The position numbers were made by a program, and so were the translations under genes. Source: Amoebophrya sp. A120 (taxonomy: Eukaryota > Protista > Dinoflagellata). From it: a stretch of DNA of 64,000 bases. Below, piece after piece: positions 1-64,000 of the stretch. Numbering within the stretch: the first letter of the stretch is position 1; the number at the start of each line of letters is the position of its first letter. Location of the stretch: assembly GCA_905178155.1 (NCBI GenBank), contig CAJINV010000018.1, positions 1,178,501 to 1,242,500 of the forward strand. The letters run 5' to 3'. The notes beneath the pieces are model-generated. The model made no database searches and was not told the origin of the DNA. It worked only from the letters and a program-made list of their open reading frames with translations.

Positions 1-362
1 CAAAATCTCATGCCCTGGCCAAAAGGGCATGAGATTTTGGAGCAGTCACAATCTCACGCCCTCGGCACCAGGGCATGAGATTTCGGGGCCCGGACTCTCA
101 TGCCCTGGTCACAAGGACGCGAGATTTTGGAACAGGCCAAATCTCATGCCCTCGGCACAAGGGCATGAGATTTCGGAGCCCGGAATCTCATGCCCCGGCC
201 ACAAGGGCATGAGATTCTCATTTTGGAGCAGGCAAAATCTCATGCCCTCGGCACCAGGGCATGAGATTTCGGAGCCCGGAATCTCATGCCCTGGCCACAA
301 GGACGTGAGATTTTGGAGTACGCGAAATCTCGTGCCCTGGCCACAAGGGCGTGACATTTTCC
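1..362. repeat. Tandem satellite of ~89-bp units, each two ~45-bp hairpin subunits (AATCTCATGCCCT...AGGGCATGAGATT); truncated by the window edge
   Basis: About 8 visible subunits with internal inverted repeats; lies downstream of the DRC7 GT donor at 600, so probably intronic. Confidence 0.9.
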
Positions 363-600
363 CAGCGACAGCGAGCACGGGCACGGCTCGAGCTGTTTCC
401 TGAAGCAAGCTACGTCCGTCCTGCAGGAAGCTTCTTGAGGAAACTTCTTAAGGCGCTCCCTTAAGGAGCTCTCTTAAGGAGCTCTCTTAAGTGGTACCGC
501 CTAAGCAATTTCTCTTAGAAAAATTTTCTAAGCGGCCCCCTATAGATTATAATAATAGGCCACCGCTGACTCATTTCTGCATAGTTATTATTATTTGTAC

Positions 601-3600
601 CTTCTCGACGTTGTCGCCGCCTCTTCTCTGCATCTATGGTAAGAAAAAATCCCCCCTCCCCATACCAAAGCGGGATACTTCAGAAAAGTTGTGATGCAGA
701 TTTGAGGCCATAGATCGTCTCTGTATTGCCAGAAGGCAAATCCAAAGACCTGGCCGCGTTCTGCCGGCAATTTGTAATGCTGTATGGCCTACGGAGGATA
801 TGCCTGCCTTGCTAAGTGCCTACGCAAAAACGCCCCTACTCCGGCTTTGTATCTGTTTGCAGTCCTCTACTGCAAGACAAATCCGATTTGTGTACACAAA
901 ACCCGCATCACAGATTTCCATTTCGATATGGGGAGGGGGGATTTTTCCTTTTGATAGCATCTGTGCTCTCTTCTTTTTCAAGTTCTCCTGCTCCGTTTCC
1001 AGCCTCCTTTGGATGATCTGCGCCCGGTCCAGGCGTATCAACTGCAAATATGTTGGGGTCCTGCCTCTGGAACGCTGCAACTTCTCATGCTACGTCTGGA
1101 TCGTGCAAGACTCTGTGTTGCAAGATTGCCACAAGTGGTTAACTTTTGACGAAATTGAAAGCGGCATATAATTTCCTTTGTGGGATAAGCAGGCATGATA
1201 GAGATCTCACAGAATCTGTCACACTAGGTGGTCCTGCATCCCAGACCTCATGAGCCATGGAAAACCTGCATGGCAAGTTTTCCACTCTTCCAGACCACCC
1301 AGACATATTTGCATCTGATAGGGAGTCGTTTGCGGAAGTCGTTCTTGCACTTTTTGGCGACAAACTCGGCCTGTAGGGCGTCCAACGCTTTTCCTTGGAA
1401 GTCGTATCAACTGTAAAAGTGTCTGGGTCTGGAACATTCCGACACTTGTCATGCACGTTTTGCATGAGCCCTGATGTCTGTGATGCATGCCCTAGCATCA
1501 CAGATTTTTTCGGAGCTTCTTGATGCCTATTCCGCATGACAAATGCCCTCTCCGCGTCGCAAAAAATACATTCCTTTTGGTACTCATGCAATACAGATTT
1601 TTCTGGAATCCAAATGCAGCATCACAAGTTCCAACCTTCCAGACCCAGACATTTTTACATTCGATAAGTCGACCAGATACCTGATTTATACACAGCAGTT
1701 TGTTTACCTCTAATACATTCTTCGACGAACAAAGCACTTAGCAACATCACACTTCGATTCATTTTCTTCTTCATGTCGATGCACAAGTAGTAGCGAGTAG
1801 TTAAGTGCAACTAACTAAGAATTCAGGCACTAAGATGAAAACGAACGCAAGATCATGATGCGCTGCACCAGAAAAAAAGCAACTAAAACAACACGTTGCG
1901 CCAACTATAATGACCTACATCTGTCACATAAATCAATTCTGTACCTGGCCAAGAAGTCCACCTTGCTGTCTGGCTGGTCGGTTGGCATGCTATCATCCTC
2001 TTTTTTGGTGACTGCCTGCACCTGCTCCTCCTCTTCTGCCCTGGTCCGGGCGATGTCGTATACGGACTTTTCGAGCACGGGCTCCTTCTCGATACCCGGC
2101 TCCTTTTTACGGTGCACCTGTGGTTCAGATTTTTTAAGTTTTTCATTTTCATCATCTCGAGATGATGAAAACAAAGAGACCTAGAACGCCCAGCGCTAGT
2201 TGTACTTCTGGTAGTGCAAGGACACAGGACGTTGGAAAATCGATCTTTCTACTAGGTTGTCGAAGCAAGTAAGTTGTCAAAAGTAAAAATGTGGTCTGGG
2301 TCTGGGAACTTGTGATGCTGGGTGGCGTCTCATGATGACGCTACAAATCCTGGCTCAGCATGACAAGTTTCTGAGCTCCTAGGTGTTGCCTATTCTGCAT
2401 GACAAACTGCGCTTCTGCATCACAGAAAAACGGAGCTCTTGGGTAACGTGCATGACAGATTTAAGAGTCATGCCAGACAAGCATGACAAACATGAACTCT
2501 TCCAGACCCAGACATTTTTACAGTTGATATAAGTAGACCACCTTGATCAAATTTTCTTCTTTTCTCCGCGCCCCATACTCCCCGTAGATCTTTGACACCA
2601 CGTCCTGTATGACCCGCTCAAACGTTACAATCTCAAACCTTACAATAGAATCTGGGTTTTGTATTGCATGATGAGCATGACAGACTCGGACAGCATTCCA
2701 CTTTCTGCAATACAAATTTCGCCAGATTGTAGTGCGGATTGGGACTCCAGAACTTGTCATGCGCAAGCCTATGGGAGTAAGCTAGGCAGTGCACTTCTTG
2801 CAACACAAATTCCAGATTCGATTGTAACGTGTGAGATTGTAACACCTGAGCAGGCTATATCCTGAAAGGAAACCTTCGAGTTCTTCTCGAGTTGAATCAA
2901 ATCCCGCAGTTGATTGTCTGACAGCCTCCCCGTCGGCGCGGACAGGGGCCGCAGCTGGTTGTCTTCCTTGATGTAGACCAGCGACTCGTCGACGATCTTC
3001 GACCGGGGGCCGTGCAGGTCAGCCCGGATTTTCCCCTCCGACACGTAGAACACAATTTTGTGGTAGTCCGGCGTTCCTTATCCTGCGCGACAACTTTTTC
3101 ACCTACAGTTGCCCTGCCAGTTCGCTTCTTGTGCAGTTGCACATCAAAGTACTTACTTAATAGGGCATTGCAAGCCAGTAAAAAATGCTTTTTCGAAGAT
3201 GACATCTACATGCTTTGTGGTTGCGTCGCTTGGAGCAAGTAGGTCGAGCCGCCACGACCTGTGATCATGCAAAAAAAGATAACAAAGCACTTTATTTTCT
3301 ACATCTCTGACTGATAATCTGACTGTCAGAAACGAATGGCATTCGGCTGGGATCGTGAGTTGTCGTGTCTGATATTGGTTCCTGCGCGAATCCGGGCTTC
3401 ATTTCCTGCTCCCCTCTCCTGCTGTATTTCAGCGTCATCTTGATGATGGCTAGTTCACCTGTGATAGGGGACGAAATTTCAATTTGTTGGTAAGAACTAC
3501 GTAGTTGCATGACCATTTGTCGTTTCGCTCTGGAGCAGCTGCATTCACTCCGGATACAGTCACCCAAGCAAAAAAGGTACAAAGCTAATCATCTTAGTAA

Positions 3601-6600
3601 ACACCGATCCCCTCAACGTGTATTGTGGGCTGCTTCCCGGCTTGCAAGGGGTCGGTGGGCCCGAGTTTGACGGAGTGGTAGATCAATCTGTCGTCGCGCG
3701 CTTGGAAGTATTCACAGACTTTTTTTCCCACTTCTTCCGTCGTTTTCTCTAGCCCGTCGAGCCTGGAACTCGGGTAATACGTCAGAATCCGCTTGGAGCC
3801 AAATACCTGGGGCGGGGTTAGTGAATTTGCTGGATTTCAACATCACACGATTCATCTTGCGCAAAGAGATTACGTCTCTGTAGTAAAAAGACAGTTGACG
3901 CGGATCGTGGCATCGAAAGCACTTCTTCACTTTATTGCTGGTCAACGAGATGCAACAATTTTCACAGCACCGGACGAAAAATGAATCCCGCCAAAAATCT
4001 TCTACTTACCTCTTCGATTTCTTTGAGGGCGTTACTTCTGCCGGTGAGAAACGACTCGACCGCTCTGTTCTCAAAGGGGTGCTTCAGCCTCCTGACGAGC
4101 TTGTCGTTTCGAAACTGGAAGAGCTCCTCCACCAGCTTCGGGCGCATTCTCCTCACGTCCTTGAACAGGGTCACCCGTCGGACCACCCCGTCCACCTGCG
4201 TGTAGGGGGAATACCGCTCGACTTTTGATTTCATGTAGTACGACACCTTTTCGCCGTGGTAGTACCGCGCTTGAAAATCCGCTGGCGTGATTTCTGTACA
4301 AAGAGTTTATTTTTTCCAAATAGATTTTGAAAGTCATTTAATTTCATGTTAGTTCTTACAGCCTCTTCTTCTGCCAGAAGCAGAGGCTGTAAAACCATTG
4401 AGTTGTTATTTTTGTAGCTGTATGCTCCCAGACTTGGAGCATACAGCTACAAAAATAACAAACCCACTGCATAGATCTCCTACAGCTCAGTTCTCCTGCA
4501 CTCATATAGTATACCAATCTTTTTGCTCCAGCTCGGTGGGTTGTCCAGGTACTGGACTTTTTCCTTGTTTTTGTCCGCCTGTATCCCACAGAAAAAGCCA
4601 GGCAAGGCATATTTGTAACGCAAAAAAAACACACAGAAAAGTCGCGCACTGCGTAACGGAACAGCATGGTATGTGCTCGCCCATAGCAATTTTTTTGTTT
4701 AGTTATATATGCCCTGCTTGCTTTTTTCTGTATGATAGCCTGGTCCCCGGCGTCGCCGGCACCGAGGTCACCGCCCTCCTCGTCCTCCTTGGCTTCCTCC
4801 GAGTCTCCCCCCTCATCGCCCGCTTGATCCGCAGTGACCAGCACGTACTCGTTATCCCATGTAAAAACGTCCCCACCCCATAGTCAAGATGGAGAATCGG
4901 CTAGACACATGCATCCACAAGGTTTGGCTGTTTTGCATGACAAGTTTGGCACCGTAGTGTAGTGCTGTTTGAGGTAGTGAAGCAGCATGACAGATCTAGT
5001 ATATCATGCTTATTGGAGCATGACAAACTCCAAAACACGACTAGAAAATGCTTCTCAGGGGGCTCCGCATGAGAAACATTTTCAGCATGCAGACTTGCAT
5101 GACAACTCTGGGGTGGGGACGTTTTTAAATACGATACTCGTAAAACCTGGGATCGTTCAGGTTCAGCGAGATTTCGGACGCGGGAATCTCGCTCTGCATG
5201 TTCATATCCTATGTAAAAACGTCCCCACACTGATGTAGTCAAGATGGGGACTCGGCTAGACAAATCCACAAGTTTTGGCTGTTTTGCATGACAAATCTGG
5301 ACTCATGTTGCAGAAGTGCTGTTTGAGCTAGCTCAGCAGCATCACAGATCTAGTATATCATGCTGATTGGAGCATGACAAATTCCAAAACACAAATGGAA
5401 AATGCTTCTCATGGGGCTCCGCATGAGAAACATTGTCAGCATGCAGATTTGCATGACAACTCTGGGGTGGGGACGTTTTCACGCAGGATAGTTCACCCAC
5501 AGGTTTTTGTGGTTCCAGACCAGGTCGACCTTGAGATACGGGGAGTCCGCCACTTTGTAACACCTGCCGGTGGAGCACTCGATGTAGATATCTTCTGTCA
5601 TTCCCCGCAGCCCCTGCCGAATCAGCACCCAGCAGTGCACGCGCTGGCCGGCATCCTCGGGCATGTCCTAATAAAAAAACATTCATTTAATATTGATGTT
5701 CTTCACTCCCCTAAGATTCCATTCTCGACAAATAAGAAAGATAGGAACCACAACTTATATGAGAGATTTCACATAATTCCACAATGAGCAGAGGCAAACC
5801 AACCTAGTTAGGAGCGCTATTTCAGTTATAACCTGCTCAGGTGTTACAATCTCAAACGTTACAATAGAATGAATTTGTGTTGCAAGAAGTGCATGATCTA
5901 CCCTACTCCCACAGGATTACGCATGACAAGTTCTGGAGTCCCAATCCGCAATACAATCTGGCGAAATTTGTATTGCAGAAAGTGGAATGCTGTCCGAGTC
6001 TGTCACGTTGATCATGCAAGACAAGTCTCAGATTCTATTGTAACGCTTGAGATTGTAACGTTTGAGCAGGTCATATCAGTCTCAAAAATATTTTACCTCT
6101 TCGTCGTCGCTGTCACTGCACATGGCCTCGTCATTATCGCAAGAAAAAAGTGTTACAGTTACACATTGTGTTGCAAGACCGGCAACACAGACGACCTTTC
6201 TCATGCAGGAAATGCTTGGGAGCCTCGTTTCCTTCCTGTTTTCCCTTATGATCTTCGCATTACAAGTCTTCTCTGCCACACAGAGAAAATTTGTGATGCA
6301 GAAACTCCAACAAATGTGTAACTGTAACACTTTTTTCTCACGATAGTCATACTTCCTTTTTGCCTCAAGCCTCTCCTTATCCGTCTGCTCCGTTATAAAA
6401 CCCGACTTGTTGAAGGGCGGGCGTTTCGGGATGCCCTCTGTCTTCGGTGCGGACTTGGAGCTAGAGCTGCTGGACGAAGACTATCAAATGCAAACATGTA
6501 TGGGTCTGGATAGTTGTGATGCAAATCTGTGAATGGTAGGCGCACTCGTAGACGCAGCCAAGCATGACAAGTTTTCGTTCTACTTGCTCTGTCTTTCGTT

Positions 6601-9303
6601 TTGCGCATGAAAAACTGTGTTCTTGCATGGCAGGCAAGAGGATCTTTTCCTGCTCATGCATCACAGACTGAGTTTTAAGAGTCAACATGCCAGCCGAGCA
6701 TGAGAAACTTGCACTCATCTTGTTCCAGAGGACCCAGACATATTTGCAATGCATAAAGACCCGGAGGGAACGATCTCGTTTCGCTCGTCCAACACCGCCA
6801 GTTCGACGGCGCAGTGCTCCATAGTTTCACACTTCGTAGCGATAAACCTTTTGTTTTTTCACTTGTTGCATAATTTTCTAATCCTTCTCCATCCTAAATA
6901 AATGATGTTCTTGACGTGGCTGATTCATTGCTTGGTGCAACACAAACATTCCATATTCAAATCCTAAATCATGCATATTATACACTCGGTACATCAAAAT
7001 CTACTTTCTTAATACCGTGGCGCAAACCCGGAAACGCAGTAGGCGTCGTACCCAACTCCGATCAGCATCGAACATAGGAATATGCAATGCAAACATCCGC
7101 TTTTCCGCCCCGGGCGGTGAAAAAATAAAACAAGCTCATTTACTAGCTTGCATCCACATACTTTTAAACACCAGCATCTGGTGGATATGTTGACAAAAGG
7201 ACCTCCGAGTCAACGCCTGCTGTGCTGTCGTTCGCCTAAGCACGACATCTCGCTACCGTGAGGGTCCTCATCCTTTTGTGATTTTGGTGATGTACATGTA
7301 CAACTACCAGCATGACAATTTTCAGCGCACGGGTTGTAGTTCAACTTGAGAGTACAGATATCCATCTTGCATAGATATTATGCTAAAGTCGAAGGATATC
7401 CAGGCAAAAAACTGTGTAAGTGTAAGTTTCTTTGAGGAATAGCATCACAAGTTTGCTCTGCATAACACAGAAAACCTGTCATGCGTGGCTAGTACGTGAA
7501 AACACGCACGAAAATTGCCTCTGATGCATGTCCAGCATGACAAGTGTAACAGTTTTGCATTTTCTGCAACACAAACTTACACTTACACAGTTTTTTTCTT
7601 GGATAAAGGAGTCCCCGGCTCGCCAGTCCAAGACCGTGGTTGGACTCGGGATTACCTTGGGGTACTTGTTATCAAATGCAAAAATGTCTGGGTCTGGAAG
7701 GGTGCGAACTTGTGACGCATACTTGGATCACACAAAAATCTGTTATGCTTAGACAGCAAAGGGCGTTCCTTTTCCTGTCGCCGAAGGAAGGCGTTTGTCA
7801 TGCGGATTAAGCATTGGGAAACCGTCTCAAAACCTGTGACGCTAGGCCTTGCATGGCACACCTTGCTTCTGTGTCAAGCAGACACAGCATCACAAACCTC
7901 AGCAATTTTCCAGACCCAGACATATTTGCAATCCATACTTGTCCACGGGAATCAATTCCTCGTAGTTCAGTCGGTCCGCCACGTAGTCCGCGCAGGTCTG
8001 GTACTCATACAGTTCTTGGTACGGCAAGTGCGTGGGTTTTATGGTCGTGGGCAGAAATTTCGGCACGTCGCACTCGTTCGGGGGACACAGGAAAAGAAAA
8101 CGGTTCCCGTACACCTGGTGAGAAAGTTGATTTTCCACCTCCTACCTAGTCGGAGAGAAGATTTTAATAGTCTTTACTTCCACGACCTCGACCCCCGTAA
8201 GTAGCTGCGATAAAGAAAAAGAACCGAAGATAATAATTGATTTTGATACTTAAATCGACCTGGATAAAATTACCTGTCACAACCCACACATGGCATGCAA
8301 GCAACTCTATTCGTACAACGGGTGGTCGGATTGCCAACAAGAAACGCAAGTGCTGGCATGAGTCGATGAAATAGTTGCATGAAGTGAAACAAGTCAAAGT
8401 GTAAAAAAGCTGTAGATGAAGCAACTTCCAATATAATTCCATACCGACAGGAACTGCTGCTCGAATTCTGACACATGCTGCAGCAGCAGGTCTTCTTTTG
8501 GGGAATTGGACTTGTAACTCGGTGGTATGTTTTCCGTCGTGCTGTCCCGAAACCGACGTGACCGCACCTCCTTCTGGTTCACCCGGGCTTATTATCCGGT
8601 GGAAAAGCAGTACAGCACCATAGCAGACAGAGACTTTCATGCCTGTTCTTACGGTTCTTCTTCTTTTCCTGTCTACGTGTTGACAACTGGGGGTTCTTGT
8701 TGCGATGGCAACAAGAAGTCGTGGTCGATGTTTTTTTCATTAAAAAAATATGGACAATGAACAACAAAAATCAATGTAAATTTGCCGTTGATGGTCGTGC
8801 TCCTGAACTACATGCCAAATTATCGGAGACCGAAAAAACCGCATCGCAAGGATCATCTTCTCGGCACAATAGAACTCGTTCTGCAGTAGTGCTGTCCACC
8901 AAAAGTTTTTCCGGTCGATATTTTTGCCTTCATCATTTCCACGGCATCGGCCTCTTGTTTCTTCGCCGCTTCTATCAAATGCAAATATCCCTGGATGTCT
9001 GGAAGGTTGCAACTTGTGATCATGCTGTCCTTGGATTGTTCTAAAAAATCTGAATTGCATGAAAAGCAATAGGGGTCCAGTTTGTGCTTCGCGGGGAGGG
9101 CATTTGTCATGCGGTATAGAAGGCATCAGGAAGCCCTCAAAAAATCTGTGATGCTAGGGCATACAATACTGGCGTCAGGGGTCTTGCAAAATATGCATGA
9201 CAGTCTTCCAGACCCAGACATTTTTGCAATCAATAGCTTCTGCCGCGGCCGCCGGGTCCGCGGCGGCGCCCTCCGCGGGAGGCGGTGCGGCCGGGGCGGA
9301 CAT
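601..9303 (-). CDS. DRC7: Dynein regulatory complex subunit 7 (CCDC135); multi-exon, 3' end runs off the window
   Basis: Joined exons give FLCPPNECDVPKFLPTTIKPT, PSPTTVLDWRAGDSFDFS, LCSMLIGVGYDAYCVSGFAP, RVHCWVLI, VWNHKNLWVNMQ, LDNPPSW, SVYDIAR and FRKRLLDRAQIIQRRLE; ATG at 9303; GT-AG introns plus 14 IEs. Confidence 0.88.
635..956. mobile_element. IE, family C (poly-C/poly-G subterminal TIR), in DRC7 CDS
   Basis: TAT..ATA ends, GCATC direct repeat; removal gives AQMQRRG. Confidence 0.9.
1036..1320. mobile_element. IE, family A (TIR TATCAAATGCAAAAATGTCTGGGTCTGGAA), in DRC7 CDS
   Basis: Diverged repeat AGGCG/GGGAG; removal gives KRLLDRAQ. Confidence 0.88.
1405..1666. mobile_element. IE, family A, in DRC7 CDS
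   Basis: AGTCG direct repeat; removal gives YLVDFQGK. Confidence 0.9.
2275..2529. mobile_element. Family A element inside a canonical GT-AG intron of DRC7
   Basis: TAAGT direct repeat; left end TGT; near-identical to 35152-35403. Confidence 0.85.
2608..2859. mobile_element. IE, family D (TIR TATRACCYGCTCA..GTTACAATCTCA), in DRC7 CDS
   Basis: TCCTG direct repeat; removal gives SFQDVVSK. Confidence 0.9.
4853..5136. mobile_element. IE, family B (TIR TATCCTGWGTAAAAACGTCCCCACCCCA), in DRC7 CDS
   Basis: CTCGT direct repeat; removal gives RFYEYVL. Confidence 0.9.
5205..5490. mobile_element. IE, family B, in DRC7 CDS
   Basis: GTTCA direct repeat; removal gives LWVNMQ. Confidence 0.92.
5827..6075. 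mobile_element. Family D element inside a canonical intron of DRC7
   Basis: TCAGT direct repeat; long TIR. Confidence 0.87.
6135..6345. mobile_element. IE, family G, in DRC7 CDS
   Basis: GTCAT direct repeat; removal gives RKYDEAM. Confidence 0.9.
6482..6755. mobile_element. IE, family A, in DRC7 CDS
   Basis: AAGAC direct repeat; frame restored. Confidence 0.9.
7081..7373. mobile_element. Degenerate IE in DRC7 CDS
   Basis: Only a 7-bp TIR (TATGCAA..TTGCATA); removing 298 nt gives DFSI(I/F)LCSML. Confidence 0.8.
7397..7605. mobile_element. IE, family G, in DRC7 CDS
   Basis: AAGGA direct repeat; removal gives GDSFDF. Confidence 0.9.
7670..7937. mobile_element. IE, family A, in DRC7 CDS
   Basis: CTTGT direct repeat; removal gives VDKYPKVIPSP. 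Confidence 0.9.
8973..9235. mobile_element. IE, family A, in DRC7 CDS
   Basis: GCTTC direct repeat; removal gives AAEAAKKQ. Confidence 0.88.
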
Positions 9304-10745
9304 TTCTTACTTCGAGTTTTTGTTCTTGTCCGATCTATATTACCTCGTGGTTCGCTACAATGAATTCCATTTTACATTTTCATGCTGTAGTAAGTACCTT
9401 TGCAACACCAGCACGACCACGCCGTTAGAATCAGTTCCGAATTCAACATCCTCGGCTACGAATAAAATGCACTCAAGAAATCCAACTGGTCGTAATATGC
9501 CCCGGTCGTGGTTCTTGTCTCGTCGTTTTATTTACTGTGCCACAACAACGAGCACGGTGCAAGCACAAAATGTCGTAAAGAACTGGTGCAGCACGAGCAC
9601 CTCTTCTCACATCACAGTGGTCCACGATAAAAATTCTTCGAGTAGCTTCTACTTCTTCTCCACTCTACTTAAGCGAACCGCACTCAGCTCTCAGGCTGAC
9701 GGTTCAGTCTCTCGATAAAATTCTCATTCATTTTTCCCGATCAAGCATTGCGTCGATTGTGTTTTTACTGATATGATCCAGCGCAGCTGTAAACCGCAAG
9801 GAGCGACGCCGAATGATAATGAAACGAAAACGATGAAAATAGCTCCTGAAAAAACGAATGTCAGAATCGCAGAGGATTATATCAAGGGGCGACGAGGGAG
9901 GTTGGTACGCAGACATAATGAAATACAGCGAACAAAACAAAACGATGCGAATCACCACCAGGAAACCACGAGCCGCCTCGATAGCGGTTTTTGGAGCGAT
10001 TCATGCTTGCATAATTTTTCGGGTTGTTGATATCAAATATGGGATCATGTTAATGTGCTGTTTGCATCTATTTCTTACTTCCAAATCCAAATGCAGCGGC
10101 TCTTATTTCGCTGCACTTGTAATATCGTGTGCTGAGATGCTGAGGATGAAAGCAGGGGAGATGGGTCGGGAAAAGATAAATTTCTTGGCGCAGAAGCGCA
10201 AAAATTAAGTCGTGGATGACTCAACTAATTAAGGAGAAAAACCATGCCCGCGCAAACGGCAATGTCGTTTTTCTGTCAAAAAGTGTACTAGGGGTTGTAC
10301 GCGTGTGTATGTAGAAGAGGTGGTCTTCATCTTCTACTTCGGGCAAAATAATGATGAATTTTCTTCGCAGCACCGGACACGCTGTGCGATCTTTGCCTGT
10401 AGAGACAGGCAAAAGTTTTCTTAGCACTGCTTCTGTTCAAATCGGATTACAGTTTGGTGGTAGAGAACCTTCTCGTCGATGCCGCGCGCTCTACCATCAC
10501 ATCGTGCGAATGCAATGCAAAGTAGGTGTTCTCGTCGTGCACGCAAAAAGAAAAAGTATGAACGCAAAAAAATATAAATTTGTTGTGCAAAATGAAACGT
10601 TGTACACTCGCAAAAAGAATCTTTCGCAAATCTGACACTGAAATGTATAACAGGGTTCAAGTAGGGTTATGAAGAGGTGATACAACTGCGTGCAAGAAAT
10701 ACTGTTTTGTCGATACCGGCAGAAAAGTCGGCACCTTTTCTGCAC

Positions 10746-13700
10746 CTACAGCTCTTGCATCCCTGAGGGCAGGTTTCCACCAACGTTCCCAGTATGGACG
10801 CGTCAGGTTTGAAATCGTGAAAGTTGAAATAATTTGTAATGCATAAAATGCATGACCCGAGGTACGTGCGTTGCAGAGCAGGCAAGTGAGGCTGATTGTA
10901 GGCCTGTTTGGGGTTACAGCTCGAGCTGCTGAAGTAGCATGAGAAAATCCCTCTCCTTTGCCTAAACAGCATGACAAACTGGATTTAGGGACCACCGAAA
11001 TTTGTCATGCGCCACTTGGAATCTGGTTTCCAACTGGCGTCCATTTTATGCATGACAAATTATTTCAACTTTGTCGATTTCAACTCTGACACATCCATAC
11101 CCAGAAGATGGGATGTATTCCGCCCCCGACGGCAAACTCGGCATCGGCGTTTCCTTCAGCGCCCCTCCATCCTGTTTTTTGTTTTTTTTTGTCTTTATTG
11201 CATGACATAAACAGACTGTCTTTATTGCATGACACATTTTTTCAGAGGTATTAAGTGAAATGTGCAAAACAAAAAATTCACAGTTTACCACAGTCGCGCT
11301 CTTCCTCTTATCTGGCGGTTTCCCCGGCTTCCCCCGGTTCCCGCGGTTCTTCAAAAAATCGAGCCGTTCCGTGTTGCCCTTCTTGTTTTTCTGCGGGCCC
11401 TTTCCAGCAGCGCTCTCCTCGTCCGAGCTATCCTCGTCTTCGCCACCCCCCGAGCTCGTCTCCGGCGGCTCTTGCGCTGCCGCGGACGATATCAATTGCA
11501 AATGTGTCTGGGTCCGGAAGAGTGCCAGACTTGTCGCGCAGGTTTTCCATGACCCACGAGGTCTGGTATGTAAGACATAGCATGACAGATTCTGTGAGAG
11601 TTCTATCATGCCTATCCTGCATGAGAAACCGCCTCTCCATTGGCTCAAAAGTGGACAGCCTTTGGTAATCACGCAACACAGATTTTTCGATGATTCAGAT
11701 TTAGCATGACAAGTTGCTTTGATGGTCCAGACCCAGACACTTTTGCATTTGATAGACGAAGGCGGGCCGCGAGCGTCCTCCTCCAAGAGATTCTCGCGCT
11801 CGGTCTGGTCGTAAACCGGCGCGCCGCTGCCGGCACTCTTCGGAAACGCGGCGCTTCCGCTTATCAAAAGGAAAAATCCACCCTCCCCATATCAAAACGA
11901 AAACTCTGCTGCTGGATTTGGATACACAGATCCGATGCGTGCTGCAGTAGAGGACAGCACGCAGATCGTAAGCCTAGCTGGGGCATTTTGTTGTAGGCGC
12001 CTCGCATGGTGGACGGCTGCCCTGTAGGCTCCTTTACAGCATTGAAAACCGCCTGAATAACGTGGCGGACAGCCTGAACTTGCCCTCTTGCAAGACAGAC
12101 GCGATTTGTAGTCACAAATCTGCATCGCAAATTTTCAGAAAGATGCGCTTTCAATATGGGGAGGGGGGATTTTTCCTCACAATACCGCTTGCGCTCCCCA
12201 TAACCTCCACTTGCGATCCGTGGCTCGAGCGCAGATCCGACGCCAGTTTCGGAGCATTAGACCCGGCGCTCTTGTTTTTCATCGCGGTAACACTCCCACT
12301 CGAGGTGTTCACCCCAGTTTTGTTGTTCATCTCGCTGCTTCGTCGATTTTTTAGAGGTTCTCCTTTTGAATTATTGTTGCTATTAACCGCGTCCATACCG
12401 TCCTCGGGAAAATCTGGCGGCTGCAAAAATCCCTGCGAAGCACGGGAAACTTTGCGACCTGGGAGGAAGAGTATTTTTTCACATATTGTAGATTCTAGAT
12501 TCCTTTTTCAGTTGAGTACTTCCTTCTATGAAACACATCATCGGTTGACATTGATGATGAAGTCATGCAAAATACTAAAGTGATGTAAGCAATGCAAGCA
12601 CAACTTTTATTTCTACCTGCGGTGCCCCCGGAGCTATTGTTGGTTTCCTCTACGCTGAGCGCGTCCGTTTTGATCCTGCCCGAATTGGTTTGTCCCACGA
12701 TGTGGGTGGTGACGCTTCCCCCACCCGACCTCTCCGCGGCGGATAACCGCTCGCCCTGGGAGATGCCCGCCTGCACGCTGCTTCCGCCCGCGGCCTTAGT
12801 GCCACTCCCCTCCGGCTGCGGCGCACCGCCTCCCGCTCCTCCGGGAGAAGTTGCAGCTCCTCCTGGCTTTGTTCCCGAAGATTTGTTTTTCGGGTCTTTG
12901 GCCCCCTTTTTCTTATGCTGTTTGTCGCCTGCGGGCGGCTGTTCTACCACGGTCGCGCGGTCGCCCGAGAATCCGAAGGCGGAACAGTAAATCAGTACCG
13001 CGCACCCCAGCACCCCGATAATGGACGCCCCGAGGAGGGCCAGGCTATCCAAGCAAAAAACTGCGCAAGGGTAACTTTGTGTTGCAGACGTTGCAATACA
13101 GTTACACTTGTCATGCTGGATGTGCATCAGAGGCTATTCTCATACGTGTTTTCACGTACTAGCACGCATGACAGGTTTTCATCTCTGTCATGCAAAACAA
13201 ATCTGTGATGCTGTTCCTGCAAAAAAGTTACACTTACACACTTTTTCTCTTCGATACAAGCCGCACGGACTGCACAGAAAGTCCACAACCTCGTTCCCGG
13301 TGTCGGAGGATGTGCCGCCGCCTTGTATGGAAGCGTCAGGACTGAAATCGACAAAGTAGAAATAATTTGTGATGCATAAACCGGATACAAGTTGGCGCCT
13401 AGTTTCCAAGTGGCGCATGAGAAATTTGGGTAGAGCCGAAATCCAGTCTGTAATGCTCTTTAGGTAAGGAAGACGCCTTTTGTCATGCTACTTGAGCAGC
13501 TCCATTTCTACCCACCAACAGGCTCACAGTCTGCCTGTCTTGCCTACTCTGCAAGACAGGCATTTTGTGGGTTGCAGTTTATGCATGACAAACCATTTCA
13601 ACTTTGACGATTTCGATCCTGACGCTTCCATACCTTGCGGAGCGAGGTTCTCTGCAGATAAATTCGTTTGATTCGCCCCGCCCGCGTCGGTTCTTGTGTT

Positions 13701-16029
13701 GGACGACGAGGACATCGGGATGCTCATGGTGAGCGACGCCGACTCTTGCGTGGCATCCGCGGAAGCTAGCAACATGGTCTGGTCGATCTCCTCCATGATT
13801 TTTGTAGACTTCTCTGCACTATCCGCAGCTTCCACCTTCGCCGCCAGATCGAGAATTCGGTGCATATGCCCCGTGTTTTCCGCCCCAGCAATCCACTGCA
13901 AGGCGCCCGCGTTGAAAAATTTTGCAAAATTTTCCTCGACCTTCGCGTGCCCATGGTGGCCCTCCTGGTCCTCCTGCAATACGTGGCCTGCGAGGCCCGC
14001 CACGGTGAGCCCATTCAAAGCCTTCAAAAACACCTCCAGCGGCGAGCCGGCCGCGACTTTTACCCAGCTCAGGTCATTCGCCAGCTCCTCCGCGTGGTCG
14101 GCGCAGGCCAGGCCGGGGAGCTCCTGCGCGCCGTGAGAGTCGAGACTAACTTCGCGGTAATGGGTCACGTGGAACCGCTTGAAAGCGTCCGTGTGCGCCA
14201 AATCAAACGCGAGCTTGTACTTCTCGGCGGTCGTTGTCGTTCCGCCGGCGCCATGTACAACTGGTCCAAATTGTTGGTTATGCGGGCGATATTGCACATC
14301 GTGCGATTCGGACAGCACCGTCCGGGCCGTGCTAATCGTCCGGCCCTCCTCCAGAGGGGCGATTCCTCCGGAGGATGCTCGACCGCCAGAGCCCTTTGAT
14401 CCGCTTCCCTTTTCGCCGCTGCCCTTACTGCCGCTGCCCTTTCCCGATCCCTTTGATGAGGAGGACTCTGGTGCTGGGCCGTCGGCCTGCCGCGCTTTCC
14501 GACGGGAAAAGTGGTCCAACTGTAGGAAAGACCCGTCTGCTCCTTCCGGCGCTGCAAACGTGCGCTCCGTGAAAGAACGGTTCCTGGGGTGGAGTTTTTT
14601 TCGTGATTCTGTTTGTGCCTCACAGAAGTGCAAAACTTTTTGGACATCACTTCGTCTGGGAGAGTCAGCAAATAAAACGGTAGTGCTCATTGTCGTGTTT
14701 TACTGATGGATACAATTAGCACATCAACTTCTATCTTATACGAAACGCTTCAAGTAGAACTTGTCAAACCATGAGATATTGATCAAAAAAATCATTTAAA
14801 GCAATACGGTTCGAAGGCGAGACAGAGGTGCGCGTGGCACGCTGCGCTCGTGACGGGGTGCGGCGCTTCCAGCGTGACCGGGAGCTCCTCCCCGATGAAG
14901 ACCGGGCCGGACAGTTGAGTCTTGTCGTACACGTATCCTGTGTAAAAACGTACCCACACCAGAGTTGTCATGCAGATTTGCGATTACAGGAACATTTGTA
15001 ATGCGCATCCCCAAGGGAGGCATTTCCAGTCGTGTTTTGGAATTTGTAATGCTGGTAACAGGATAAGCAGATGGATTTGTGTTGCGGTTGTCCTTGCTCA
15101 CATGCACTACACTACGGACTGCAACTTCTCATGCGTGGCTCCCACAACATCTGGATTTGTGTTGCTAAGTTCCCAACTTGACTATGGGGTGGGGACGTTT
15201 TTCGATATGATAACACGGACTCTCGTCCCGCCGAACTCAAACTCGTCTTCGCGAATTTCTCGCCATGGCACAGGTCCTCCACAAAACTAGCAGCCTCCCA
15301 TAACGGTTCTACCGCAACTCGCTGGTCGTGGTTTTGGTCTTTGTAGTTCTGCTCCTCCTGCTGTGTAGTTGTACTTCTAAAAGAAGTTCTTCCACGACGT
15401 TCTTGTACAAGATTCTTGTTTGTCTTTGTTCCTACGTGAAGGAAAGAAAGCTTATCACGCTTGTTGTTTCCCTTCTTGCCATTTTCAAGGGTCGTCCTTG
15501 ATGTTGTCGTGGTCTTTTCCTTCCTTCTCGAAGAACCCCGCGAGGTCGGGTTATTGTCATTGTGTCTTTCACCTAGACCTACGTTTTCCTCTTCCGGGGC
15601 CGGAGAGGGCACTACAGGCAATTGCTTGTTGGACGAGACCGGTAGTTCTCCTTTACTCCTGCGAACAACAGAAGAGGTGGTGGCCTTTTGCAACAATGAG
15701 GAAGCATCTTTTCCTGCTGCAGTGCCATCGCCTATGGGTGGTCCTCGTGGTTGAGGTTGTCCCCCTGCTTGATGCTCCGCTGTTGTTCGAAGGGTCGACG
15801 TTGGCTGTCCAACCTGTAGAGCTCCTGACAAATGATCCGGATTCTCGATAGTATTTTTACGTTTTCTCCGTTTTCGCAGGTACCCCGAATCTCCATGATC
15901 TAGAGGCACGTTAAAATCACGACCAGCCACAATTCCTTTTGCCGCAACCTCGCTCAGGAGGACGACGACGACCGGTAATGTCCGGCGGAGGAACAACCCG
16001 GAAAGAACCGAAAACGCGACGGGCCGCAT
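10746..16029 (-). CDS. Hypothetical low-complexity secreted or type-I membrane protein; multi-exon, 6 IEs
   Basis: Hydrophobic N-terminus (MRPVAFSVLSGLFL..VVVVLL), long ORF 13633-14690, TM-like LALLGASIIGVLGCAVLIYC, G/S-rich tail, TAG at 10746; could be two genes. Confidence 0.55.
10793..11099. mobile_element. IE, family F (TIR TATGRAAGCSTCAG)
   Basis: CCCAG direct repeat; frame restored. Confidence 0.87.
11490..11754. mobile_element. IE, family A
   Basis: GACGA direct repeat. Confidence 0.88.
11862..12184. mobile_element. IE, family C
   Basis: CCGCT direct repeat. Confidence 0.88.
13046..13256. mobile_element. IE, family G
   Basis: CAGGC/CAAGC repeat; removal gives SPCGLALLG. Confidence 0.86.
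13326..13632. mobile_element. IE, family F
   Basis: CCTTG direct repeat. Confidence 0.88.
14934..15212. mobile_element. IE, family B (reverse orientation)
   Basis: ACACG direct repeat. Confidence 0.87.
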
Positions 16030-16902
16030 TGTCTCCTTGGCGAAAATAAGACTTGTTACCTTCGCGGACGCACAAACCTAAAAATGACGCAGCAGGTGGA
16101 TTGACTGTCGTTCCTCTCCGGGTGAAACGCCAACGTGGTTCAAATTCCTGTTGTCACAACGAGGTCGTGGTCAAGGATTATTTTCTGAGAAAGTACGCAT
16201 GAAGACCATTGATATGGACGACTTCTCAAGTGCCGCCAGCAGAACCAACTTCCTCGGCCATAATTGGGTGAGCTACTTCAAATTTTACTTACATGGTGCT
16301 CGATTTTTCAAGAAGTGGCAGAAAGATATTAAACTGGTGGGGTACTAGTATTTTTCTTTCATCTATAAGGGTGAAAATGGCCTAGCGCACCTTTGATGTC
16401 AGCCTGGTGGTGTTTGGATAATAAAACACGAACGCATGTCGAAGGGAAGCTACTTTTCTTTCAAGACGGATTGGCTTTGCAACACGAAAACTACCTTCGG
16501 GACAGAAGTGAAAAAAATATCTTCGTGCCACGACGAAATAGGACGAATGAACGAAACGAACGAACGGAACGAGGCACACTAGCGGGACGAAAGGGGACGA
16601 ACGTACGAGAAGAACGCACATTTCGTCGTGCGACAACCTTCAAACGACTTTTCTTGTACGAAAAGACTTTCTATCTTCCACATCATCATTGGCAAGAGCA
16701 AAACGGATGATTTTCAGCGAAATGACAGTGATAGTTACGCTTGGACAAACGTGTCTACTTGGCAAAGCCTTTTTGACAGAAGACAACGGCAAGCAACCAA
16801 TTGAAACAGCACGAGACCAAGGCTTTGCAACATAAAGAGGACGAAGAATCTGAACCCCTTTGTTAGCTGTGCTGTGCGCAGCAGCCAGATAGATTTGCCT
16901 TA

Positions 16903-19130
16903 TCAATTGTGATTGCCGTATTCTTGTGCCACGACACATGCTTCAGATGAAGCTGCACCTTCGAGTTTTCGCCCCTCGCCACTGCTGGCGGCAGGTGTAC
17001 TAAAATGTTCGGTTGTTATACAGGAATCTCAACGAGTGAATCTCAACGGTTGCGCCCCAACGCTTTGAGACGCCTCAACGGATTCGCGAAGAGCTCAACG
17101 ACTGGTCTCAACGGTCTGCGCACAGAAGAACTCCGTGGCGTGAAGGTGCGCATCAAGCCCGGGCAACAAACCTCTCAGAGGTCCCGCCAACACGAATGCC
17201 GGCGAGCGGGCTCATAGATAGTTAGAAAAACGCACAGAGGCTGCGCGCATAGTGAGACACAATGCACACAAGCCAACGGGGCGCGCAAAACGGGCCGGGC
17301 AACAATGAATAGCGCAGGAGAGCGACACGAGAGTCGTCGGGCAGGGCAGCCGCCGCCGGCCGGCCGGCCGGCGGCGGCTGCCCTGCCCGACGACCTAAAC
17401 CCCAAATCCTAAACCCGAAACCCTAAACCACTGCTGGTCGTTGAGATATATTTCTCAACGTTGAGCTGTGAGGTCTCAACGTTGAGATCCACAAGCACAG
17501 TTGAGATACCTGTAGTACAACCAAAATGTTCAGTTTTATGCAGCTCATCTACAAATATTTCTTTATCCGAACGACTTTTGTCGACGTCACCGGCATTTTT
17601 ATTTTCTGCCTCGAGATCATGACCCCAGAAGTCCTCTCTTCCTAGCTGTCTCAAGCACAAGACAAAGCCGACATTTGGACTCGCGACCGGCCGCTTTTCC
17701 TTGATCAGCTTCAGTGCGGAGTCAAGAGTAAACTGCTGTCTCAGCATCAGAAACGCCGCGGTGACCACGACGGATCTGGACCTTCCCTGTCGACAACAAA
17801 CCAAACACGTGTTGCACGGAGAAATACCCTCCGCGATGAAGTCGAGAACGGACACGGTAGTGGAGCTGGTGCCTGGAGGATCTCTGCCACGACCTGCAGG
17901 GTCTTCTTGAACTACAAGCGCCTCGTCGTCTGCAGCTGCCGTAGTACTTGTCTGTGAAACCACCCTGCCTTTTCCAATATAACCCGCTCAGGTGTTACAA
18001 TCTCAAACGTTACAATAGAATCTGGAATTTGTGTTGCAAGAAGTGCATTATCTAGCCAACTCTCATAGGATTGCGCATGACAAGTTCTGGAGTCCCAATC
18101 CGCACTACAATCTGGCGAAATTTGTATTGCAGAAAGTGGAATGTTGTCCGAGTCTGTCATGTTGATCATGCAAGACAAACCTCAGAGTCTCTTGTAACGT
18201 TTGAGATTGTAACGTTTGAGCAAGTCATATCCAAACAGCGCGTTTTTCAAAGCCGAAAACTCGCCGGCGTATCCTGAGTAAAAACGTCCCCACACCACAA
18301 TCAAGATGGGAAACCTGCTAGACAAATCAACCAGCTTTGGTTAATTCGCATGACAAGTTCTTTGCCGTCGTAGTGTAGTCCTGGTTTAGGTAGGGCAGCA
18401 GCATCACAGATCTAGCATATAATGCTGATTGTAGGCATCACAATTTCCAGAGCAAGACTAGAAAACGCTTCTCGTGGGGCTCCGCATGAGAAACTTTTCT
18501 GGCATGCAGATTTGCATGACAGCTCTGGGGTGGGGACGTTTTTACTCAGGATACGGCGTCGCGCATGTTCAAATCGAGGAACTTGGTGGTCGAGGTAGTT
18601 GGAAAAGTAGCGGTAGAAGAACTGCTGCAGCTACCGGAATTCTGCACAACTTCCAGCTGCTGCCCAGGAGTGCTGTCGTTCCTACTGGTGAAGACGTCGA
18701 TGATCCCCTCCACGTCTACTTCGGAACAAGCTGCAGGAGGTTCTTTCTTCTTTCCTATCACGATGTCGCCCGCACACCTGACCACGTGGGTAAAAAACGG
18801 CGGCGGAACGGCTAGACGAAAACCAACAACGTCGTCATTAGCAGTTGTAGCTTTTGCCTGCGTAGTACTACGGCCGCCGACCAGCGCGCCCACACTGCCA
18901 AGCCACAGGTTCGGGATGATTTCCGAAGGCTGGGAATCAATCTCTTGGAGCCGATGCTGCAGCAGACCCTTGATGATGTTGGCCCTGTCCTTTTTCTTCT
19001 GCATTTTTCCCGCCGGGGTGGACGCTGAAGGTTCATCTTTTGTTAAATTGACAATGTGCTTCTCGTCTTGCTTCTCGTCTTCAGCAGCAAAAGCACGGGA
19101 AGAAGAGGACGGATACGACGAGGAGGACAT
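16903..19130 (-). CDS. Dual-specificity protein phosphatase
   Basis: PSEIIPNLWLGS, CX5R loop LVCCRQGRSRS and AFLM..ALKLIKEKRPVASPNVGF; 2 IEs; stop at 17409 if the 9-bp-TSD element is retained, 16903 if it is removed. Confidence 0.85.
17011..17522. mobile_element. Non-autonomous Mutator-like (MULE) DNA element
   Basis: Perfect 9-bp TSD AAAATGTTC; imperfect TIR GGTTGT..CAGG.ATCTCAAC; subterminal CTCAACG repeats; internal CCCTAAA telomere-like motifs. Confidence 0.8.
17978..18229. mobile_element. IE, family D, in phosphatase CDS
   Basis: TCCAA direct repeat; removal gives ALFGKGRV. Confidence 0.9.
18270..18553. mobile_element. IE, family B, in phosphatase CDS
   Basis: CGGCG direct repeat; removal gives MRDAGEF. 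Confidence 0.9.
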
Positions 19131-19732
19131 CTTGTTTTTCTCCGAAAAAAACTTGCTTTCCGTAATGGGGAAATTATCCTTGTACTTGAGGATGAAGGGG
19201 TCGAAGCAACTCTCTGTTCCAAATAAGTCTTTACCATGTCAAAATGTGGCGGCTCGACTACTCTAAGTAAGAGGCTGCTGATAAACTCCCAACCCAAAGT
19301 AAGCCGTGAGTGTAGAAATGTAAAAATACAAGTAGAAGTAGAACGAACAGAGCGGAGAGCGGACAAAATTTTGCAGGTGCGTGCTTCTTGCTGCTCTGTG
19401 AATCCTCGAGGAGGTCGAAACACAATTTTCAGAACTCTCTTCTGCAACAGCTGTTTGCAAATCATGCGGTTTCTGTCTGTGGCGACAGAATGATTCTGTC
19501 GCCAGTGTCGTCTCTATTCGAAGTAGAGAATATTACCGGTTGTAGTTTCAAACTGCTCAAACTGCTATACTATGTTGCTCCTTCTTCAGATCATCGCACA
19601 ATTGTTCACAGCTAGAAGCCGTTGTAACGTCCCTGCTTACTGATTTGCGTCCTCGCTATACAGAAAATTTGAGACATAATTCTTTGTGATGTCTCCCCGC
19701 AATGACAGTCCTCGAACTGGTTTCGATTTCCT

Positions 19733-20701
19733 TCACTTTGGCGCCTCCGGTGACAGGGGCAACACCCGCACCCACTCCGCCGGCTCGTCGTACCGGCTTC
19801 CGAAGAAAAGCCGCTGACTATGCAGACATAAAATTTTGAGTAGAAATGCAACTTGTTGCCTTCGTCGATGCACTGGAAGTAGATTCGTACCGTTTTATAG
19901 ACACTGCAATGCTAACATGCTACTTACGCATTCGATACTTCTACGATTAGACCACATGCAGGACTAGACAATGACAGCACTCACTTGTCTAAGGCTCCTT
20001 CCCAAAATTTTCAACTGATATTGCCCGGTGAACTGGCTCCCGTCAAACCGCACGTCTGGGTTCATACTGGAGGCATATTGCGCGTAGAAGATAAACCAGT
20101 AGTAGTAACCCCAGAACATCCCCCATCAGATATCAAGGTGAAATAGAATGCCCCGGCCCAGTTGGGGTTGAGGAATGCTGCGAAATATGAGATCTTCTGT
20201 TTGCATGGTCCAACTTTTTTATAAGTACTTTCATGCCTCTGTCTGCAACACAAATTTCGCTTCGGTCTTCTGCATGATGCAGGAGTAGGTTTTTGTTGCT
20301 GCAAAGCTCCTGCTTCACATGGCAACTATGCATTGCTTTCTGCGCTACTTAGAAGGACTTGGACTCCTTTCTACTTCACTCTGGTAACCAATGTACCAAC
20401 CGCCCTGAGTCACACCCACGTTCGGCGTCTGGTGGGCGCCACCTGGACAGGATTTTGTTTGTTCACATCCTGATTTCAACATTTGTTTATGCAACGCAGA
20501 GATTTAAAGGAAAAAATCGTTCTTTGTCATCATGCCATCCCATGGGAAATAAACAGAAATTTAAGGTTAACTCGTCCTTCTTCAAGTTGTTGATATACCG
20601 TACATAATGTTGAGCGGGTACATCCGGCGCTGCTTAGGTTCCACCGCCAACACGGGGCATTTGCCCACCGCCCCACGCAGGGCGCGGGCGAGGCGGAGCA
20701 T
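19733..20701 (-). CDS. Small multi-exon protein with a mitochondrial presequence-like N-terminus
   Basis: MLRLARALRGAVGK at 20701; candidate exons GGWYIGYQSE, YKTVRIYFQCIDEGNK and QRLFFGSRYDEPAEWVRV; exon joins not fully resolved. Confidence 0.35.
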
Positions 20702-21545
20702 GCTTTTTTCTAGGCAATATGAACTACAGAACAAATTAAACAACTGCACATCACATGCGAAGCGGAAGCTCCCACGTACGATTGAGAAGGCACAAAATAA
20801 ATCACTCCCCCTTGTTCTGGCAGGACATGTGATGAGCATCGTCACTCAACACCAAGCAGTAGCGTCCGGTGGAAATACAGATCGTCACTCGTCTGGAATC
20901 AAGGACGCGTTGGTGCTCAAACAACACTCATCTCACGTCGGTGTGCTCTCGAGCTTCCCTTCGTAATTATGGTCTTCGCGGTAGATCATGCAGCATCTGC
21001 ACAACCATGCGGAGCGTTTCAGTTCCGGCTCTCGCGTTTGCGTTTTTTCGAACAGTAGTGCAAACGTTTGAGGTAAGGCATGTCATCGAGTTTCTGAGGT
21101 TTTTACTTTTTTTGTTTACCCACTGCGTGAATGAGCGCAAAGCGTTGTTTTTTTACAGCTGCAACAGCAGGAATTCATCATGAAGGAATGAGCCTCATTG
21201 TCAAAACGAGGAGTTGAGCAGTGCTTTAATATGTTCAAAACTTAGTAGTAGAGTGAAACGAAAAATGCCGTATGAATGTTTATTTTCCACCTGCGGAAAA
21301 GCGTACTTAAACTTATCATAGTGATAATGGATGGGTCTGATATAAATCTCGTATGGTCAAATACTGAATGATGATGAGCCTCGATTTTGACACAGATGCG
21401 AGGAACCATAGAAGTAGATACATGCCTGAAAAAAAATATTGTAGTCGGCGCGAATACACGAAGAAACTGTGTAGAAGTTAATCTGATCTGCGAGAGGACC
21501 GCAGCCAAAAATTCGAATGCTTACAACGAACACATCACTGACAGC

Positions 21546-22391
21546 TTAACACCCCGCCTTCCGTAACACCTTGGCGAGATCCGCTTCGTTTCTGTAGAAC
21601 ACCATAAACTTGTTCTCTTCGCGCTTCCCACGCCCGTAAATCACCGTGTTGGTCTGCCTTTCCAAACTGCGAATGTTGACCCCGCCGCGGCCGATGAACC
21701 CACCGACGCTGCCACGCACGACGAAGGTGTGCACCTTCGCGTCGCGTGCCACGTTGAGGAACTCTTCCGACTTCTTCCGGGACCGCGCGTCAGCCCCGGA
21801 CGATCCACTCGCTTTCTCCACTTGCTTCTCGCGCAACAGAAACAACGAATCCAGGTCCCCGCCCGCCCGCGCGAGCATGCTCGCGGTCAGCGGGCGCGTG
21901 GCCCAGAACGCGTGGTTGGTGCGGTACACGGAGTTGTCCCGGTCCGCGTTGGGCGGCAGCTCGTAAAACCGCAGGGTATCATTTAGTCCGACGTTGGGCC
22001 TTCCCGTGCTGACCGTGAACCAGCACGCCGTGTCGTGCACGTTCTCGAGCCGGATTTGCAAGTGGTGAAACAGCGCGTCGCTGTCCATGCGGCAGTCATG
22101 GATGATCTTCTCCACCGAGTCGTCTTCCAGCAACTCCCGCAGCCACGCGACCAAGGGGTCACTTTCCTCCTTGCCCAGCAGGTCCAGGATGAAGCAGCTT
22201 GCTCCATCAAGCGTCGCCAGCTGCACGATGCAGAGCTGCCCCACACGACTCAGGTCCACGCCCTCGCTGTCCACAGCAATCACCGGGGTGTGCCAGTTTT
22301 TCGGCTTCCCGAAAGCTGCCGTCAGCGTCTGCTCCGCGTCGGCAGAGAACTCGCTGATCAGAACCGGAGATGAAGCTGCGGTGGACGGCAT
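21546..22391 (-). CDS. DEDD 3'-5' exonuclease (EXD1/Egalitarian-like) with C-terminal KH domain; intronless
   Basis: IAVDSEG..LCIVQLAT, KIIHDCRMDSDAL, NVHDT, WATRPLT..AGGD; KH GxxG in GGFIGRGGVNIRSLE. Confidence 0.85.
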   Translation of the reverse strand: MPSTAASSPVLISEFSADAEQTLTAAFGKPKNWHTPVIAVDSEGVDLSRVGQLCIVQLATLDGASCFILDLLGKEESDPLVAWLRELLEDDSVEKIIHDCRMDSDALFHHLQIRLENVHDTACWFTVSTGRPNVGLNDTLRFYELPPNADRDNSVYRTNHAFWATRPLTASMLARAGGDLDSLFLLREKQVEKASGSSGADARSRKKSEEFLNVARDAKVHTFVVRGSVGGFIGRGGVNIRSLERQTNTVIYGRGKREENKFMVFYRNEADLAKVLRKAGC

Positions 22392-23585
22392 TTTCTATGT
22401 GTTAAAACGTCGGGCGGTGTCGTCGTGTGCGCAGATCCTCAAAAATGCAACTGACACTGACTAAATAAGTAGTACAACTAGCGAGACTCGTCTATCAAAT
22501 CCTAACTCCGTCTGTGTAAAAAACTGGAAATATGAATACCTGTCTGTTCGCAACAACATAAAGAACCCTATGCTTTGTACAAGGGGGCACGTAAAAATCT
22601 ACTTCCGTCGCGGTTCAACTAATGATGCCCGGCGGTCACGTCGCTGCTGGTGTGGGTTATCGAAAATGCAGCTGCTGTTTGAATCTACATCATTTCTTTC
22701 ACGACTTTGATCTACTTTATCGACCCTTCCTCTGATCAATCATAGCGTATCTGATTTTACTGGAAAGAAACCACCTGACGCGGCCTATCATTCGATCGCG
22801 TGGTCGATCTTCAGTTAGCGAAAAGCGAACCAACATCTATCGCTGCAGCGATTGCCTGGAGTAAGTAGTAGTCGCGGCATAATTAGTTGTGGAGAACAAT
22901 AATTACCCTGGCGTCAAAGTCCGCGTCGCCGAACACTATTCCCACGGTCAGCAGCCTGCCTGCGACCGCGACATCTGTTTGGCCTTTGGAGATTTTCTTT
23001 TCGCTGTAGCCGTCACATAACTCAGATTTTCTTTGAAATCGAAATGAGTGAGTGAGGTTTTTCTTCGAAATTTTTTGTCGCCAAGGGGAGAAAGGGAGCC
23101 GAGCTCGTGCCGTCGCAGAAGAATTGGGTTACAATTCTCGTCTGACAAGCTAGAATTATCTCAAAGGAATCATAGGGTACTTACTACACAGGGTTGAGGA
23201 AAAAAATTGAGAAGTCTTACGCTTACATAAGAAGTCCCAGAGGGTACTTAACTAAAACTTACTACGATATAATCAGCCCCCGCCCACGATAGTACTTCCC
23301 ATCGTGAAGAGGACTACATCGTGTATTAAACAACAACAAATCTCCCTACCTGTCGGATACCGAAGGCATATCCGCTGGGTCACTGTGCATCAAACGAGTC
23401 TATCATTCCTCGTTTTTGCACAGGACCTCGTGCATATTTGACGTATTCGCTTTTCTTTTGTTTTTGTAGTCCTGCTGTAGTTCTTTTATAAAAGTCGTGA
23501 AAAATTCAGTGCTCGTCACTACGCATTTCAAGAATTTCATGGCGCAGCGGTGCACATCTTCAAACGTGGCACAACAAAGTTTCGC

Positions 23586-26500
23586 TTAAAATTTCTTCCG
23601 AAACTCGATACCCATGACCTGCTTGCCGACTTCCCCTAGGCCGCACACGCGGCACTTGCGCTTCAGATACATTTTTTTGTAGACCGCGGCGCAGAAGCTA
23701 CATCGCTCGTACTGCTCGCCTTCTGGGATGACCGTCAGGGATTCCGCGCAGATTTTTGCGGTCGCCGGATCGACGCGGGTCACGTCGAAAGAGAGTGGGA
23801 TATCAAAGTGAAAAAAGCCCCCACCCCATATCAAAACGAAACTTCTGCTGCTGGATTTGCGTACACAAATCAGCTTTGTCTTGCAGTAGAGGACTGCAGG
23901 CCCATATCGTGCCAATATGGAGAAGTTTTGGCCTAGGCGCCTAGCATGGGGCACGCCTATGCTGTAGGACCAACAGCATGACAAACCGCCTGCATAATGG
24001 GGCGGCGCCCATGCCGTTGCTTTCTTGCAAGACAGACACGATTTGTGGCCACAAATCAGCATTACAAATTTTCTGAGACGTTCCTTTTCGATATGCGGAG
24101 GGGGGATTTTTCCTTACGATATGGCAGGGCGTTTGTTCCCCGCTCCTCGGCATTGCGGAGGACCTTTCCAGAGATTGAGCAGAATTATCAAAAGTGGACT
24201 ACATTTTCGTTAGTTGTTGCTTTCCGCGTGCGAAAATGTCGCGCACAACTAATTGTTGTAATTTCTTGTTATTTTTCTACGAATAATAAGAAACAAATCT
24301 ATCAAGTGGAAAAAAAGGAAAGCTAGTCCTAGTACCCCTCGCGCCTGCTGCACGGTTTTTTCCACGAAGCCCCCGGCCGCGGGATTTATGTTTTTCTGCA
24401 GTATTTTGGTGGCGAAGTGCGCCGAATCGATGAAGTTTTCCGCTTTGAAGGTGGCAGTCATGGCCTGCCTGAGGAAGAGAAACTGGTATGGATTGCAAAA
24501 GTGTCTGGGTCTGGAAACTAAAACTTGTGATGCTGCGTTGGGAATAATGAATGCTCTGTAATGCACAGCCAAGCATGAGAAATATCTGCGCTCTTTTGTG
24601 TCGTGTTTTTCGCATGACAAACTGCGTTTTTGCATGACAGGCATCAAAAGGGTCTCTTCTGGGACACGCATCACAAACTTTTTGGCCATGCCAGACAAGC
24701 ATGACAAATCTCGCAATCTTCGAGACCCAGACATTTTTGCATTTGATAACTGGTGCGGCGGCTCGATGTTTTGTTGCACGACGGTCATCAGGTTTACCAG
24801 CTCCACCCCCCTCTTAACGTCCGTCGTGTCCTTCTTCGCGATCTGCATCATCAACGCCAACACGTAACTGCTCGCGGTCGTAATCAGCTCGGTCAACTCC
24901 TTTTCCTCCTCCGCATTACCCGCCACGGCGAGCGTGATGCAGTGCAGCAATTTCTTAAAGATCGCCAGCGCTTCGTCGAACTTCCCGCTCTGCACCTGCC
25001 TGTGCCCCTCGCGCTTCATTTCCACCAGAGAGGCGTAGCTGTAGAGCAGTCGCTATCAACTGTAAAAATGTCTGGGTCTGGAAGAATTCAACTTGTCATG
25101 CTAAATCTGAATGATGCAAAAATCTGTGTTGCGTGAGTCCCAAAAGCTGTCCACTTTTGACCAAGTTGAGACGGAGTTTCTCATGCAGGAAAGGCATGAT
25201 AGAGAGCTCAAAGAATCTGTCATGCTGGGTCTCGCATTCCAGACCTCATGGGTCATGGAAAACCTGCATCACAAGTCGCGCATTCTTCCAGACCCAGACA
25301 TTTTTACATTTGATAGTCGCGGGGAATTGGGGCCGTCCATGAGCAGATGGAGCTGGGAGGGGGTGTTGGGGAGCCCCGGGACGGAGCACTGGGAGCCGAG
25401 GAACTGGTTCTCAAAGTAGGGGAGCAGGGGTTTGGCGTCCACCAGTCCAATTCTTCTGCGAAGGTAGTCGAGGGCGTCGTCGAACTGTCCCGCTATTACC
25501 AAATCGACGCAAAGCTTTCCTGATGGAGGTGGTTAATTGTGAAAATCAAAGAGTTATTAAAGCTCATACAACTTGAAAGCATGGCAAACATTCGAGATGC
25601 ACGTTTCAACGCAGTTGTGAGTTGTAAAAGTTGATGCATATAGAACATCTAGTTCTAGTCCGCACAATATTATAAGTACTTTGCTTCAGCGCCGCTTGTT
25701 GTGGTGACTCGCCGGGTATCAAATGCAAAAATGTCTGGGTCTGGAAGAATGGAACTTGTGATGCTGCATTTGGATTCCAAAAAAATCTGTATTGTATGAG
25801 TACCAAAGGGAATGTAATTTTTGCTACCCGGAGAGGGCATTTGTCATGCGGCATAGGCATCAAGAAGCTCTCAAAAAATCTGTGATGCTAGGACATGCAT
25901 CACAGACATCAGGACTCGTGCAAAACGTGCATGACAAGTGTCAGAATCTTCCAGACCCAGACATTTTTACATTTGATACCGGGTGCCAGTGCTGGTTTTT
26001 GGGGTTTTCCAGCGGCGTCTCCTGCTACTGGCTCTATGACAATGTCGTCTGTGGTGGAAAATTTGTTTTGTAGTAGTTCATGACCAATTTAGATAGAATT
26101 CATTTTGATAGTACTCACAGCAGCTGCTGCATGAACTACTGCTTAGTACACCCGTGAGGAACAATGCAATCAAAAACCAGCGCAAAAAATCCAATTTTTT
26201 CTTTACCTCCAATGTCTTCCCAGCCATCTCCCACGGAATCCAAGTTCGCGTCACCAAACCCGTCGTCATTTACTCCGTCCATGGCGTCCTGGAACGCGTT
26301 TGCCGTGGGGTCCAAATCCTTCACAATGTGCTGCTGTGGCACGTGGTCGGGCACGTTTTCCATCTTCGTGTGCTCGAAGATTTTCTCTTGCGACTGCAGC
26401 TGCGGCCAGTTGACGTCCAGCTGCTCCTTGTGGTTCCATATGCTGTGCAAAACTATCGTACTCGTAGTAATTGCATTTATGCATTTCTTTGTCAAGGCAA

Positions 26501-29500
26501 ACCAGCACTACAAATCTAATTTGTAATGCTGGGCTAATTTGTAATGCAACTTACACTAGTACGATGCTTTTGCATTGCATATTCCGCAACGGGACGGGCG
26601 GAATCAGGAGTTTCGGCGTTTTCACCTTGGTCAGCTATCAAGTGCAAAAATATCTGGGTCTGGAAACTTGTGATGCTGGTTGAGAAAGAGGAGGAAACCT
26701 CAGTTGACTGCTAAGCATGACAAGTTTTGGAGTTGCTGCAGTCTTGTCTATTCTGCATGACAAAGTGAGCTTCTGCATGAGAGAAAGAAGGTGGGCTTCG
26801 GTCACGCGCATGACAGACTTAAGAGTCATGCTAGCCAAGCATGACAAACCTTGCATCTTTCCAGATCCAGACATATTTGCGATGCATATCAGCAAAAACC
26901 GGTCGATCTTCTCTTTCTCCACGTTAGATTCGAGCGCCTCGGTGAGCTCCGTGAGTCCGTGCGCCTTGGCGGTCAGGTACGCAAGGGGGACCTGATAAAT
27001 CGATCGAGGGTGATCATGTTGTCACAGTAATATTTCGAGTTGTACTACACTGCACAGCATCTTTACTTCTGAAAAAAGTCCGGACGACGCTGGAGGTTGC
27101 GATCTCTGCAAAAGAACCAACACAACAGTGGCTGGTGGTGCACACTTTTCAACTTCAACATCTACTCATACAAAGTGCAATTTCCAACATGCTCACCTGT
27201 CCCGTTTCCGCCAACACCTTTACTCGCTCTTCCACGCTTCCCAGCATGAGGGCGTTGTTGAACCTCCGCATGCTGTCCTGTCTCTTTTCCGCGATGGTCA
27301 GCATTCGGCCCAGCTTCAGCAAATTCCCTGTCAGCAAGTAGTGGAAGGAGAGCGCGTCCAAGTTTTTCGTCTTTTGCAGCGACATCTCCAGAATTTCCGC
27401 GGAGCCTTGGCGACTCGCTTCCGTGCCCAACCGCGTCCACACGGTGGCGTCCTGGAGTTCTTGGGCCTGCAAGCAGAAAAATTTGGTGTGGTCGTGTATC
27501 TACTTTGATGTCTATTGTAAAGTACTAGTTCTGTTTCTCGCCTGAAGATTTTGCAAACATGATGAAATCACTTTGAAATTCAAATTACGGGCCAGAATCG
27601 TGATCTTCTTATGCATGCAGTGGGAGTTAGTAGTTGTTTTAAAAACGGAGCAGGCATATTAAAGCAAAAGCTCCTGTAGTCCGTTTAATATGCTACAAGA
27701 AAAATCGATCCTCTACCGCCTTCATCGCCTCCGCGATATGGCCGTACTCCAGCGCTATCAAATGCAAATATGTCTGGGCCTGGAAGAATGCCAGCAGGTT
27801 TGTCATGCATATTTGCATGACCCATGATGCCTGCGTTTCATGGCCTAGCATCACAGATTTTGAGCCGGCTTCCTGATGCCTCTTCCGCATGAGAAATGCC
27901 CTCTCCGCGTTGCACAAACTGGACTCCTCTTGCTTGTCATGCAATACAGATTTTTTAAAAATCCAAAAACAGCATCACAAGTTGCAACCTTCCAGACCCA
28001 GACATATTTGCAATGCATAAGCGCTAGATTGAATCTGGTATGCTGGTCCTCGACGAAATGCAAGGCGACCTCTGGGTAGCCCTTCTTTTTCAAATATGAA
28101 TTGCAAATATGTCTGGGTCTGGAACGCGACAACTTGTCATGCCAATCCTGAATCATGCAAAAATCTGTGTTGCATAAATGCCAAAGGCTGTCAACTTTTG
28201 ACCAAGTTGAGAGGAGGTTTCTCATGCAGGAAAGGCATGGCAGAGATCTAACAGAATGTGTCATGCTAGGTTCTGCATTCCAGACCTCATGGGTCATGTA
28301 AAACCTGCATGACAAACTTGCATGCCTCCAGACCCAGATATATTTGCAGTGGATATCAAATACCCGATTACCACGTTGCCGCCGAGCCTGCCGTTCTTGA
28401 TCCACATTTTCACGTCGTCGAAATTTTTCGACGCCAGAGACAGCTTGAACAGGTACTCCGTGCAATTCAGCCGTTGCTTGTGGACCTGGTAGTGGTAGTA
28501 GTCACCAGTTACGTTCTGGAATTTGTAATGCGGATTTGCTTTCAGAAACAAATTTGTAATGCATGACTGCAGTAGTTACTCACCTCCCCCTTTTCCCGGT
28601 CGATGTAAAACAAGTGCTGTTTGAACACCGCCTGAACATTATCAAAAGGAAAAATGCCCCCTCCCCATAGCGAAACGAAGTTTCTGATGCTGGGTTTCCG
28701 TACACAAATGCGATCTGTCTTGCAGTAGAGGACTGCAGGCATATGGCAAGCCTGAGCTGCGAGGTTTTGACGTCGGCGCCTAGCATGGCAAGCGTCTTTG
28801 CTGTAAGCCGAGCAGCATCACAAACCGCCTGCATGATGTGGCGGACTCTCTGGGCTTGCCCTCTTACAAGACAGACAGGATTTGTGGTCACAAATCTGCA
28901 TCACAAATTTTCAAACGGATGCGCCTTCACTATGGGGACGGGGTATAGTTTTGCCACGCAATAAATGTAGATCGGGTGCTGCAGGGAATGGATGATCCCC
29001 GAGTCCCCGTTGAGCAGGCAGTATTTGACGTGGGACAGGGTGCTGTAGACGAACACGGAAGTCTTATCCTGAGTAAAAACATCCCCACACCAGAGTCAAG
29101 ATGGGGATTTTGCAACACAAACCTAGAACTTTTGCGGGTCACGCATCACAAGCTGCAGTCCGTAGTGTAGTGCAGGTTCGCAAGGCCAGCTGCGTCAGAA
29201 ATCCATCTGCTCATCCTGTTTACAGCATTACAAATTCCAAAACACGACTAAAAATGCCTCTCCTGGCGATGCGCATTACAAATGTTCCTGTCATTGCAAA
29301 TCTGCATGACAACTCTGGTCTGGGGACGTTTTTACTCAGGATAATTCTGCGAGTCCCAGGCGCCGGATTTTATCCGAATGTTTTCGTGCAGAGTGAAAAG
29401 CACCTCGAAGTTTTTGTCGACCAAAACCAAGTTGTGCTTCGAGAACAGGGCGCAGTACTGGAAGTTCGCGGACCAGACCACGTACCGGACCCCGCCGGCG

Positions 29501-32432
29501 ATGGAAACCTCGTTGACCACCTTCCGGGCGACGATGTCGAAGAGCACGGACCGTTCCTCCACCGCGTTTTCGCGCCGGCACTTCAGAATGATCCGGTTCA
29601 GACCCCCGCAGAAGATGTTGTCAATGCAGGAATTCTGTCCGATCGGGTGGTCGAACTTCTTCGTGAGTTCGTTTTGGAAGCTGTAGATCCCGATCGAGGT
29701 GCCCGACTGCTGGAGCACCGCAAACCGGTTGCGCTGGACGAAGCACACCGCGGAGCCGTAGCCGGACAACGGCGGCTGCTCCCCAATGCAGAGATCGTAC
29801 GACCCCGTTTCGATCTGGTAGTACACCAAGACCGCGGACCCCTCGGAGGGCGAAAATTGGTTCACCTCCAGGGACTTCAAACCCGACTGCATGGCGTTCG
29901 TCGGCCGGCGCAGCGTGCAAAGAGTTATGAAAGCCTCAGAATGGAAATCCTCAAAGTGGAAATAATTTGTGATGCATGAAATGCACGGCAAAAAAGACTG
30001 TATTGCAGAGGACACAATGGAGACCGACTATTGTCCTGTTAGGGGTTCAGCATTGGGCTGCTGATTAGCACGAGAGAAGGGCACCCCTTTCCCTACCTAG
30101 CATGACAGACATGCTTTGAGTGCCCGGAAAATTTGTCATGCGCCGACTAGAAATGGCACTTCACCTGGAGTTGTTTTTTTGCATTACAAATTATTTCCAC
30201 TTTGAGGATTTCCAACCTGAGGCTTTCATAAGAGTTTTGGTGAACGTTCGGCCGTCCGGCTGCTCCAAGGGCTCCGCCACCAGGTTCCGCTCCGCGCCGC
30301 GGACGTGGAACAGTGTGTTCTTCGACAAGTCCACCTGCGCCAGCGCCCGCTCGCGATCCAGCTTGAAAACCACCATGCCGCCGTCGTGCCCGACCGCGAC
30401 CAGTTGGGAGGTGGGGTGGGTAGCGATGACCTGATACAGCAAGTGTTGAACAAGCACATATATCGATAATTCTATGCCGGTGGTAAAACTTTCTTCATGA
30501 TCCTAAATCCTAAAACCCTAAACTCCAACTGTACTGTGGTGAAAAAAAACACGAAAATATTACAACCTAGTAGAGATGTGATGAAAGTTAAAAATTCAGA
30601 GTCTAGAAACAAATAACTATCAACCAAAACGGATCTTGGTAAGTACCCAGAATCTGTCCGTCTCGCGGCGGAAGGTGTGAATCTGCGTCCTTTTCGTGCA
30701 GTCCCAGACCCGTATTGTGCGGTCTTCGGAGTTGGATATGATCAAGTCCTTCCTGGGGTGGAAGCAGACGGAAGACACGTTCGAAAAGTGCCCCTTCAGC
30801 GTGTCCACCTCCCATGCCTTGGACTCGCTCATCCGCCACAATTTAATCAGCCGATCGTCCGCCCCGGACACGACTAGCGGTAGGGTTGGGTGGAAGCTGG
30901 CCCAGTTCACCCCGCGGTCGTGTCCTTCTAGCACGTACTTCACCACGGCATCGTACGTGCCGAACAAATCGTTGGCCCCGTTGTTGCCGTTACTCGCGCC
31001 GTTCCCGGAGAAATCGCCCGAGCCAGGCATCATGCCGCTCCCCATGCCGGACCCGCCGCGGCCCTTGTCGCGCAAACCGGAAATGTCCCAAATCCGGATG
31101 TATCAAGTGCAAACATGTCTGGGTCTGGGAGATTGCAAGATTTGTCATGCATATTTTGCATGATCCATAATGCCTGTAATGCATGGCCTACCATCACAGA
31201 TTTTTAGAGCGCTTCCTCATGCCTATTCCGCATGACAAATGCCACCTCCGCGGAGCACAAAATTTACTCCTCTTACTGGTTACGCAATACAAAATTTTTT
31301 CGAATCCAGAGACAGCATCACAAGTTTAGAATCTTCCAGACCCAGACATTTTTGCATTTGATAGGATGGACTGGTCTAGGGACGCGGAGCAAACCATGTC
31401 CTCTGAGGGGTGGAATTGCGCGCACATCACGTAGTGGTTGTGGCCCGTGAGGACCGCGATGCAGCCGCGATCTGTTTTTGATATCCGAGATCAGAACAGC
31501 ATTATTTCTTCACAATTTATCGTGTTACAAAAGCAAGACGCAGATCATGCTACTTAAATTCGTCTTCTGATGCAAGAATTTTCAAGTATCCAAAGAATTT
31601 AATGTACTTTGCCAATTCCAAATCCGCACGGTCTGGTCGTCGGAGCTCGACAAAATCCAGGGTGCCTCATGGTGAAACTGCACCGTTCGGATGTATATCG
31701 ACTGTAAAAGTGTCTGGGTCTGGAAGAATTCAGGTTTGTCATGCTTGTCTGGCATGAAGACTCTTAAATCTGTCACGCACGTTACCCAAGAGCTGCGTTT
31801 TTCTGGGATGCAGAGACAGTTTGTCATGCAGAATAGGCAACACCTAGTAGCTCAGAAACTTGTCATGCTGAGCCAGAATTTGTAGCCTCATCATGAGACG
31901 CCACCCAGCATCACAAGTTCCCAGACCCAGACATTTTTACATTTGATAATGTAGTCCAGATGCCCTTGCAGCGTAAATATCGCCCTTTTCTGCTTGTAGT
32001 TCCACACTTTTATCTTGTAGTCGTCGCCGCCGGAGCAAAACAGTGGCTGCGAATTGTGAAAGCAAACCCCTCGCACAGGCCCGCCCTCGTGCTCTGGGTT
32101 TTTGGTTTTGTGTATTTGAATATGAAAGATGAGAAAATTATACAAATAGCAATAGGTTATTCGCATTCACCAAAAAATAAATTTTGTCATGATACAGACA
32201 GCGCATACAATTTTTCACGGTTCACATCATCCGATACGATCGATCAAGTTCCTTTACCTCCCTCAAATTTCTCGATCAAAGTGCCAAATCGGTAGTCCCA
32301 GAGTTGGATGGTTCCGTTGTGTAAACTCGCTAAGCACCACGACAATTTCGGGTGAAACGAAACGCCCTTCACCCGGTTCGACTTGGTCTCGCACTTGACG
32401 AGCATCTTGTTGTTGACCGCGCCGCCCGACAT
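23586..32432 (-). CDS. COPA: Coatomer subunit alpha; GT-AG introns plus 13 IEs
   Basis: [89 protein letters not shown] and C-terminal [17 protein letters not shown]. Confidence 0.97.
23801..24121. mobile_element. IE, family C, in COPA CDS
   Basis: TGGGA/TGGCA repeat; removal gives TNALPLSFD. Confidence 0.88.
24487..24748. mobile_element. IE, family A, in COPA CDS
   Basis: ACTGG direct repeat; removal gives EPPHQFLFLR. Confidence 0.9.
25054..25315. mobile_element. IE, family A, in COPA CDS
   Basis: GTCGC direct repeat. Confidence 0.9.
25717..25978. mobile_element. IE, family A, in COPA CDS
   Basis: CCGGG direct repeat; removal gives ALAPGESP. Confidence 0.9.
26439..26581. mobile_element. 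IE, family E (TIR TATGCATTGCAAAAGTATCGTACT), in COPA CDS
   Basis: TTCCA/TTCCG repeat; frame restored. Confidence 0.87.
26636..26888. mobile_element. IE, family A, in COPA CDS
   Basis: TCAGC direct repeat. Confidence 0.9.
27756..28019. mobile_element. IE, family A, in COPA CDS
   Basis: AGCGC direct repeat; removal gives FNLALEYG. Confidence 0.93.
28095..28355. mobile_element. IE, family A, in COPA CDS
   Basis: TCAAA direct repeat; removal gives [10 protein letters not shown]. Confidence 0.93.
28640..28963. mobile_element. IE, family C, in COPA CDS
   Basis: AACAT/AATGT repeat; removal gives PIY(I/V)QAV. Confidence 0.87.
29065..29343. mobile_element. IE, family B, in COPA CDS
   Basis: AGTCT/ATTCT repeat; removal gives SGAWDSQ(N/T)SVFVY. 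Confidence 0.9.
29926..30230. mobile_element. IE, family F, in COPA CDS
   Basis: AGAGT direct repeat; removal gives [10 protein letters not shown]. Confidence 0.92.
31101..31363. mobile_element. IE, family A, in COPA CDS
   Basis: GGATG direct repeat; removal gives LDQSIRIWD. Confidence 0.94.
31696..31948. mobile_element. IE, family A, in COPA CDS
   Basis: ATGTA direct repeat; removal gives GHLDYIRTV. Confidence 0.94.
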
Positions 32433-32807
32433 TTTTTATTTTTTCGGTTGGTTTCTAGTAAAAATGTCGTGAGCACCAGGAGTGTAATATTTTCAAGTGC
32501 GTCCTCGCCGCTTGTCGCCAGATCTTCGGTGTCGTCCTCGTGCTCCTCGTTAAGGTCGGTCCAAATCACGGCAGCTGGAATAAACCGCAGCAGCTTCTCG
32601 CGAACTCAGGGGCGAGGATTACAGCTGTAGCTGCACCGCGGCAGAGTAGTGTAACGGCCAGATATGGTCATGAGCGGGTCGTGTTTTTTTGATGTTCGGT
32701 ATAATACTAGTAGTGGCTTTATTTCTTGGTCAACGAAAATATTTTTTGAAAAAATCCCTTCTAGCAGAGATAATGACGTAGATGTAGACAGGTAGCGTCA
32801 AGATGGT

Positions 32808-32837
32808 GGTTTGTTTGTTTGTTTGTTTGTTTGTTTG
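32808..32837. repeat. (GTTT)n microsatellite upstream of COPA
   Basis: About 7 consecutive GTTT units. Confidence 0.9.
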
Positions 32838-33623
32838 TGGTGGATTCACAACCGGTCTCAAAGTGCCCGCGACCGAGCACCGGGAGGCGGAATCGAAAAA
32901 CTTACATCGTTGATCTTTGGCCGTGCCGTGTTGAATGAAACTTCATGGAAAATGTTGTTGTTTCTACAATATCTCGTAGCCTGAAGTAAAAAATTGATGT
33001 TGCAAGAGATTTATGTAGCAGTCCCAGTATAAGTTGTTGCGATAATTCATCATATGGCGCTTTGTTCTGCGCTCTTGTTGTTTTGCGGTTGTAATTATAT
33101 CACTACTGATTCTGATTCAGAACTTCTTTTTGTGCGAGTACGCCTGGCATGCAGAACGCACTCGTGGATGATCCTTCTATCTGACGAACTTCTTCTTGGG
33201 GCAGTTTAACACATTCCAGAATGAGCTGGCAGTGCGAGAGAGCAAGGCAGTGGCTTCATCTGCCTCACATACTTACATGTAGGATGCTGAACACCGATAC
33301 AACAATGCTAGTTTGCGCAAGTTTATGCACCGGAGCAAGCCCCGGCAGGCGCGTCGTCGAACTCCGATCTTCATGATGGATGATGATAGTTATCGTCGCT
33401 TATGGTCGTATTTTCAGTGCTGACGCTCAGCAACAGAAAGCTATTTTTTCACTTGTATTGTCAACTACATGGTGCAGCTGGAGGTTTCGTCTCTGTCGCC
33501 GTAGTTTTTAACACCAGGGAGGTTTGTAGTACATATTAGAGGCCACTTTAGGTACATAGATTTGTCATGCATAGGCTCCATGTGCCCAGGTGTTCTTTGT
33601 ATTGCTGCTGATGCAATACATCA

Positions 33624-35937
33624 TCACAAGTCCTCATCCTCATCCTCACTTTCCTCCGATAATTCTTCCGTGCGGATCGGCATCGCGTTCACTTTGTGCG
33701 CTTTCGCGACGAGGTCTTCCGTCAGACTTTCCGTGGCCGTGTCGTGGCACCGGGCCAGCGCCCGCCGCACCTGCGCGTGCGTGTAGTGAAACAAGGGCTC
33801 CGGAGGTTTCAGGCTGTCGCCAAATTTGCCACCGATCAAGTTCGGTTGCTTCCTCATCGAATGCTGGGGTTGTACGGAAGCTCCTCCACTTGTTCCTGCA
33901 GCGCTCGACAAAATTTGCTGTTTTGCGTTCGCAAACTCGACCAGCTTCATCTTCGTTTGCTGCTCTACGCCGGGCGGCGAGGGGTCGATAGAAGCGTTCG
34001 TCTGCTGTTTCATTTGCGTGTTAGTATTGGTGCCTCCGACGATCAGCCCGGGAACGGGAGCTGCTTTCTATCCTGTGTAAAAACGTCCCCACCCCATAGT
34101 CAAGATGGGGATTTTGCAACACAAACCTAGAAGTTTTGGGACTCACGCATCACAAGTTCCAGTCCGTAGTGTAGTGCAGGCTAGCAAGGACGCACGCATC
34201 ACAAATCCATCTGCTTATCCTGGTTACAGCATTACAAATGCCAAAACACGACTAGAAACGCCTCTCATGGAGATACGCATCACAAATGTTCTTGTCAATG
34301 CAAATCTGCATCACAACTCTGGGGTGGGGACGTTTTTACAAATGGTACTTTCATGGAATTCTTCATGCTCCTTGTATTCGCCGCTCCAGTGGTTCTTGCT
34401 CCCCCAGTATCAAATGTAAAAATGTCTGGGTCTGGAAGAATGCAACTTGTCATGCTAAATCTGAACCCTGGAACCCTGAGGTGATGTCACTAAGGGAAAA
34501 TGGAACAATCCTCAGTCCGAACGCGTCGAAAAAGAGGGGGCCATAATCCCCTGGGGTTGAGCACGGGGTGGCCCCATGTGGCTGTGATGCAAGATCACCG
34601 CCGGGTAGAGGAGCGGGAGTATCACCTGGAGGAACTCCACAGAACCTCAACCAACCACTGCCCCACGATCACAAATGCAGACCCACCATCGAGAACCGAG
34701 GGGGAAGCAACCCCGAACACCCTTCCCTGCACCCGAATACCGAAGGGGAAGAAGATGCCCAACAGTTCTGAAGCGTGCAAAAATCTGTGTTGCATGATTA
34801 CCAAAACTCGTCCAGTTTTGACCAAGTTGAGAGGAAGTTTCTCATGCAGTATAGGCATGGCACGGATCTCACAGAATCTGTCATGCTAGGTCTCGCATTC
34901 CAGACCTCATGGCTCATGCAAAACGTGCATGACAAGTGTCAGAATCTTCCAGACCCAGACATTTTTACATTTGATACCCAGCGGCCGTGCTCTTCTCGCT
35001 TGTGGTCCCTCGCGCGGAGGAACTTGATGTAGCTCCCGTCTGGAGGTTCTTGATCCCGTCGGCTCCACCCGGAGCTGCTGTACCAGGAGGTTGCTGCATC
35101 ATCATCCCCCCTGGAGGACCACGATGAGGAGGGTTGTACGCAAACGCTCCCTATCAAAAGTAAAAGTGTCTGGGTCTGGAAACTTGTGATGCTGGGTGGC
35201 GTCTCACGATGAGGCTACAAATGCTGGCTCAGCATGACAAGTCTCTGAGCTCCTAGGTGTTGCCTATTCTGCATGACCGACTGCGCTTCTGCATCACAGA
35301 AAAACGGAGCTCTTGGGTAACGTGCATGACAGATTTAGGAGTCATGCCAGACAAGCATGACAAACATCAATTTTTCCAGACCCAGACATTTTTTCATTTG
35401 ATACTCCCCCAGCTGCTGCACCTCCACCTCCGACGCCTCCTCGCATTTCCTGTTGCAGTCGCTATCAAATGCAAAAATGTCTGGGTCTGGAAGAATGCAG
35501 GAGTTTGTCATGCAGATTTTGCATGACCCATGAGGTCTGTGATGCATGCCGTAGCATCAGAGATTTTGCGAGGGCTTTCTGATGCTCATACCGCATGAGA
35601 AACGCCCTCTCCGCGTAGCACAAATTGCGCCTGTTTTGCTGTTCATGCAATACAGATTTTATGTAGATTCCAAAAGTAGCATCACAAGTTGGATCCTTCC
35701 AGACCCAGACATTTTTGCAATCCATAGTCGCTTGTCTTCCGCGGCGGTCGCGCGGATTCGCGTCATCGCCTGGTCCAGTTTCCACTGGACAAAGTAGTCC
35801 AGAGAGTCCAAAATCTCCTCCGAAAGATGCTCGCCGCGGTTTGGGTAGAGGTCTGCGAAGACAGCCCTCTTTTTCGGGAGGGGGGGCGGAGAGTTGTGTG
35901 GCCGAGAACTGGAAGAGGAGGTGGATGAGGCCATCAT
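33624..35937 (-). CDS. Hypothetical protein; all four introns are IEs
   Basis: Removing four elements plus 5 nt each gives one continuous ORF from MMASSTSS to ..EESEDEDEDL*. Confidence 0.75.
34069..34347. mobile_element. IE, family B
   Basis: CTTTC direct repeat; right end GTA. Confidence 0.88.
34408..34976. mobile_element. IE, family A, with a ~300-bp nested insertion (34466-34766)
   Basis: CCCAG direct repeat; insert flanked by a TCTGAA duplication. Confidence 0.87.
35152..35403. mobile_element. IE, family A
   Basis: CTCCC direct repeat. Confidence 0.9.
35463..35726. mobile_element. IE, family A
   Basis: GTCGC direct repeat. Confidence 0.9.
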
Positions 35938-36674
35938 GTTTTATTGGACAAGGCTTTTTTTCTTGATCATGTACAGTGCAAAATAGTAAAATGCGTTTAC
36001 TCAAAAATAGGTGCTACTATTGTATTTACGCCGAAAGATGACTAGGAATCTGTCACTTGTTGCGTCAGCTACTTCATCTTGTCACTGAAAATAAGTATTC
36101 AATGCAACAAAGATGAACCCTATATCAATCATTTTTCACGGAAAGCAGTTGGTCGCAGGATCAGATCCGGGATGATCGTCCTCCGAAGATGTTATGTAGC
36201 CACAAGCCTCTACGGCTGAAGATAATTATACGAGCTGTTGCGTAGATCTCAACGGTCGAACAACGACTGCGTCCGACAATACCTCTAAGAACTACACGAT
36301 TGGCATCTGGCCGAAAGATGAAATTCTACACAAATTTTCATTCGCGGGTAGTCGTTCATTTACTTCTAATACAGATTTTTCTGGTGCCCAGAATCATGGA
36401 CACACGCCGGGGGTCGGACGGTTCTTTGTTTATGTCCGGTTTCAACTAGCACGACGGTTCTAATTCTATCGGATAAACGAAAACTTGGGAGAAGTCTCCT
36501 GCAAACAGCTCGATACATTATCATCGTTTATTTCGTGTTAGAATCAACACAAGTCCAAATTTTCTTTCTTCAATAGTGTCTTTTTAATATAAAACCGGCG
36601 TATTTTTCCCGTACTATCAGACAGATTTTTGGTTCTGCAGCTGCACCATCCAAAATCAGCCGAACCTTAATTAC

Positions 36675-38479
36675 TCATTCCCCTGACGCCCCTGCCCACG
36701 TAGAAGAAGTCGCACCGCTCCCACTATTTGCCCCGGCGTGCACGGAGAGCCCGGCGCAGTGCTCGATTTTGTTCCACAGAGCCTCAGCGCAGAACTCATC
36801 CGGGATCGCCGTCAAATCAAACGCGGACACGCGATCCAATGACACGTACCCCTTCACGCCCTGGCTCACCACCGGCGGCGCGCCAGCCGCCGCACCGGTG
36901 GCGGAGTTGCCGCTGGGGTCCTCCTATGGATTGCAAATATGTCTAGGAGGTCTGGAAAGTTGTCATGCGAAAAGCTGTTTTCATCACACACAGCCAAGCA
37001 TAAGAAGGTGTTTTCATGCCTGTGTGCTGCGCATTGTGCATGGCAGAGTCAGTGCGTTATTTTCGCATGACAAACACGTGGGGCCATTCGCTCGAGAGCA
37101 TGACACAGAGTTCAGAGGCATGTCAGGCAAGCATGACAAACGGTCATGCACTTTTCCAGACCCAGACAGATTTGCATTTCACACCGCCCAGCGAATGCCC
37201 GTGGCTTGTTTGTACAGTTTATCAAATGCAAATATGTCTGGCTCTGGAAGACTACGCGACTTTTGGTGCAGGTTTTCCATGACCCAGGAGGCCTGGACTG
37301 CAGGACCTAGCATGGCAGACTCTGTGAGTAGATCTCTATCATGCCTATTCTGCATGAGAAACTCCCCCTCTTCACCTTGGTCAAAAATAAATGGACGCCG
37401 GCTTTTGGCACTTTTCATGCAACACAAATTCTTGCACGATTCAGATGTAGCATGACAAGTTGCTATGTTCCGGAACCACGACACACCTTTGCACTTGATA
37501 CAGTTGGTACTTCTTCCGGTGCAGGAATTTCCGCCACCGCTTCTCCGAAGCGGAATATTTCTGTTGCTCCCGGGCAGTGTAGACCTTTTATTTATTTTTT
37601 GCGGGGATGTTGTAAGAAGAATCGAAGATCTGACTTAATTGTTGCATTACTCGGTTGCGTTGTTCGTTATGCATGCTAAAAACTTCTACAGGAAGAAGTA
37701 AAACTTTACCTCTCTGCGCACTTCGTCGACCTGCAGACGGAGATCCGTCTCCTTTGTTTGCAAGGCTAGCACGGTCTGCTGGAGCTCCGCCTTCTTCTTC
37801 TGCATGGCTATGATCCGCTCCTGCATGCGCACCTCCGACGCAGACCACAGGTGCCGCTTGCCCCCGGTCGGGCCAGAAGGAGCGGTTGCTGCACCGTCAT
37901 CATGCCCACCTTCACGACCCGGTTGCGCTGCGGCAGCAGAGCTTTGCTTCATTTCCTCTTCGCCCCGGTTTATTTGCGAGAAAAACCCGGCCTGCATGTC
38001 CATTTCCCTTTGCTTCGCTTCATTCTCCGAAACCAGCTCCTTCACCTCCTTTCGCAGTTTTTTAATATTCGTCATCGCCGATCGCACATCCTGCAGGTCG
38101 TGGAGGTCGCGGAGAGCGTCGTCGACCTCCTGGGCCAGGTTGGAGTTGCTGCTGGAGGAAGAGGATCAAATGCAAAAATGTCTGGGTCTGGAAACTTGTA
38201 ATGCTAAAAGTGAACGATAGACGCACTGCAATACGCAGCTACGCATGACAAATTTTGCGGCTGCCATGTCTTACGTATTCCGCATGGCAAACTGCGTTTT
38301 TGCATGACAGGCAAGATGGCCTTTTCGTGCCTATGCAACACAGATTCTCGAGTCATGCCAGACAAGCATGACAAACTTGCATTCTTCCAGACCCAGACAT
38401 TTTTGCATTTTGATAAAGACGTGGACGCCCCTAGAACCGTGGAAGCGTTAGCAGTAGTAGCACCTGCAGCTTCTGCCAT
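36675..38479 (-). CDS. Spc24-like kinetochore (Ndc80 complex) protein; 3 IEs
   Basis: N-terminal coiled coil, then QLYKQATGIRW..VKGYVS..VSAFDL..FCAEALW, resembling the Spc24 C-terminal domain. Confidence 0.55.
36925..37183. mobile_element. IE, family A (diverged)
   Basis: CCTCC/CCGCC repeat; right end ACA. Confidence 0.82.
37220..37500. mobile_element. IE, family A
   Basis: CAGTT direct repeat; removal gives KYQLYKQ. Confidence 0.88.
38164..38415. mobile_element. IE, family A
   Basis: AAGAG/AAGAC repeat; left end GAT. Confidence 0.85.
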
Positions 38480-38989
38480 CTTTTAGTAATGGAGCTGTGC
38501 TGATTAGTATTCTTTTTACGGCCATAAACAAAGACCTCTCGTCTCCTCACCCTGTGTGCCTATCAATATCACCGAAAGTAGTACTTCATTCACCACAGGA
38601 CAGCCATAACCTCAACATCGGGAATACCTACTTAGAACAAGACCTTTGATATATGGTTCGAGTTTATCTTTCACAAAACTCTTTCGATTCGTCAAGCGTG
38701 TTCTTTTTTCGACAAACCGACTGCTAACCGCGAGCGACTCCGCGTGCGTTAGTACAACCAGCTGCCCTTTTGGCAAGAACTTTTTCTCTAGCGATATTTC
38801 GTCTGCTCGAAACACATTTGCGGCGCGATCCTCGCTCAAGCGGTTCTACAGATAGTATTAACGACGTGCTCCCTACACAAGACGGAGTTCAAGAACAAAA
38901 CAAGAAAACACTCTAGCGAAAGACGCCAATAGCGAGTCGTTCACCTTCCGTCGGCTAGCAGCACAGACGACAATACCACATGGGTTATC

Positions 38990-39096
38990 CATCATTTTTT
39001 TCCAGTTGCACAAGTGTCCTCACGTCATCTATCATCAAGAGACGGAGAAAGAACTGACACTGTGTCTCTGGACAAACGGCAAAAGCGGAACGGTTA
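38990..39096. repeat. ~105-bp dispersed direct repeat, copy 1
   Basis: Shares CCAGTTGCACAAGTGTCCTCACGTCATC..GAGACGGAGAAAGAACTG.CACTGTGTCTCTGG with 42713-42820. Confidence 0.85.
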
Positions 39097-40995
39097 TCGC
39101 TTGTCGTGTGATTTGATGATAAGTGCAAACCGACCTTTATCTTCTGCCGCGGTTAGTTCTTCATCGATATTCGCATAATGAATAACATTCTACGAAGTAC
39201 ATAAACAAAGTAGTTGAGAAAAAGAAAAAGCAAAATGAAATTAGGAAAAATAACACAGGGCAGGCGCTTCATAATCAGTCGCCTTCTTGTTTTCAGTATC
39301 GCTCGGGAGAACCGGCCTGCACACAGGTTACATTGAGCCGCGCAGCGTTCTTGCAGAAAACTTGCCCGGAAAAAGCAGTCAGCGCGCTCACCCCTCGGCG
39401 AGGAAGTTGCTGTCTTTTTCAAAGCGATGTTGATTTTGTTTGAAAAAAGTCGCAAAAAATACAGCTAAAAAGAGGTCCTGAGCTAAAAATAGCTGAAAAA
39501 AAGAGTTCCTGAGCTAAAAAAAAGAGTTCCTTGATGCATGCAACCAAACTCCAATAGCTCTGGTCACTACTTCGCTTTCGCTGGTAAAAAAACTAGGAAA
39601 GCGCAAAATAAAGAATCGAAAAATTTGACAGTGCCTTCGCTAGAAACGAGATTGTGGTCGGGAATAAAAAGCGGTGAGAAACGCAAAGCAAGGAGCACGC
39701 TCTTGCTCGCGTTGTGGAGATATTAGAAAAGCTGTACCTTGATGAACGAAAGTCGCATATGTCGACGAACGAAGTCAGACAATGTGTTAACATCAAATAT
39801 ATCATGGGAGTACTATTCAGCGTTGATATTCACGAAGCAAACTAAGTAAAAATGCTCTATACGCACATATCTTCGGCCTACTGTACTGTGTATCTATGAA
39901 TTTACGTTTAAGTACCTATGTGGAGCAATATTCAGCGTAGATATCGCAGGATTTACCACGACAATGCGAAGTAAGAATGCTGCTCGATCATCGGCCTACT
40001 GTGCTAGTATGTGTATGTAGTAATCATGAAGCTCTGATATCTATGTTCTTGAAGCGACTATTCACCGTTCTTGCTTTGGTCCAAAGCTTTTCATCGGACA
40101 CGTCTCACGCGTCCGGGGGTGGAGAAAATGCACTTCCAAAGTGCCATCTTCTGCCCGACGGTGTGGAAAGAAGCTGAACCACTAAAAGTAGTAATTCGAA
40201 ATTCCTTGCAGCTCCTGATCTGAAAATAGAGAAACGGGACATCGAGCACCCCGAAGGCTGGCTGTGAAAATCAGCATCGCGCGCCGTATTGCTCTGCAGT
40301 TAAAGTTATCAGTATCTCTAGGCTTATTTTGCAGCGAGAGCATTTTACGATTCCCGCAGACCAAAACACGCTTCTGGAAAGCGAAGACTTGCACGTCGAA
40401 CCGAGCTTCCATTTCCAATATAGGTAGCTCGGACGAGGAAACTAGTTCTAGTAGGAGTACTATCTCGCAAATAAAGCAAACAAAAAAGAACAAATGGGAG
40501 CACCAGAGCAACAAATAGCTAGCAAAAATAAACAAGAGGAAAAGATAAATGTGAGCATCAAGTGCTTCTTCGATTCAGAAAAGCAAAACATGGAATTTGC
40601 CAAATGCCGAGCTGCAACATGGAGGTTGCCATAAAGATAAACCAGACTACACTAAACGAATCGTTAACTACACTACCCCACACAACATCATAATGTGGGG
40701 GGAAAAAATCACGGGCAGAGCCAGAACAAATTTGAGGTTTCCACGTCATGTTGTTAACTATCGCATGACAAACCGCTCGAACTTATGATGTTGCGGCAGG
40801 TTTGTTGGTTCTCATCTGTGTTTAGTTTCATTGCCGATCAATTCAAATATCTTGAATAGCAAGCTGCTTCCCCGCATGATAAAGTAAACATCGATTTAAT
40901 GCATCTATCCTGCTGGTGTCCCCACGCGGTGCAGCTGCACCTTACACCACACAAAAGATCCCGACCCCCAGAGGACGACACATTTGCAGGTGATA

Positions 40996-41240
40996 CGACG
41001 GGCGCGCCGAACTCCTGTGCGAACTGTATCCACAGTAAATTTCCTGTACATGTACAAACGCAGTCTCTGCATGACAAAACTTGCCTTCAATCCTAGTGTA
41101 GCATGACAAGTTGGACACTGCAAGTTAGCGAAATTTGTCATGCATTTTATACATGTACAGGAAATTTACATTGCATAAACTGACGCTTCATGTCACCGAT
41201 GGTGAAATTCTCGGGCACCTCGAAGAAGAAGTCGAGTATC
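40996..41240 (-). CDS. Exons of a probable ubiquitin-like-domain protein; gene limits unresolved
   Basis: Joined across the 41027 IE: ILDFFFEVPENFTIGDMKRQFAQEFGAPV, followed by another IE-type end at 40995. Confidence 0.45.
41027..41177. mobile_element. IE, family J (TIR TATSCA..GTAAATTTCCTGTACATGTA)
   Basis: AACTG direct repeat; homologous to the ends of 54920-55803. Confidence 0.88.
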
Positions 41241-42712
41241 CTATGCAAAAATCTTCTCACATCGCACTCAAAGAGCTTTGTGATTTTTTATATGCATGAC
41301 AAATCTTGACGCTTTTTTTTCTTTCCTGTTCCTAGTCCACTACATTTTTCCCGTAGCTGCATGACAAGGGTGTAAGTAAGTAAGGAACAACGGGCTCCTG
41401 TGCGCGGTCAGGCACTTTTTATTTTCCTTTTTGCAACCAAAAAACAGCAATGCACTGGCGCCGCGGAAGATGCGATGTTTTTTCTTGCGTATCAACGAAC
41501 TCCGAGCGCTGGTTCAACATAGTGCCCACGCACATCACAGTCGCATGTTGAGCTGCCATCTTGTATAGTGTACCTTGCTCAACCTTTCGGTGAAGTGAAC
41601 AAAGTGTGTAGAGTAGTGGTTTTAGCGTTATTTTTTCACACCTCAAGAGGAAGTGGAAGAAACGCGAAGAAGAAAGTTTTCGGCTGTACTGGCAAAAGCC
41701 AAACGTAACTACCTGCCTGTAATGTTTTTTTGGTTGGATTGGAAGAAATTCATGCGTTTACATATCCTTCTACCTCCCTCGAAGAGAAGAAATAAAGCAG
41801 GAACAGCAAATCATCATCATACATAATGCAAAGGAGAGAAAATCAGGATCGGAGTCGAAAGCTGTGATCTGAAGAAGATCCAAACCAAGACGGGGACCGT
41901 AACGAAAGCGAAAACACGATGATCGGTCAGCGGAGCAAACAGAATGAGAAAAAACAAAAGACCTGTCATGGATCGAAGCTAATGGCTTGTGCTCAACCTC
42001 GACGTCTGTCACGCCGTCGTGTGCTTTGACAAAGGGAAAAAAAAAGTACGCGCGACACCGACCGAGATAAGATAGTAGTTTTCCTGATCCCGAAGTCACC
42101 ATCTGCCGCCGATGGGCAGCTGTTGTAGAACTAATAGGGCATGTCGTGATGAAGGAACTTGCTACAGGGGTAGCTGGAAAGATGATAGATCAGGAATTGG
42201 CGAAAGAAGAACACATTTTTGGCTGACACTTAGGGGCCAGCCTTTTCCTGGTCTGTTTTCGAAGTCTTGACATCTATTTACGCTGTCGTTCTTTTGCGAA
42301 AGGATAAGGCGTTGTAGTTGAAATCGAGCAAGAAAACAGTCCAAAGAACAAAAAGGAGAAAAAGATATCATTAGATATTGTATGTTTGGTTTTATTCAAT
42401 TTGGCACTTACGTAGACTCAGTTTCCTTTTTAAGGTTTGGACTCTTGCTACGACATGCGCTTCATGATCACGAGAGAGAATTCAAATTCGCAACACGGAG
42501 GACGCTTTAGGGCCTTGAACCCGTGACGCCATGCTCGGGTATGGAAAGAAAAAGCGTCGCGACGGGAGCGCGCAATCGGCAAAGAGGAGCTACCCGAAAG
42601 CTGGCGTCGTATGAGTCGTCTTCTACGTTTATCACTTTCTAGGCACACTCTACTACACAAATCAGCGATAAAGTGCTCAGATTCTGTACGTTTGGACCAG
42701 CATCTGGACCAG

Positions 42713-42820
42713 CATCATTTTTCTCCAGTTGCACAAGTGTCCTCACGTCATCCTCAACATAGGAGACGGAGAAAGAACTGCCACTGTGTCTCTGGGCAAA
42801 CCACGGAAGCGAACGGTTTA
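42713..42820. repeat. ~105-bp dispersed direct repeat, copy 2
   Basis: Matches 38990-39096; followed by TTTAGGGTTTCGGGTT. Confidence 0.85.
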
Positions 42821-45008
42821 GGGTTTCGGGTTCGAAACTTCGCTTCGCGAAAAAGTAAAAAATTCAGCCTCACTGCCACAATGATGAAAAGAAAAAAACA
42901 CAACCAATTCAAGCGGGGCAAAGTGGGCCAAGACGCCCCGACGAGGGCGGGAAGATATTAACCGAGAATCACTACTGGTCTTCATACTATTAGACAGCGG
43001 GTGGGGTAGTACCCGCATGTTTTTCTATGTCACCGCTTTATGTTACAGAAACAAATTCAAAAGCGGCTCTACCGATAGATTTACCACAGAGAGAATAAAG
43101 TAATCTGCACGAGGACTGTTGCGATACACTCGGCGACTAGAGTTGACGCTTACAATCAGTCGACGCCCCCTGCATAGCTTCCGCACAACATCTTCTTGCG
43201 TTACTACTATTGAGGCCGACTCCGTACCACCGAAACTGCTCCCCCGAGCAGTAGGCTGATACTTTAGTCGGCCAGTAAACCACGCTAGCCAGCAACCCAA
43301 TTTGATCTACGTTCACTTTCGACGATCACCCAAATCTTCAGAAAAACAAGCTTAAGTCATGGCCATACAGCAAAATAAATAGCCCTTTGCGTTAGCTATG
43401 CCACTACTTATACCCCAGTCCTTCGACGAGCCACGAGTTTACTGCCTTAATCTACTTTCGACAGAGCCTACTGGGTTGTTGCCAATCTTAAAGAGTCGAA
43501 CTTTTTTGAAAACGCTGTCAGAAAACTGTCTGCTGTAAAGATCCAGGAAAACCGGGGGCGTAGCTTTTCGAAATGCCCCAACTTTTCTTGGGGATTACGG
43601 TGTAAGCACCCTGGAGAAGTTCCAGAAACATGGCTGTGGGCAAACCAGAGGAAGAGGAGGGCAAAACTGTATATCCAGTGGCGGAATAAGCACTAAACTA
43701 CAACTCCGGTAGTTTCAGTATCGTCATAAGCGCTGGTAAAAAGTTAGATCAATCTACAGGCACCCTAGTATGTCTCCTCAGAGTTGTGGGAGACTCAGAT
43801 ATCAAGTGTAACCAGGCGCGCTAAAAGTTTGGAAAGGAAAAAAAGGGTGAAAGTGCTGGCGTTTAAGCATCACACGGCAGCAAAAGCGACCGCTTTCAAT
43901 CGTAACCAGGCGGACCCCACCATGTATGGTGAGGAAAGAAATAGCGAATGCCGGCGCTTGAGACTAGTACAGCTCAAAAACGACAGTTTGCAGTCGTAAC
44001 CAGATGTGCTAGATGGTCTTTGTCAAGCAAAAGGACGATACACCAATGTTTTGTAAAGAAAAGCACAGCCAAAAGCAAAGCGGAGAGCAAGGTCGTGCGG
44101 AGGTTTGTTTCTTTGGACTACAGTTAGAAAGCAAAATAGAAACTAGCTGCGCGCTTTTTCTTCATCTAGTAGTCCAAAGACCACTTTATTCGTTAGATTT
44201 GAAATACTCTGACGTGGCTGAGTGGGAAGTCCGACGTGACTGAGTGGGCAGCTACAACGAGACAGGAAACAGAGCTTCCCGAAGTGTGTATCGCTCCCTC
44301 ACACTACCGGTGAAACAAGAGCTATTGAAAACCACAGGCATGCTTCATATTTAGTTGGTAACTTTGAAGGCAGCACAGTGTAGTACACTTTGAAGCCAAA
44401 AACTAAGACTGACCGCCACGGTCAAGGACGGCTCCTGGGTTTAGAAATAACAGCTTGCCGCGACCTCATGTGAATGTGATACTCGTCACGACATAATGCG
44501 ATGTCACAACTGCCGAAAGGAAGCTTGCGGGTACGGGAAGCATCGCTACCATACCCGCAAGAACTTGCAAAAAAAAACCAAAAAAATTAGCTCCAGAAGC
44601 AAAGCAAAAAAATAGTTCAGGTGCGAGGGAAGACTTTACGTCATATCCCAAAAATTCAAAATTCATATCTACTAAAACTCTTCAAGAAAATGAAGAGCTT
44701 CCTTCGCAAAATAAAGTGTAGGTTGAAAAACTGTTAATGAGTGGCAGCCGAAGAAAGAGCCGCTGCTGGCCAATAGTAAAGGTCTCGCTGCTGCAGTGCC
44801 AGATCGAGATCCTGCCTTCCAAAAAAGCGAAAAAGCAGTGCAGAGCGCCGGCCCATTACGACCGGCCAAAGAAACGATAAATGCAGAAATCAAGAGTCTT
44901 TCTGAGGAAAATTTCATATCAAAATGGCAGAAAAGCCAACTAGACTAGCCGATACAAGCCAACTAGACGGTACGTCCCTTGTTGGTGGAAGATCATGGTT
45001 GTAAACGT

Positions 45009-46863
45009 CTACAATTCCCAAGACATCTTAGGGGCAGACTGGCAAAAGAAGAACGTAAGCAATAAGCTTAAAAACCACAATAACACGATTCCAGACCACA
45101 GCACCTTCTCACGCCGTTCCATGTTTCGTCCCGATACTGCACCTCCGAACCATATCGCCAACACTGTCGAGAACGGTACCGTCGCGCGTGGGGTGCCCGA
45201 CAGGGACGTGATCGAGGGGGTCGACGTCGCACTGTCCTCCACAGCGGCGGCGCGGTCGGTGTCACCGGTCGTGGCGTTGGGGACGGCGAGGGCTATCAAA
45301 TGTAAAAATGTCTGGGTCTGGAAGATTCTAAACTTTTAATGCTGTCTGGGAATTCAACAAAAAAATTGTATTGCATGACCAGTAAGAGGAGTAGACTTGG
45401 TGCTCCGCGGAGTGGGCATTTCTTATGAGGCACAGGCATCACAAAGTCCTCTAAAAATCGGTCATGCTAGGGCATGCATCACAGACATCATGGGCCATTC
45501 AAAATCTGCATCACAAGTCTTGCATTCTTCCAGACCGACCCAGACATATTTACATTTGATAAGGGCGGCGCCCCGGACATGCACGGAGGCCTCCACGGCG
45601 GCGAGGATGTACCGGACGGCTTTTTTGGGCGGTATCCTGCGTAAAAACGGGGCCCACACCCCATAGTCAAGACGGGGAATCGGCTAGACAAATCCACAAG
45701 TTTTGCGTGTCTTGCATGACAGATTTTTTGGTCTCGTAGTGTACCAGTCGCGTAGTTTAGCTAGTGCAGCAACATCACAGATATAGCTTACCATGCTGAT
45801 TTGAGCGCGACAAATCTCAAAACACCGCCAGAAACTGCTTCTCATGGGGCTCCGCACGAGAGACATTTTATGCATGCAGATTTCCATTACAACTCTTGGG
45901 TGGGGACGTTTTTACAAATGATAGGCGGCGCGGACTTCTTTTGCACCGCACGGACCAGTATGAAATGCAAATATGTCTGGGTCTGGAAACCTGTGATGGT
46001 AAAACGTGGATGATGGAAACAGTTCCGAACGCAACCCAGCATGACAACTCTGCAGAACGCTTTCTCATAGGCGACCCGCATGAGGGACTGCGTTTTTGCA
46101 TGCACATAAGAGCCTGCGACTCATGCCGGCTATGCAATGCAGATTTTCTAGGTATAGTGGAAAGCTAGCATTACAAGTTCCAACCTCCCAGGCCCACCCA
46201 GACACGTTTGCAACCCATAGCCAGTTTGTTAAAGCAGGTCATCAGATGGCCATCGTCGCTGTCCTCCGCGATGCCAAGGATGTAGGTCAGCACGCCCTGG
46301 TCCGCCCACAGTCTGTACTGCCACTTCTCGTCGCTGAGAGTCGCGACCGTGGGGAGCTATCAACTGTAAAAGTGTCTGGGTCTGGAAGGTTGGAACTTGT
46401 GATGCTAACTTCGGACTCTAAAAATTTCTGTTTTCCATGACCAGCAAGAGGAGTCCGGTTTGTGCTACGCGTGGAGGGCATTTGTCATGCGAAATAGGCA
46501 TCAGGAAGGCCTCTGAAAATCTGTGATGCTAGGGCTTCCATGACAGACATTCTGTGTCATGCAAAAACAGCATAACAAATTTCGGATTCTTCCAGACCCA
46601 GGCACTTTTGCAATCGATATGAACATGATGTCGCAGTACCGGTGGAACTCACGGACACCGGTGGCCGGGTCCGCCGTGACAATCGTATGCGAGGGAAAAA
46701 AACGGGCTCGTGACAAGGAAGAAAAAGCACTTTTGATCACCAGCCTGGGCGTCGGGCCACTTGCGAGACAAGTAGATACAACGGACTCTTCTGCGCACAT
46801 GCTAGACAAGTTTTCTACTTCCGCAAGATCATCAGCTCCAGATGAAGTACCAAGCTTGTTCAC
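45009..46863 (-). CDS. Hypothetical protein with 4 IEs; weak resemblance to a longin or adaptor small chain
   Basis: Continuous frame after IE removal (..KWQYRLWADQGVLTYILGIAED..KKAVRYILAAVEASVH..); ends uncertain. Confidence 0.55.
45294..45561. mobile_element. IE, family A
   Basis: AGGGC direct repeat. Confidence 0.88.
45633..45923. mobile_element. IE, family B
   Basis: GGCGG direct repeat. Confidence 0.88.
45959..46219. mobile_element. IE, family A
   Basis: ACCAG/GCCAG repeat. Confidence 0.86.
46358..46619. mobile_element. IE, family A
   Basis: GGAGC/TGAAC diverged repeat; frame restored. Confidence 0.85.
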
Positions 46864-47213
46864 ATGCTTCTTTACGGGAAGAAGAACAAGACGTCAGAGC
46901 GGCTGGGGTTGATTGTTCAAAATATTGGCCAATCTCAATTTCTTGGCGCGAACCGCGTCCATTTTGTCTCTTCATACTTGTCCAAATTGAAAACTTCGTA
47001 TCGGAGTTGCCTCCCGAGGACCTGTTGTGTAGTTAAAGAATTCGTGATTGATGTGGGTACTATTATATCTTTCCAGCACAGGAGCATGGCAGTTTTGCTG
47101 CAAGGTTGAAAAAGGATAGCTGATTGTCCAAGATGAAGAACCAGCTCTGATCTACTGCACTAATAAATCATATAATATGGCGACTGGTAAGTATCAGAAG
47201 AGACTTTCGTTCT

Positions 47214-47600
47214 TTATACCACAGTGTCATCCGTGGACGACAAGGTCCTGATGGAACCCCCGCCCATGCCGTTCGGTAAAGCGGCCGCATTCTGCTGCAT
47301 CCTCAAGTCGTACGCGAGATTCTCCCGCGCAATGTGGTCGGCCAAGGGATCGCTCTGCAGCCGGTCGGCCTCGTTGGCACCGAAGACCAAGTTCACGAAA
47401 CTCCCGTTTGGCACGGCGAAGGCTCGATTGTCACAGGAAGCGGGCAAGAACTCCTCCTTCGCGACTCCCTGATCCAGGATAAGGAACGACTTCTGGCGCG
47501 AACTCGGGACCGCGGTGGCACGCGCAAAATCGTCCTTCAAATCGCGCACCGTGTATCGGGGCGTCATCTGTAACTCAAAAGCTGTTCGGTGATCGTTATT
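47214..47600 (-). CDS. Last exon of a ubiquitin-like-domain protein; upstream exons probably extend to ~48340
   Basis: FELQMTPRYTVRDLKDDFARATAVPSSRQKSFLI, a UBL-type pattern. Confidence 0.5.
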   Translation of the reverse strand, partial: NNDHRTAFELQMTPRYTVRDLKDDFARATAVPSSRQKSFLILDQGVAKEEFLPASCDNRAFAVPNGSFVNLVFGANEADRLQSDPLADHIARENLAYDLRMQQNAAALPNGMGGGSIRTLSSTDDTVV

Positions 47601-48074
47601 GATCATGGCAGTGGCGTGAGTCACGCGCTGTGTGTAGTGGTTATGTCGCATCATTTTCAAAAATTATACGTGCAGCGTTGCAGTATAATTTGCTGGCAGC
47701 AGATTTTTGATAGGTATTTCAAATTGGGTTGGAAACCGATGTTTATAGCAAAGAAAGATCCTTTTGAAGAAAGTCGAACGGTCAGACGTAAAAACAAGTA
47801 TTCCAGCACTCGGTGGTACAAGCAATACGAGTTAGAAGGAAGTTTTGATTCGATTTTCTAGCCTTGCGGCACGAAAAACCTACCTGTGGGTTTTTTTGAA
47901 TTTGGGATTGATAAAGTCAAATTGTCAGTGGTAAATTGATGTTTCTTGGTCATCAAACGGCATTTTTGAAAAGTAGATCGAGCAAACACACAAAAGATAC
48001 CATACCGGATGATCGAACCAAGAGGCAAAAAAAATACCGGAATTCAAAAACGAAAATCAACTCAAAATATCATT

Positions 48075-48224
48075 TATGCATTGCAAAAGTATCGTACTAG
48101 TATAAATTGCATCACAAATTTTTTCGAAAGGGAAAATGAAATTTGTAATGCTGATTCAGCTAAAAAGGGATATTTGTCATGCATGATTGCAATTACTACG
48201 AGTACGATACTTTTGCACAGTGTA
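48075..48224. mobile_element. IE, family E
   Basis: TCATT direct repeat; right end GTA; exonic status uncertain. Confidence 0.83.
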
Positions 48225-48710
48225 TCATTGTGGATCTTGTGATCGCCCCCGGACGAAAATCCGGACAGAAAAAACAAGGAACCAACTTGGGCGTCTGGAT
48301 CGCTGTAGACAGGCTTCTTGGCCACCTTTCTCGCTGTGTCCAACTCCGACAGTCAAAAAAAAAAACGTGTCGTGCCTGACCGACTGCTGACCGAAATTAT
48401 CTTGTGACAGATATCCAACCGATCTCTGGACTTACTTTTGCGACCATGAGTTGTGTAGCTTCAAAGAATAGAACAAAATCGCGAACGCAAACGAAACACT
48501 CTTCTAATTGCGGGCGTACAAGGTGTCATGAGCGTATCTTACAACTTTGAAAAAGTTTATTGCGGGATGATTATGTCGTGCCTGGCTTCATATTCATAGG
48601 TGAGAAGACCATGCGCCTCATCGAATAAATGGAGCGTCTGCAGAATCTGCGCATCTTTAAAGCACCTTCAGTACAAGCAACAGACCTGCAGCTTCCCGTA
48701 CTTTTTTTCT

Positions 48711-51700
48711 TCACGCTGTATCTTCTATCATCTTCAAAATCATTTGCACATCCCGAACGCAGCCCATGATAATCGGGCATCGGTCGTGGATTTTCTCTGG
48801 ATTCACCTCCAAGATCCGTCCGCACTTCCCGCGAAACATGCCGGTATTGGTATTGTTAGGAAAAATCTTCACTCCCCATGTCGAAAAGGAAATTTGTGAT
48901 GCTAAAACAACCGCACCGACATTGCCATTGTCCATTATCACTGGGGAAGCAAGCCTCCGCAGGCGCTGGAGGGGCATAGGGTCAGCTTCGTATTGCAGGA
49001 AGGCCGCATCGCGGCCAGATCGCCAGCCTAGGTAGGGGCGTTTGTGTCTAGTTGCTCAGCATTGCAAACGGCTGCCCTTTAGGCCAAAAAGCATGACAGA
49101 TGGCTTCCACAATGGGACGGAAGCTTCTGCCCTTGTCTTCTTGCAAGACAGATGCGATCTGTGACCACAAATCAGCAACCCGAATTTTTGGAAGCGTGCC
49201 TTTTCAATATGGGGAGGGGTGATTTTTCCCGACAATAATTGGCCAACCCACCGGCTTGTTCCGTGATCAAGGCCATCGGGAAGCCCTCGTACAAGATATC
49301 ACAATGAAAACTGCCCCCATGATCCCAAACTTGGCAGCATTTGCATTGCAAACCTTTCCAATAGAAACATTCCCCGTCTTACATATCTCAGCATCACAAA
49401 TTTTCCATGCTGAATAGCTCAAATTTGTCTTGCGAAGGACCCCAACAGTGGCCGGATCTGTCATGCAGAAGGCACCTTGCGGTTGCGCACCCAGATTCTG
49501 CATCAGGAAGGCTCGCAATCCTTTCATGCAAGACAAAAAGCTTTCATTTGGAAACTTTGCATGACAAACTTCTGCAAATTCCGGGGTGGGAGCATTTTTC
49601 ATTGCAGTACAAGACCCGGAGTTTCCCTTTGGTCGATTTCTGGTCCGCGGGGTACAGGAAAACGCCGCCGTTATTACAATGAAAAATACCCCCACGACCC
49701 CCGATCTTGGGCGCATTTGTCTTGCAAATCTTTCCATATGAAACATGCGCCATCTTGCATCTATCAGCATCACAGATTTCCGGTCGTGAATTATAGCAAG
49801 AATTTGCATTGCGAAAGATCCCAGCAAGAGCGGCGCTTGTCATGCAGGCGCTGCGATACACGCCTAGACTCTGCATCAGAAAGATTCATACTCCTTTCAT
49901 GCATGACACAAAGTTTTCATTTGGACGCTTCGCATCACAAACTGTTGCAACTTTGGAGGTGGGGACATTTTTCATTGTAATAGCCGTAGAGGAGACTTCG
50001 GTGGACGTCGGATACCATGGACCCCACGTACCGCGCGGTGTAATCGTTTTCCTTGCAGTAGTTCACAAAATCATGGATCCCTTTCTCCTGTCCTGTGCAA
50101 AAGTATCGGGCTCGTACTGGAGTACAGGCGCAATGTTGCTGCACGACATAAGCAAGACGACTCTGATAGTAGATATGGTCCTACCATTACAAATTGCACT
50201 GTTTTTAATTTTCCTGTACTCCGATAAAAACTCATGCTAGCACTTTACTTTTGCAATCCATACATCCCAGTGCTTGGAGTTGCCTTCGTTGCACGAGTAG
50301 ATCTTCTTCCCGCCGTTCGAAGGTATTTTGATGTTTTCGATAAACATGAACTCTCCGATGGAGGGGTCCAATTGGTACCGCTGCACGCCGGTAATAGTTT
50401 CCGGCGCGGATATTACCAACTCGCAACCGGCACCGTACCTGATGAAAGTTGTGCATTATTTTTGCGGTCGTGATTTTATCTGATTCTGATCATGCGGTTT
50501 TGATTTGCATACAAAATTCTGATGTTTTCATCATTCTGTGTCTGTTCACAAAGCGATGTCGTGCATGGCGAAAGCAGAAGTAGGTACATTGAATATCCCG
50601 CAGCCACGATTTCCGTTCCGGGTCGCAAAATGTCGTCCACCGTCGCTTTTCCGCTCATGGGTATCTATCCGCCAGAAAAGAGTTTGCGATCGCGCAGTTT
50701 GTGATGCGTATATCTTGATGGCTAGGCGAAGGGCCAAAGGTTGTGTTTCTTGCATGTTGTAGCGTGTATTAGAATGCTAGAAAGTTTTGCACGAAGCCTT
50801 CGTTTATTTCTACGCTCCTCTTCTTTCCGCATGACAAGTTTGCCACGATGTTGGTACTAATTTTCTGTGTGATAGTGACAGCCTCTTGTAGATGCTGAAA
50901 ATCGAACCGACAGAACCGGTATGCAATGCAAATTTACGTCTGCATCTCCAAGGAGTACACATGCGCATTTCACATCGCACAAAAAGCATCATGTATCAGC
51001 GGCAACAAGGGTCCTTTTCTTGTCCCGGAAGGAATGCATTTGTATTTCTCATGCGGCGTAACCAGGGCTGCAACCAAGCATCATATGAGAGAAGTCCTCA
51101 CCTTTTTAGAAACAGTAGCTATCGCCGACTAGAACCCTCGGAGCGGACCTTGCCAGAGCCAGCCATTCAAAAACTGCATGACAAAGAACCCTCGCAGGAG
51201 TGCTGTTCCAGGCCCAGACATATTTGCAGTTGATAAACGTTACAGTCGATGTTTGAACTTCCGTCCAGGGGATCGAAGGCGACGCAGAATATGCATTGCA
51301 AACATGTCTGGGTCTGAAAGGATGCGAACTTGTCATGCTAAGTCTGGATGGTACTTACAAAAATTTGTGTTGCATGACTACCAAAAGCTGTCCAGTTTTG
51401 AACAAGTTTAGAGGCAGTTTGTCACGCAGGATAGGCATGATAGGGACGTCGCAGAACCTGTCATGCTAGGTCCTACATTCCAAACCTCATGGGGCATGGA
51501 AAATATGCATGAGAAGTTTGCACTCTTCCAGACCCAGACATTTTTGCAATGCATACAGAAACAGGCCCCGCTATTTCCGTCTTCTCCAGAAGATGCGGTA
51601 GTACTGCTATTGTTGTTCTCCCCATGAACGACGATGGCGTCTTTTTCCTCTTATGAGAGTGTCAGGATTGAAGTCGACAGAGTTGTAATGCATAAAATCG

Positions 51701-53143
51701 ATACCAGTTGGAAGCCATATTTCCAAGCGGTGCATGACAAATTTCGGCACCGTCTAAATCCAGTCTGTCATGCTGTTTAGGGACAGAAAGTGTCTTTTGT
51801 CATGCTACATTAGTAGCTCTATCGCAGACCCAAAACAGGCTTACAGCCGGCCTCACTTGCCATCCCTGCAAGAGACACCCTTCATGCCTTGCCACTTATG
51901 CATGAGAAATTATTTCAACGTTGACGATTTCAGTCCTGACGCTTCCGTACCTCTTCCGAGACGAGTAAGCAGCACACGCCCGACTGCTTCAGAGAGTGGA
52001 CCCAGATCTCGTTGGCCAGCACATCCAGCTTCTTCACGTCGTCGCCACTGGCGTTCGAGTCCCCGGCCTGGCCGTACAGGTTGGAAATTCCGGCGCGGCG
52101 GATGGCGTGGGCGACCACTTTACAGGCGGCGTATGGAGGGGACAGGAAATAATGTCTTCCTTCGATCATGCAAAAAACACCTCTGTCATCAAAAAAAGTT
52201 ATCCTTGCCCTTCACAGCACCAGCAGGGCTGCTCTCGCGACAATTATGTACTTTACCGCGAACGTTGTTCCACAGCGCCTGCGGTAAGCGCACTCGCAAG
52301 CCGCTCCTAAGCGTCGGCGCACGCCTGAGTGATTTTTCGCGCGACTTCGGCTAAAGTCATTCGCGCCAGTTAAGCTGCAGTGCGAGCGTTGCACTACTTA
52401 AGCCGAAGTGCTGCTTCCTGCAGCTCCGGTGCTTTGCAAGACTCAGAGCAAGCTTAAGTGTTTCGCACGACTTAGACTAAGTAGTGCACTTCGTCGGTCG
52501 TCTTAAGTCGTTCGCACTACTTAAGCCAAAGTGCTTCGCGAACCTCTTAAGTCGTGCGCACGACTTAAGCCAAGGTGCTTCGCGAGCCTCTTAAGTCGGT
52601 CGCACGACTTAAGCCAAGGTGCTTCGTGAGCCTTAAGTCGTTCGCACGACTTAGGCGGTGATGCTTCGCGCGAGCCCATCTAAAGTAATTCGCGCGAGTC
52701 ATCCCCATGCTGTGGCTTTTCAAAAGCAGACTGCATCACAATATGGCACTTATTTCCTTCATTTGGTGCAATAGCTGCCAGACAAAGCAATACGAACCGC
52801 CATTTTTCGCCGAGGCACGGTAGCTGAAGTCATTGTCATTATTTTTATTTCCTGATTCATAAATTCTGGATCGCGTTCATCAGTAGCGCCAGTTTGTTGT
52901 CGCCCGTGCACGCAAAAGTTTGCGTGACATTTTTTGACGTGGCTTATGCAGAGGCATGCTTTGGGCGTGGAAACAAAAGTTGTCTAGCTGTGCATTAGAA
53001 CCACGAAGCCAAGATGCTGGTGTCATGCTGTAGAACAAGCAGCAATAGAAATTTCGTTCTCCAGCCACAAAAGCTCACTTTGATACCGCTCGGGACAGAA
53101 AGACCGCATCGTCGGGGTAAAACGTGCCTGCCGGGCGCGACAT
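48711..53143 (-). CDS. FBP: Fructose-1,6-bisphosphatase class I; 10 IEs plus one GT-AG intron
   Basis: [90 protein letters not shown] and GKLRVLYEGFPMA. Confidence 0.96.
48851..49237. mobile_element. IE, family C, in FBPase CDS
   Basis: ATTGG direct repeat; removal gives AGGLANTG. Confidence 0.9.
49297..49609. mobile_element. IE, family H (TIR TATYACAATGAAAA), in FBPase CDS
   Basis: CAAGA direct repeat; removal gives KLRVLYEG. Confidence 0.92.
49672..49982. mobile_element. IE, family H, in FBPase CDS
   Basis: GCCGT direct repeat; removal gives LLYGGVF. Confidence 0.92.
50089..50262. mobile_element. IE, family E (diverged), in FBPase CDS
   Basis: TCTCC/CATCC repeat; left end TGT; removal gives KHWDKGI. 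Confidence 0.82.
50666..50874. mobile_element. IE, family G-like (diverged), in FBPase CDS
   Basis: GTATC/GTGAC repeat; removal gives YKRLSPMSG. Confidence 0.78.
50920..51235. mobile_element. IE, family A (diverged), in FBPase CDS
   Basis: ACCGG/AACGT repeat; removal gives NIDCNVSVG. Confidence 0.85.
51290..51555. mobile_element. IE, family A, in FBPase CDS
   Basis: CAGAA direct repeat; removal gives [10 protein letters not shown]. Confidence 0.92.
51652..51949. mobile_element. IE, family F, in FBPase CDS
   Basis: CCTCT direct repeat; removal gives VSEEEKDAI. Confidence 0.9.
52132..52861. mobile_element. Old IE with no surviving direct repeat, carrying a nested palindromic array
   Basis: TATG..AAATAATG.C imperfect TIR; removing it plus 5 nt joins NAIQ to ACKVV. 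Confidence 0.78.
52250..52700. repeat. Tandem ~44-bp palindromic repeat (CTTAAGTCG.TCGCACGACTTAAGCCAAGGTGCTTCGCGAGCCT)
   Basis: About 4 well-preserved units at 52500-52680 plus degenerate flanking units. Confidence 0.8.
52945..53085. mobile_element. Diverged short IE in the first FBPase exon
   Basis: TAT..ATA ends, TGGCT/CCGCT repeat; frame restored. Confidence 0.7.
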
Positions 53144-53852
53144 GGGTTAGTGTGTTCACGTTTGAAAAAGATTTGTGTTGCGAAAGCGACAGGTTGTGTT
53201 GTCACACAGAAAGATTTGTCTATGGCTAAATGTGAAAGCGTAAAGCACTAAGAACGACAGCCGTGCCTCTCTGTTGTTCCTCCACGTAAAAACGAAAATA
53301 ATGAGAAGAAACAGCCACTTCTTTCTGCATCGTGAAGAGTCCAAGTACAACTTCTACCACTAGCTACTTCGCTCCGGAACCAACGAAAAAAAAAACTGCT
53401 GCTCAACATACGATTCTTCACAAAACCCTGCGCTCTTCCAGGAGCATTAGACCTTTTATACTCGCGGAAACAACCGACAAACGTTGTGCCGCAGAGCAGG
53501 TGCGCGATCTGAGCCGCTGACTGAGTGAATCACTGCTCTTCCTTTCATTATTTTTGTCGCGCCTAAAATCTTTAACTTGTTCATACTTGATACTCTGATA
53601 CGCAGTACATTCAAATATCCAAATCTGTCGCTGGTTTCGTTCATTCAATCAAACCATTGTAAGTCGTTTCTTGAAACTGCGTCGCGGGAGGTTCAAGATC
53701 TCGCGCGATGATGCTCTTGATGTTGAGTAGGTGGACTTTTTCACCCAACATAGCATAATTGCTCTTTTCCTGGTGTAGTAGTAATGTAACTTCATGTGGA
53801 CCACGAGAGTTCTTGTTGTCGCCACCGAATTACAACAAACCCTCATATACAA

Positions 53853-56800
53853 CTACCGCATGCCCTTCAACTTGATCACTTCCGGCCCGGCCGCCCCCGC
53901 GCCGCTGCTCCCGCCCTTCCCGGCACTGCTATTCGCGTTGGTGTAACGCTCCATAATCTGGGCCATCCGCGCCCGTCGATCCATCTCTTCCCGTTCCGCA
54001 GAGGCAGGTTGATGCGCCGCCGGAATGGTATGGCCGCTGCTTGTTCCTTCGGCAGCCGAGCTCCACTTCCCGCCCTTGCCTTCCCGGCGGCCGGTCCGCT
54101 CTCGGTCTCGGGCGGTGTCTCGGTCGCGCTCGCTTCCCCGCGTGCTGCCACCGCCGGCTTCCGGCAGCGTCGAGAGAATGGCCTCGTCCTCGTACATGCG
54201 CTTGCTCTCGTTTCCAAGGTTGGACCGCTGGCACGCTAGCATGGCTTTGTAGCCCTGCGGCTTCGTGGCGTAGTCCCGGCCCACCGCAACAGCGCCAGTG
54301 CGATCTGGTGAGTCGTTTTGCGGATTGTTGTGTAGGTAAACCGCATGACAAAATCCATACATGTTGTATTTTCTGCATGACAAACAACGCAAAAATCATA
54401 TCATCAAATAGAAGTAGTACAGTGTTCAATGTATTCCTCCACGTATCTCTTGATCTCTTTTTCGTCGCCCTTGGATTTCGTCAGATCCTCATCGTAATAG
54501 CGGTAATTGTTTCTCCGCCGCCCGTATCAAATGCAAAAATGTCTGGGTCTGGAGGGATCCGAACTTGTGATGCGTGTTTCGGATCCTACAAAAATCTGTG
54601 ATGCATAACGTGCAAAAGGTGCCCACTTCTGACCATGCTGAGAGGCCATTTCTCATGCAGAACACGCATCACCAAGGAGCTGCAGAACCTGTGATGCTAG
54701 GCCCTGCATTGCAGACGTGGGGGAGCTTGGAAAAACTGCATCACAAATCTCGGGAGCTCCCAGACCCAGACACTTTTGCATTTGATAGGCCGCGCGATCG
54801 GGATCTGCGACTCCTGCCGTCCCCGCGCCGCGAACGGCGGTCTCGCGCATCGTGGCCGCTCTCTCCCGGACCGGCGTGTTCTGAGCCCGAGTCGGAGTCC
54901 GAATCTCTGTCCTCCTCTCTATGCAATACAAATTTATTCCCGTGCATGTACCAACTATAGCCGCCGGGGCGGGGGTAGTGAGGTCGTGGGCGTTTTTTTG
55001 CCGGCCGCAGCCTTGGCCGCGGCTTTGCTTTTTATGGGCTCGCCATACCACCGTGAGTAACGCTATGCCGCACGGTATGGCGGCCACTTGGGAAACGTCG
55101 CAAATTTTGGCACATTTCCAAAATTCCTTTCCGAAAGCCAGCCCCGGCGCGATGGGGCCGATCCGGGTGCCACGGGGGGCGCCCAAAAAGCGAAGAAAAA
55201 CCGGGCCCATAGCATGCGGATTGGCTTTGCGCGTCTGGTGCGCTTTTTATTTTTCGCGTTTTTATTTTTCACGCCGGCGCTTTTTGCAAAGCTTCCCAGG
55301 CTCTAAAACCGGCGAAAAGGCGGCCGCTTTCGCGGCCGCCCAAAATGCTCCGAAATCGCGGCCGCGCCATGCTGTTTCGCTGTTCTGATTTTGGGCGCGT
55401 TTTTCGCGCGCCCCTTTTTGGGCGCCCCAAATCGCCAGAAACCAAGGCAGCGGGCGCCTCAGAAGGGCGCCCCTTTTGCCGGCTCCCCTGCGTCGTTTTA
55501 TCAAGTGCGAATCGATAGTTTTCGACCGGGCTTGTTTGCCGCAAACGCCCCGGCCGCTTGATAAGTGAAAACTTTTTATGCTCAAAAACACTTCCGGCCG
55601 CTTCAAAACTGCCGGCCGTTTTTCAGGGTAGCTGTCAAAAAAACTCCCTGGTTAGAACCGTTCGGTGACCTCACTACATACAACACGCATCACAAATTTT
55701 ACCAATTTGGAGCGTGAAACTTGTCGTGCTAAACTAGGATCGAAGCCAAGTTTCGTCATGCAGAGACCGCATCTGTACGTGTATGGGAAATTTACTGTGG
55801 ATACTCTCTGTATTGAATCACCAACCCAAGGCTGACCAGCTGAATAGGCTCGGTCAAATCGATCTCTTGTTGTTGATCGAGAGCTCCTCCTGCGCCTGCC
55901 CTGGTTTGCTGGTGCGCCGTGGTACTTGTATTCTGCAGCTGCTCCGGTACAGCTGAGGCTGATGTCAACATGGCCGTTGCATTATTCGTCGCAAAACCTC
56001 CAGTCGCGGGTGATATTCCAACAGCCGAAATAGTTGTACCTCCACGCACATTGTTCCCCGTTCCGACGAGGTTCTTCTCGGTAGTACCCGCATTCAACAT
56101 CATCGCAGCCATCTGCTTTTTCTTTCGCGATGCCGCGCCAGCCATGAATTTCCCGGCGAGTGGTTTCCGCGTCGCTTTTTGCAACTGCTGGTGCGCGACG
56201 GCCGCGGCCGCATGGGGTGGCAGAGAGTTGGACCCATCTAAATGGCCGCCGCTGCCGCTGGGGATGAAAACAGGCTTAGAAGCAGCTCCATTAAGCGGCG
56301 CGACTTCGGTGACCTTGATTGCAATTTCCGCATTTTTGTCCTCTTTCGTTGTCGTGTTGACACCACCATCGTCTACCTCCATTGCAGCGCCTTCCTCCGA
56401 CTGACCCGCTTTGTTTTTTTCCTCGCTTTCCTTCACATCCGCGCCGTCCTGCGGGTTATTTTCCTGCTCGCGGCCCTCGATAATATTGCCGTCGTTCTCT
56501 TTCGTTTTCGCATCTTCACCTGCATTTTTGTCCATATTATCTAGTACAACTTTGTCGTGGTCCTTCTTCTTTTTCCTTTTCTTTCTCTCCAGTTGCGCCG
56601 CGAGAATCTCTATGGATTGCAAAAGTGTCTGGGTCTGGAAGATTGCCAGATTTGTCATGTAGGTTTTCCGTGACCCATGAGGTCTGGTATGTAGGACACA
56701 GCATGACAGATTCTGCGAGACCTTTCTAATGCCTATCCTGCATGAGAAACTGCCTCTCAATTAGGTCAAAGGTGCACAACTTTTGGCAATCATGCAACAC

Positions 56801-59800
56801 AGCTTTTTGCCTGATTCAGATTTAGCATGACAAGTTGCAATCTTCAAGACCCAGACATTTTTGCAGTTGATAATCTCTTTCTCGTCCCACAGGCGGATTT
56901 TCAGCCGGATATTCGAGAGGGTTTATGCATTGCAAAAGTATCGCACTCACATAAGTGCCAGACTTGCATGACAAATCTGGATTTCTTAGGTAATTCAGCA
57001 TGACAAATTCCATTTCTGATCTTGAGCAAATTTGTAATGCTGTTCATACTTAGCACGATACTTTTGCAATGCATAGCGTCGAGCCGTAGCTGATGCCAAT
57101 CACTTCCCCCCGTCTCCACTCAAACGTCGTGTTCACGTACGGGTTATGAAATGCAAAAATGTCTGGGTCTGGAAACTTGTGATGCTAAAATGTGCATGAT
57201 GAGAACACTTCCGAACGCAGTCCAGCATGACAACTTCCCAAAACGCTTTCTCATAGGCAATCCGCATGAGAAACTGCGTTTTTGCATGACAAAAGAGGCT
57301 GCGACTTTTGTTGGTTATGCAATACGGATTTTCTAGGTATGGAAAGCTAGCATTACAAGTTTCAACCTTCCAGACCCAGACATTTTTACAATCCATACGG
57401 GTTGCCGGGGGTGCCAAAAACGCACTCGACAAACGCTTCGATTTGGTTGCCGTACTGGTACACGCCGTCTTCCTTCTCCAGCAAATTCTCATTCTGCACG
57501 TAGCGTTCCCGACACACGTCCAGCATCGCCATCAACGGGGCTTTCTTCAAGCGAAACGCGGCGGCGGCGAGCCGGGGTAGCAGTACCACATCTTGGTACT
57601 TGTCCGTATTGACCAACTTTTCCGCGAACTCCCCGATCGTCAAGGTCCGCCCCCGCCGGTAGTGCGACCGGCTGTTCTGCTGCTGGAAATTGTGGTCCTC
57701 GTTCTCGGAGGAAGAGACCTGCTGTGCGGAAGAATGGTGCACCGCGGGCACGTGGTCCAAGACGCCAGCGTTTAATATTCCCGCTGCTCCACCCGGTCCG
57801 CCTCCTGCCAGAATCCCGCTCGTGTTTGTTGTTCCAACCCCGCCAGCACCGGGAACGGCAGCTCCGGAAGTAGATGTTGTCCCTACTGCTTCTCCCGCCG
57901 TTGTGCCTGCTACGGTGCCGCCGCTATTATTCCCCGAATTATTTCTCCGCACCGGGACGATCTTTTATGACAGTGCACAACTCCCCCTCCCCCTCATTTG
58001 TATAGCATCAACGGCAATACAAGCATCAGCAAGGATGCCGGTTTTGCATGACAAATTTGCGCTGGAGTGTAGTGCTATTTGGGCTACCAGAACTTGTCAC
58101 GCAACCAGTGGTGCCAAGAGGCAAAGGGTGGATTGGGTATTTTGCATGACAAATGAGGGAGAGGGGGAGTTGTGCACTGTCATATCTTTTGCACGTCCAA
58201 TAGGTATGGTTTGATCCACTCGAAGAACTTTTTCCCGTCGAAAACGAACCGGATCATCAGCAGAGCAACGCACCGGACAAACGGGTTACTGTGCTCCAGC
58301 AAATTGGTCAGCTCCTCCGTGCTCGGCCGCAGTTGCAACAGCCGGTAGCCTATGCATTGCAAAAGTACTATCGCAGTCGTACTAATCGCAGTCATGCATG
58401 ACAGGTCTATGATTTAAGGGAAAGCACCATTACAAATTGCACTCTTTTTCTTGGAAAAACTTGTATTGCAATTTTCACTAGTACGATACTTTTGCAATGC
58501 GTATATACGCAACACAGGTAGGAGCTGCAGTCTTGGTTCGAGGAAAATCTTTGGTAGGGCTCGTAGTGTATGCATTGCAAATATGTCTGGGTCCTGGAAG
58601 GATACAACTTGTGATGCTACGTCTGGACACTAGATAAAATCTGTATTGCGTGAAGAGCAAAATAGATGCAGTTTTCGCTACGCGGAGAGGGCATAATTTC
58701 TCATGCGGTATGAGCATCAGAAAGCTAGCGCCGAATCTGTGATGCTAAGGCATGCATCACAGACGTCATGAGTCATGGAGAATATGCATGACAAACCTGG
58801 CAATCTTCCCGACGCCAGACATTTTTGCAGTTGATATAGTCGTCGACGAATTGGTCGACTTGCTGGACCAACTCGGCCACGGAACCGCAGTTCTGCTTCA
58901 AATCTTGAAAATACTTCGCCTTGCTCACGTGGCCTCTGGTGAGGTCGGACACGTTGAAGGTCGTGTCGTTGGTATACTCTTTTGCCGGGTCGAGGAGGTC
59001 CGCGGGTTTCGCGGCCGAGGGGAGGTTTTGGCCCGCGCGTACAGCCCCGCCGAGCGGGTTCGCGGCGCCGGCGAGCCTGTGAAGGTCGGTTTGTGTGAAG
59101 ATGAGTAGATACTATAGACATAACTCTTTCTCTTTTCAGTACAAATGAAGTCTCGCCACTTTTTCCGTATCTGTTTTTCCTCAAAGGCTAGTGCATCCAT
59201 TTTGATGATGATGACTGTGATGATGCTAGAACCTCCTAGTACAACACACTGCTAGGAGTAGTAGTGCACAACTTCTCTACTTGTTTCCCTACCGCAAAAA
59301 GTCTCATCGACTATATAGTAGTACAGCTGCGCGTTGGCTGTTGCACTAGCTGAAGTGTTCACACTAGTAACCTGGGCTCCTGCAGCTGCAGTGGGAAGCA
59401 CCGCGCCGAGTTGCTGGGCCAAGAGCTGCCGTTGTTGCATCAGCTGCATGCTGAGTTGCGGATTTTGCATCATCTGTTGCATCATTGCCATCTGCTGCAT
59501 CTGCATCATCTGTGCCGCGGCCAGCTGCGGATTGCTATTCATCTGCGCGGCTGCAAGTTGCGCTTGCATCAGCTGCGGCGCTTGTTGGGGCGGTCCACCA
59601 GCTGCTGGAGGTGCTCCCATCATCATGCCGGGTAGCTGCAACCCCGCGGCGGCTGGTTGCGGTAGTTGTGGTGCCATCATCGGATTATTGTGGTTCACAC
59701 CAGTTGCAGCAATTCCCGCTGCGCTTGTAGTTCCCGGTGCCATCGGCGGGCCGATCGCCGGAGTCGCTGCTGCTGCGGTTCCTGATCCCCCCGCGGGTTG

Positions 59801-60142
59801 CTGCTGCAAAGAACCCAACGGCGGCTGCAATTGATGCCCTGCGACGGCCGCTGCCTGCCGCTGCTGCGCGAGTAAGAGCTGTTGCTGCTGCGCTAGAAAG
59901 TGTTGCTGCTGCTGGTGTTGTTGTCCAATCTGCATATGCGGCATAGCCATTGGCGCACCTGCTGCTCCGGGTGCCATGCCTACGCCCATCATCCCCATAG
60001 TATTCATCATACCCGCCGGCGGAATCTGCATGCGGGGCAGCGGCCCTCCTGCAGCGGTACCCGCGGGGGTGTTTTGGTACAAGTTCGCGTACGAATTATT
60101 GTTGGGGTTCGACGGTGCACCTCCGCCGCTGCCTGGGTTCAT
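53853..60142 (-). CDS. PRP38: PRP38B-like pre-mRNA splicing factor with Q/M/A-rich N-terminus and RS/RD-rich C-terminus; 8 IEs
   Basis: CCVYRLLQLRPSTEELTNLLEHSNPFVRCVALLMIRFV..FEWIKPYLLD, TLTIGEFAEKL..KY..LLPRL and GRDYATKPQGYK. Confidence 0.82.
54525..54787. mobile_element. IE, family A, in PRP38 CDS
   Basis: GCCCG/GGCCG repeat. Confidence 0.88.
54920..55803. mobile_element. IE, family J, expanded by a ~725-bp GC-rich nested insertion
   Basis: CTCTC direct repeat; ends match 41027-41177 inverted; removal gives IQYREEDRDS. Confidence 0.86.
56611..56872. mobile_element. IE, family A, in PRP38 CDS
   Basis: ATCTC direct repeat. Confidence 0.9.
56924..57075. mobile_element. IE, family E, in PRP38 CDS
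   Basis: GGGTT/GCGTC diverged repeat. Confidence 0.85.
57145..57397. mobile_element. IE, family A, in PRP38 CDS
   Basis: CGGGT direct repeat. Confidence 0.9.
57966..58184. mobile_element. IE, family I (long TIR TATGACAGTGCACAACTCCCCCTC), in PRP38 CDS
   Basis: TCTTT direct repeat; removal gives DVQKIVPV. Confidence 0.92.
58351..58503. mobile_element. IE, family E, in PRP38 CDS
   Basis: TAGCC/TATAC diverged repeat; removal gives CCVYRLL. Confidence 0.86.
58569..58836. mobile_element. IE, family A, in PRP38 CDS
   Basis: TAGTG/TAGTC repeat; removal gives VD(D/H)YEPY. Confidence 0.88.
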
Positions 60143-61892
60143 TTTGCGATTCGAGAAAAACAATTTTTGAATTGATGCTGTGTCTAGCTTATAGTACGAC
60201 GCTCGTATAAAAATCTTCGCACTCCAGAAAAGGGACGCGACATCAACCTTCTGCGAGGGTGCTCTAGAGGCTCCGTCGAGGTGAGGAGCCTCAGCATCAT
60301 CTTCATGCGTGCTGGGTCCAAATGGTGTAATCGAGGAATAGGCGCTTTCTACTTTGTACTTTGCCACGAAGTGAATAGGTTGTGGGGAATTTTTCACTGT
60401 CATATGGCACAAAAAGAAGCGATAGGGTCGCAGTTTTTTTTACAAGTCTAGCAGATGTTGAACTTGAGACGTCGATTCGCAGCTTTGATCTCCGGATCCT
60501 TTCCGAGCAAGAATTTTGTCTTCCAGGAGCAGTCGTATGGCGACAAGTGCTAATTTTGAGTTCTCCGATGATCGGTGTACTGTATTTTGAAGCGCACGAC
60601 GACGGCAACCATCTATGCGAATAGACCAAGGTATGAGATCGATTGCGCAAGTGGGCCGCGCGGTAACACGCACCAAAGTTTATTTTGCATGCTGACGAGG
60701 TACCTGGGGGCCGCGTCTTCCCGTGCGAGGTGAGACGCAAGCGTAGGCCTTTGCCCCCCCTTTTGGTACCTCCGCGGCACCGTAGAAGCTCAATGACAAA
60801 AAGGACCAGCCGACCGAGGAGTGGGCACGGAGGCCACCTCGGGAAGGTCAATTTTGCGACGGCGCGGGCCGGGGTTGATTCATCTCGCGGCAGGGTGGCC
60901 CGGCGGCGCTTTATCTCACGCGGGAGAGGCGCGTCGCCGCTTCATCATGCGCGTGACAGCATTTCGCGCGGCGCCCTCCCCCGGCGCGCGCGCGCGCCGC
61001 CCGGAGGCTTTCCCTTCCCGGTGCGGGGGCTGGGGGTGGAGGCAAGCCGGGCGCCGGACTGGGACGCTAGAGCGCGCCGCGTAGCGCACGGGCAACGCCG
61101 CGGCCCCGCCCCCGGCATGATCGGCGGGGCGGCGGCCCGGGCGCCGCAGGCTCCGACCGGGGTCCACGCGGCCCGCGACCGCGCCGCATTTCCGGGGTTT
61201 TAGCATGGTAACTCCCCAGGTAATGCACCGCGCCCCGCCGGCGCGAGGAGCGCCCGACGACCCACCAGGGGCGCCCTTCCATGCGAGGAGCCCAGTACTG
61301 GGCCAGAGGTGCAGGTGCCGGCAAGGGAGGTGATTTTTTTTGTATTTTCTGCAAGAAATGGAATACATCATCCCAGGCACGTCCATCGACTTCCGCAGAT
61401 AGAATAAAGGGAATAAACTACGACACAAGGGACACTTCTACTCATCATATTGCTTTACCTAAGTCAGTTTGTAGCACTGCTCATCGGCGGGCATTTTTTT
61501 GAAGAGGTGTGCGCATGGACACAGAGCGTTAAAATCCGACCAGAATTGCTGGACATCTCCCGAGAGTCCATTTGTTGTCGATTGTCCATTATGTACAATA
61601 TTAAAATGAAGGCAGATTTGTATTTTTTTAAGATTTTTCAAAATATGAAAAAAAATTCAAAATTTCCACGGTGGAAAAAAGTGCCGACTGCACAATCCAA
61701 AACCATGAAATGAAAGGCATTAAAGATGATGCCTGTCATTTATTTATTTGTTGACTTATTATATGCTTACCTTTGTGCATTTTTTTCATATTCTCAAGAA
61801 GTGAAAATTTTTGAAAAATTAGAAAAATAAAAATAATGAGAGTCCACGTGGTGAGGGGAAGTTGAAAGACAACCAATGCAGATGAGGCCGTT

Positions 61893-62032
61893 AACAATTG
61901 TGGTGTTGGTGGGGTGCACACCACCAGCGCCACAAACTGTGATGCCTGCGCCTGTAAGTAGAAACAATTGTGGTGTTGGTGGGGTGCACACCACCAGCGC
62001 CGCAAACTGTGATGCCTGCGCCTGTAAGTAGA
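61893..62032. repeat. Two tandem copies of a 70-bp unit, each containing a hairpin
   Basis: AACAATTGTGGTGTTGGTGGGGTGCACACCACCAGCGCC.CAAACTGTGATGCCTGCGCCTGTAAGTAGA twice. Confidence 0.92.
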
Positions 62033-62349
62033 TCGTAGATTTTACAGCGTTAAGCCAGTCGCGTCGTACTTAGCCTTCTAGGGTCGTAGTCGTATGCCAG
62101 GAGTGGGGGGAGAGAATCGGAAGGCACAAGAGAGAACTCCGTGTGGTAAGATCGTACTCAGGTCGTAGCTCGTGGATGTCCGCATGCTGGCACACAAGGA
62201 AGAACTTCATGCACAATGTGACTGCACTGGGGTGCTCTTTAGGTTGGTTCTACTATCTCGAGTTCCGGACGAAGGTCGTCTGGTGGTTCTGCCGCATCTG
62301 GGAAGCGTGTTCCTAGTGCGTTGCTAAGATAGTTCGATGCTATTTAACA

Positions 62350-62365
62350 TGGTGCCGTAACTCCG
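62350..62365 (+). promoter_or_regulatory. Primer binding site, tRNA-His-like
   Basis: TGGTGCCGTAACTCCG resembles the complement of the eukaryotic tRNA-His 3' end (TGGTGCCGTGACTCGG) and abuts the LTR-terminal CA. Confidence 0.6.
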
Positions 62366-62618
62366 CAGAGGCTGCCGGGGTGACTTCTTCTATTTCCTCA
62401 CGGCGCGACGAGGTGGGACCCGTTCGCGACCTGTTTCTGCACGTTTCTAGGTGTTCGTCTTCGCGGCGTCACGACGACGAGCTTCACCGCCTTCGCTACC
62501 CCCGGAGGATCGCTAAACACGCTTGAAAACCGGTGAGGCGTCTTTTGCGGCCGTAGGGTAGCATTGTCCGGATACCGACCGGGCGGCAGGTTTTCCCCGC
62601 ACCTAATTCCGACCGGAA

Positions 62619-63932
62619 ATGGCGAAGAAGCAGCGGAAGGGAAGTAAAACCCGCGGGGCGGGCGCAGATGACGAGTTCGACAGCGGTTCCTCGGTCTCAA
62701 GCGGTGCTATGAACGCGATCAGCACCTCCATGAGCACGATCGCGGACGCCATGGCCAAGCAGGGCGAGGCTATGGCGAGGCAGACGGACATGCTGACCAT
62801 GGTGCTTGGCAAGTTAGCGGCGCCGGAAAAGCCGAGCTCAGGTCTGGCAGCAGAGAAGGCGACCGAGCCGGCGGTGAGCAGCGCGAGCAGCGCTACAGGA
62901 GCTTCGGAAACCCGCACGAGCTTGGCGTTTCAGCACAAGATGTTCTCCGACCTCGCTTCCTCTTCCCCAGCCGAGCAGGCGGAGCCCGGAACCGCCATTG
63001 CAGCGATGTTATCGGACTGGCTCGACTTCCCGCAGCCGTCGGGACGCACGCTGACGCCGCAAGAGACGATCAAGGCGGACAAGATTTCGGACCAGATGCC
63101 ACACTTCCAGCCGGACAAGGAGTCAATGGCGAAGTACCTGCCGCGGCTTGCGAAGTGGGCGCGGATGATGATGAAGCTGGAATTCGACGAGGAAAGCGTC
63201 TTCGACCTTATCGCGGTCGGGGCCTTCAAGGTGCACGCGGAATCGCAGGAGACGGTGGAAAACATCGCGGGGAAATCGCTTTTCGCCTTGGCGAAACAGC
63301 TTTTGCTGGACAACACCGGGACGCCGTCCACGGCGCTGAACGATCGCACCACCGCCCTGCTCCAGTCGCTGAGACCGCGGGGCACCAAGGTCGGGGACTT
63401 CGTCCGGGCCAAGGAGCGGGAGTACACCGCCTTGGCGAAGATGTCCGCTGGGGTCAGCAGCCTGGTGGCGGGTGATGCGATTCTCCGCACGGCACTGCTG
63501 GATCGCGCCACCCAGCGCATGGCGCGGCTGGTGTTCGGGGAGCAGACGACAGTTTCCAAGGTGTGCTACACCTTGAAACACAGCGGGGCGGCAAATGACA
63601 CGGAGATTTACCCGCGGGACAGCCAGCCGGTGAACCAAGCCAATCTGATGACCTGCCCGCCGGTGGATACCGAGCCGAGCTACACGGGGGAAGAGTGGTC
63701 GGACTGGTTTCGCGGCCACCTCAACAACGGTTATCAGCTTTTGTACACCGGCACGGGGAACGGGAACCGCGGACCCGGCGGGGGAACGCACTGCGGCTTG
63801 GGCGACCGGTGCTACTTCTTCATCAAGTACGGAAACTGCAAGAAGATCCACACAGCGGCCGAGAAGGAGACTTTGCGCAAGAAGCGGGCCGAGTACGTCG
63901 CCAAATTTGGCGAGAACAAGAATCCCCCGTGA
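62619..63932 (+). CDS. Gag-like protein with a C-terminal Cys3-His zinc finger
   Basis: Intronless, GC-rich, opposite strand to all host genes; helical core FQPDKESMAKYLPRLAKW; CGLGDRCYFFIKYGNCKKIH. Confidence 0.65.
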   Translation: MAKKQRKGSKTRGAGADDEFDSGSSVSSGAMNAISTSMSTIADAMAKQGEAMARQTDMLTMVLGKLAAPEKPSSGLAAEKATEPAVSSASSATGASETRTSLAFQHKMFSDLASSSPAEQAEPGTAIAAMLSDWLDFPQPSGRTLTPQETIKADKISDQMPHFQPDKESMAKYLPRLAKWARMMMKLEFDEESVFDLIAVGAFKVHAESQETVENIAGKSLFALAKQLLLDNTGTPSTALNDRTTALLQSLRPRGTKVGDFVRAKEREYTALAKMSAGVSSLVAGDAILRTALLDRATQRMARLVFGEQTTVSKVCYTLKHSGAANDTEIYPRDSQPVNQANLMTCPPVDTEPSYTGEEWSDWFRGHLNNGYQLLYTGTGNGNRGPGGGTHCGLGDRCYFFIKYGNCKKIHTAAEKETLRKKRAEYVAKFGENKNPP

Positions 63933-64000
63933 CTATCTAGTGGAAACACGAAACGCAGCAGCCGGAAAGAAAACAGCACAGCCACGCGCCGCGACGTGGC

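What the first reader, a model, noticed from the sequence alone, without database searches (positions are those of the whole stretch)
635..58836. 66 transposon-like elements from ~10 TIR families act as precisely removable non-GT-AG introns under one shared rule
Seen: the elements run TAT...ATA (a few single-base variants) and carry a family-specific TIR and a 5-nt flanking duplication. Deleting the element plus 5 nt restores conserved motifs in essential genes, including COPA GHLDYIRT, LDQSIRIWD and FNLALEYG, FBPase KLRVLYEG and DRC7 LWVNMQ. COPA has 13, FBPase 10, PRP38 8 and DRC7 12 exonic copies. At sites such as 28095 and 27756, no position of the sliding junction gives GT-AG, GC-AG or AT-AC. 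Known: introner elements with inverted and direct repeats are described in Amoebophrya, but I know of no resolved removal mechanism. Inference: one host machinery reads a family-independent signal rather than splice dinucleotides.
Basis: partly seen in the sequence, partly recalled or inferred. Interest (0 to 1): 0.92.

Follow-up and report, generated by a model that had tools for sequence, protein, structure and literature searches.

The report
Amoebophrya transposon introns share one register
In the marine parasite Amoebophrya A120, small transposon copies sitting inside genes are cut cleanly out of the messenger RNA without the usual GT-AG signals; this was already published, but here the cut fits one fixed position across families, likely set by the element ends and likely made by a modified spliceosome.

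Summary
The window is Amoebophrya sp. A120 (exons 100% identical to its annotated COPA and DRC7), whose TAT-ended introners were published in 2021. I count 70 elements (9 multi-copy families, 12 single copies); 47 keep a perfect 5-nt duplication. Spliced contigs skip exactly element + 5 nt at 16 of 16 element joints shown; a DNA-like run shows none of the FBPase joints. 63 of 70 allow no GT-AG, GC-AG or AT-AC.

New: copies whose two duplications have diverged fix the cut that the paper calls unknown. All 37 junctions tested against RNA or annotated proteins fit one register: intron = N-TAT...ATA-NNNN. Seven exclude a cut one base later, four one base earlier. This puts TAT at +2 to +4, like the host's GTAY donors, while +1, -1 and -2 are free. 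Both orientations are removed, and so are copies with almost no duplication left. Likely mechanism: a U1-less spliceosome reading the element ends (0.5); rival: a Euglena- or SOS-like nuclease-ligase (0.35). Only one exact RNA junction excludes the later cut, and it is GT-AG. No transposase found.

The parts
635..8935 (-). DRC7 gene (part in window): 14 element introns inside the annotated protein, 2 elements inside GT-AG introns
   Evidence: exon 100% identical to A120 protein P0003; Pfam DRC7; junction peptides
23590..32431 (-). COPA gene: 13 element introns and 9 GT-AG introns
   Evidence: 1256 of 1256 residues of P0007; one 4717-nt spliced contig whose length fits removal of all
45633..47400 (-). 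gene of unknown family (partial protein P0006) with 4 tested element introns
   Evidence: no Pfam hit; no RNA joint shown
48700..53139 (-). FBPase gene: 10 element introns and 1 GT-AG intron
   Evidence: 362-aa ORF; 150 homologues align; 6 element joints in RNA contigs
54306..59077 (-). PRP38-domain gene with 8 elements (54525, 54920, 56611, 56924, 57145, 57966, 58351, 58569)
635..956 (.). element, family 3, perfect 5-nt duplication
1036..1320 (.). element, family 1, duplication 3/5; excludes register 5 (CT...CC intron)
   Evidence: RLLDR in P0003, P0004, P0005
3079..3374 (.). decayed single-copy element, duplication 3/5; registers 3-5
7081..7373 (.). decayed element, duplication 1/5; excludes register 5
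   Evidence: FSIILCS in P0003 and P0004
8593..8920 (.). decayed element, duplication 3/5, ends not predicted to pair; excludes register 5
13326..13632 (.). element, family 4; GT-AG in register 4
23801..24121 (.). element, family 3, duplication 4/5; RNA registers 2-5
   Evidence: joint 23795>24122
24487..24748 (.). element, family 1; RNA joint
   Evidence: 24480>24748
25054..25315 (.). element, family 1; RNA joint
   Evidence: 25047>25315
25717..25978 (.). element, family 1; RNA joint; opposite orientation to 27756
   Evidence: 25711>25979
26439..26581 (.). element, family 5, duplication 4/5; RNA registers 1-5
   Evidence: 26433>26582
26636..26888 (.). element, family 1; RNA registers 0-5
   Evidence: 26630>26889
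27756..28019 (.). element, family 1; RNA joint; no canonical pair possible
   Evidence: 27750>28020
28095..28355 (.). element, family 1; RNA joint; no canonical pair possible
   Evidence: 28089>28356
28640..28963 (.). element, family 3, duplication 3/5; RNA registers 3-5
   Evidence: 28634>28964
29065..29343 (.). element, family 2, duplication 4/5; RNA excludes register 3 (TT...AC intron)
   Evidence: 29058>29343
29926..30230 (.). element, family 4, in COPA
   Evidence: protein; contig length
31101..31363 (.). element, family 1, in COPA LDQSIRIWD
31696..31948 (.). element, family 1, in COPA GHLDYIRT
34408..34976 (.). element, family 1, with a 310-nt unique insert
36925..37183 (.). element with decayed 5' end (TGT); GT-AG in register 4
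   Evidence: RNA contig pieces stop at 36919
45959..46219 (.). element, family 1, duplication 4/5; excludes register 5 (CT...GG)
   Evidence: P0006
46358..46619 (.). element, family 1, duplication 3/5; excludes register 5 (AT...TC)
   Evidence: P0006
46686..46976 (.). decayed element, duplication 1/5; only register 4 fits (GT...AT)
   Evidence: P0006
48851..49237 (.). element, family 3; RNA joint
   Evidence: 48845>49238
49297..49609 (.). element, family 9, TAC 5' end; RNA joint
   Evidence: 49288>49607
49672..49982 (.). element, family 9; RNA joint
   Evidence: 49666>49983
50089..50262 (.). decayed element; RNA fixes register 4 exactly; both intron-side duplication bases differ so as to give GT-AG
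   Evidence: 50084>50264, no slide
50666..50874 (.). single-copy element, duplication 3/5; RNA registers 3-5
   Evidence: 50660>50875
50920..51235 (.). single-copy element, duplication 3/5, ends not predicted to pair; RNA excludes register 3 (TT...GG)
   Evidence: 50913>51235
51652..51949 (.). element, family 4, TAC 5' end; GT-AG in register 4
52132..52861 (.). 730-nt decayed element in FBPase, duplication 0/5; register not settled
52945..53085 (.). decayed element in FBPase, duplication 3/5
54920..55803 (.). element, family 8, 884 nt with a GC-rich insert

Best explanation
These are Amoebophrya A120 introners, non-autonomous TAT...ATA transposon copies with a 5-nt target duplication that are removed from the RNA as element plus 5 nt, and every junction tested fits one register (intron = N-TAT...ATA-NNNN), likely because a U1-less spliceosome reads the element ends instead of GT-AG. 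Shown: removal in RNA contigs, both orientations, several families, one compatible register. Inferred: insertion by an integrase-like DDE transposase encoded elsewhere (TA/TG termini, 5-nt duplication); TAT serves as +2 to +4 of a donor site (host donors are GTAY in 9 of 15), with +1 free; the acceptor is set 4 nt after ATA rather than by AG; end pairing probably helps bring the sites together but long pairing is not required. Because the two ends are mirror images, an insertion in either direction carries both signals and the mRNA regains exactly one copy of the target.
For: RNA contigs skip element + 5 nt at 16 of 16 element joints shown, the same contigs skip GT-AG introns, and the registers they allow intersect at 4 only. 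31 of 31 junctions inside three annotated A120 proteins allow register 4; 6 exclude 5 and 2 exclude 3; orthologues P0004/P0005 carry the register-4 residue at 1036, and P0004 at 7081 and 8593. All 9 'predominant' A120 non-canonical site classes in Table S4 of PMC7789003 start NT, and all 9 of A25 start TT. In 326 strand-assigned elements the sense 5' end tolerates TAC (14 versus 2 at the 3' end, p=0.004), keeps +2 T (1 versus 8 changes, p=0.04), and a changed 5' end has G at +1 in 12 of 21 against 88 of 305 (p=0.012). Four elements are GT-AG in this same register, three with a decayed end. Family 1 lies 13 and 15 times in the two directions. U2, U4, U5, U6 and 83 of 89 spliceosomal proteins are reported in A120, U1 snRNA was not found (PMC7789003 passages).
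Against: No lariat, branch point or protein factor was observed. Only one RNA joint excludes register 5 (50089) and it is GT-AG, so it could be a special case; the other six rest on annotated proteins built from transcript alignments, three of them backed by orthologues. The mirror control for G at +1 is also raised (7 of 16 versus 80 of 310, p=0.15), the end tests were post hoc, and strand calls are imperfect (56 of 64 right per element in the window). No selection for GT or AG in the duplications (GT 80 versus mirror 67; AG 19 versus 14 of 262). No G-U wobble excess in the repeats (288 versus 280). A codon-score test of the register on 40 outside elements gave nothing. At 52132 the bulk of homologues favour L or T (T = register 2) and only 1 match has N (registers 3-4), although that one is the closest by identity. 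In Euglena a similar paired-triplet code is thought not to be spliceosomal (PMC12501133 Discussion).
Confidence: 0.5

Rival explanations
1. A spliceosome-independent nuclease and ligase recognises the paired ends and cuts 1 nt before TAT and 4 nt after ATA, as proposed for Euglena non-conventional introns or, less precisely, as in SOS splicing with RTCB.
For: +1, -1 and -2 are free; the geometry resembles Euglena's N3-CDG / CH'G-N5-6 code (abstract of PMC12501133); repeat positions 11-20 are predicted paired in 58 of 66 elements; U1 snRNA not found; canonical introns of the window lack ATA at -7 to -5.
Against: TAT falls exactly on the canonical donor positions and GT-AG forms arise in the same register; 5'/3' asymmetry favours host-like TAC donors; 50920 is removed although its ends are not predicted to pair; no wobble excess; SOS splicing cuts at many sites and leaves indels (PMC12779559 passages), unlike here.
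Confidence: 0.35
2. There is no single rule: the cut lies anywhere within the duplication or differs between families and copies, and the shared register is an accident of few informative sites.
For: 47 of 70 copies have a perfect duplication and cannot place the cut; PMC7789003 calls the sites variable, 1-5 nt from the repeat; contigs hide minor isoforms; 52132 is unsettled.
Against: 37 of 37 tested junctions allow register 4, across families 1, 2, 3, 4, 5, 6, 7, 9 and singletons; 7 exclude 5 and 4 exclude 3.
Confidence: 0.1
3. The skips are not RNA splicing: reverse-transcriptase template switching at hairpin plus direct repeat, DNA-level excision, or transcripts from element-free gene copies.
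For: Hairpin plus short direct repeat is the classic setting for template switching (own knowledge); the runs are only guessed to be RNA and are contigs.
Against: Joints occur where only 0-2 letters are shared (50089, 28640, 29065, 50666, 50920); the genes code for full conserved proteins only after removal; DNA-like run X1 runs unbroken through 49896-51288 with no other letters and shows 0 of the 7 FBPase joints, though it may be the window's own source.
Confidence: 0.03

Closest known systems
Amoebophrya sp. A120 introner elements (Farhat et al. 2021, PMC7789003)
   Same: Same organism; repeat starts TAT + 7 nt + AAA; 5-bp direct repeat shown in its Fig. S19 legend; non-canonical, RNA-supported introns; many families.
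   Different: The paper calls the splice sites variable and the border unknown, and sees no clear signature; here one register and a +2 to +4 / -7 to -5 signal fit all tested sites, including copies with no duplication left. Its figures could not be seen and may already hint at this.
Euglena non-conventional introns (PMC12501133; review PMC11282704)
   Same: A paired triplet at fixed distances from both cuts, free terminal bases, longer spacer at the 3' end, suspected MITE origin.
   Different: Triplet CAG/CTG with spacers 3 and 5-6 versus TAT/ATA with 1 and 4; Euglena prefers a purine after the intron and rarely mixes systems; circles are reported there, unknown here.
Fritillaria borealis non-canonical introns (via PMC11282704 and PMC13326754)
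   Same: MITE-derived non-GT-AG introns handled by an altered U2-type spliceosome.
   Different: There a few dinucleotide classes dominate (AG-AC, AG-AT) and U1 is kept; here all 4 x 14 observed end pairs occur and U1 was not found.
SOS splicing (PMC12779559)
   Same: Host removes inverted-repeat transposons from mRNA without GT-AG, for unrelated families.
   Different: SOS cuts at many sites and leaves indels; here removal restores exactly one target copy at 16 of 16 joints.
IS3EU/GingerRoot, IS481EU and Ginger DNA transposons (PMC10045372; PMC12130899)
   Same: TA..TA or TNT..AYA termini, short duplications; an A120 introner family with integrase-like homology and inverted repeats is reported.
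   Different: IS3EU duplications are usually 6 bp and IS481EU about 4, 15 or 25 bp; here 5. No transposase was found, so no assignment.

Membership tests
Amoebophrya A120 introner elements | Occur in the A120 genome | tested here: met
   three window exons match proteins named Amoebophrya sp. A120 at 100, 98 and 100%
Amoebophrya A120 introner elements | Inverted repeat starting TAT, 7 variable bases, then at least AAA | tested here: met
   positions 11-13 are A in 51-62 of 64 ends of each side; families 4 and 6 lack the full A run
Amoebophrya A120 introner elements | 3-5 nt direct repeat at the borders | tested here: met
   47 of 70 perfect 5-nt; 252 of 372 outside
Amoebophrya A120 introner elements | Repeated, RNA-supported non-canonical introns | tested here: met
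   9 multi-copy families; 16 of 16 joints
Spliceosomal (U2-type) introns | GT/GC-AG ends | tested here: not met
   63 of 70 allow no canonical pair
Spliceosomal (U2-type) introns | Lariat with a branch adenosine; need for U2/U6 | not testable with these tools
   only contigs cover the genes; raw-read runs X9, X10 did not lie on exons
Spliceosomal (U2-type) introns | Donor core T+2, A+3 as in the host's own GT-AG introns | tested here: met
Euglena non-conventional introns | N3-CDG ... CH'G-N5-6 | R signature | tested here: not met
   signature here is N-TAT ... ATA-N4; first exon base after the intron is A 11, C 15, G 19, T 19 of 64
SOS splicing | Many cut sites, indels left in the mRNA | tested here: not met
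   exact element + 5 at 16 of 16 major forms; minor forms are invisible in contigs
SOS splicing | Needs AKAP17A, CAAP1, RTCB (names recalled except RTCB) | not testable with these tools
   no genome held
IS3EU/GingerRoot transposons | TA..TA termini | tested here: met
   feature
IS3EU/GingerRoot transposons | 6-bp duplication | tested here: not met
   0 of 372 perfect 6-nt, 252 perfect 5-nt
IS3EU/GingerRoot transposons | Cognate DDE transposase between the same repeats | tested here: inconclusive
   none in the window or 557 kb of outside loci; 4 long ORFs near candidate long elements gave no transposase family

The most novel reading that the evidence does not exclude
A120 runs a second, symmetric splice code, N-UAY...AUA-NNNN, on its U2/U6 spliceosome without U1: neither end dinucleotide is read, the acceptor is counted 4 nt from AUA (the A at -7 possibly being the branch point), and any copy of this transposon group, in either direction, becomes an exact, silent intron at once and stays one after its repeats and duplication have decayed.
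Probability: 0.35. Interest if true: 0.85.

Novelty: already known. Interest (0 to 1): 0.5.

Why it matters
The elements are published, but how and even where they are cut was left open. A fixed register turns tens of thousands of ambiguous junctions into one rule, lets A120 genes be annotated exactly, and says where to look for a branch point and which bases to mutate. If the spliceosome does it, this is a natural case of splicing with free +1, -1 and -2 bases and no U1; if not, it is a third precise non-spliceosomal route beside Euglena's and SOS splicing.

Tried and rejected
No whole genome is held, so no genome-wide count, no search for U1, RTCB or a transposase. No RNA holder listed on record; runs X3, X5, X6 are guessed RNA and were judged by what they skip. 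Raw-read runs X9 and X10 lay only on short element ends with other flanks: not informative. The gene at 45.6-47.4 kb showed no RNA joint (15 of 25 joints shown), so its three informative sites rest on the annotated protein. Shared inner motif GCATNAC (210 hits in 18.7 kb of elements, 26 in the other 45.3 kb) as branch point: not supported, it is symmetric (166 sense versus 186 mirror within 25-65 nt) and absent from 13 of 15 canonical introns; a transposase-binding repeat is as likely. Selection for RNA pairing: no wobble excess. Selection for GT or AG in duplications: none. End triplets change less than duplications, but not less in coding than in non-coding flanks (30 of 524 versus 7 of 178 ends, p=0.44), so I do not count it. 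Codon-score register test on outside loci: null. Viral contigs: 0 matches to the main repeat. Long elements with a transposase: none. A first threading script gave wrong register ranges and was replaced; only its intron lengths were used. Dropped before counts: 3 overlapping candidates of 61; of 421 outside elements 262 passed the strand and coding filters; 4 intronic or non-coding window elements left out of the 326. Earlier-findings look-ups gave nothing relevant. Roy et al. 2023 is not held.


Full report
Observation. Repeat scans and my own searches found 64 elements with TAT...ATA ends, an imperfect terminal inverted repeat of about 20-25 nt and a flanking 5-nt duplication. Threading annotated proteins added 4 decayed ones and the FBPase frame 2 more: 70 in all, median 264 nt, 19.6 kb. 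Duplication match is 5/5 in 47, 4/5 in 9, 3/5 in 11, 1/5 in 2, 0/5 in 1; a strict search gives 41 in the window and 0 in each of 20 shuffles. Element + 5 is a multiple of three in only 27 of 70. Families: F1 28 copies (1036, 1405, 2275, 6482, 7670, 8973, 11490, 24487, 25054, 25717, 26636, 27756, 28095, 31101, 31696, 34408, 35152, 35463, 37220, 38164, 45294, 45959, 46358, 51290, 54525, 56611, 57145, 58569); F2 7 (4853, 5205, 14934, 18270, 29065, 34069, 45633); F3 5 (635, 11862, 23801, 28640, 48851); F4 4 (10793, 13326, 29926, 51652); F5 4 (26439, 48075, 56924, 58351); F6 3 (2608, 5827, 17978); F7 3 (6135, 7397, 13046); F8 2 (41027, 54920); F9 2 (49297, 49672); singletons 3079, 4582, 7081, 8593, 36925, 46686, 50089, 50666, 50920, 57966; 52132 and 52945 were not clustered. 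The genes I reconstructed all lie on the minus strand.

Organism. Window exons match proteins named Amoebophrya sp. A120: DRC7 100%, an unnamed-family protein 98% over an exon query that included one intron-side residue, COPA 100%. Farhat et al. 2021 (PMC7789003; I saw the abstract, passages, sections 11, 12, 16 and 25 and supplement passages, not the figures) describe A120 introners whose repeat starts TAT + 7 nt + AAA, with 3-5 nt direct repeats, RNA support, 1954 families, no U1 snRNA found, splice sites 'variable' and the border 'unknown'. So the system is known.

Removal from RNA. Contigs of runs guessed to be RNA skip both GT-AG introns and elements. All 16 element joints shown (10 in COPA among 15 of 62 joints shown; 6 in FBPase among 15 of 25 shown) equal element + 5 nt. 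One 4717-nt contig spans COPA; its coordinates fit removal of all 13 elements and 9 introns (3147 expected, 3147 seen for the lower part; its start maps to 32838, where the tool notes a cut). Run X1, which behaves as DNA, crosses 49896-51288 unbroken and has none of the 7 FBPase joints; it may be the window's source. Family 1 lies 13 times one way and 15 the other, and copies of both directions are skipped in the same contig. 63 of 70 have no GT-AG, GC-AG or AT-AC among equivalent junctions, including 27756 and 28095.

The register. Where the two duplication copies differ, the mRNA tells which copy gave each base. Call the register k if the first k bases come from the upstream copy. RNA: 29065 and 50920 allow 4-6, 28640 and 50666 allow 3-5, 50089 allows only 4; the intersection of all 16 is 4. 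Proteins: 31 of the 68 elements then catalogued fall inside P0003, P0006 or P0007; all 31 allow 4, six exclude 5 (1036, 7081, 8593, 45959, 46358, 46686) and two exclude 3 (29065, 46686). These models were built from transcript alignments, so they are not fully independent; the orthologues P0004 and P0005 carry the register-4 residue at 1036, and P0004 at 7081 and 8593. Together 37 of 37 distinct elements allow 4, seven exclude 5, four exclude 3. The intron is then N-TAT...ATA-NNNN. 7081 and 46686 keep only 1 of 5 duplicated bases, so the duplication itself is not needed. Weak point: the only RNA joint that excludes 5 is GT-AG. Unsettled: 52132, where most homologues have L or T (T would be register 2) and one, the closest by identity (75%), has N as registers 3-4 give. 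A codon-score test on 40 outside elements was null. Table S4 of the paper lists nine main A120 classes, all starting NT, and nine A25 classes, all starting TT, which fits, though aligner preference may add to it.

What is read. In register 4 the first two bases are GT 21, CT 17, TT 17, AT 15 and the last two take 16 forms. A scan of metagenome contigs with the F1 end gave 136 loci (134 held, 557 kb) with the same families at up to 96% identity and no match to window exons; 252 of 372 end pairs have a perfect 5-nt duplication, 1 a 4-nt, 0 a 6-nt. I assigned strands with a codon model (56 of 64 right per element in the window; locus sums used) and kept 262 of 421, plus 64 window elements. There is no selection for GT or AG. 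The ends are asymmetric: TAC 14 at the 5' end versus 2 at the 3' end (p=0.004); first T changed 1 versus 8 (p=0.04); G at +1 in 12 of 21 changed 5' ends versus 88 of 305 (p=0.012), but the mirror control is 7 of 16 versus 80 of 310 (p=0.15). These tests are post hoc. Host GT-AG donors in the window have A at +3 in 13 of 15 and are GTAY in 9 of 15. Four elements are GT-AG in register 4 (13326, 36925, 50089, 51652), three with a decayed end; at 50089 both bases that differ from the mRNA lie on the intron side and make the GT and the AG. Folding predicts the repeat paired in 58 of 66, but not in 50920, 8593 or most of 46686, and G-U-compatible mismatches are not in excess (288 versus 280). All multi-copy families share an inner GCATNAC motif about 45 nt from each end, symmetric and so not shown to be a branch point.

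Mechanism. Shown: exact removal, both directions, one compatible register. Inferred: a transposase from elsewhere inserts the elements (termini recall IS3EU and IS481EU, but those make 6 or 4 bp duplications, passages of PMC10045372; an A120 introner family with integrase-like homology is reported, passages of PMC12130899; I found no transposase). For removal I favour a U1-less U2-type spliceosome (0.5): TAT sits on donor positions +2 to +4, U at +4 is accepted by U6 in some settings (PMC13326754 section 29), canonical forms arise in the same register, and Fritillaria shows that a spliceosome can adapt (review PMC11282704 section 6). The acceptor would be counted from ATA; that the A at -7 is a branch point is my guess, from its low change rate (3 of 326) and from recalled cases of fixed branch-to-acceptor distance in other protists. 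The rival (0.35) is a separate nuclease-ligase, as suggested for Euglena's paired-triplet code (PMC12501133 abstract and Discussion); SOS splicing is imprecise and fits less (PMC12779559 passages). Other introners take splice sites from the duplication in fixed ways (PMC9860276 passages), but those sites are canonical.

Novelty. Elements, motif, 5-bp repeat and RNA support are in print. Searches for a resolved register or mechanism returned the 2021 paper, reviews and surveys only; the library lacks most subscription papers, Roy et al. 2023 among them, and the 2021 figures S19-S25 and Fig. [quoted passage not shown] Verdict: real, already known system, with a probably new and testable splice register. 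Interest 0.5.

Noticed in passing
window 62607-63929 (+): 441-residue stop-free frame on the opposite strand to the genes, no Pfam hit, ending in a Cys/His-rich stretch; looks like a retroelement gag by eye only.
   Followed up: partly
window 1-340: Tandem, partly palindromic repeats of about 60 nt inside the last visible DRC7 intron.
   Followed up: no
window 430-520 and 52430-52690: Arrays of CTTAAG-containing repeats; the second lies inside the 730-nt FBPase intron.
   Followed up: no
window 16990-17515: Region with a 62-nt perfect palindrome at 17333-17394 followed by telomere-like CCCTAAA units; perhaps another mobile element.
   Followed up: no
window 34466-34775: 310-nt unique insert inside a family-1 element whose ends are intact.
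   Followed up: partly
window 54961-55670: GC-rich insert inside a family-8 element; 271 nt of it recur in L042 at 81%.
   Followed up: partly
window 28486-28583: A 98-nt GT-AG intron of COPA carries three copies of the elements' inner motif and matches many outside loci over about 55 nt: possibly an element remnant turned canonical.
   Followed up: partly
window 25054-25138 and 29924-29984: Raw RNA run X9 holds short stretches like element ends with other flanks and lies on no exon: related elements expressed in another strain or species.
   Followed up: no
window 41027-41177 and 48075-48224: Elements outside any coding frame that I found; whether they are transcribed or spliced is open.
   Followed up: no
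L001-L136: The 80 loci listed all come from one assembly prefix and carry the same families, about 420 elements in 557 kb; L042 seems to hold an RNA polymerase II large-subunit exon (by eye, recalled motif).
   Followed up: partly

What the first reader, a model, noticed from the sequence alone, without database searches (positions are those of the whole stretch)
1036..51235. Diverged direct repeats fix the junction register: intron = N-TAT...ATA-NNNN
Where the two 5-nt copies differ, protein conservation shows which bases stay in the mRNA (transcript strand). DRC7 1036 (CTCCC/CGCCT) gives RLLDR only if the cut follows base 2-4. FBPase 50920 (ACGTT/CCGGT) gives NIDCNVS only after base 4-5, and FBPase 50089 (GGATG/GGAGA) gives WD only after base 4-5. 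The intersection is base 4. The TIR then starts at intron +2 and ends at -5, and the first base and last four bases are arbitrary host sequence. This offset pairing recalls euglenid nonconventional introns. One soft counter-example: PRP38 58569 would read D rather than the usual H.
Basis: inference. Interest (0 to 1): 0.85.

Follow-up and report, generated by a model that had tools for sequence, protein, structure and literature searches.

The report
Fixed cut rule for transposon introns
In the marine parasite Amoebophrya A120, transposon-like introns that lack the usual GT-AG ends fit one fixed cut position at every informative junction tested, giving a precise splicing rule for introns whose borders were published as variable, and they are likely removed by a relaxed spliceosome.

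Summary
The window is Amoebophrya sp. A120, and its TAT...ATA elements with 5-nt repeats are the published A120 introner elements (PMC7789003). Of 69 elements, 22 have diverged repeats. 17 of these gave informative junctions (8 from spliced RNA-like contigs, 9 from deposited proteins), and all 17 admit a cut after repeat base 4. Three fix it exactly; 13 of 13 exclude the mirror register (chance about 1e-4). Five of six named predictions or counter-cases were met, including PRP38 = D, and 36925 is untested. Intron base +1 and the last four bases match background composition. New here: in transcript sense U+2 and A-7 never change (0 of 223), while their inverted-repeat partners do (13 changes; post hoc p about 0.002). 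One site with no repeat and a broken stem is still cut in register. The elements are known; the papers I read call their borders variable, though they hint at this rule. Mechanism is inferred: likely spliceosomal with a branch A at -7 (0.5), versus a Euglena-like non-spliceosomal route (0.3).

The parts
1032..1321 (-). DRC7 intron at k=4 (element 1036-1320), ends CT..CC
   Evidence: P0121 allows k=2-4
3075..3375 (-). DRC7 intron (element 3079-3374)
   Evidence: P0121 allows k=3-5
7077..7374 (-). DRC7 intron (element 7081-7373)
   Evidence: P0121 allows k=1-4
8589..8921 (-). DRC7 intron (element 8593-8920)
   Evidence: P0121 allows k=2-4
601..8936 (-). DRC7 gene (residues 1-785 of 839 mapped): 14 element introns, 8 GT-AG introns
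23797..24122 (-). COPA intron (element 23801-24121)
   Evidence: joint 23795->24122 (slides 3) in X1, X2, X4; absent in DNA-like run X5
26435..26582 (-). COPA intron (element 26439-26581)
   Evidence: P0001 allows k=1-5
28636..28964 (-). COPA intron (element 28640-28963); Y-I prediction met
   Evidence: P0001 allows k=3-5
29061..29344 (-). COPA intron (element 29065-29343); Q-N-S prediction met
   Evidence: contig piece starting at 29343 with 0 other letters; P0001 k=4-6
23589..32432 (-). COPA gene: 13 element introns, 9 GT-AG introns
36921..37184 (-). predicted intron (element 36925-37183); W-A-D prediction untested
   Evidence: sequence only
45955..46220 (-). intron (element 45959-46219), excludes k=5
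   Evidence: P0125 allows k=0-4
46354..46620 (-). intron (element 46358-46619)
   Evidence: P0125 allows k=2-4
50085..50263 (-). FBPase intron (element 50089-50262); exact k=4; also GT..AG
   Evidence: joint 50084->50264, slide 0, X1 and X3
50662..50875 (-).
   Evidence: joint 50660->50875, slide 2, k=3-5
50916..51236 (-). FBPase intron (element 50920-51235)
   Evidence: joint 50913->51235, slide 2, k=4-5
52128..52862 (-). FBPase intron (element 52132-52861); exact k=4 with 0 of 5 repeat bases left and an interrupted stem; ends TT..CC
   Evidence: joint 52127->52863, slide 0
52941..53086 (-). FBPase intron (element 52945-53085); exact k=4; ends GT..CC
   Evidence: joint 52940->53087, slide 0
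58347..58504 (-). PRP38B intron (element 58351-58503, starts TAC)
   Evidence: P0124 allows k=2-5; the X3 contig has one unexplained base at this joint
58565..58837 (-). PRP38B intron (element 58569-58836); reads D as predicted
   Evidence: contig piece 58837-59076 with 0 other letters; P0124
53901..60403 (-). PRP38B gene: 8 element introns, 2 GT-AG introns
   Evidence: named PRP38B in Table S6 of PMC7789003

Best explanation
These are Amoebophrya A120 TAT...ATA transposon-like introns with 5-nt target duplications whose spliced products fit one cut (four upstream-repeat bases and one downstream-repeat base kept) at all 17 informative junctions tested, and they are likely removed by a relaxed spliceosome that would read U at +2 and a branch adenosine at -7 instead of GT-AG. 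Shown: insertion adds element plus 5 nt and splicing removes element plus 5 nt, so the host sequence is restored wherever the element lands and in either orientation; +1 and the last four bases are free. Inferred: the element's TAT falls on the +2..+4 positions of a donor site (GT-AG donors here are GU-R with no G+5 preference); the invariant A of the 3' ATA serves as branch point, with the 3' splice site counted 6 nt downstream; the terminal hairpin helps bring the ends together but does not set the cut. Confidence in the register alone is about 0.93; the figure below is for the spliceosome/branch-point mechanism.
For: Register. All 45 element introns mapped in DRC7, COPA, PRP38B and FBPase remove element+5 nt and admit k=4. 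Terminal asymmetry in transcript sense among 223 strand-called elements: +2 changed 0 times, -7 changed 0 times, -5 changed 4 times, +4 changed 9 times, +3 twice, -6 four times; locus-level permutation p=0.002 (same pattern). The two asymmetries run in opposite mutational directions, so one strand bias cannot give both. The tolerated +3 change is mostly to G, as in this genome's GT-AG donors (A 16, G 4 of 20). 52132 has no repeat left and a predicted pairing probability of 0 at the terminal stem, yet is cut at k=4. Fixed short branch-point-to-3'-end distances exist in spliceosomal introns (PMC2483917 passages). A120 keeps nearly all spliceosome proteins and U2/U4/U5/U6 but no detected U1 (PMC7789003 section 10).
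Against: No lariat or branch-point data. No strand-specific selection for a U2-pairing base two positions before A-7 (3' end complemented A110/C61/G21 versus 5' end A113/C59/G20), and in well-folded elements A-7 is predicted to be paired. GT-AG introns here have no fixed A at -7 (7 of 20). The asymmetry statistic was defined after seeing the data, rests on 13 changes and on a codon-based strand call, and one -7 change appears at the laxest strand threshold. Euglena introns also need specific triplet identities, and their excision machinery is described as unknown (PMC12501133), so base identity does not prove a spliceosome.
Confidence: 0.5

Rival explanations
1. Same fixed register, but excision is non-spliceosomal: a protein or nuclease-ligase system recognises the TAT/ATA stem base and cuts 1 nt upstream and 4 nt downstream, working like the unknown machinery of Euglena nonconventional introns.
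For: No G at +1 or AG selection. Strong terminal stems are predicted in young elements (1036, 29065, 46358). U1 was not detected in A120. The Euglena code is also a paired triplet at fixed spacers, and euglenid introns are released as circles without lariats (PMC11282704).
Against: Cuts stay in register where the stem is poorly predicted (50920, 52132, 52945). The constrained bases are one from each of two different pairs (U+2, A-7), not a pair. The constrained U+2 coincides with the GU donor position.
Confidence: 0.3
2. Base 4 is only the dominant register; minor or family-specific registers exist, as the published 'variable' border suggests.
For: PMC7789003 Fig. [quoted passage not shown] S23 legend gives 1-5 nt. 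Contigs drop rare variants. Only 3 sites are exact, all in one gene and one sample. X3 shows one odd base at 58351.
Against: 17 of 17 informative sites in 5 genes and several element families admit k=4; 8 exclude k=5 and 5 exclude k below 4. With intact repeats the published position is an aligner's choice.
Confidence: 0.15
3. The joints are reverse-transcriptase template-switch or assembly artefacts at hairpins flanked by direct repeats, or empty-site DNA.
For: Hairpin plus direct repeat is the classic setting for such artefacts (own knowledge). X1-X4 are only guessed to be RNA, and the joints are flagged 'between: not known'.
Against: The same contigs skip GT-AG introns. DNA-like run X5 reads from exon into element and lacks the two COPA joins shown. 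Removal restores conserved proteins. Exact joints occur where there is no shared sequence to switch on (52132).
Confidence: 0.03

Closest known systems
Amoebophrya A120 introner elements (Farhat et al. 2021, PMC7789003)
   Same: Same organism and elements: inverted repeat starting TAT, then seven variable bases, then AAA; 5-bp direct repeats across the border. [quoted passage not shown]
   Different: [quoted passage not shown] A single fixed register and the U+2 / A-7 constraint are not stated in the text, legends or tables I saw; the figures themselves were not visible.
Euglena nonconventional intron code N3-CDG...CH'G-N5-6|R (PMC12501133)
   Same: Paired triplet at fixed distances from both cuts, longer spacer at the 3' end, arbitrary terminal dinucleotides; found by the same non-slidable-junction logic.
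   Different: Spacers 1 and 4 instead of 3 and 5-6; TAT/ATA instead of CAG/CTG; no purine preference at the first exon base (139 of 255, background 0.54); unrelated lineage.
Introners of Micromonas, Aureococcus, Polarella and Fritillaria (review PMC11282704; PMC12130899; PMC13326754)
   Same: MITE-like TIR elements with target duplications that are spliced as introns; Fritillaria shows that a U2 spliceosome can adapt to non-GT-AG ends.
   Different: Those carry or co-opt recognisable splice dinucleotides; here both termini are free host bases. In the 20 of 58 A120 rows I saw of the PMC12130899 table, families are labelled inconsistently (12 co-opt both, 4 co-opt 5', 4 co-opt 3'); the rule predicts 'both' for all TAT...ATA families.
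Euglenoid plastid group III introns (5' NUNNG, 3' ANNUNNNN; PMC9240083 and PMC3534033 passages)
   Same: Free first base, U at +2, and a conserved A near the 3' end followed by free bases.
   Different: Nuclear, longer, not AU-rich, no G at +5, A at -7 rather than -8, TIR-transposon anatomy. A resemblance only.

Membership tests
Amoebophrya A120 introner elements | Host is Amoebophrya sp. A120 | tested here: met
   Top hits named A120 match window exons at 100%, 95% and 100% and map exactly across exons
Amoebophrya A120 introner elements | Inverted repeat begins TAT + 7 variable nt + at least 3 A | tested here: met
   End profile
Amoebophrya A120 introner elements | 3-5 nt direct repeats overlapping the borders | tested here: met
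   47 of 69 perfect 5-nt repeats; 226 of 300 in extra loci
Amoebophrya A120 introner elements | Repeated families, spliced from mRNA | tested here: met
   9 multi-member families in the window; joints
Euglena nonconventional introns | CDG at +4..+6 and CH'G at -8..-6 (3 and 5-6 nt spacers) | tested here: not met
   TAT at +2..+4 and ATA at -7..-5
Euglena nonconventional introns | Purine as first base of the 3' exon | tested here: not met
   139 of 255, p=0.90 against background
Euglena nonconventional introns | Base pairing between intron ends | tested here: inconclusive
   Predicted strongly in 3 of 7 folded introns, weakly or not at all in 4 of 7
Euglena nonconventional introns | Released as full-length circles, not lariats | not testable with these tools
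   No intron-end reads available
U2 spliceosomal introns | GT...AG termini | tested here: not met
   8 of 255 at k=4
U2 spliceosomal introns | Invariant U at +2 | tested here: met
   0 changes in 223
U2 spliceosomal introns | Branch adenosine used in a lariat | not testable with these tools
   A-7 is invariant but shows no U2-pairing signal; no lariat data
Group III introns | 5' NUNNG, 91-119 nt, AU-rich, plastid | tested here: not met
   +5 is mostly C; 146-889 nt; nuclear genes

The most novel reading that the evidence does not exclude
Amoebophrya A120 runs a second splicing code alongside GT-AG. An apparently U1-less spliceosome ignores both terminal dinucleotides, recognises only U+2 and a branch adenosine at -7 supplied by the transposon's own inverted repeat, and counts to the cut sites. 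Any TAT...ATA transposon with a 5-nt duplication therefore becomes a perfect intron at any position and in either orientation, converging on the minimal group II/III lariat determinants.
Probability: 0.35. Interest if true: 0.85.

Novelty: new variant of a known kind. Interest (0 to 1): 0.58.

Why it matters
How the tens of thousands of non-GT-AG introns of Amoebophrya are spliced was left open in PMC7789003. A fixed register turns 'variable borders' into a rule. It would correct gene models and splice-site tables, it explains why these transposons can invade coding sequence at no cost in either orientation, and it names two bases (U+2, A-7) whose role can be tested by lariat sequencing. It gives a second, independent case of a ruler-type splicing code beside Euglena. 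The elements themselves are known, the main register is hinted at in the published tables, and the chemistry is not shown here.

Tried and rejected
No whole genome was held, so a genome-wide census was not possible. The look-up of sequencing runs listed no holder on record as RNA. Adding DNA-like run X5 filled the joint table with repeat-to-repeat rows (15 of 231 shown, 2 of them gene joints), so 26439 and 28640 rest on the protein only. One search showed 15 of 36 joints (11 gene joints, 4 from repeats or other sequences). Dropped from the first element list of 66 as unconvincing: 16901, 32158, 36431, 40307, 44323, 61621; later 20131, and 7081's end was corrected to 7373. Rejected: hidden selection for G+1 or AG; extension of the stem by a +1:-4 pair (59 of 255 Watson-Crick); a general terminal stem in GT-AG introns (no excess at offset 3). 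An element-orientation register (k=1 for reversed copies) is disfavoured: family-1 copies lie 13 and 15 in the two orientations and 13 of 13 discriminating sites give k=4, but I found no pair of opposite-orientation copies of one family that both discriminate. No + strand gene with a diverged site could be tested. Rfam found nothing in the window. Earlier-findings look-ups gave nothing relevant.
Full report
What the window is. It holds dense TAT...ATA elements with terminal inverted repeats. The final list has 69 elements of 141-884 nt, 47 of them with a perfect 5-nt direct repeat; no other repeat length gives more than 4 perfect cases (the list was partly selected with a 5-nt score). Exon queries retrieved proteins named Amoebophrya sp. 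A120: COPA P0001, DRC7 P0121 and P0124 (PRP38B in Table S6 of PMC7789003). These map exactly across exons on the minus strand. The elements match the A120 introner description in PMC7789003 (section 11).

Testing the register with spliced contigs. k is the number of upstream-copy bases kept in the transcript. Logan contigs X1 and X3 (one sample; RNA is a guess, but they also skip a GT-AG intron) join the FBPase exons at 11 places, 10 elements and one GT-AG intron. Three joints cannot slide: 50084->50264, 52127->52863 and 52940->53087, all k=4. 50920 gives k=4-5 and 50666 k=3-5. In COPA, X1, X2 and X4 give 23801 k=2-5 and 29065 k=4-5, while DNA-like run X5 reads into the elements and lacks the two joins shown. 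Caveats: contigs show the majority path only; joints are flagged 'between: not known', although every skip equals element+5; only 15 of 36 and 15 of 231 joints were shown; X3 has one base at the 58351 joint that fits neither copy and would replace the Y found in P0124, and X1 shows no such row.

Testing with deposited proteins. Of 54 introns mapped in P0121, P0001 and P0124, 35 are elements and 19 are GT-AG; all 35 admit k=4. Informative ones: 1036 and 8593 k=2-4, 7081 k=1-4, 3079 and 28640 k=3-5, 26439 k=1-5, 58351 k=2-5. P0125, found with one exon, gives 46358 k=2-4 and 45959 k=0-4. These are predicted proteins and may share source data with the contigs, but they cover different sites. Of 22 diverged elements, 17 were informative, 2 uninformative and 3 untested. 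All 17 contain k=4; 8 exclude k=5, 5 exclude k below 4, and 13 exclude k=1. The chance of a common register under independent cuts is 7.7e-5, or 1.2e-4 without 50089, which is GT-AG at k=4. All tested genes lie on the minus strand.

Are the free bases free? One of them, L100, matches the window at 98.5-100%, so the source is the same or a very close organism. Strands were called with a codon model trained on the three proteins; it called minus for all 10 window chunks with two or more elements, some of which overlap the training genes. Among 255 strand-oriented elements with at least 3 of 5 repeat identity, +1 is G in 76 (flank G 0.30), the end is AG in 23 (p=0.27), GT-AG occurs in 8, and the first exon base is a purine in 139 (p=0.90).

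With a finder that treats both ends alike and found 0 hits in 238 kb of shuffled DNA, 223 elements (82 in loci called plus) show changes at +2: 0, +3: 2, +4: 9, -5: 4, -6: 4, -7: 0. Locus-level permutation gives p=0.002 (0.004 and 0.008 at other strand thresholds; one -7 change appears at the laxest). Transposition sees both ends alike, so this points to selection on the RNA for U+2 and A-7. The test is post hoc and rests on 13 changes. 52132 keeps none of its 5 repeat bases and has no predicted terminal pairing, and 50920 and 52945 fold poorly, yet all three are cut in register. The cut therefore follows the TAT/ATA motifs rather than the repeat or a perfect stem, which also argues against template-switch artefacts.

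Mechanism (inferred). U+2 is the position of the U in GU. The 20 GT-AG introns here have A (16) or G (4) at +3 and G at +5 in only 4, so the element's TAT sits on a donor-like site missing only its G. A-7 fits a branch point with a fixed short distance to the 3' end, as in some yeasts and excavates (PMC2483917 passages). A120 retains most spliceosome parts without a detected U1 (PMC7789003 section 10), and a tunicate spliceosome has adapted to non-GT-AG ends (PMC13326754 passages). Against this: no U2-pairing signal, A-7 is predicted paired in young elements, GT-AG introns lack a fixed A-7 (7 of 20), and there is no lariat data. I give the spliceosome route 0.5 and a Euglena-like non-spliceosomal route 0.3.

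What is in print. [quoted passage not shown] PMC12130899 (passages; 20 of 58 A120 rows of supplement 8; files 13-14 not searched) labels A120 families inconsistently as to which splice site is co-opted. PMC11282704 (parts 1-3 of 5), PMC11453091 and PMC12005148 (passages) repeat the 2021 picture; the PMC12621601 passages search had no Amoebophrya hit. PMC12501133 (passages) gives the Euglena code by the same non-slidable logic. PMC9240083 and PMC3534033 (passages) give the group III consensus. Searches found no paper stating a fixed register or an A-7 constraint for Amoebophrya. Subscription papers such as Roy et al. 2023 were not read.

Verdict. The elements are known; the exact rule and the U+2 / A-7 signal appear new and make the open mechanism testable. 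New variant of a known kind, interest 0.58.

Noticed in passing
window 2275-2529 and 5827-6075: Complete elements nested inside GT-AG introns of DRC7 (about 2115-2543 and 5667-6098); it is unknown whether they are spliced first, like twintrons. A lone element end lies at 24300 inside a GT-AG intron of COPA.
   Followed up: partly
window 8111-8445, 6846-7018, 5667-6098, 50085-50263: GT-AG introns whose ends look like decayed elements at the same register (7-9 of 16 terminal pairs in the first three), suggesting that old introners can turn canonical; no overall excess across 20 GT-AG introns.
   Followed up: partly
window 58346-58506: The X3 contig carries one base at the junction that fits neither repeat copy; error, allele or editing. 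The published excess of apparent editing at intron ends (Table S5 of PMC7789003) may partly be mis-registered junction reads (inference).
   Followed up: no
window 3-360; 52501-52653; 61893-62032; 17394-17429: Tandem arrays: about 46 bp x 7.8, 44 bp x 3.5 inside element 52132, 70 bp x 2, and a 7-bp repeat x 5 that looks telomere-like (recalled).
   Followed up: no
window 17412-17987 and 21549-22394 (minus strand): Dual-specificity phosphatase domain; 3'-5' exonuclease with a KH domain.
   Followed up: no
window 34408-34976, 52132-52861, 54920-55803: Long elements (569-884 nt), possibly composite; not examined for coding remnants.
   Followed up: no
window about 38990-39080 and 42714-42800: A roughly 90-bp segment occurs twice in an apparently non-coding stretch (seen by eye).
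   Followed up: no
L100 (matches window 7397-7937): A second assembly of the same or a very close organism: exon and one element identical, the other element 98.5%.
   Followed up: partly
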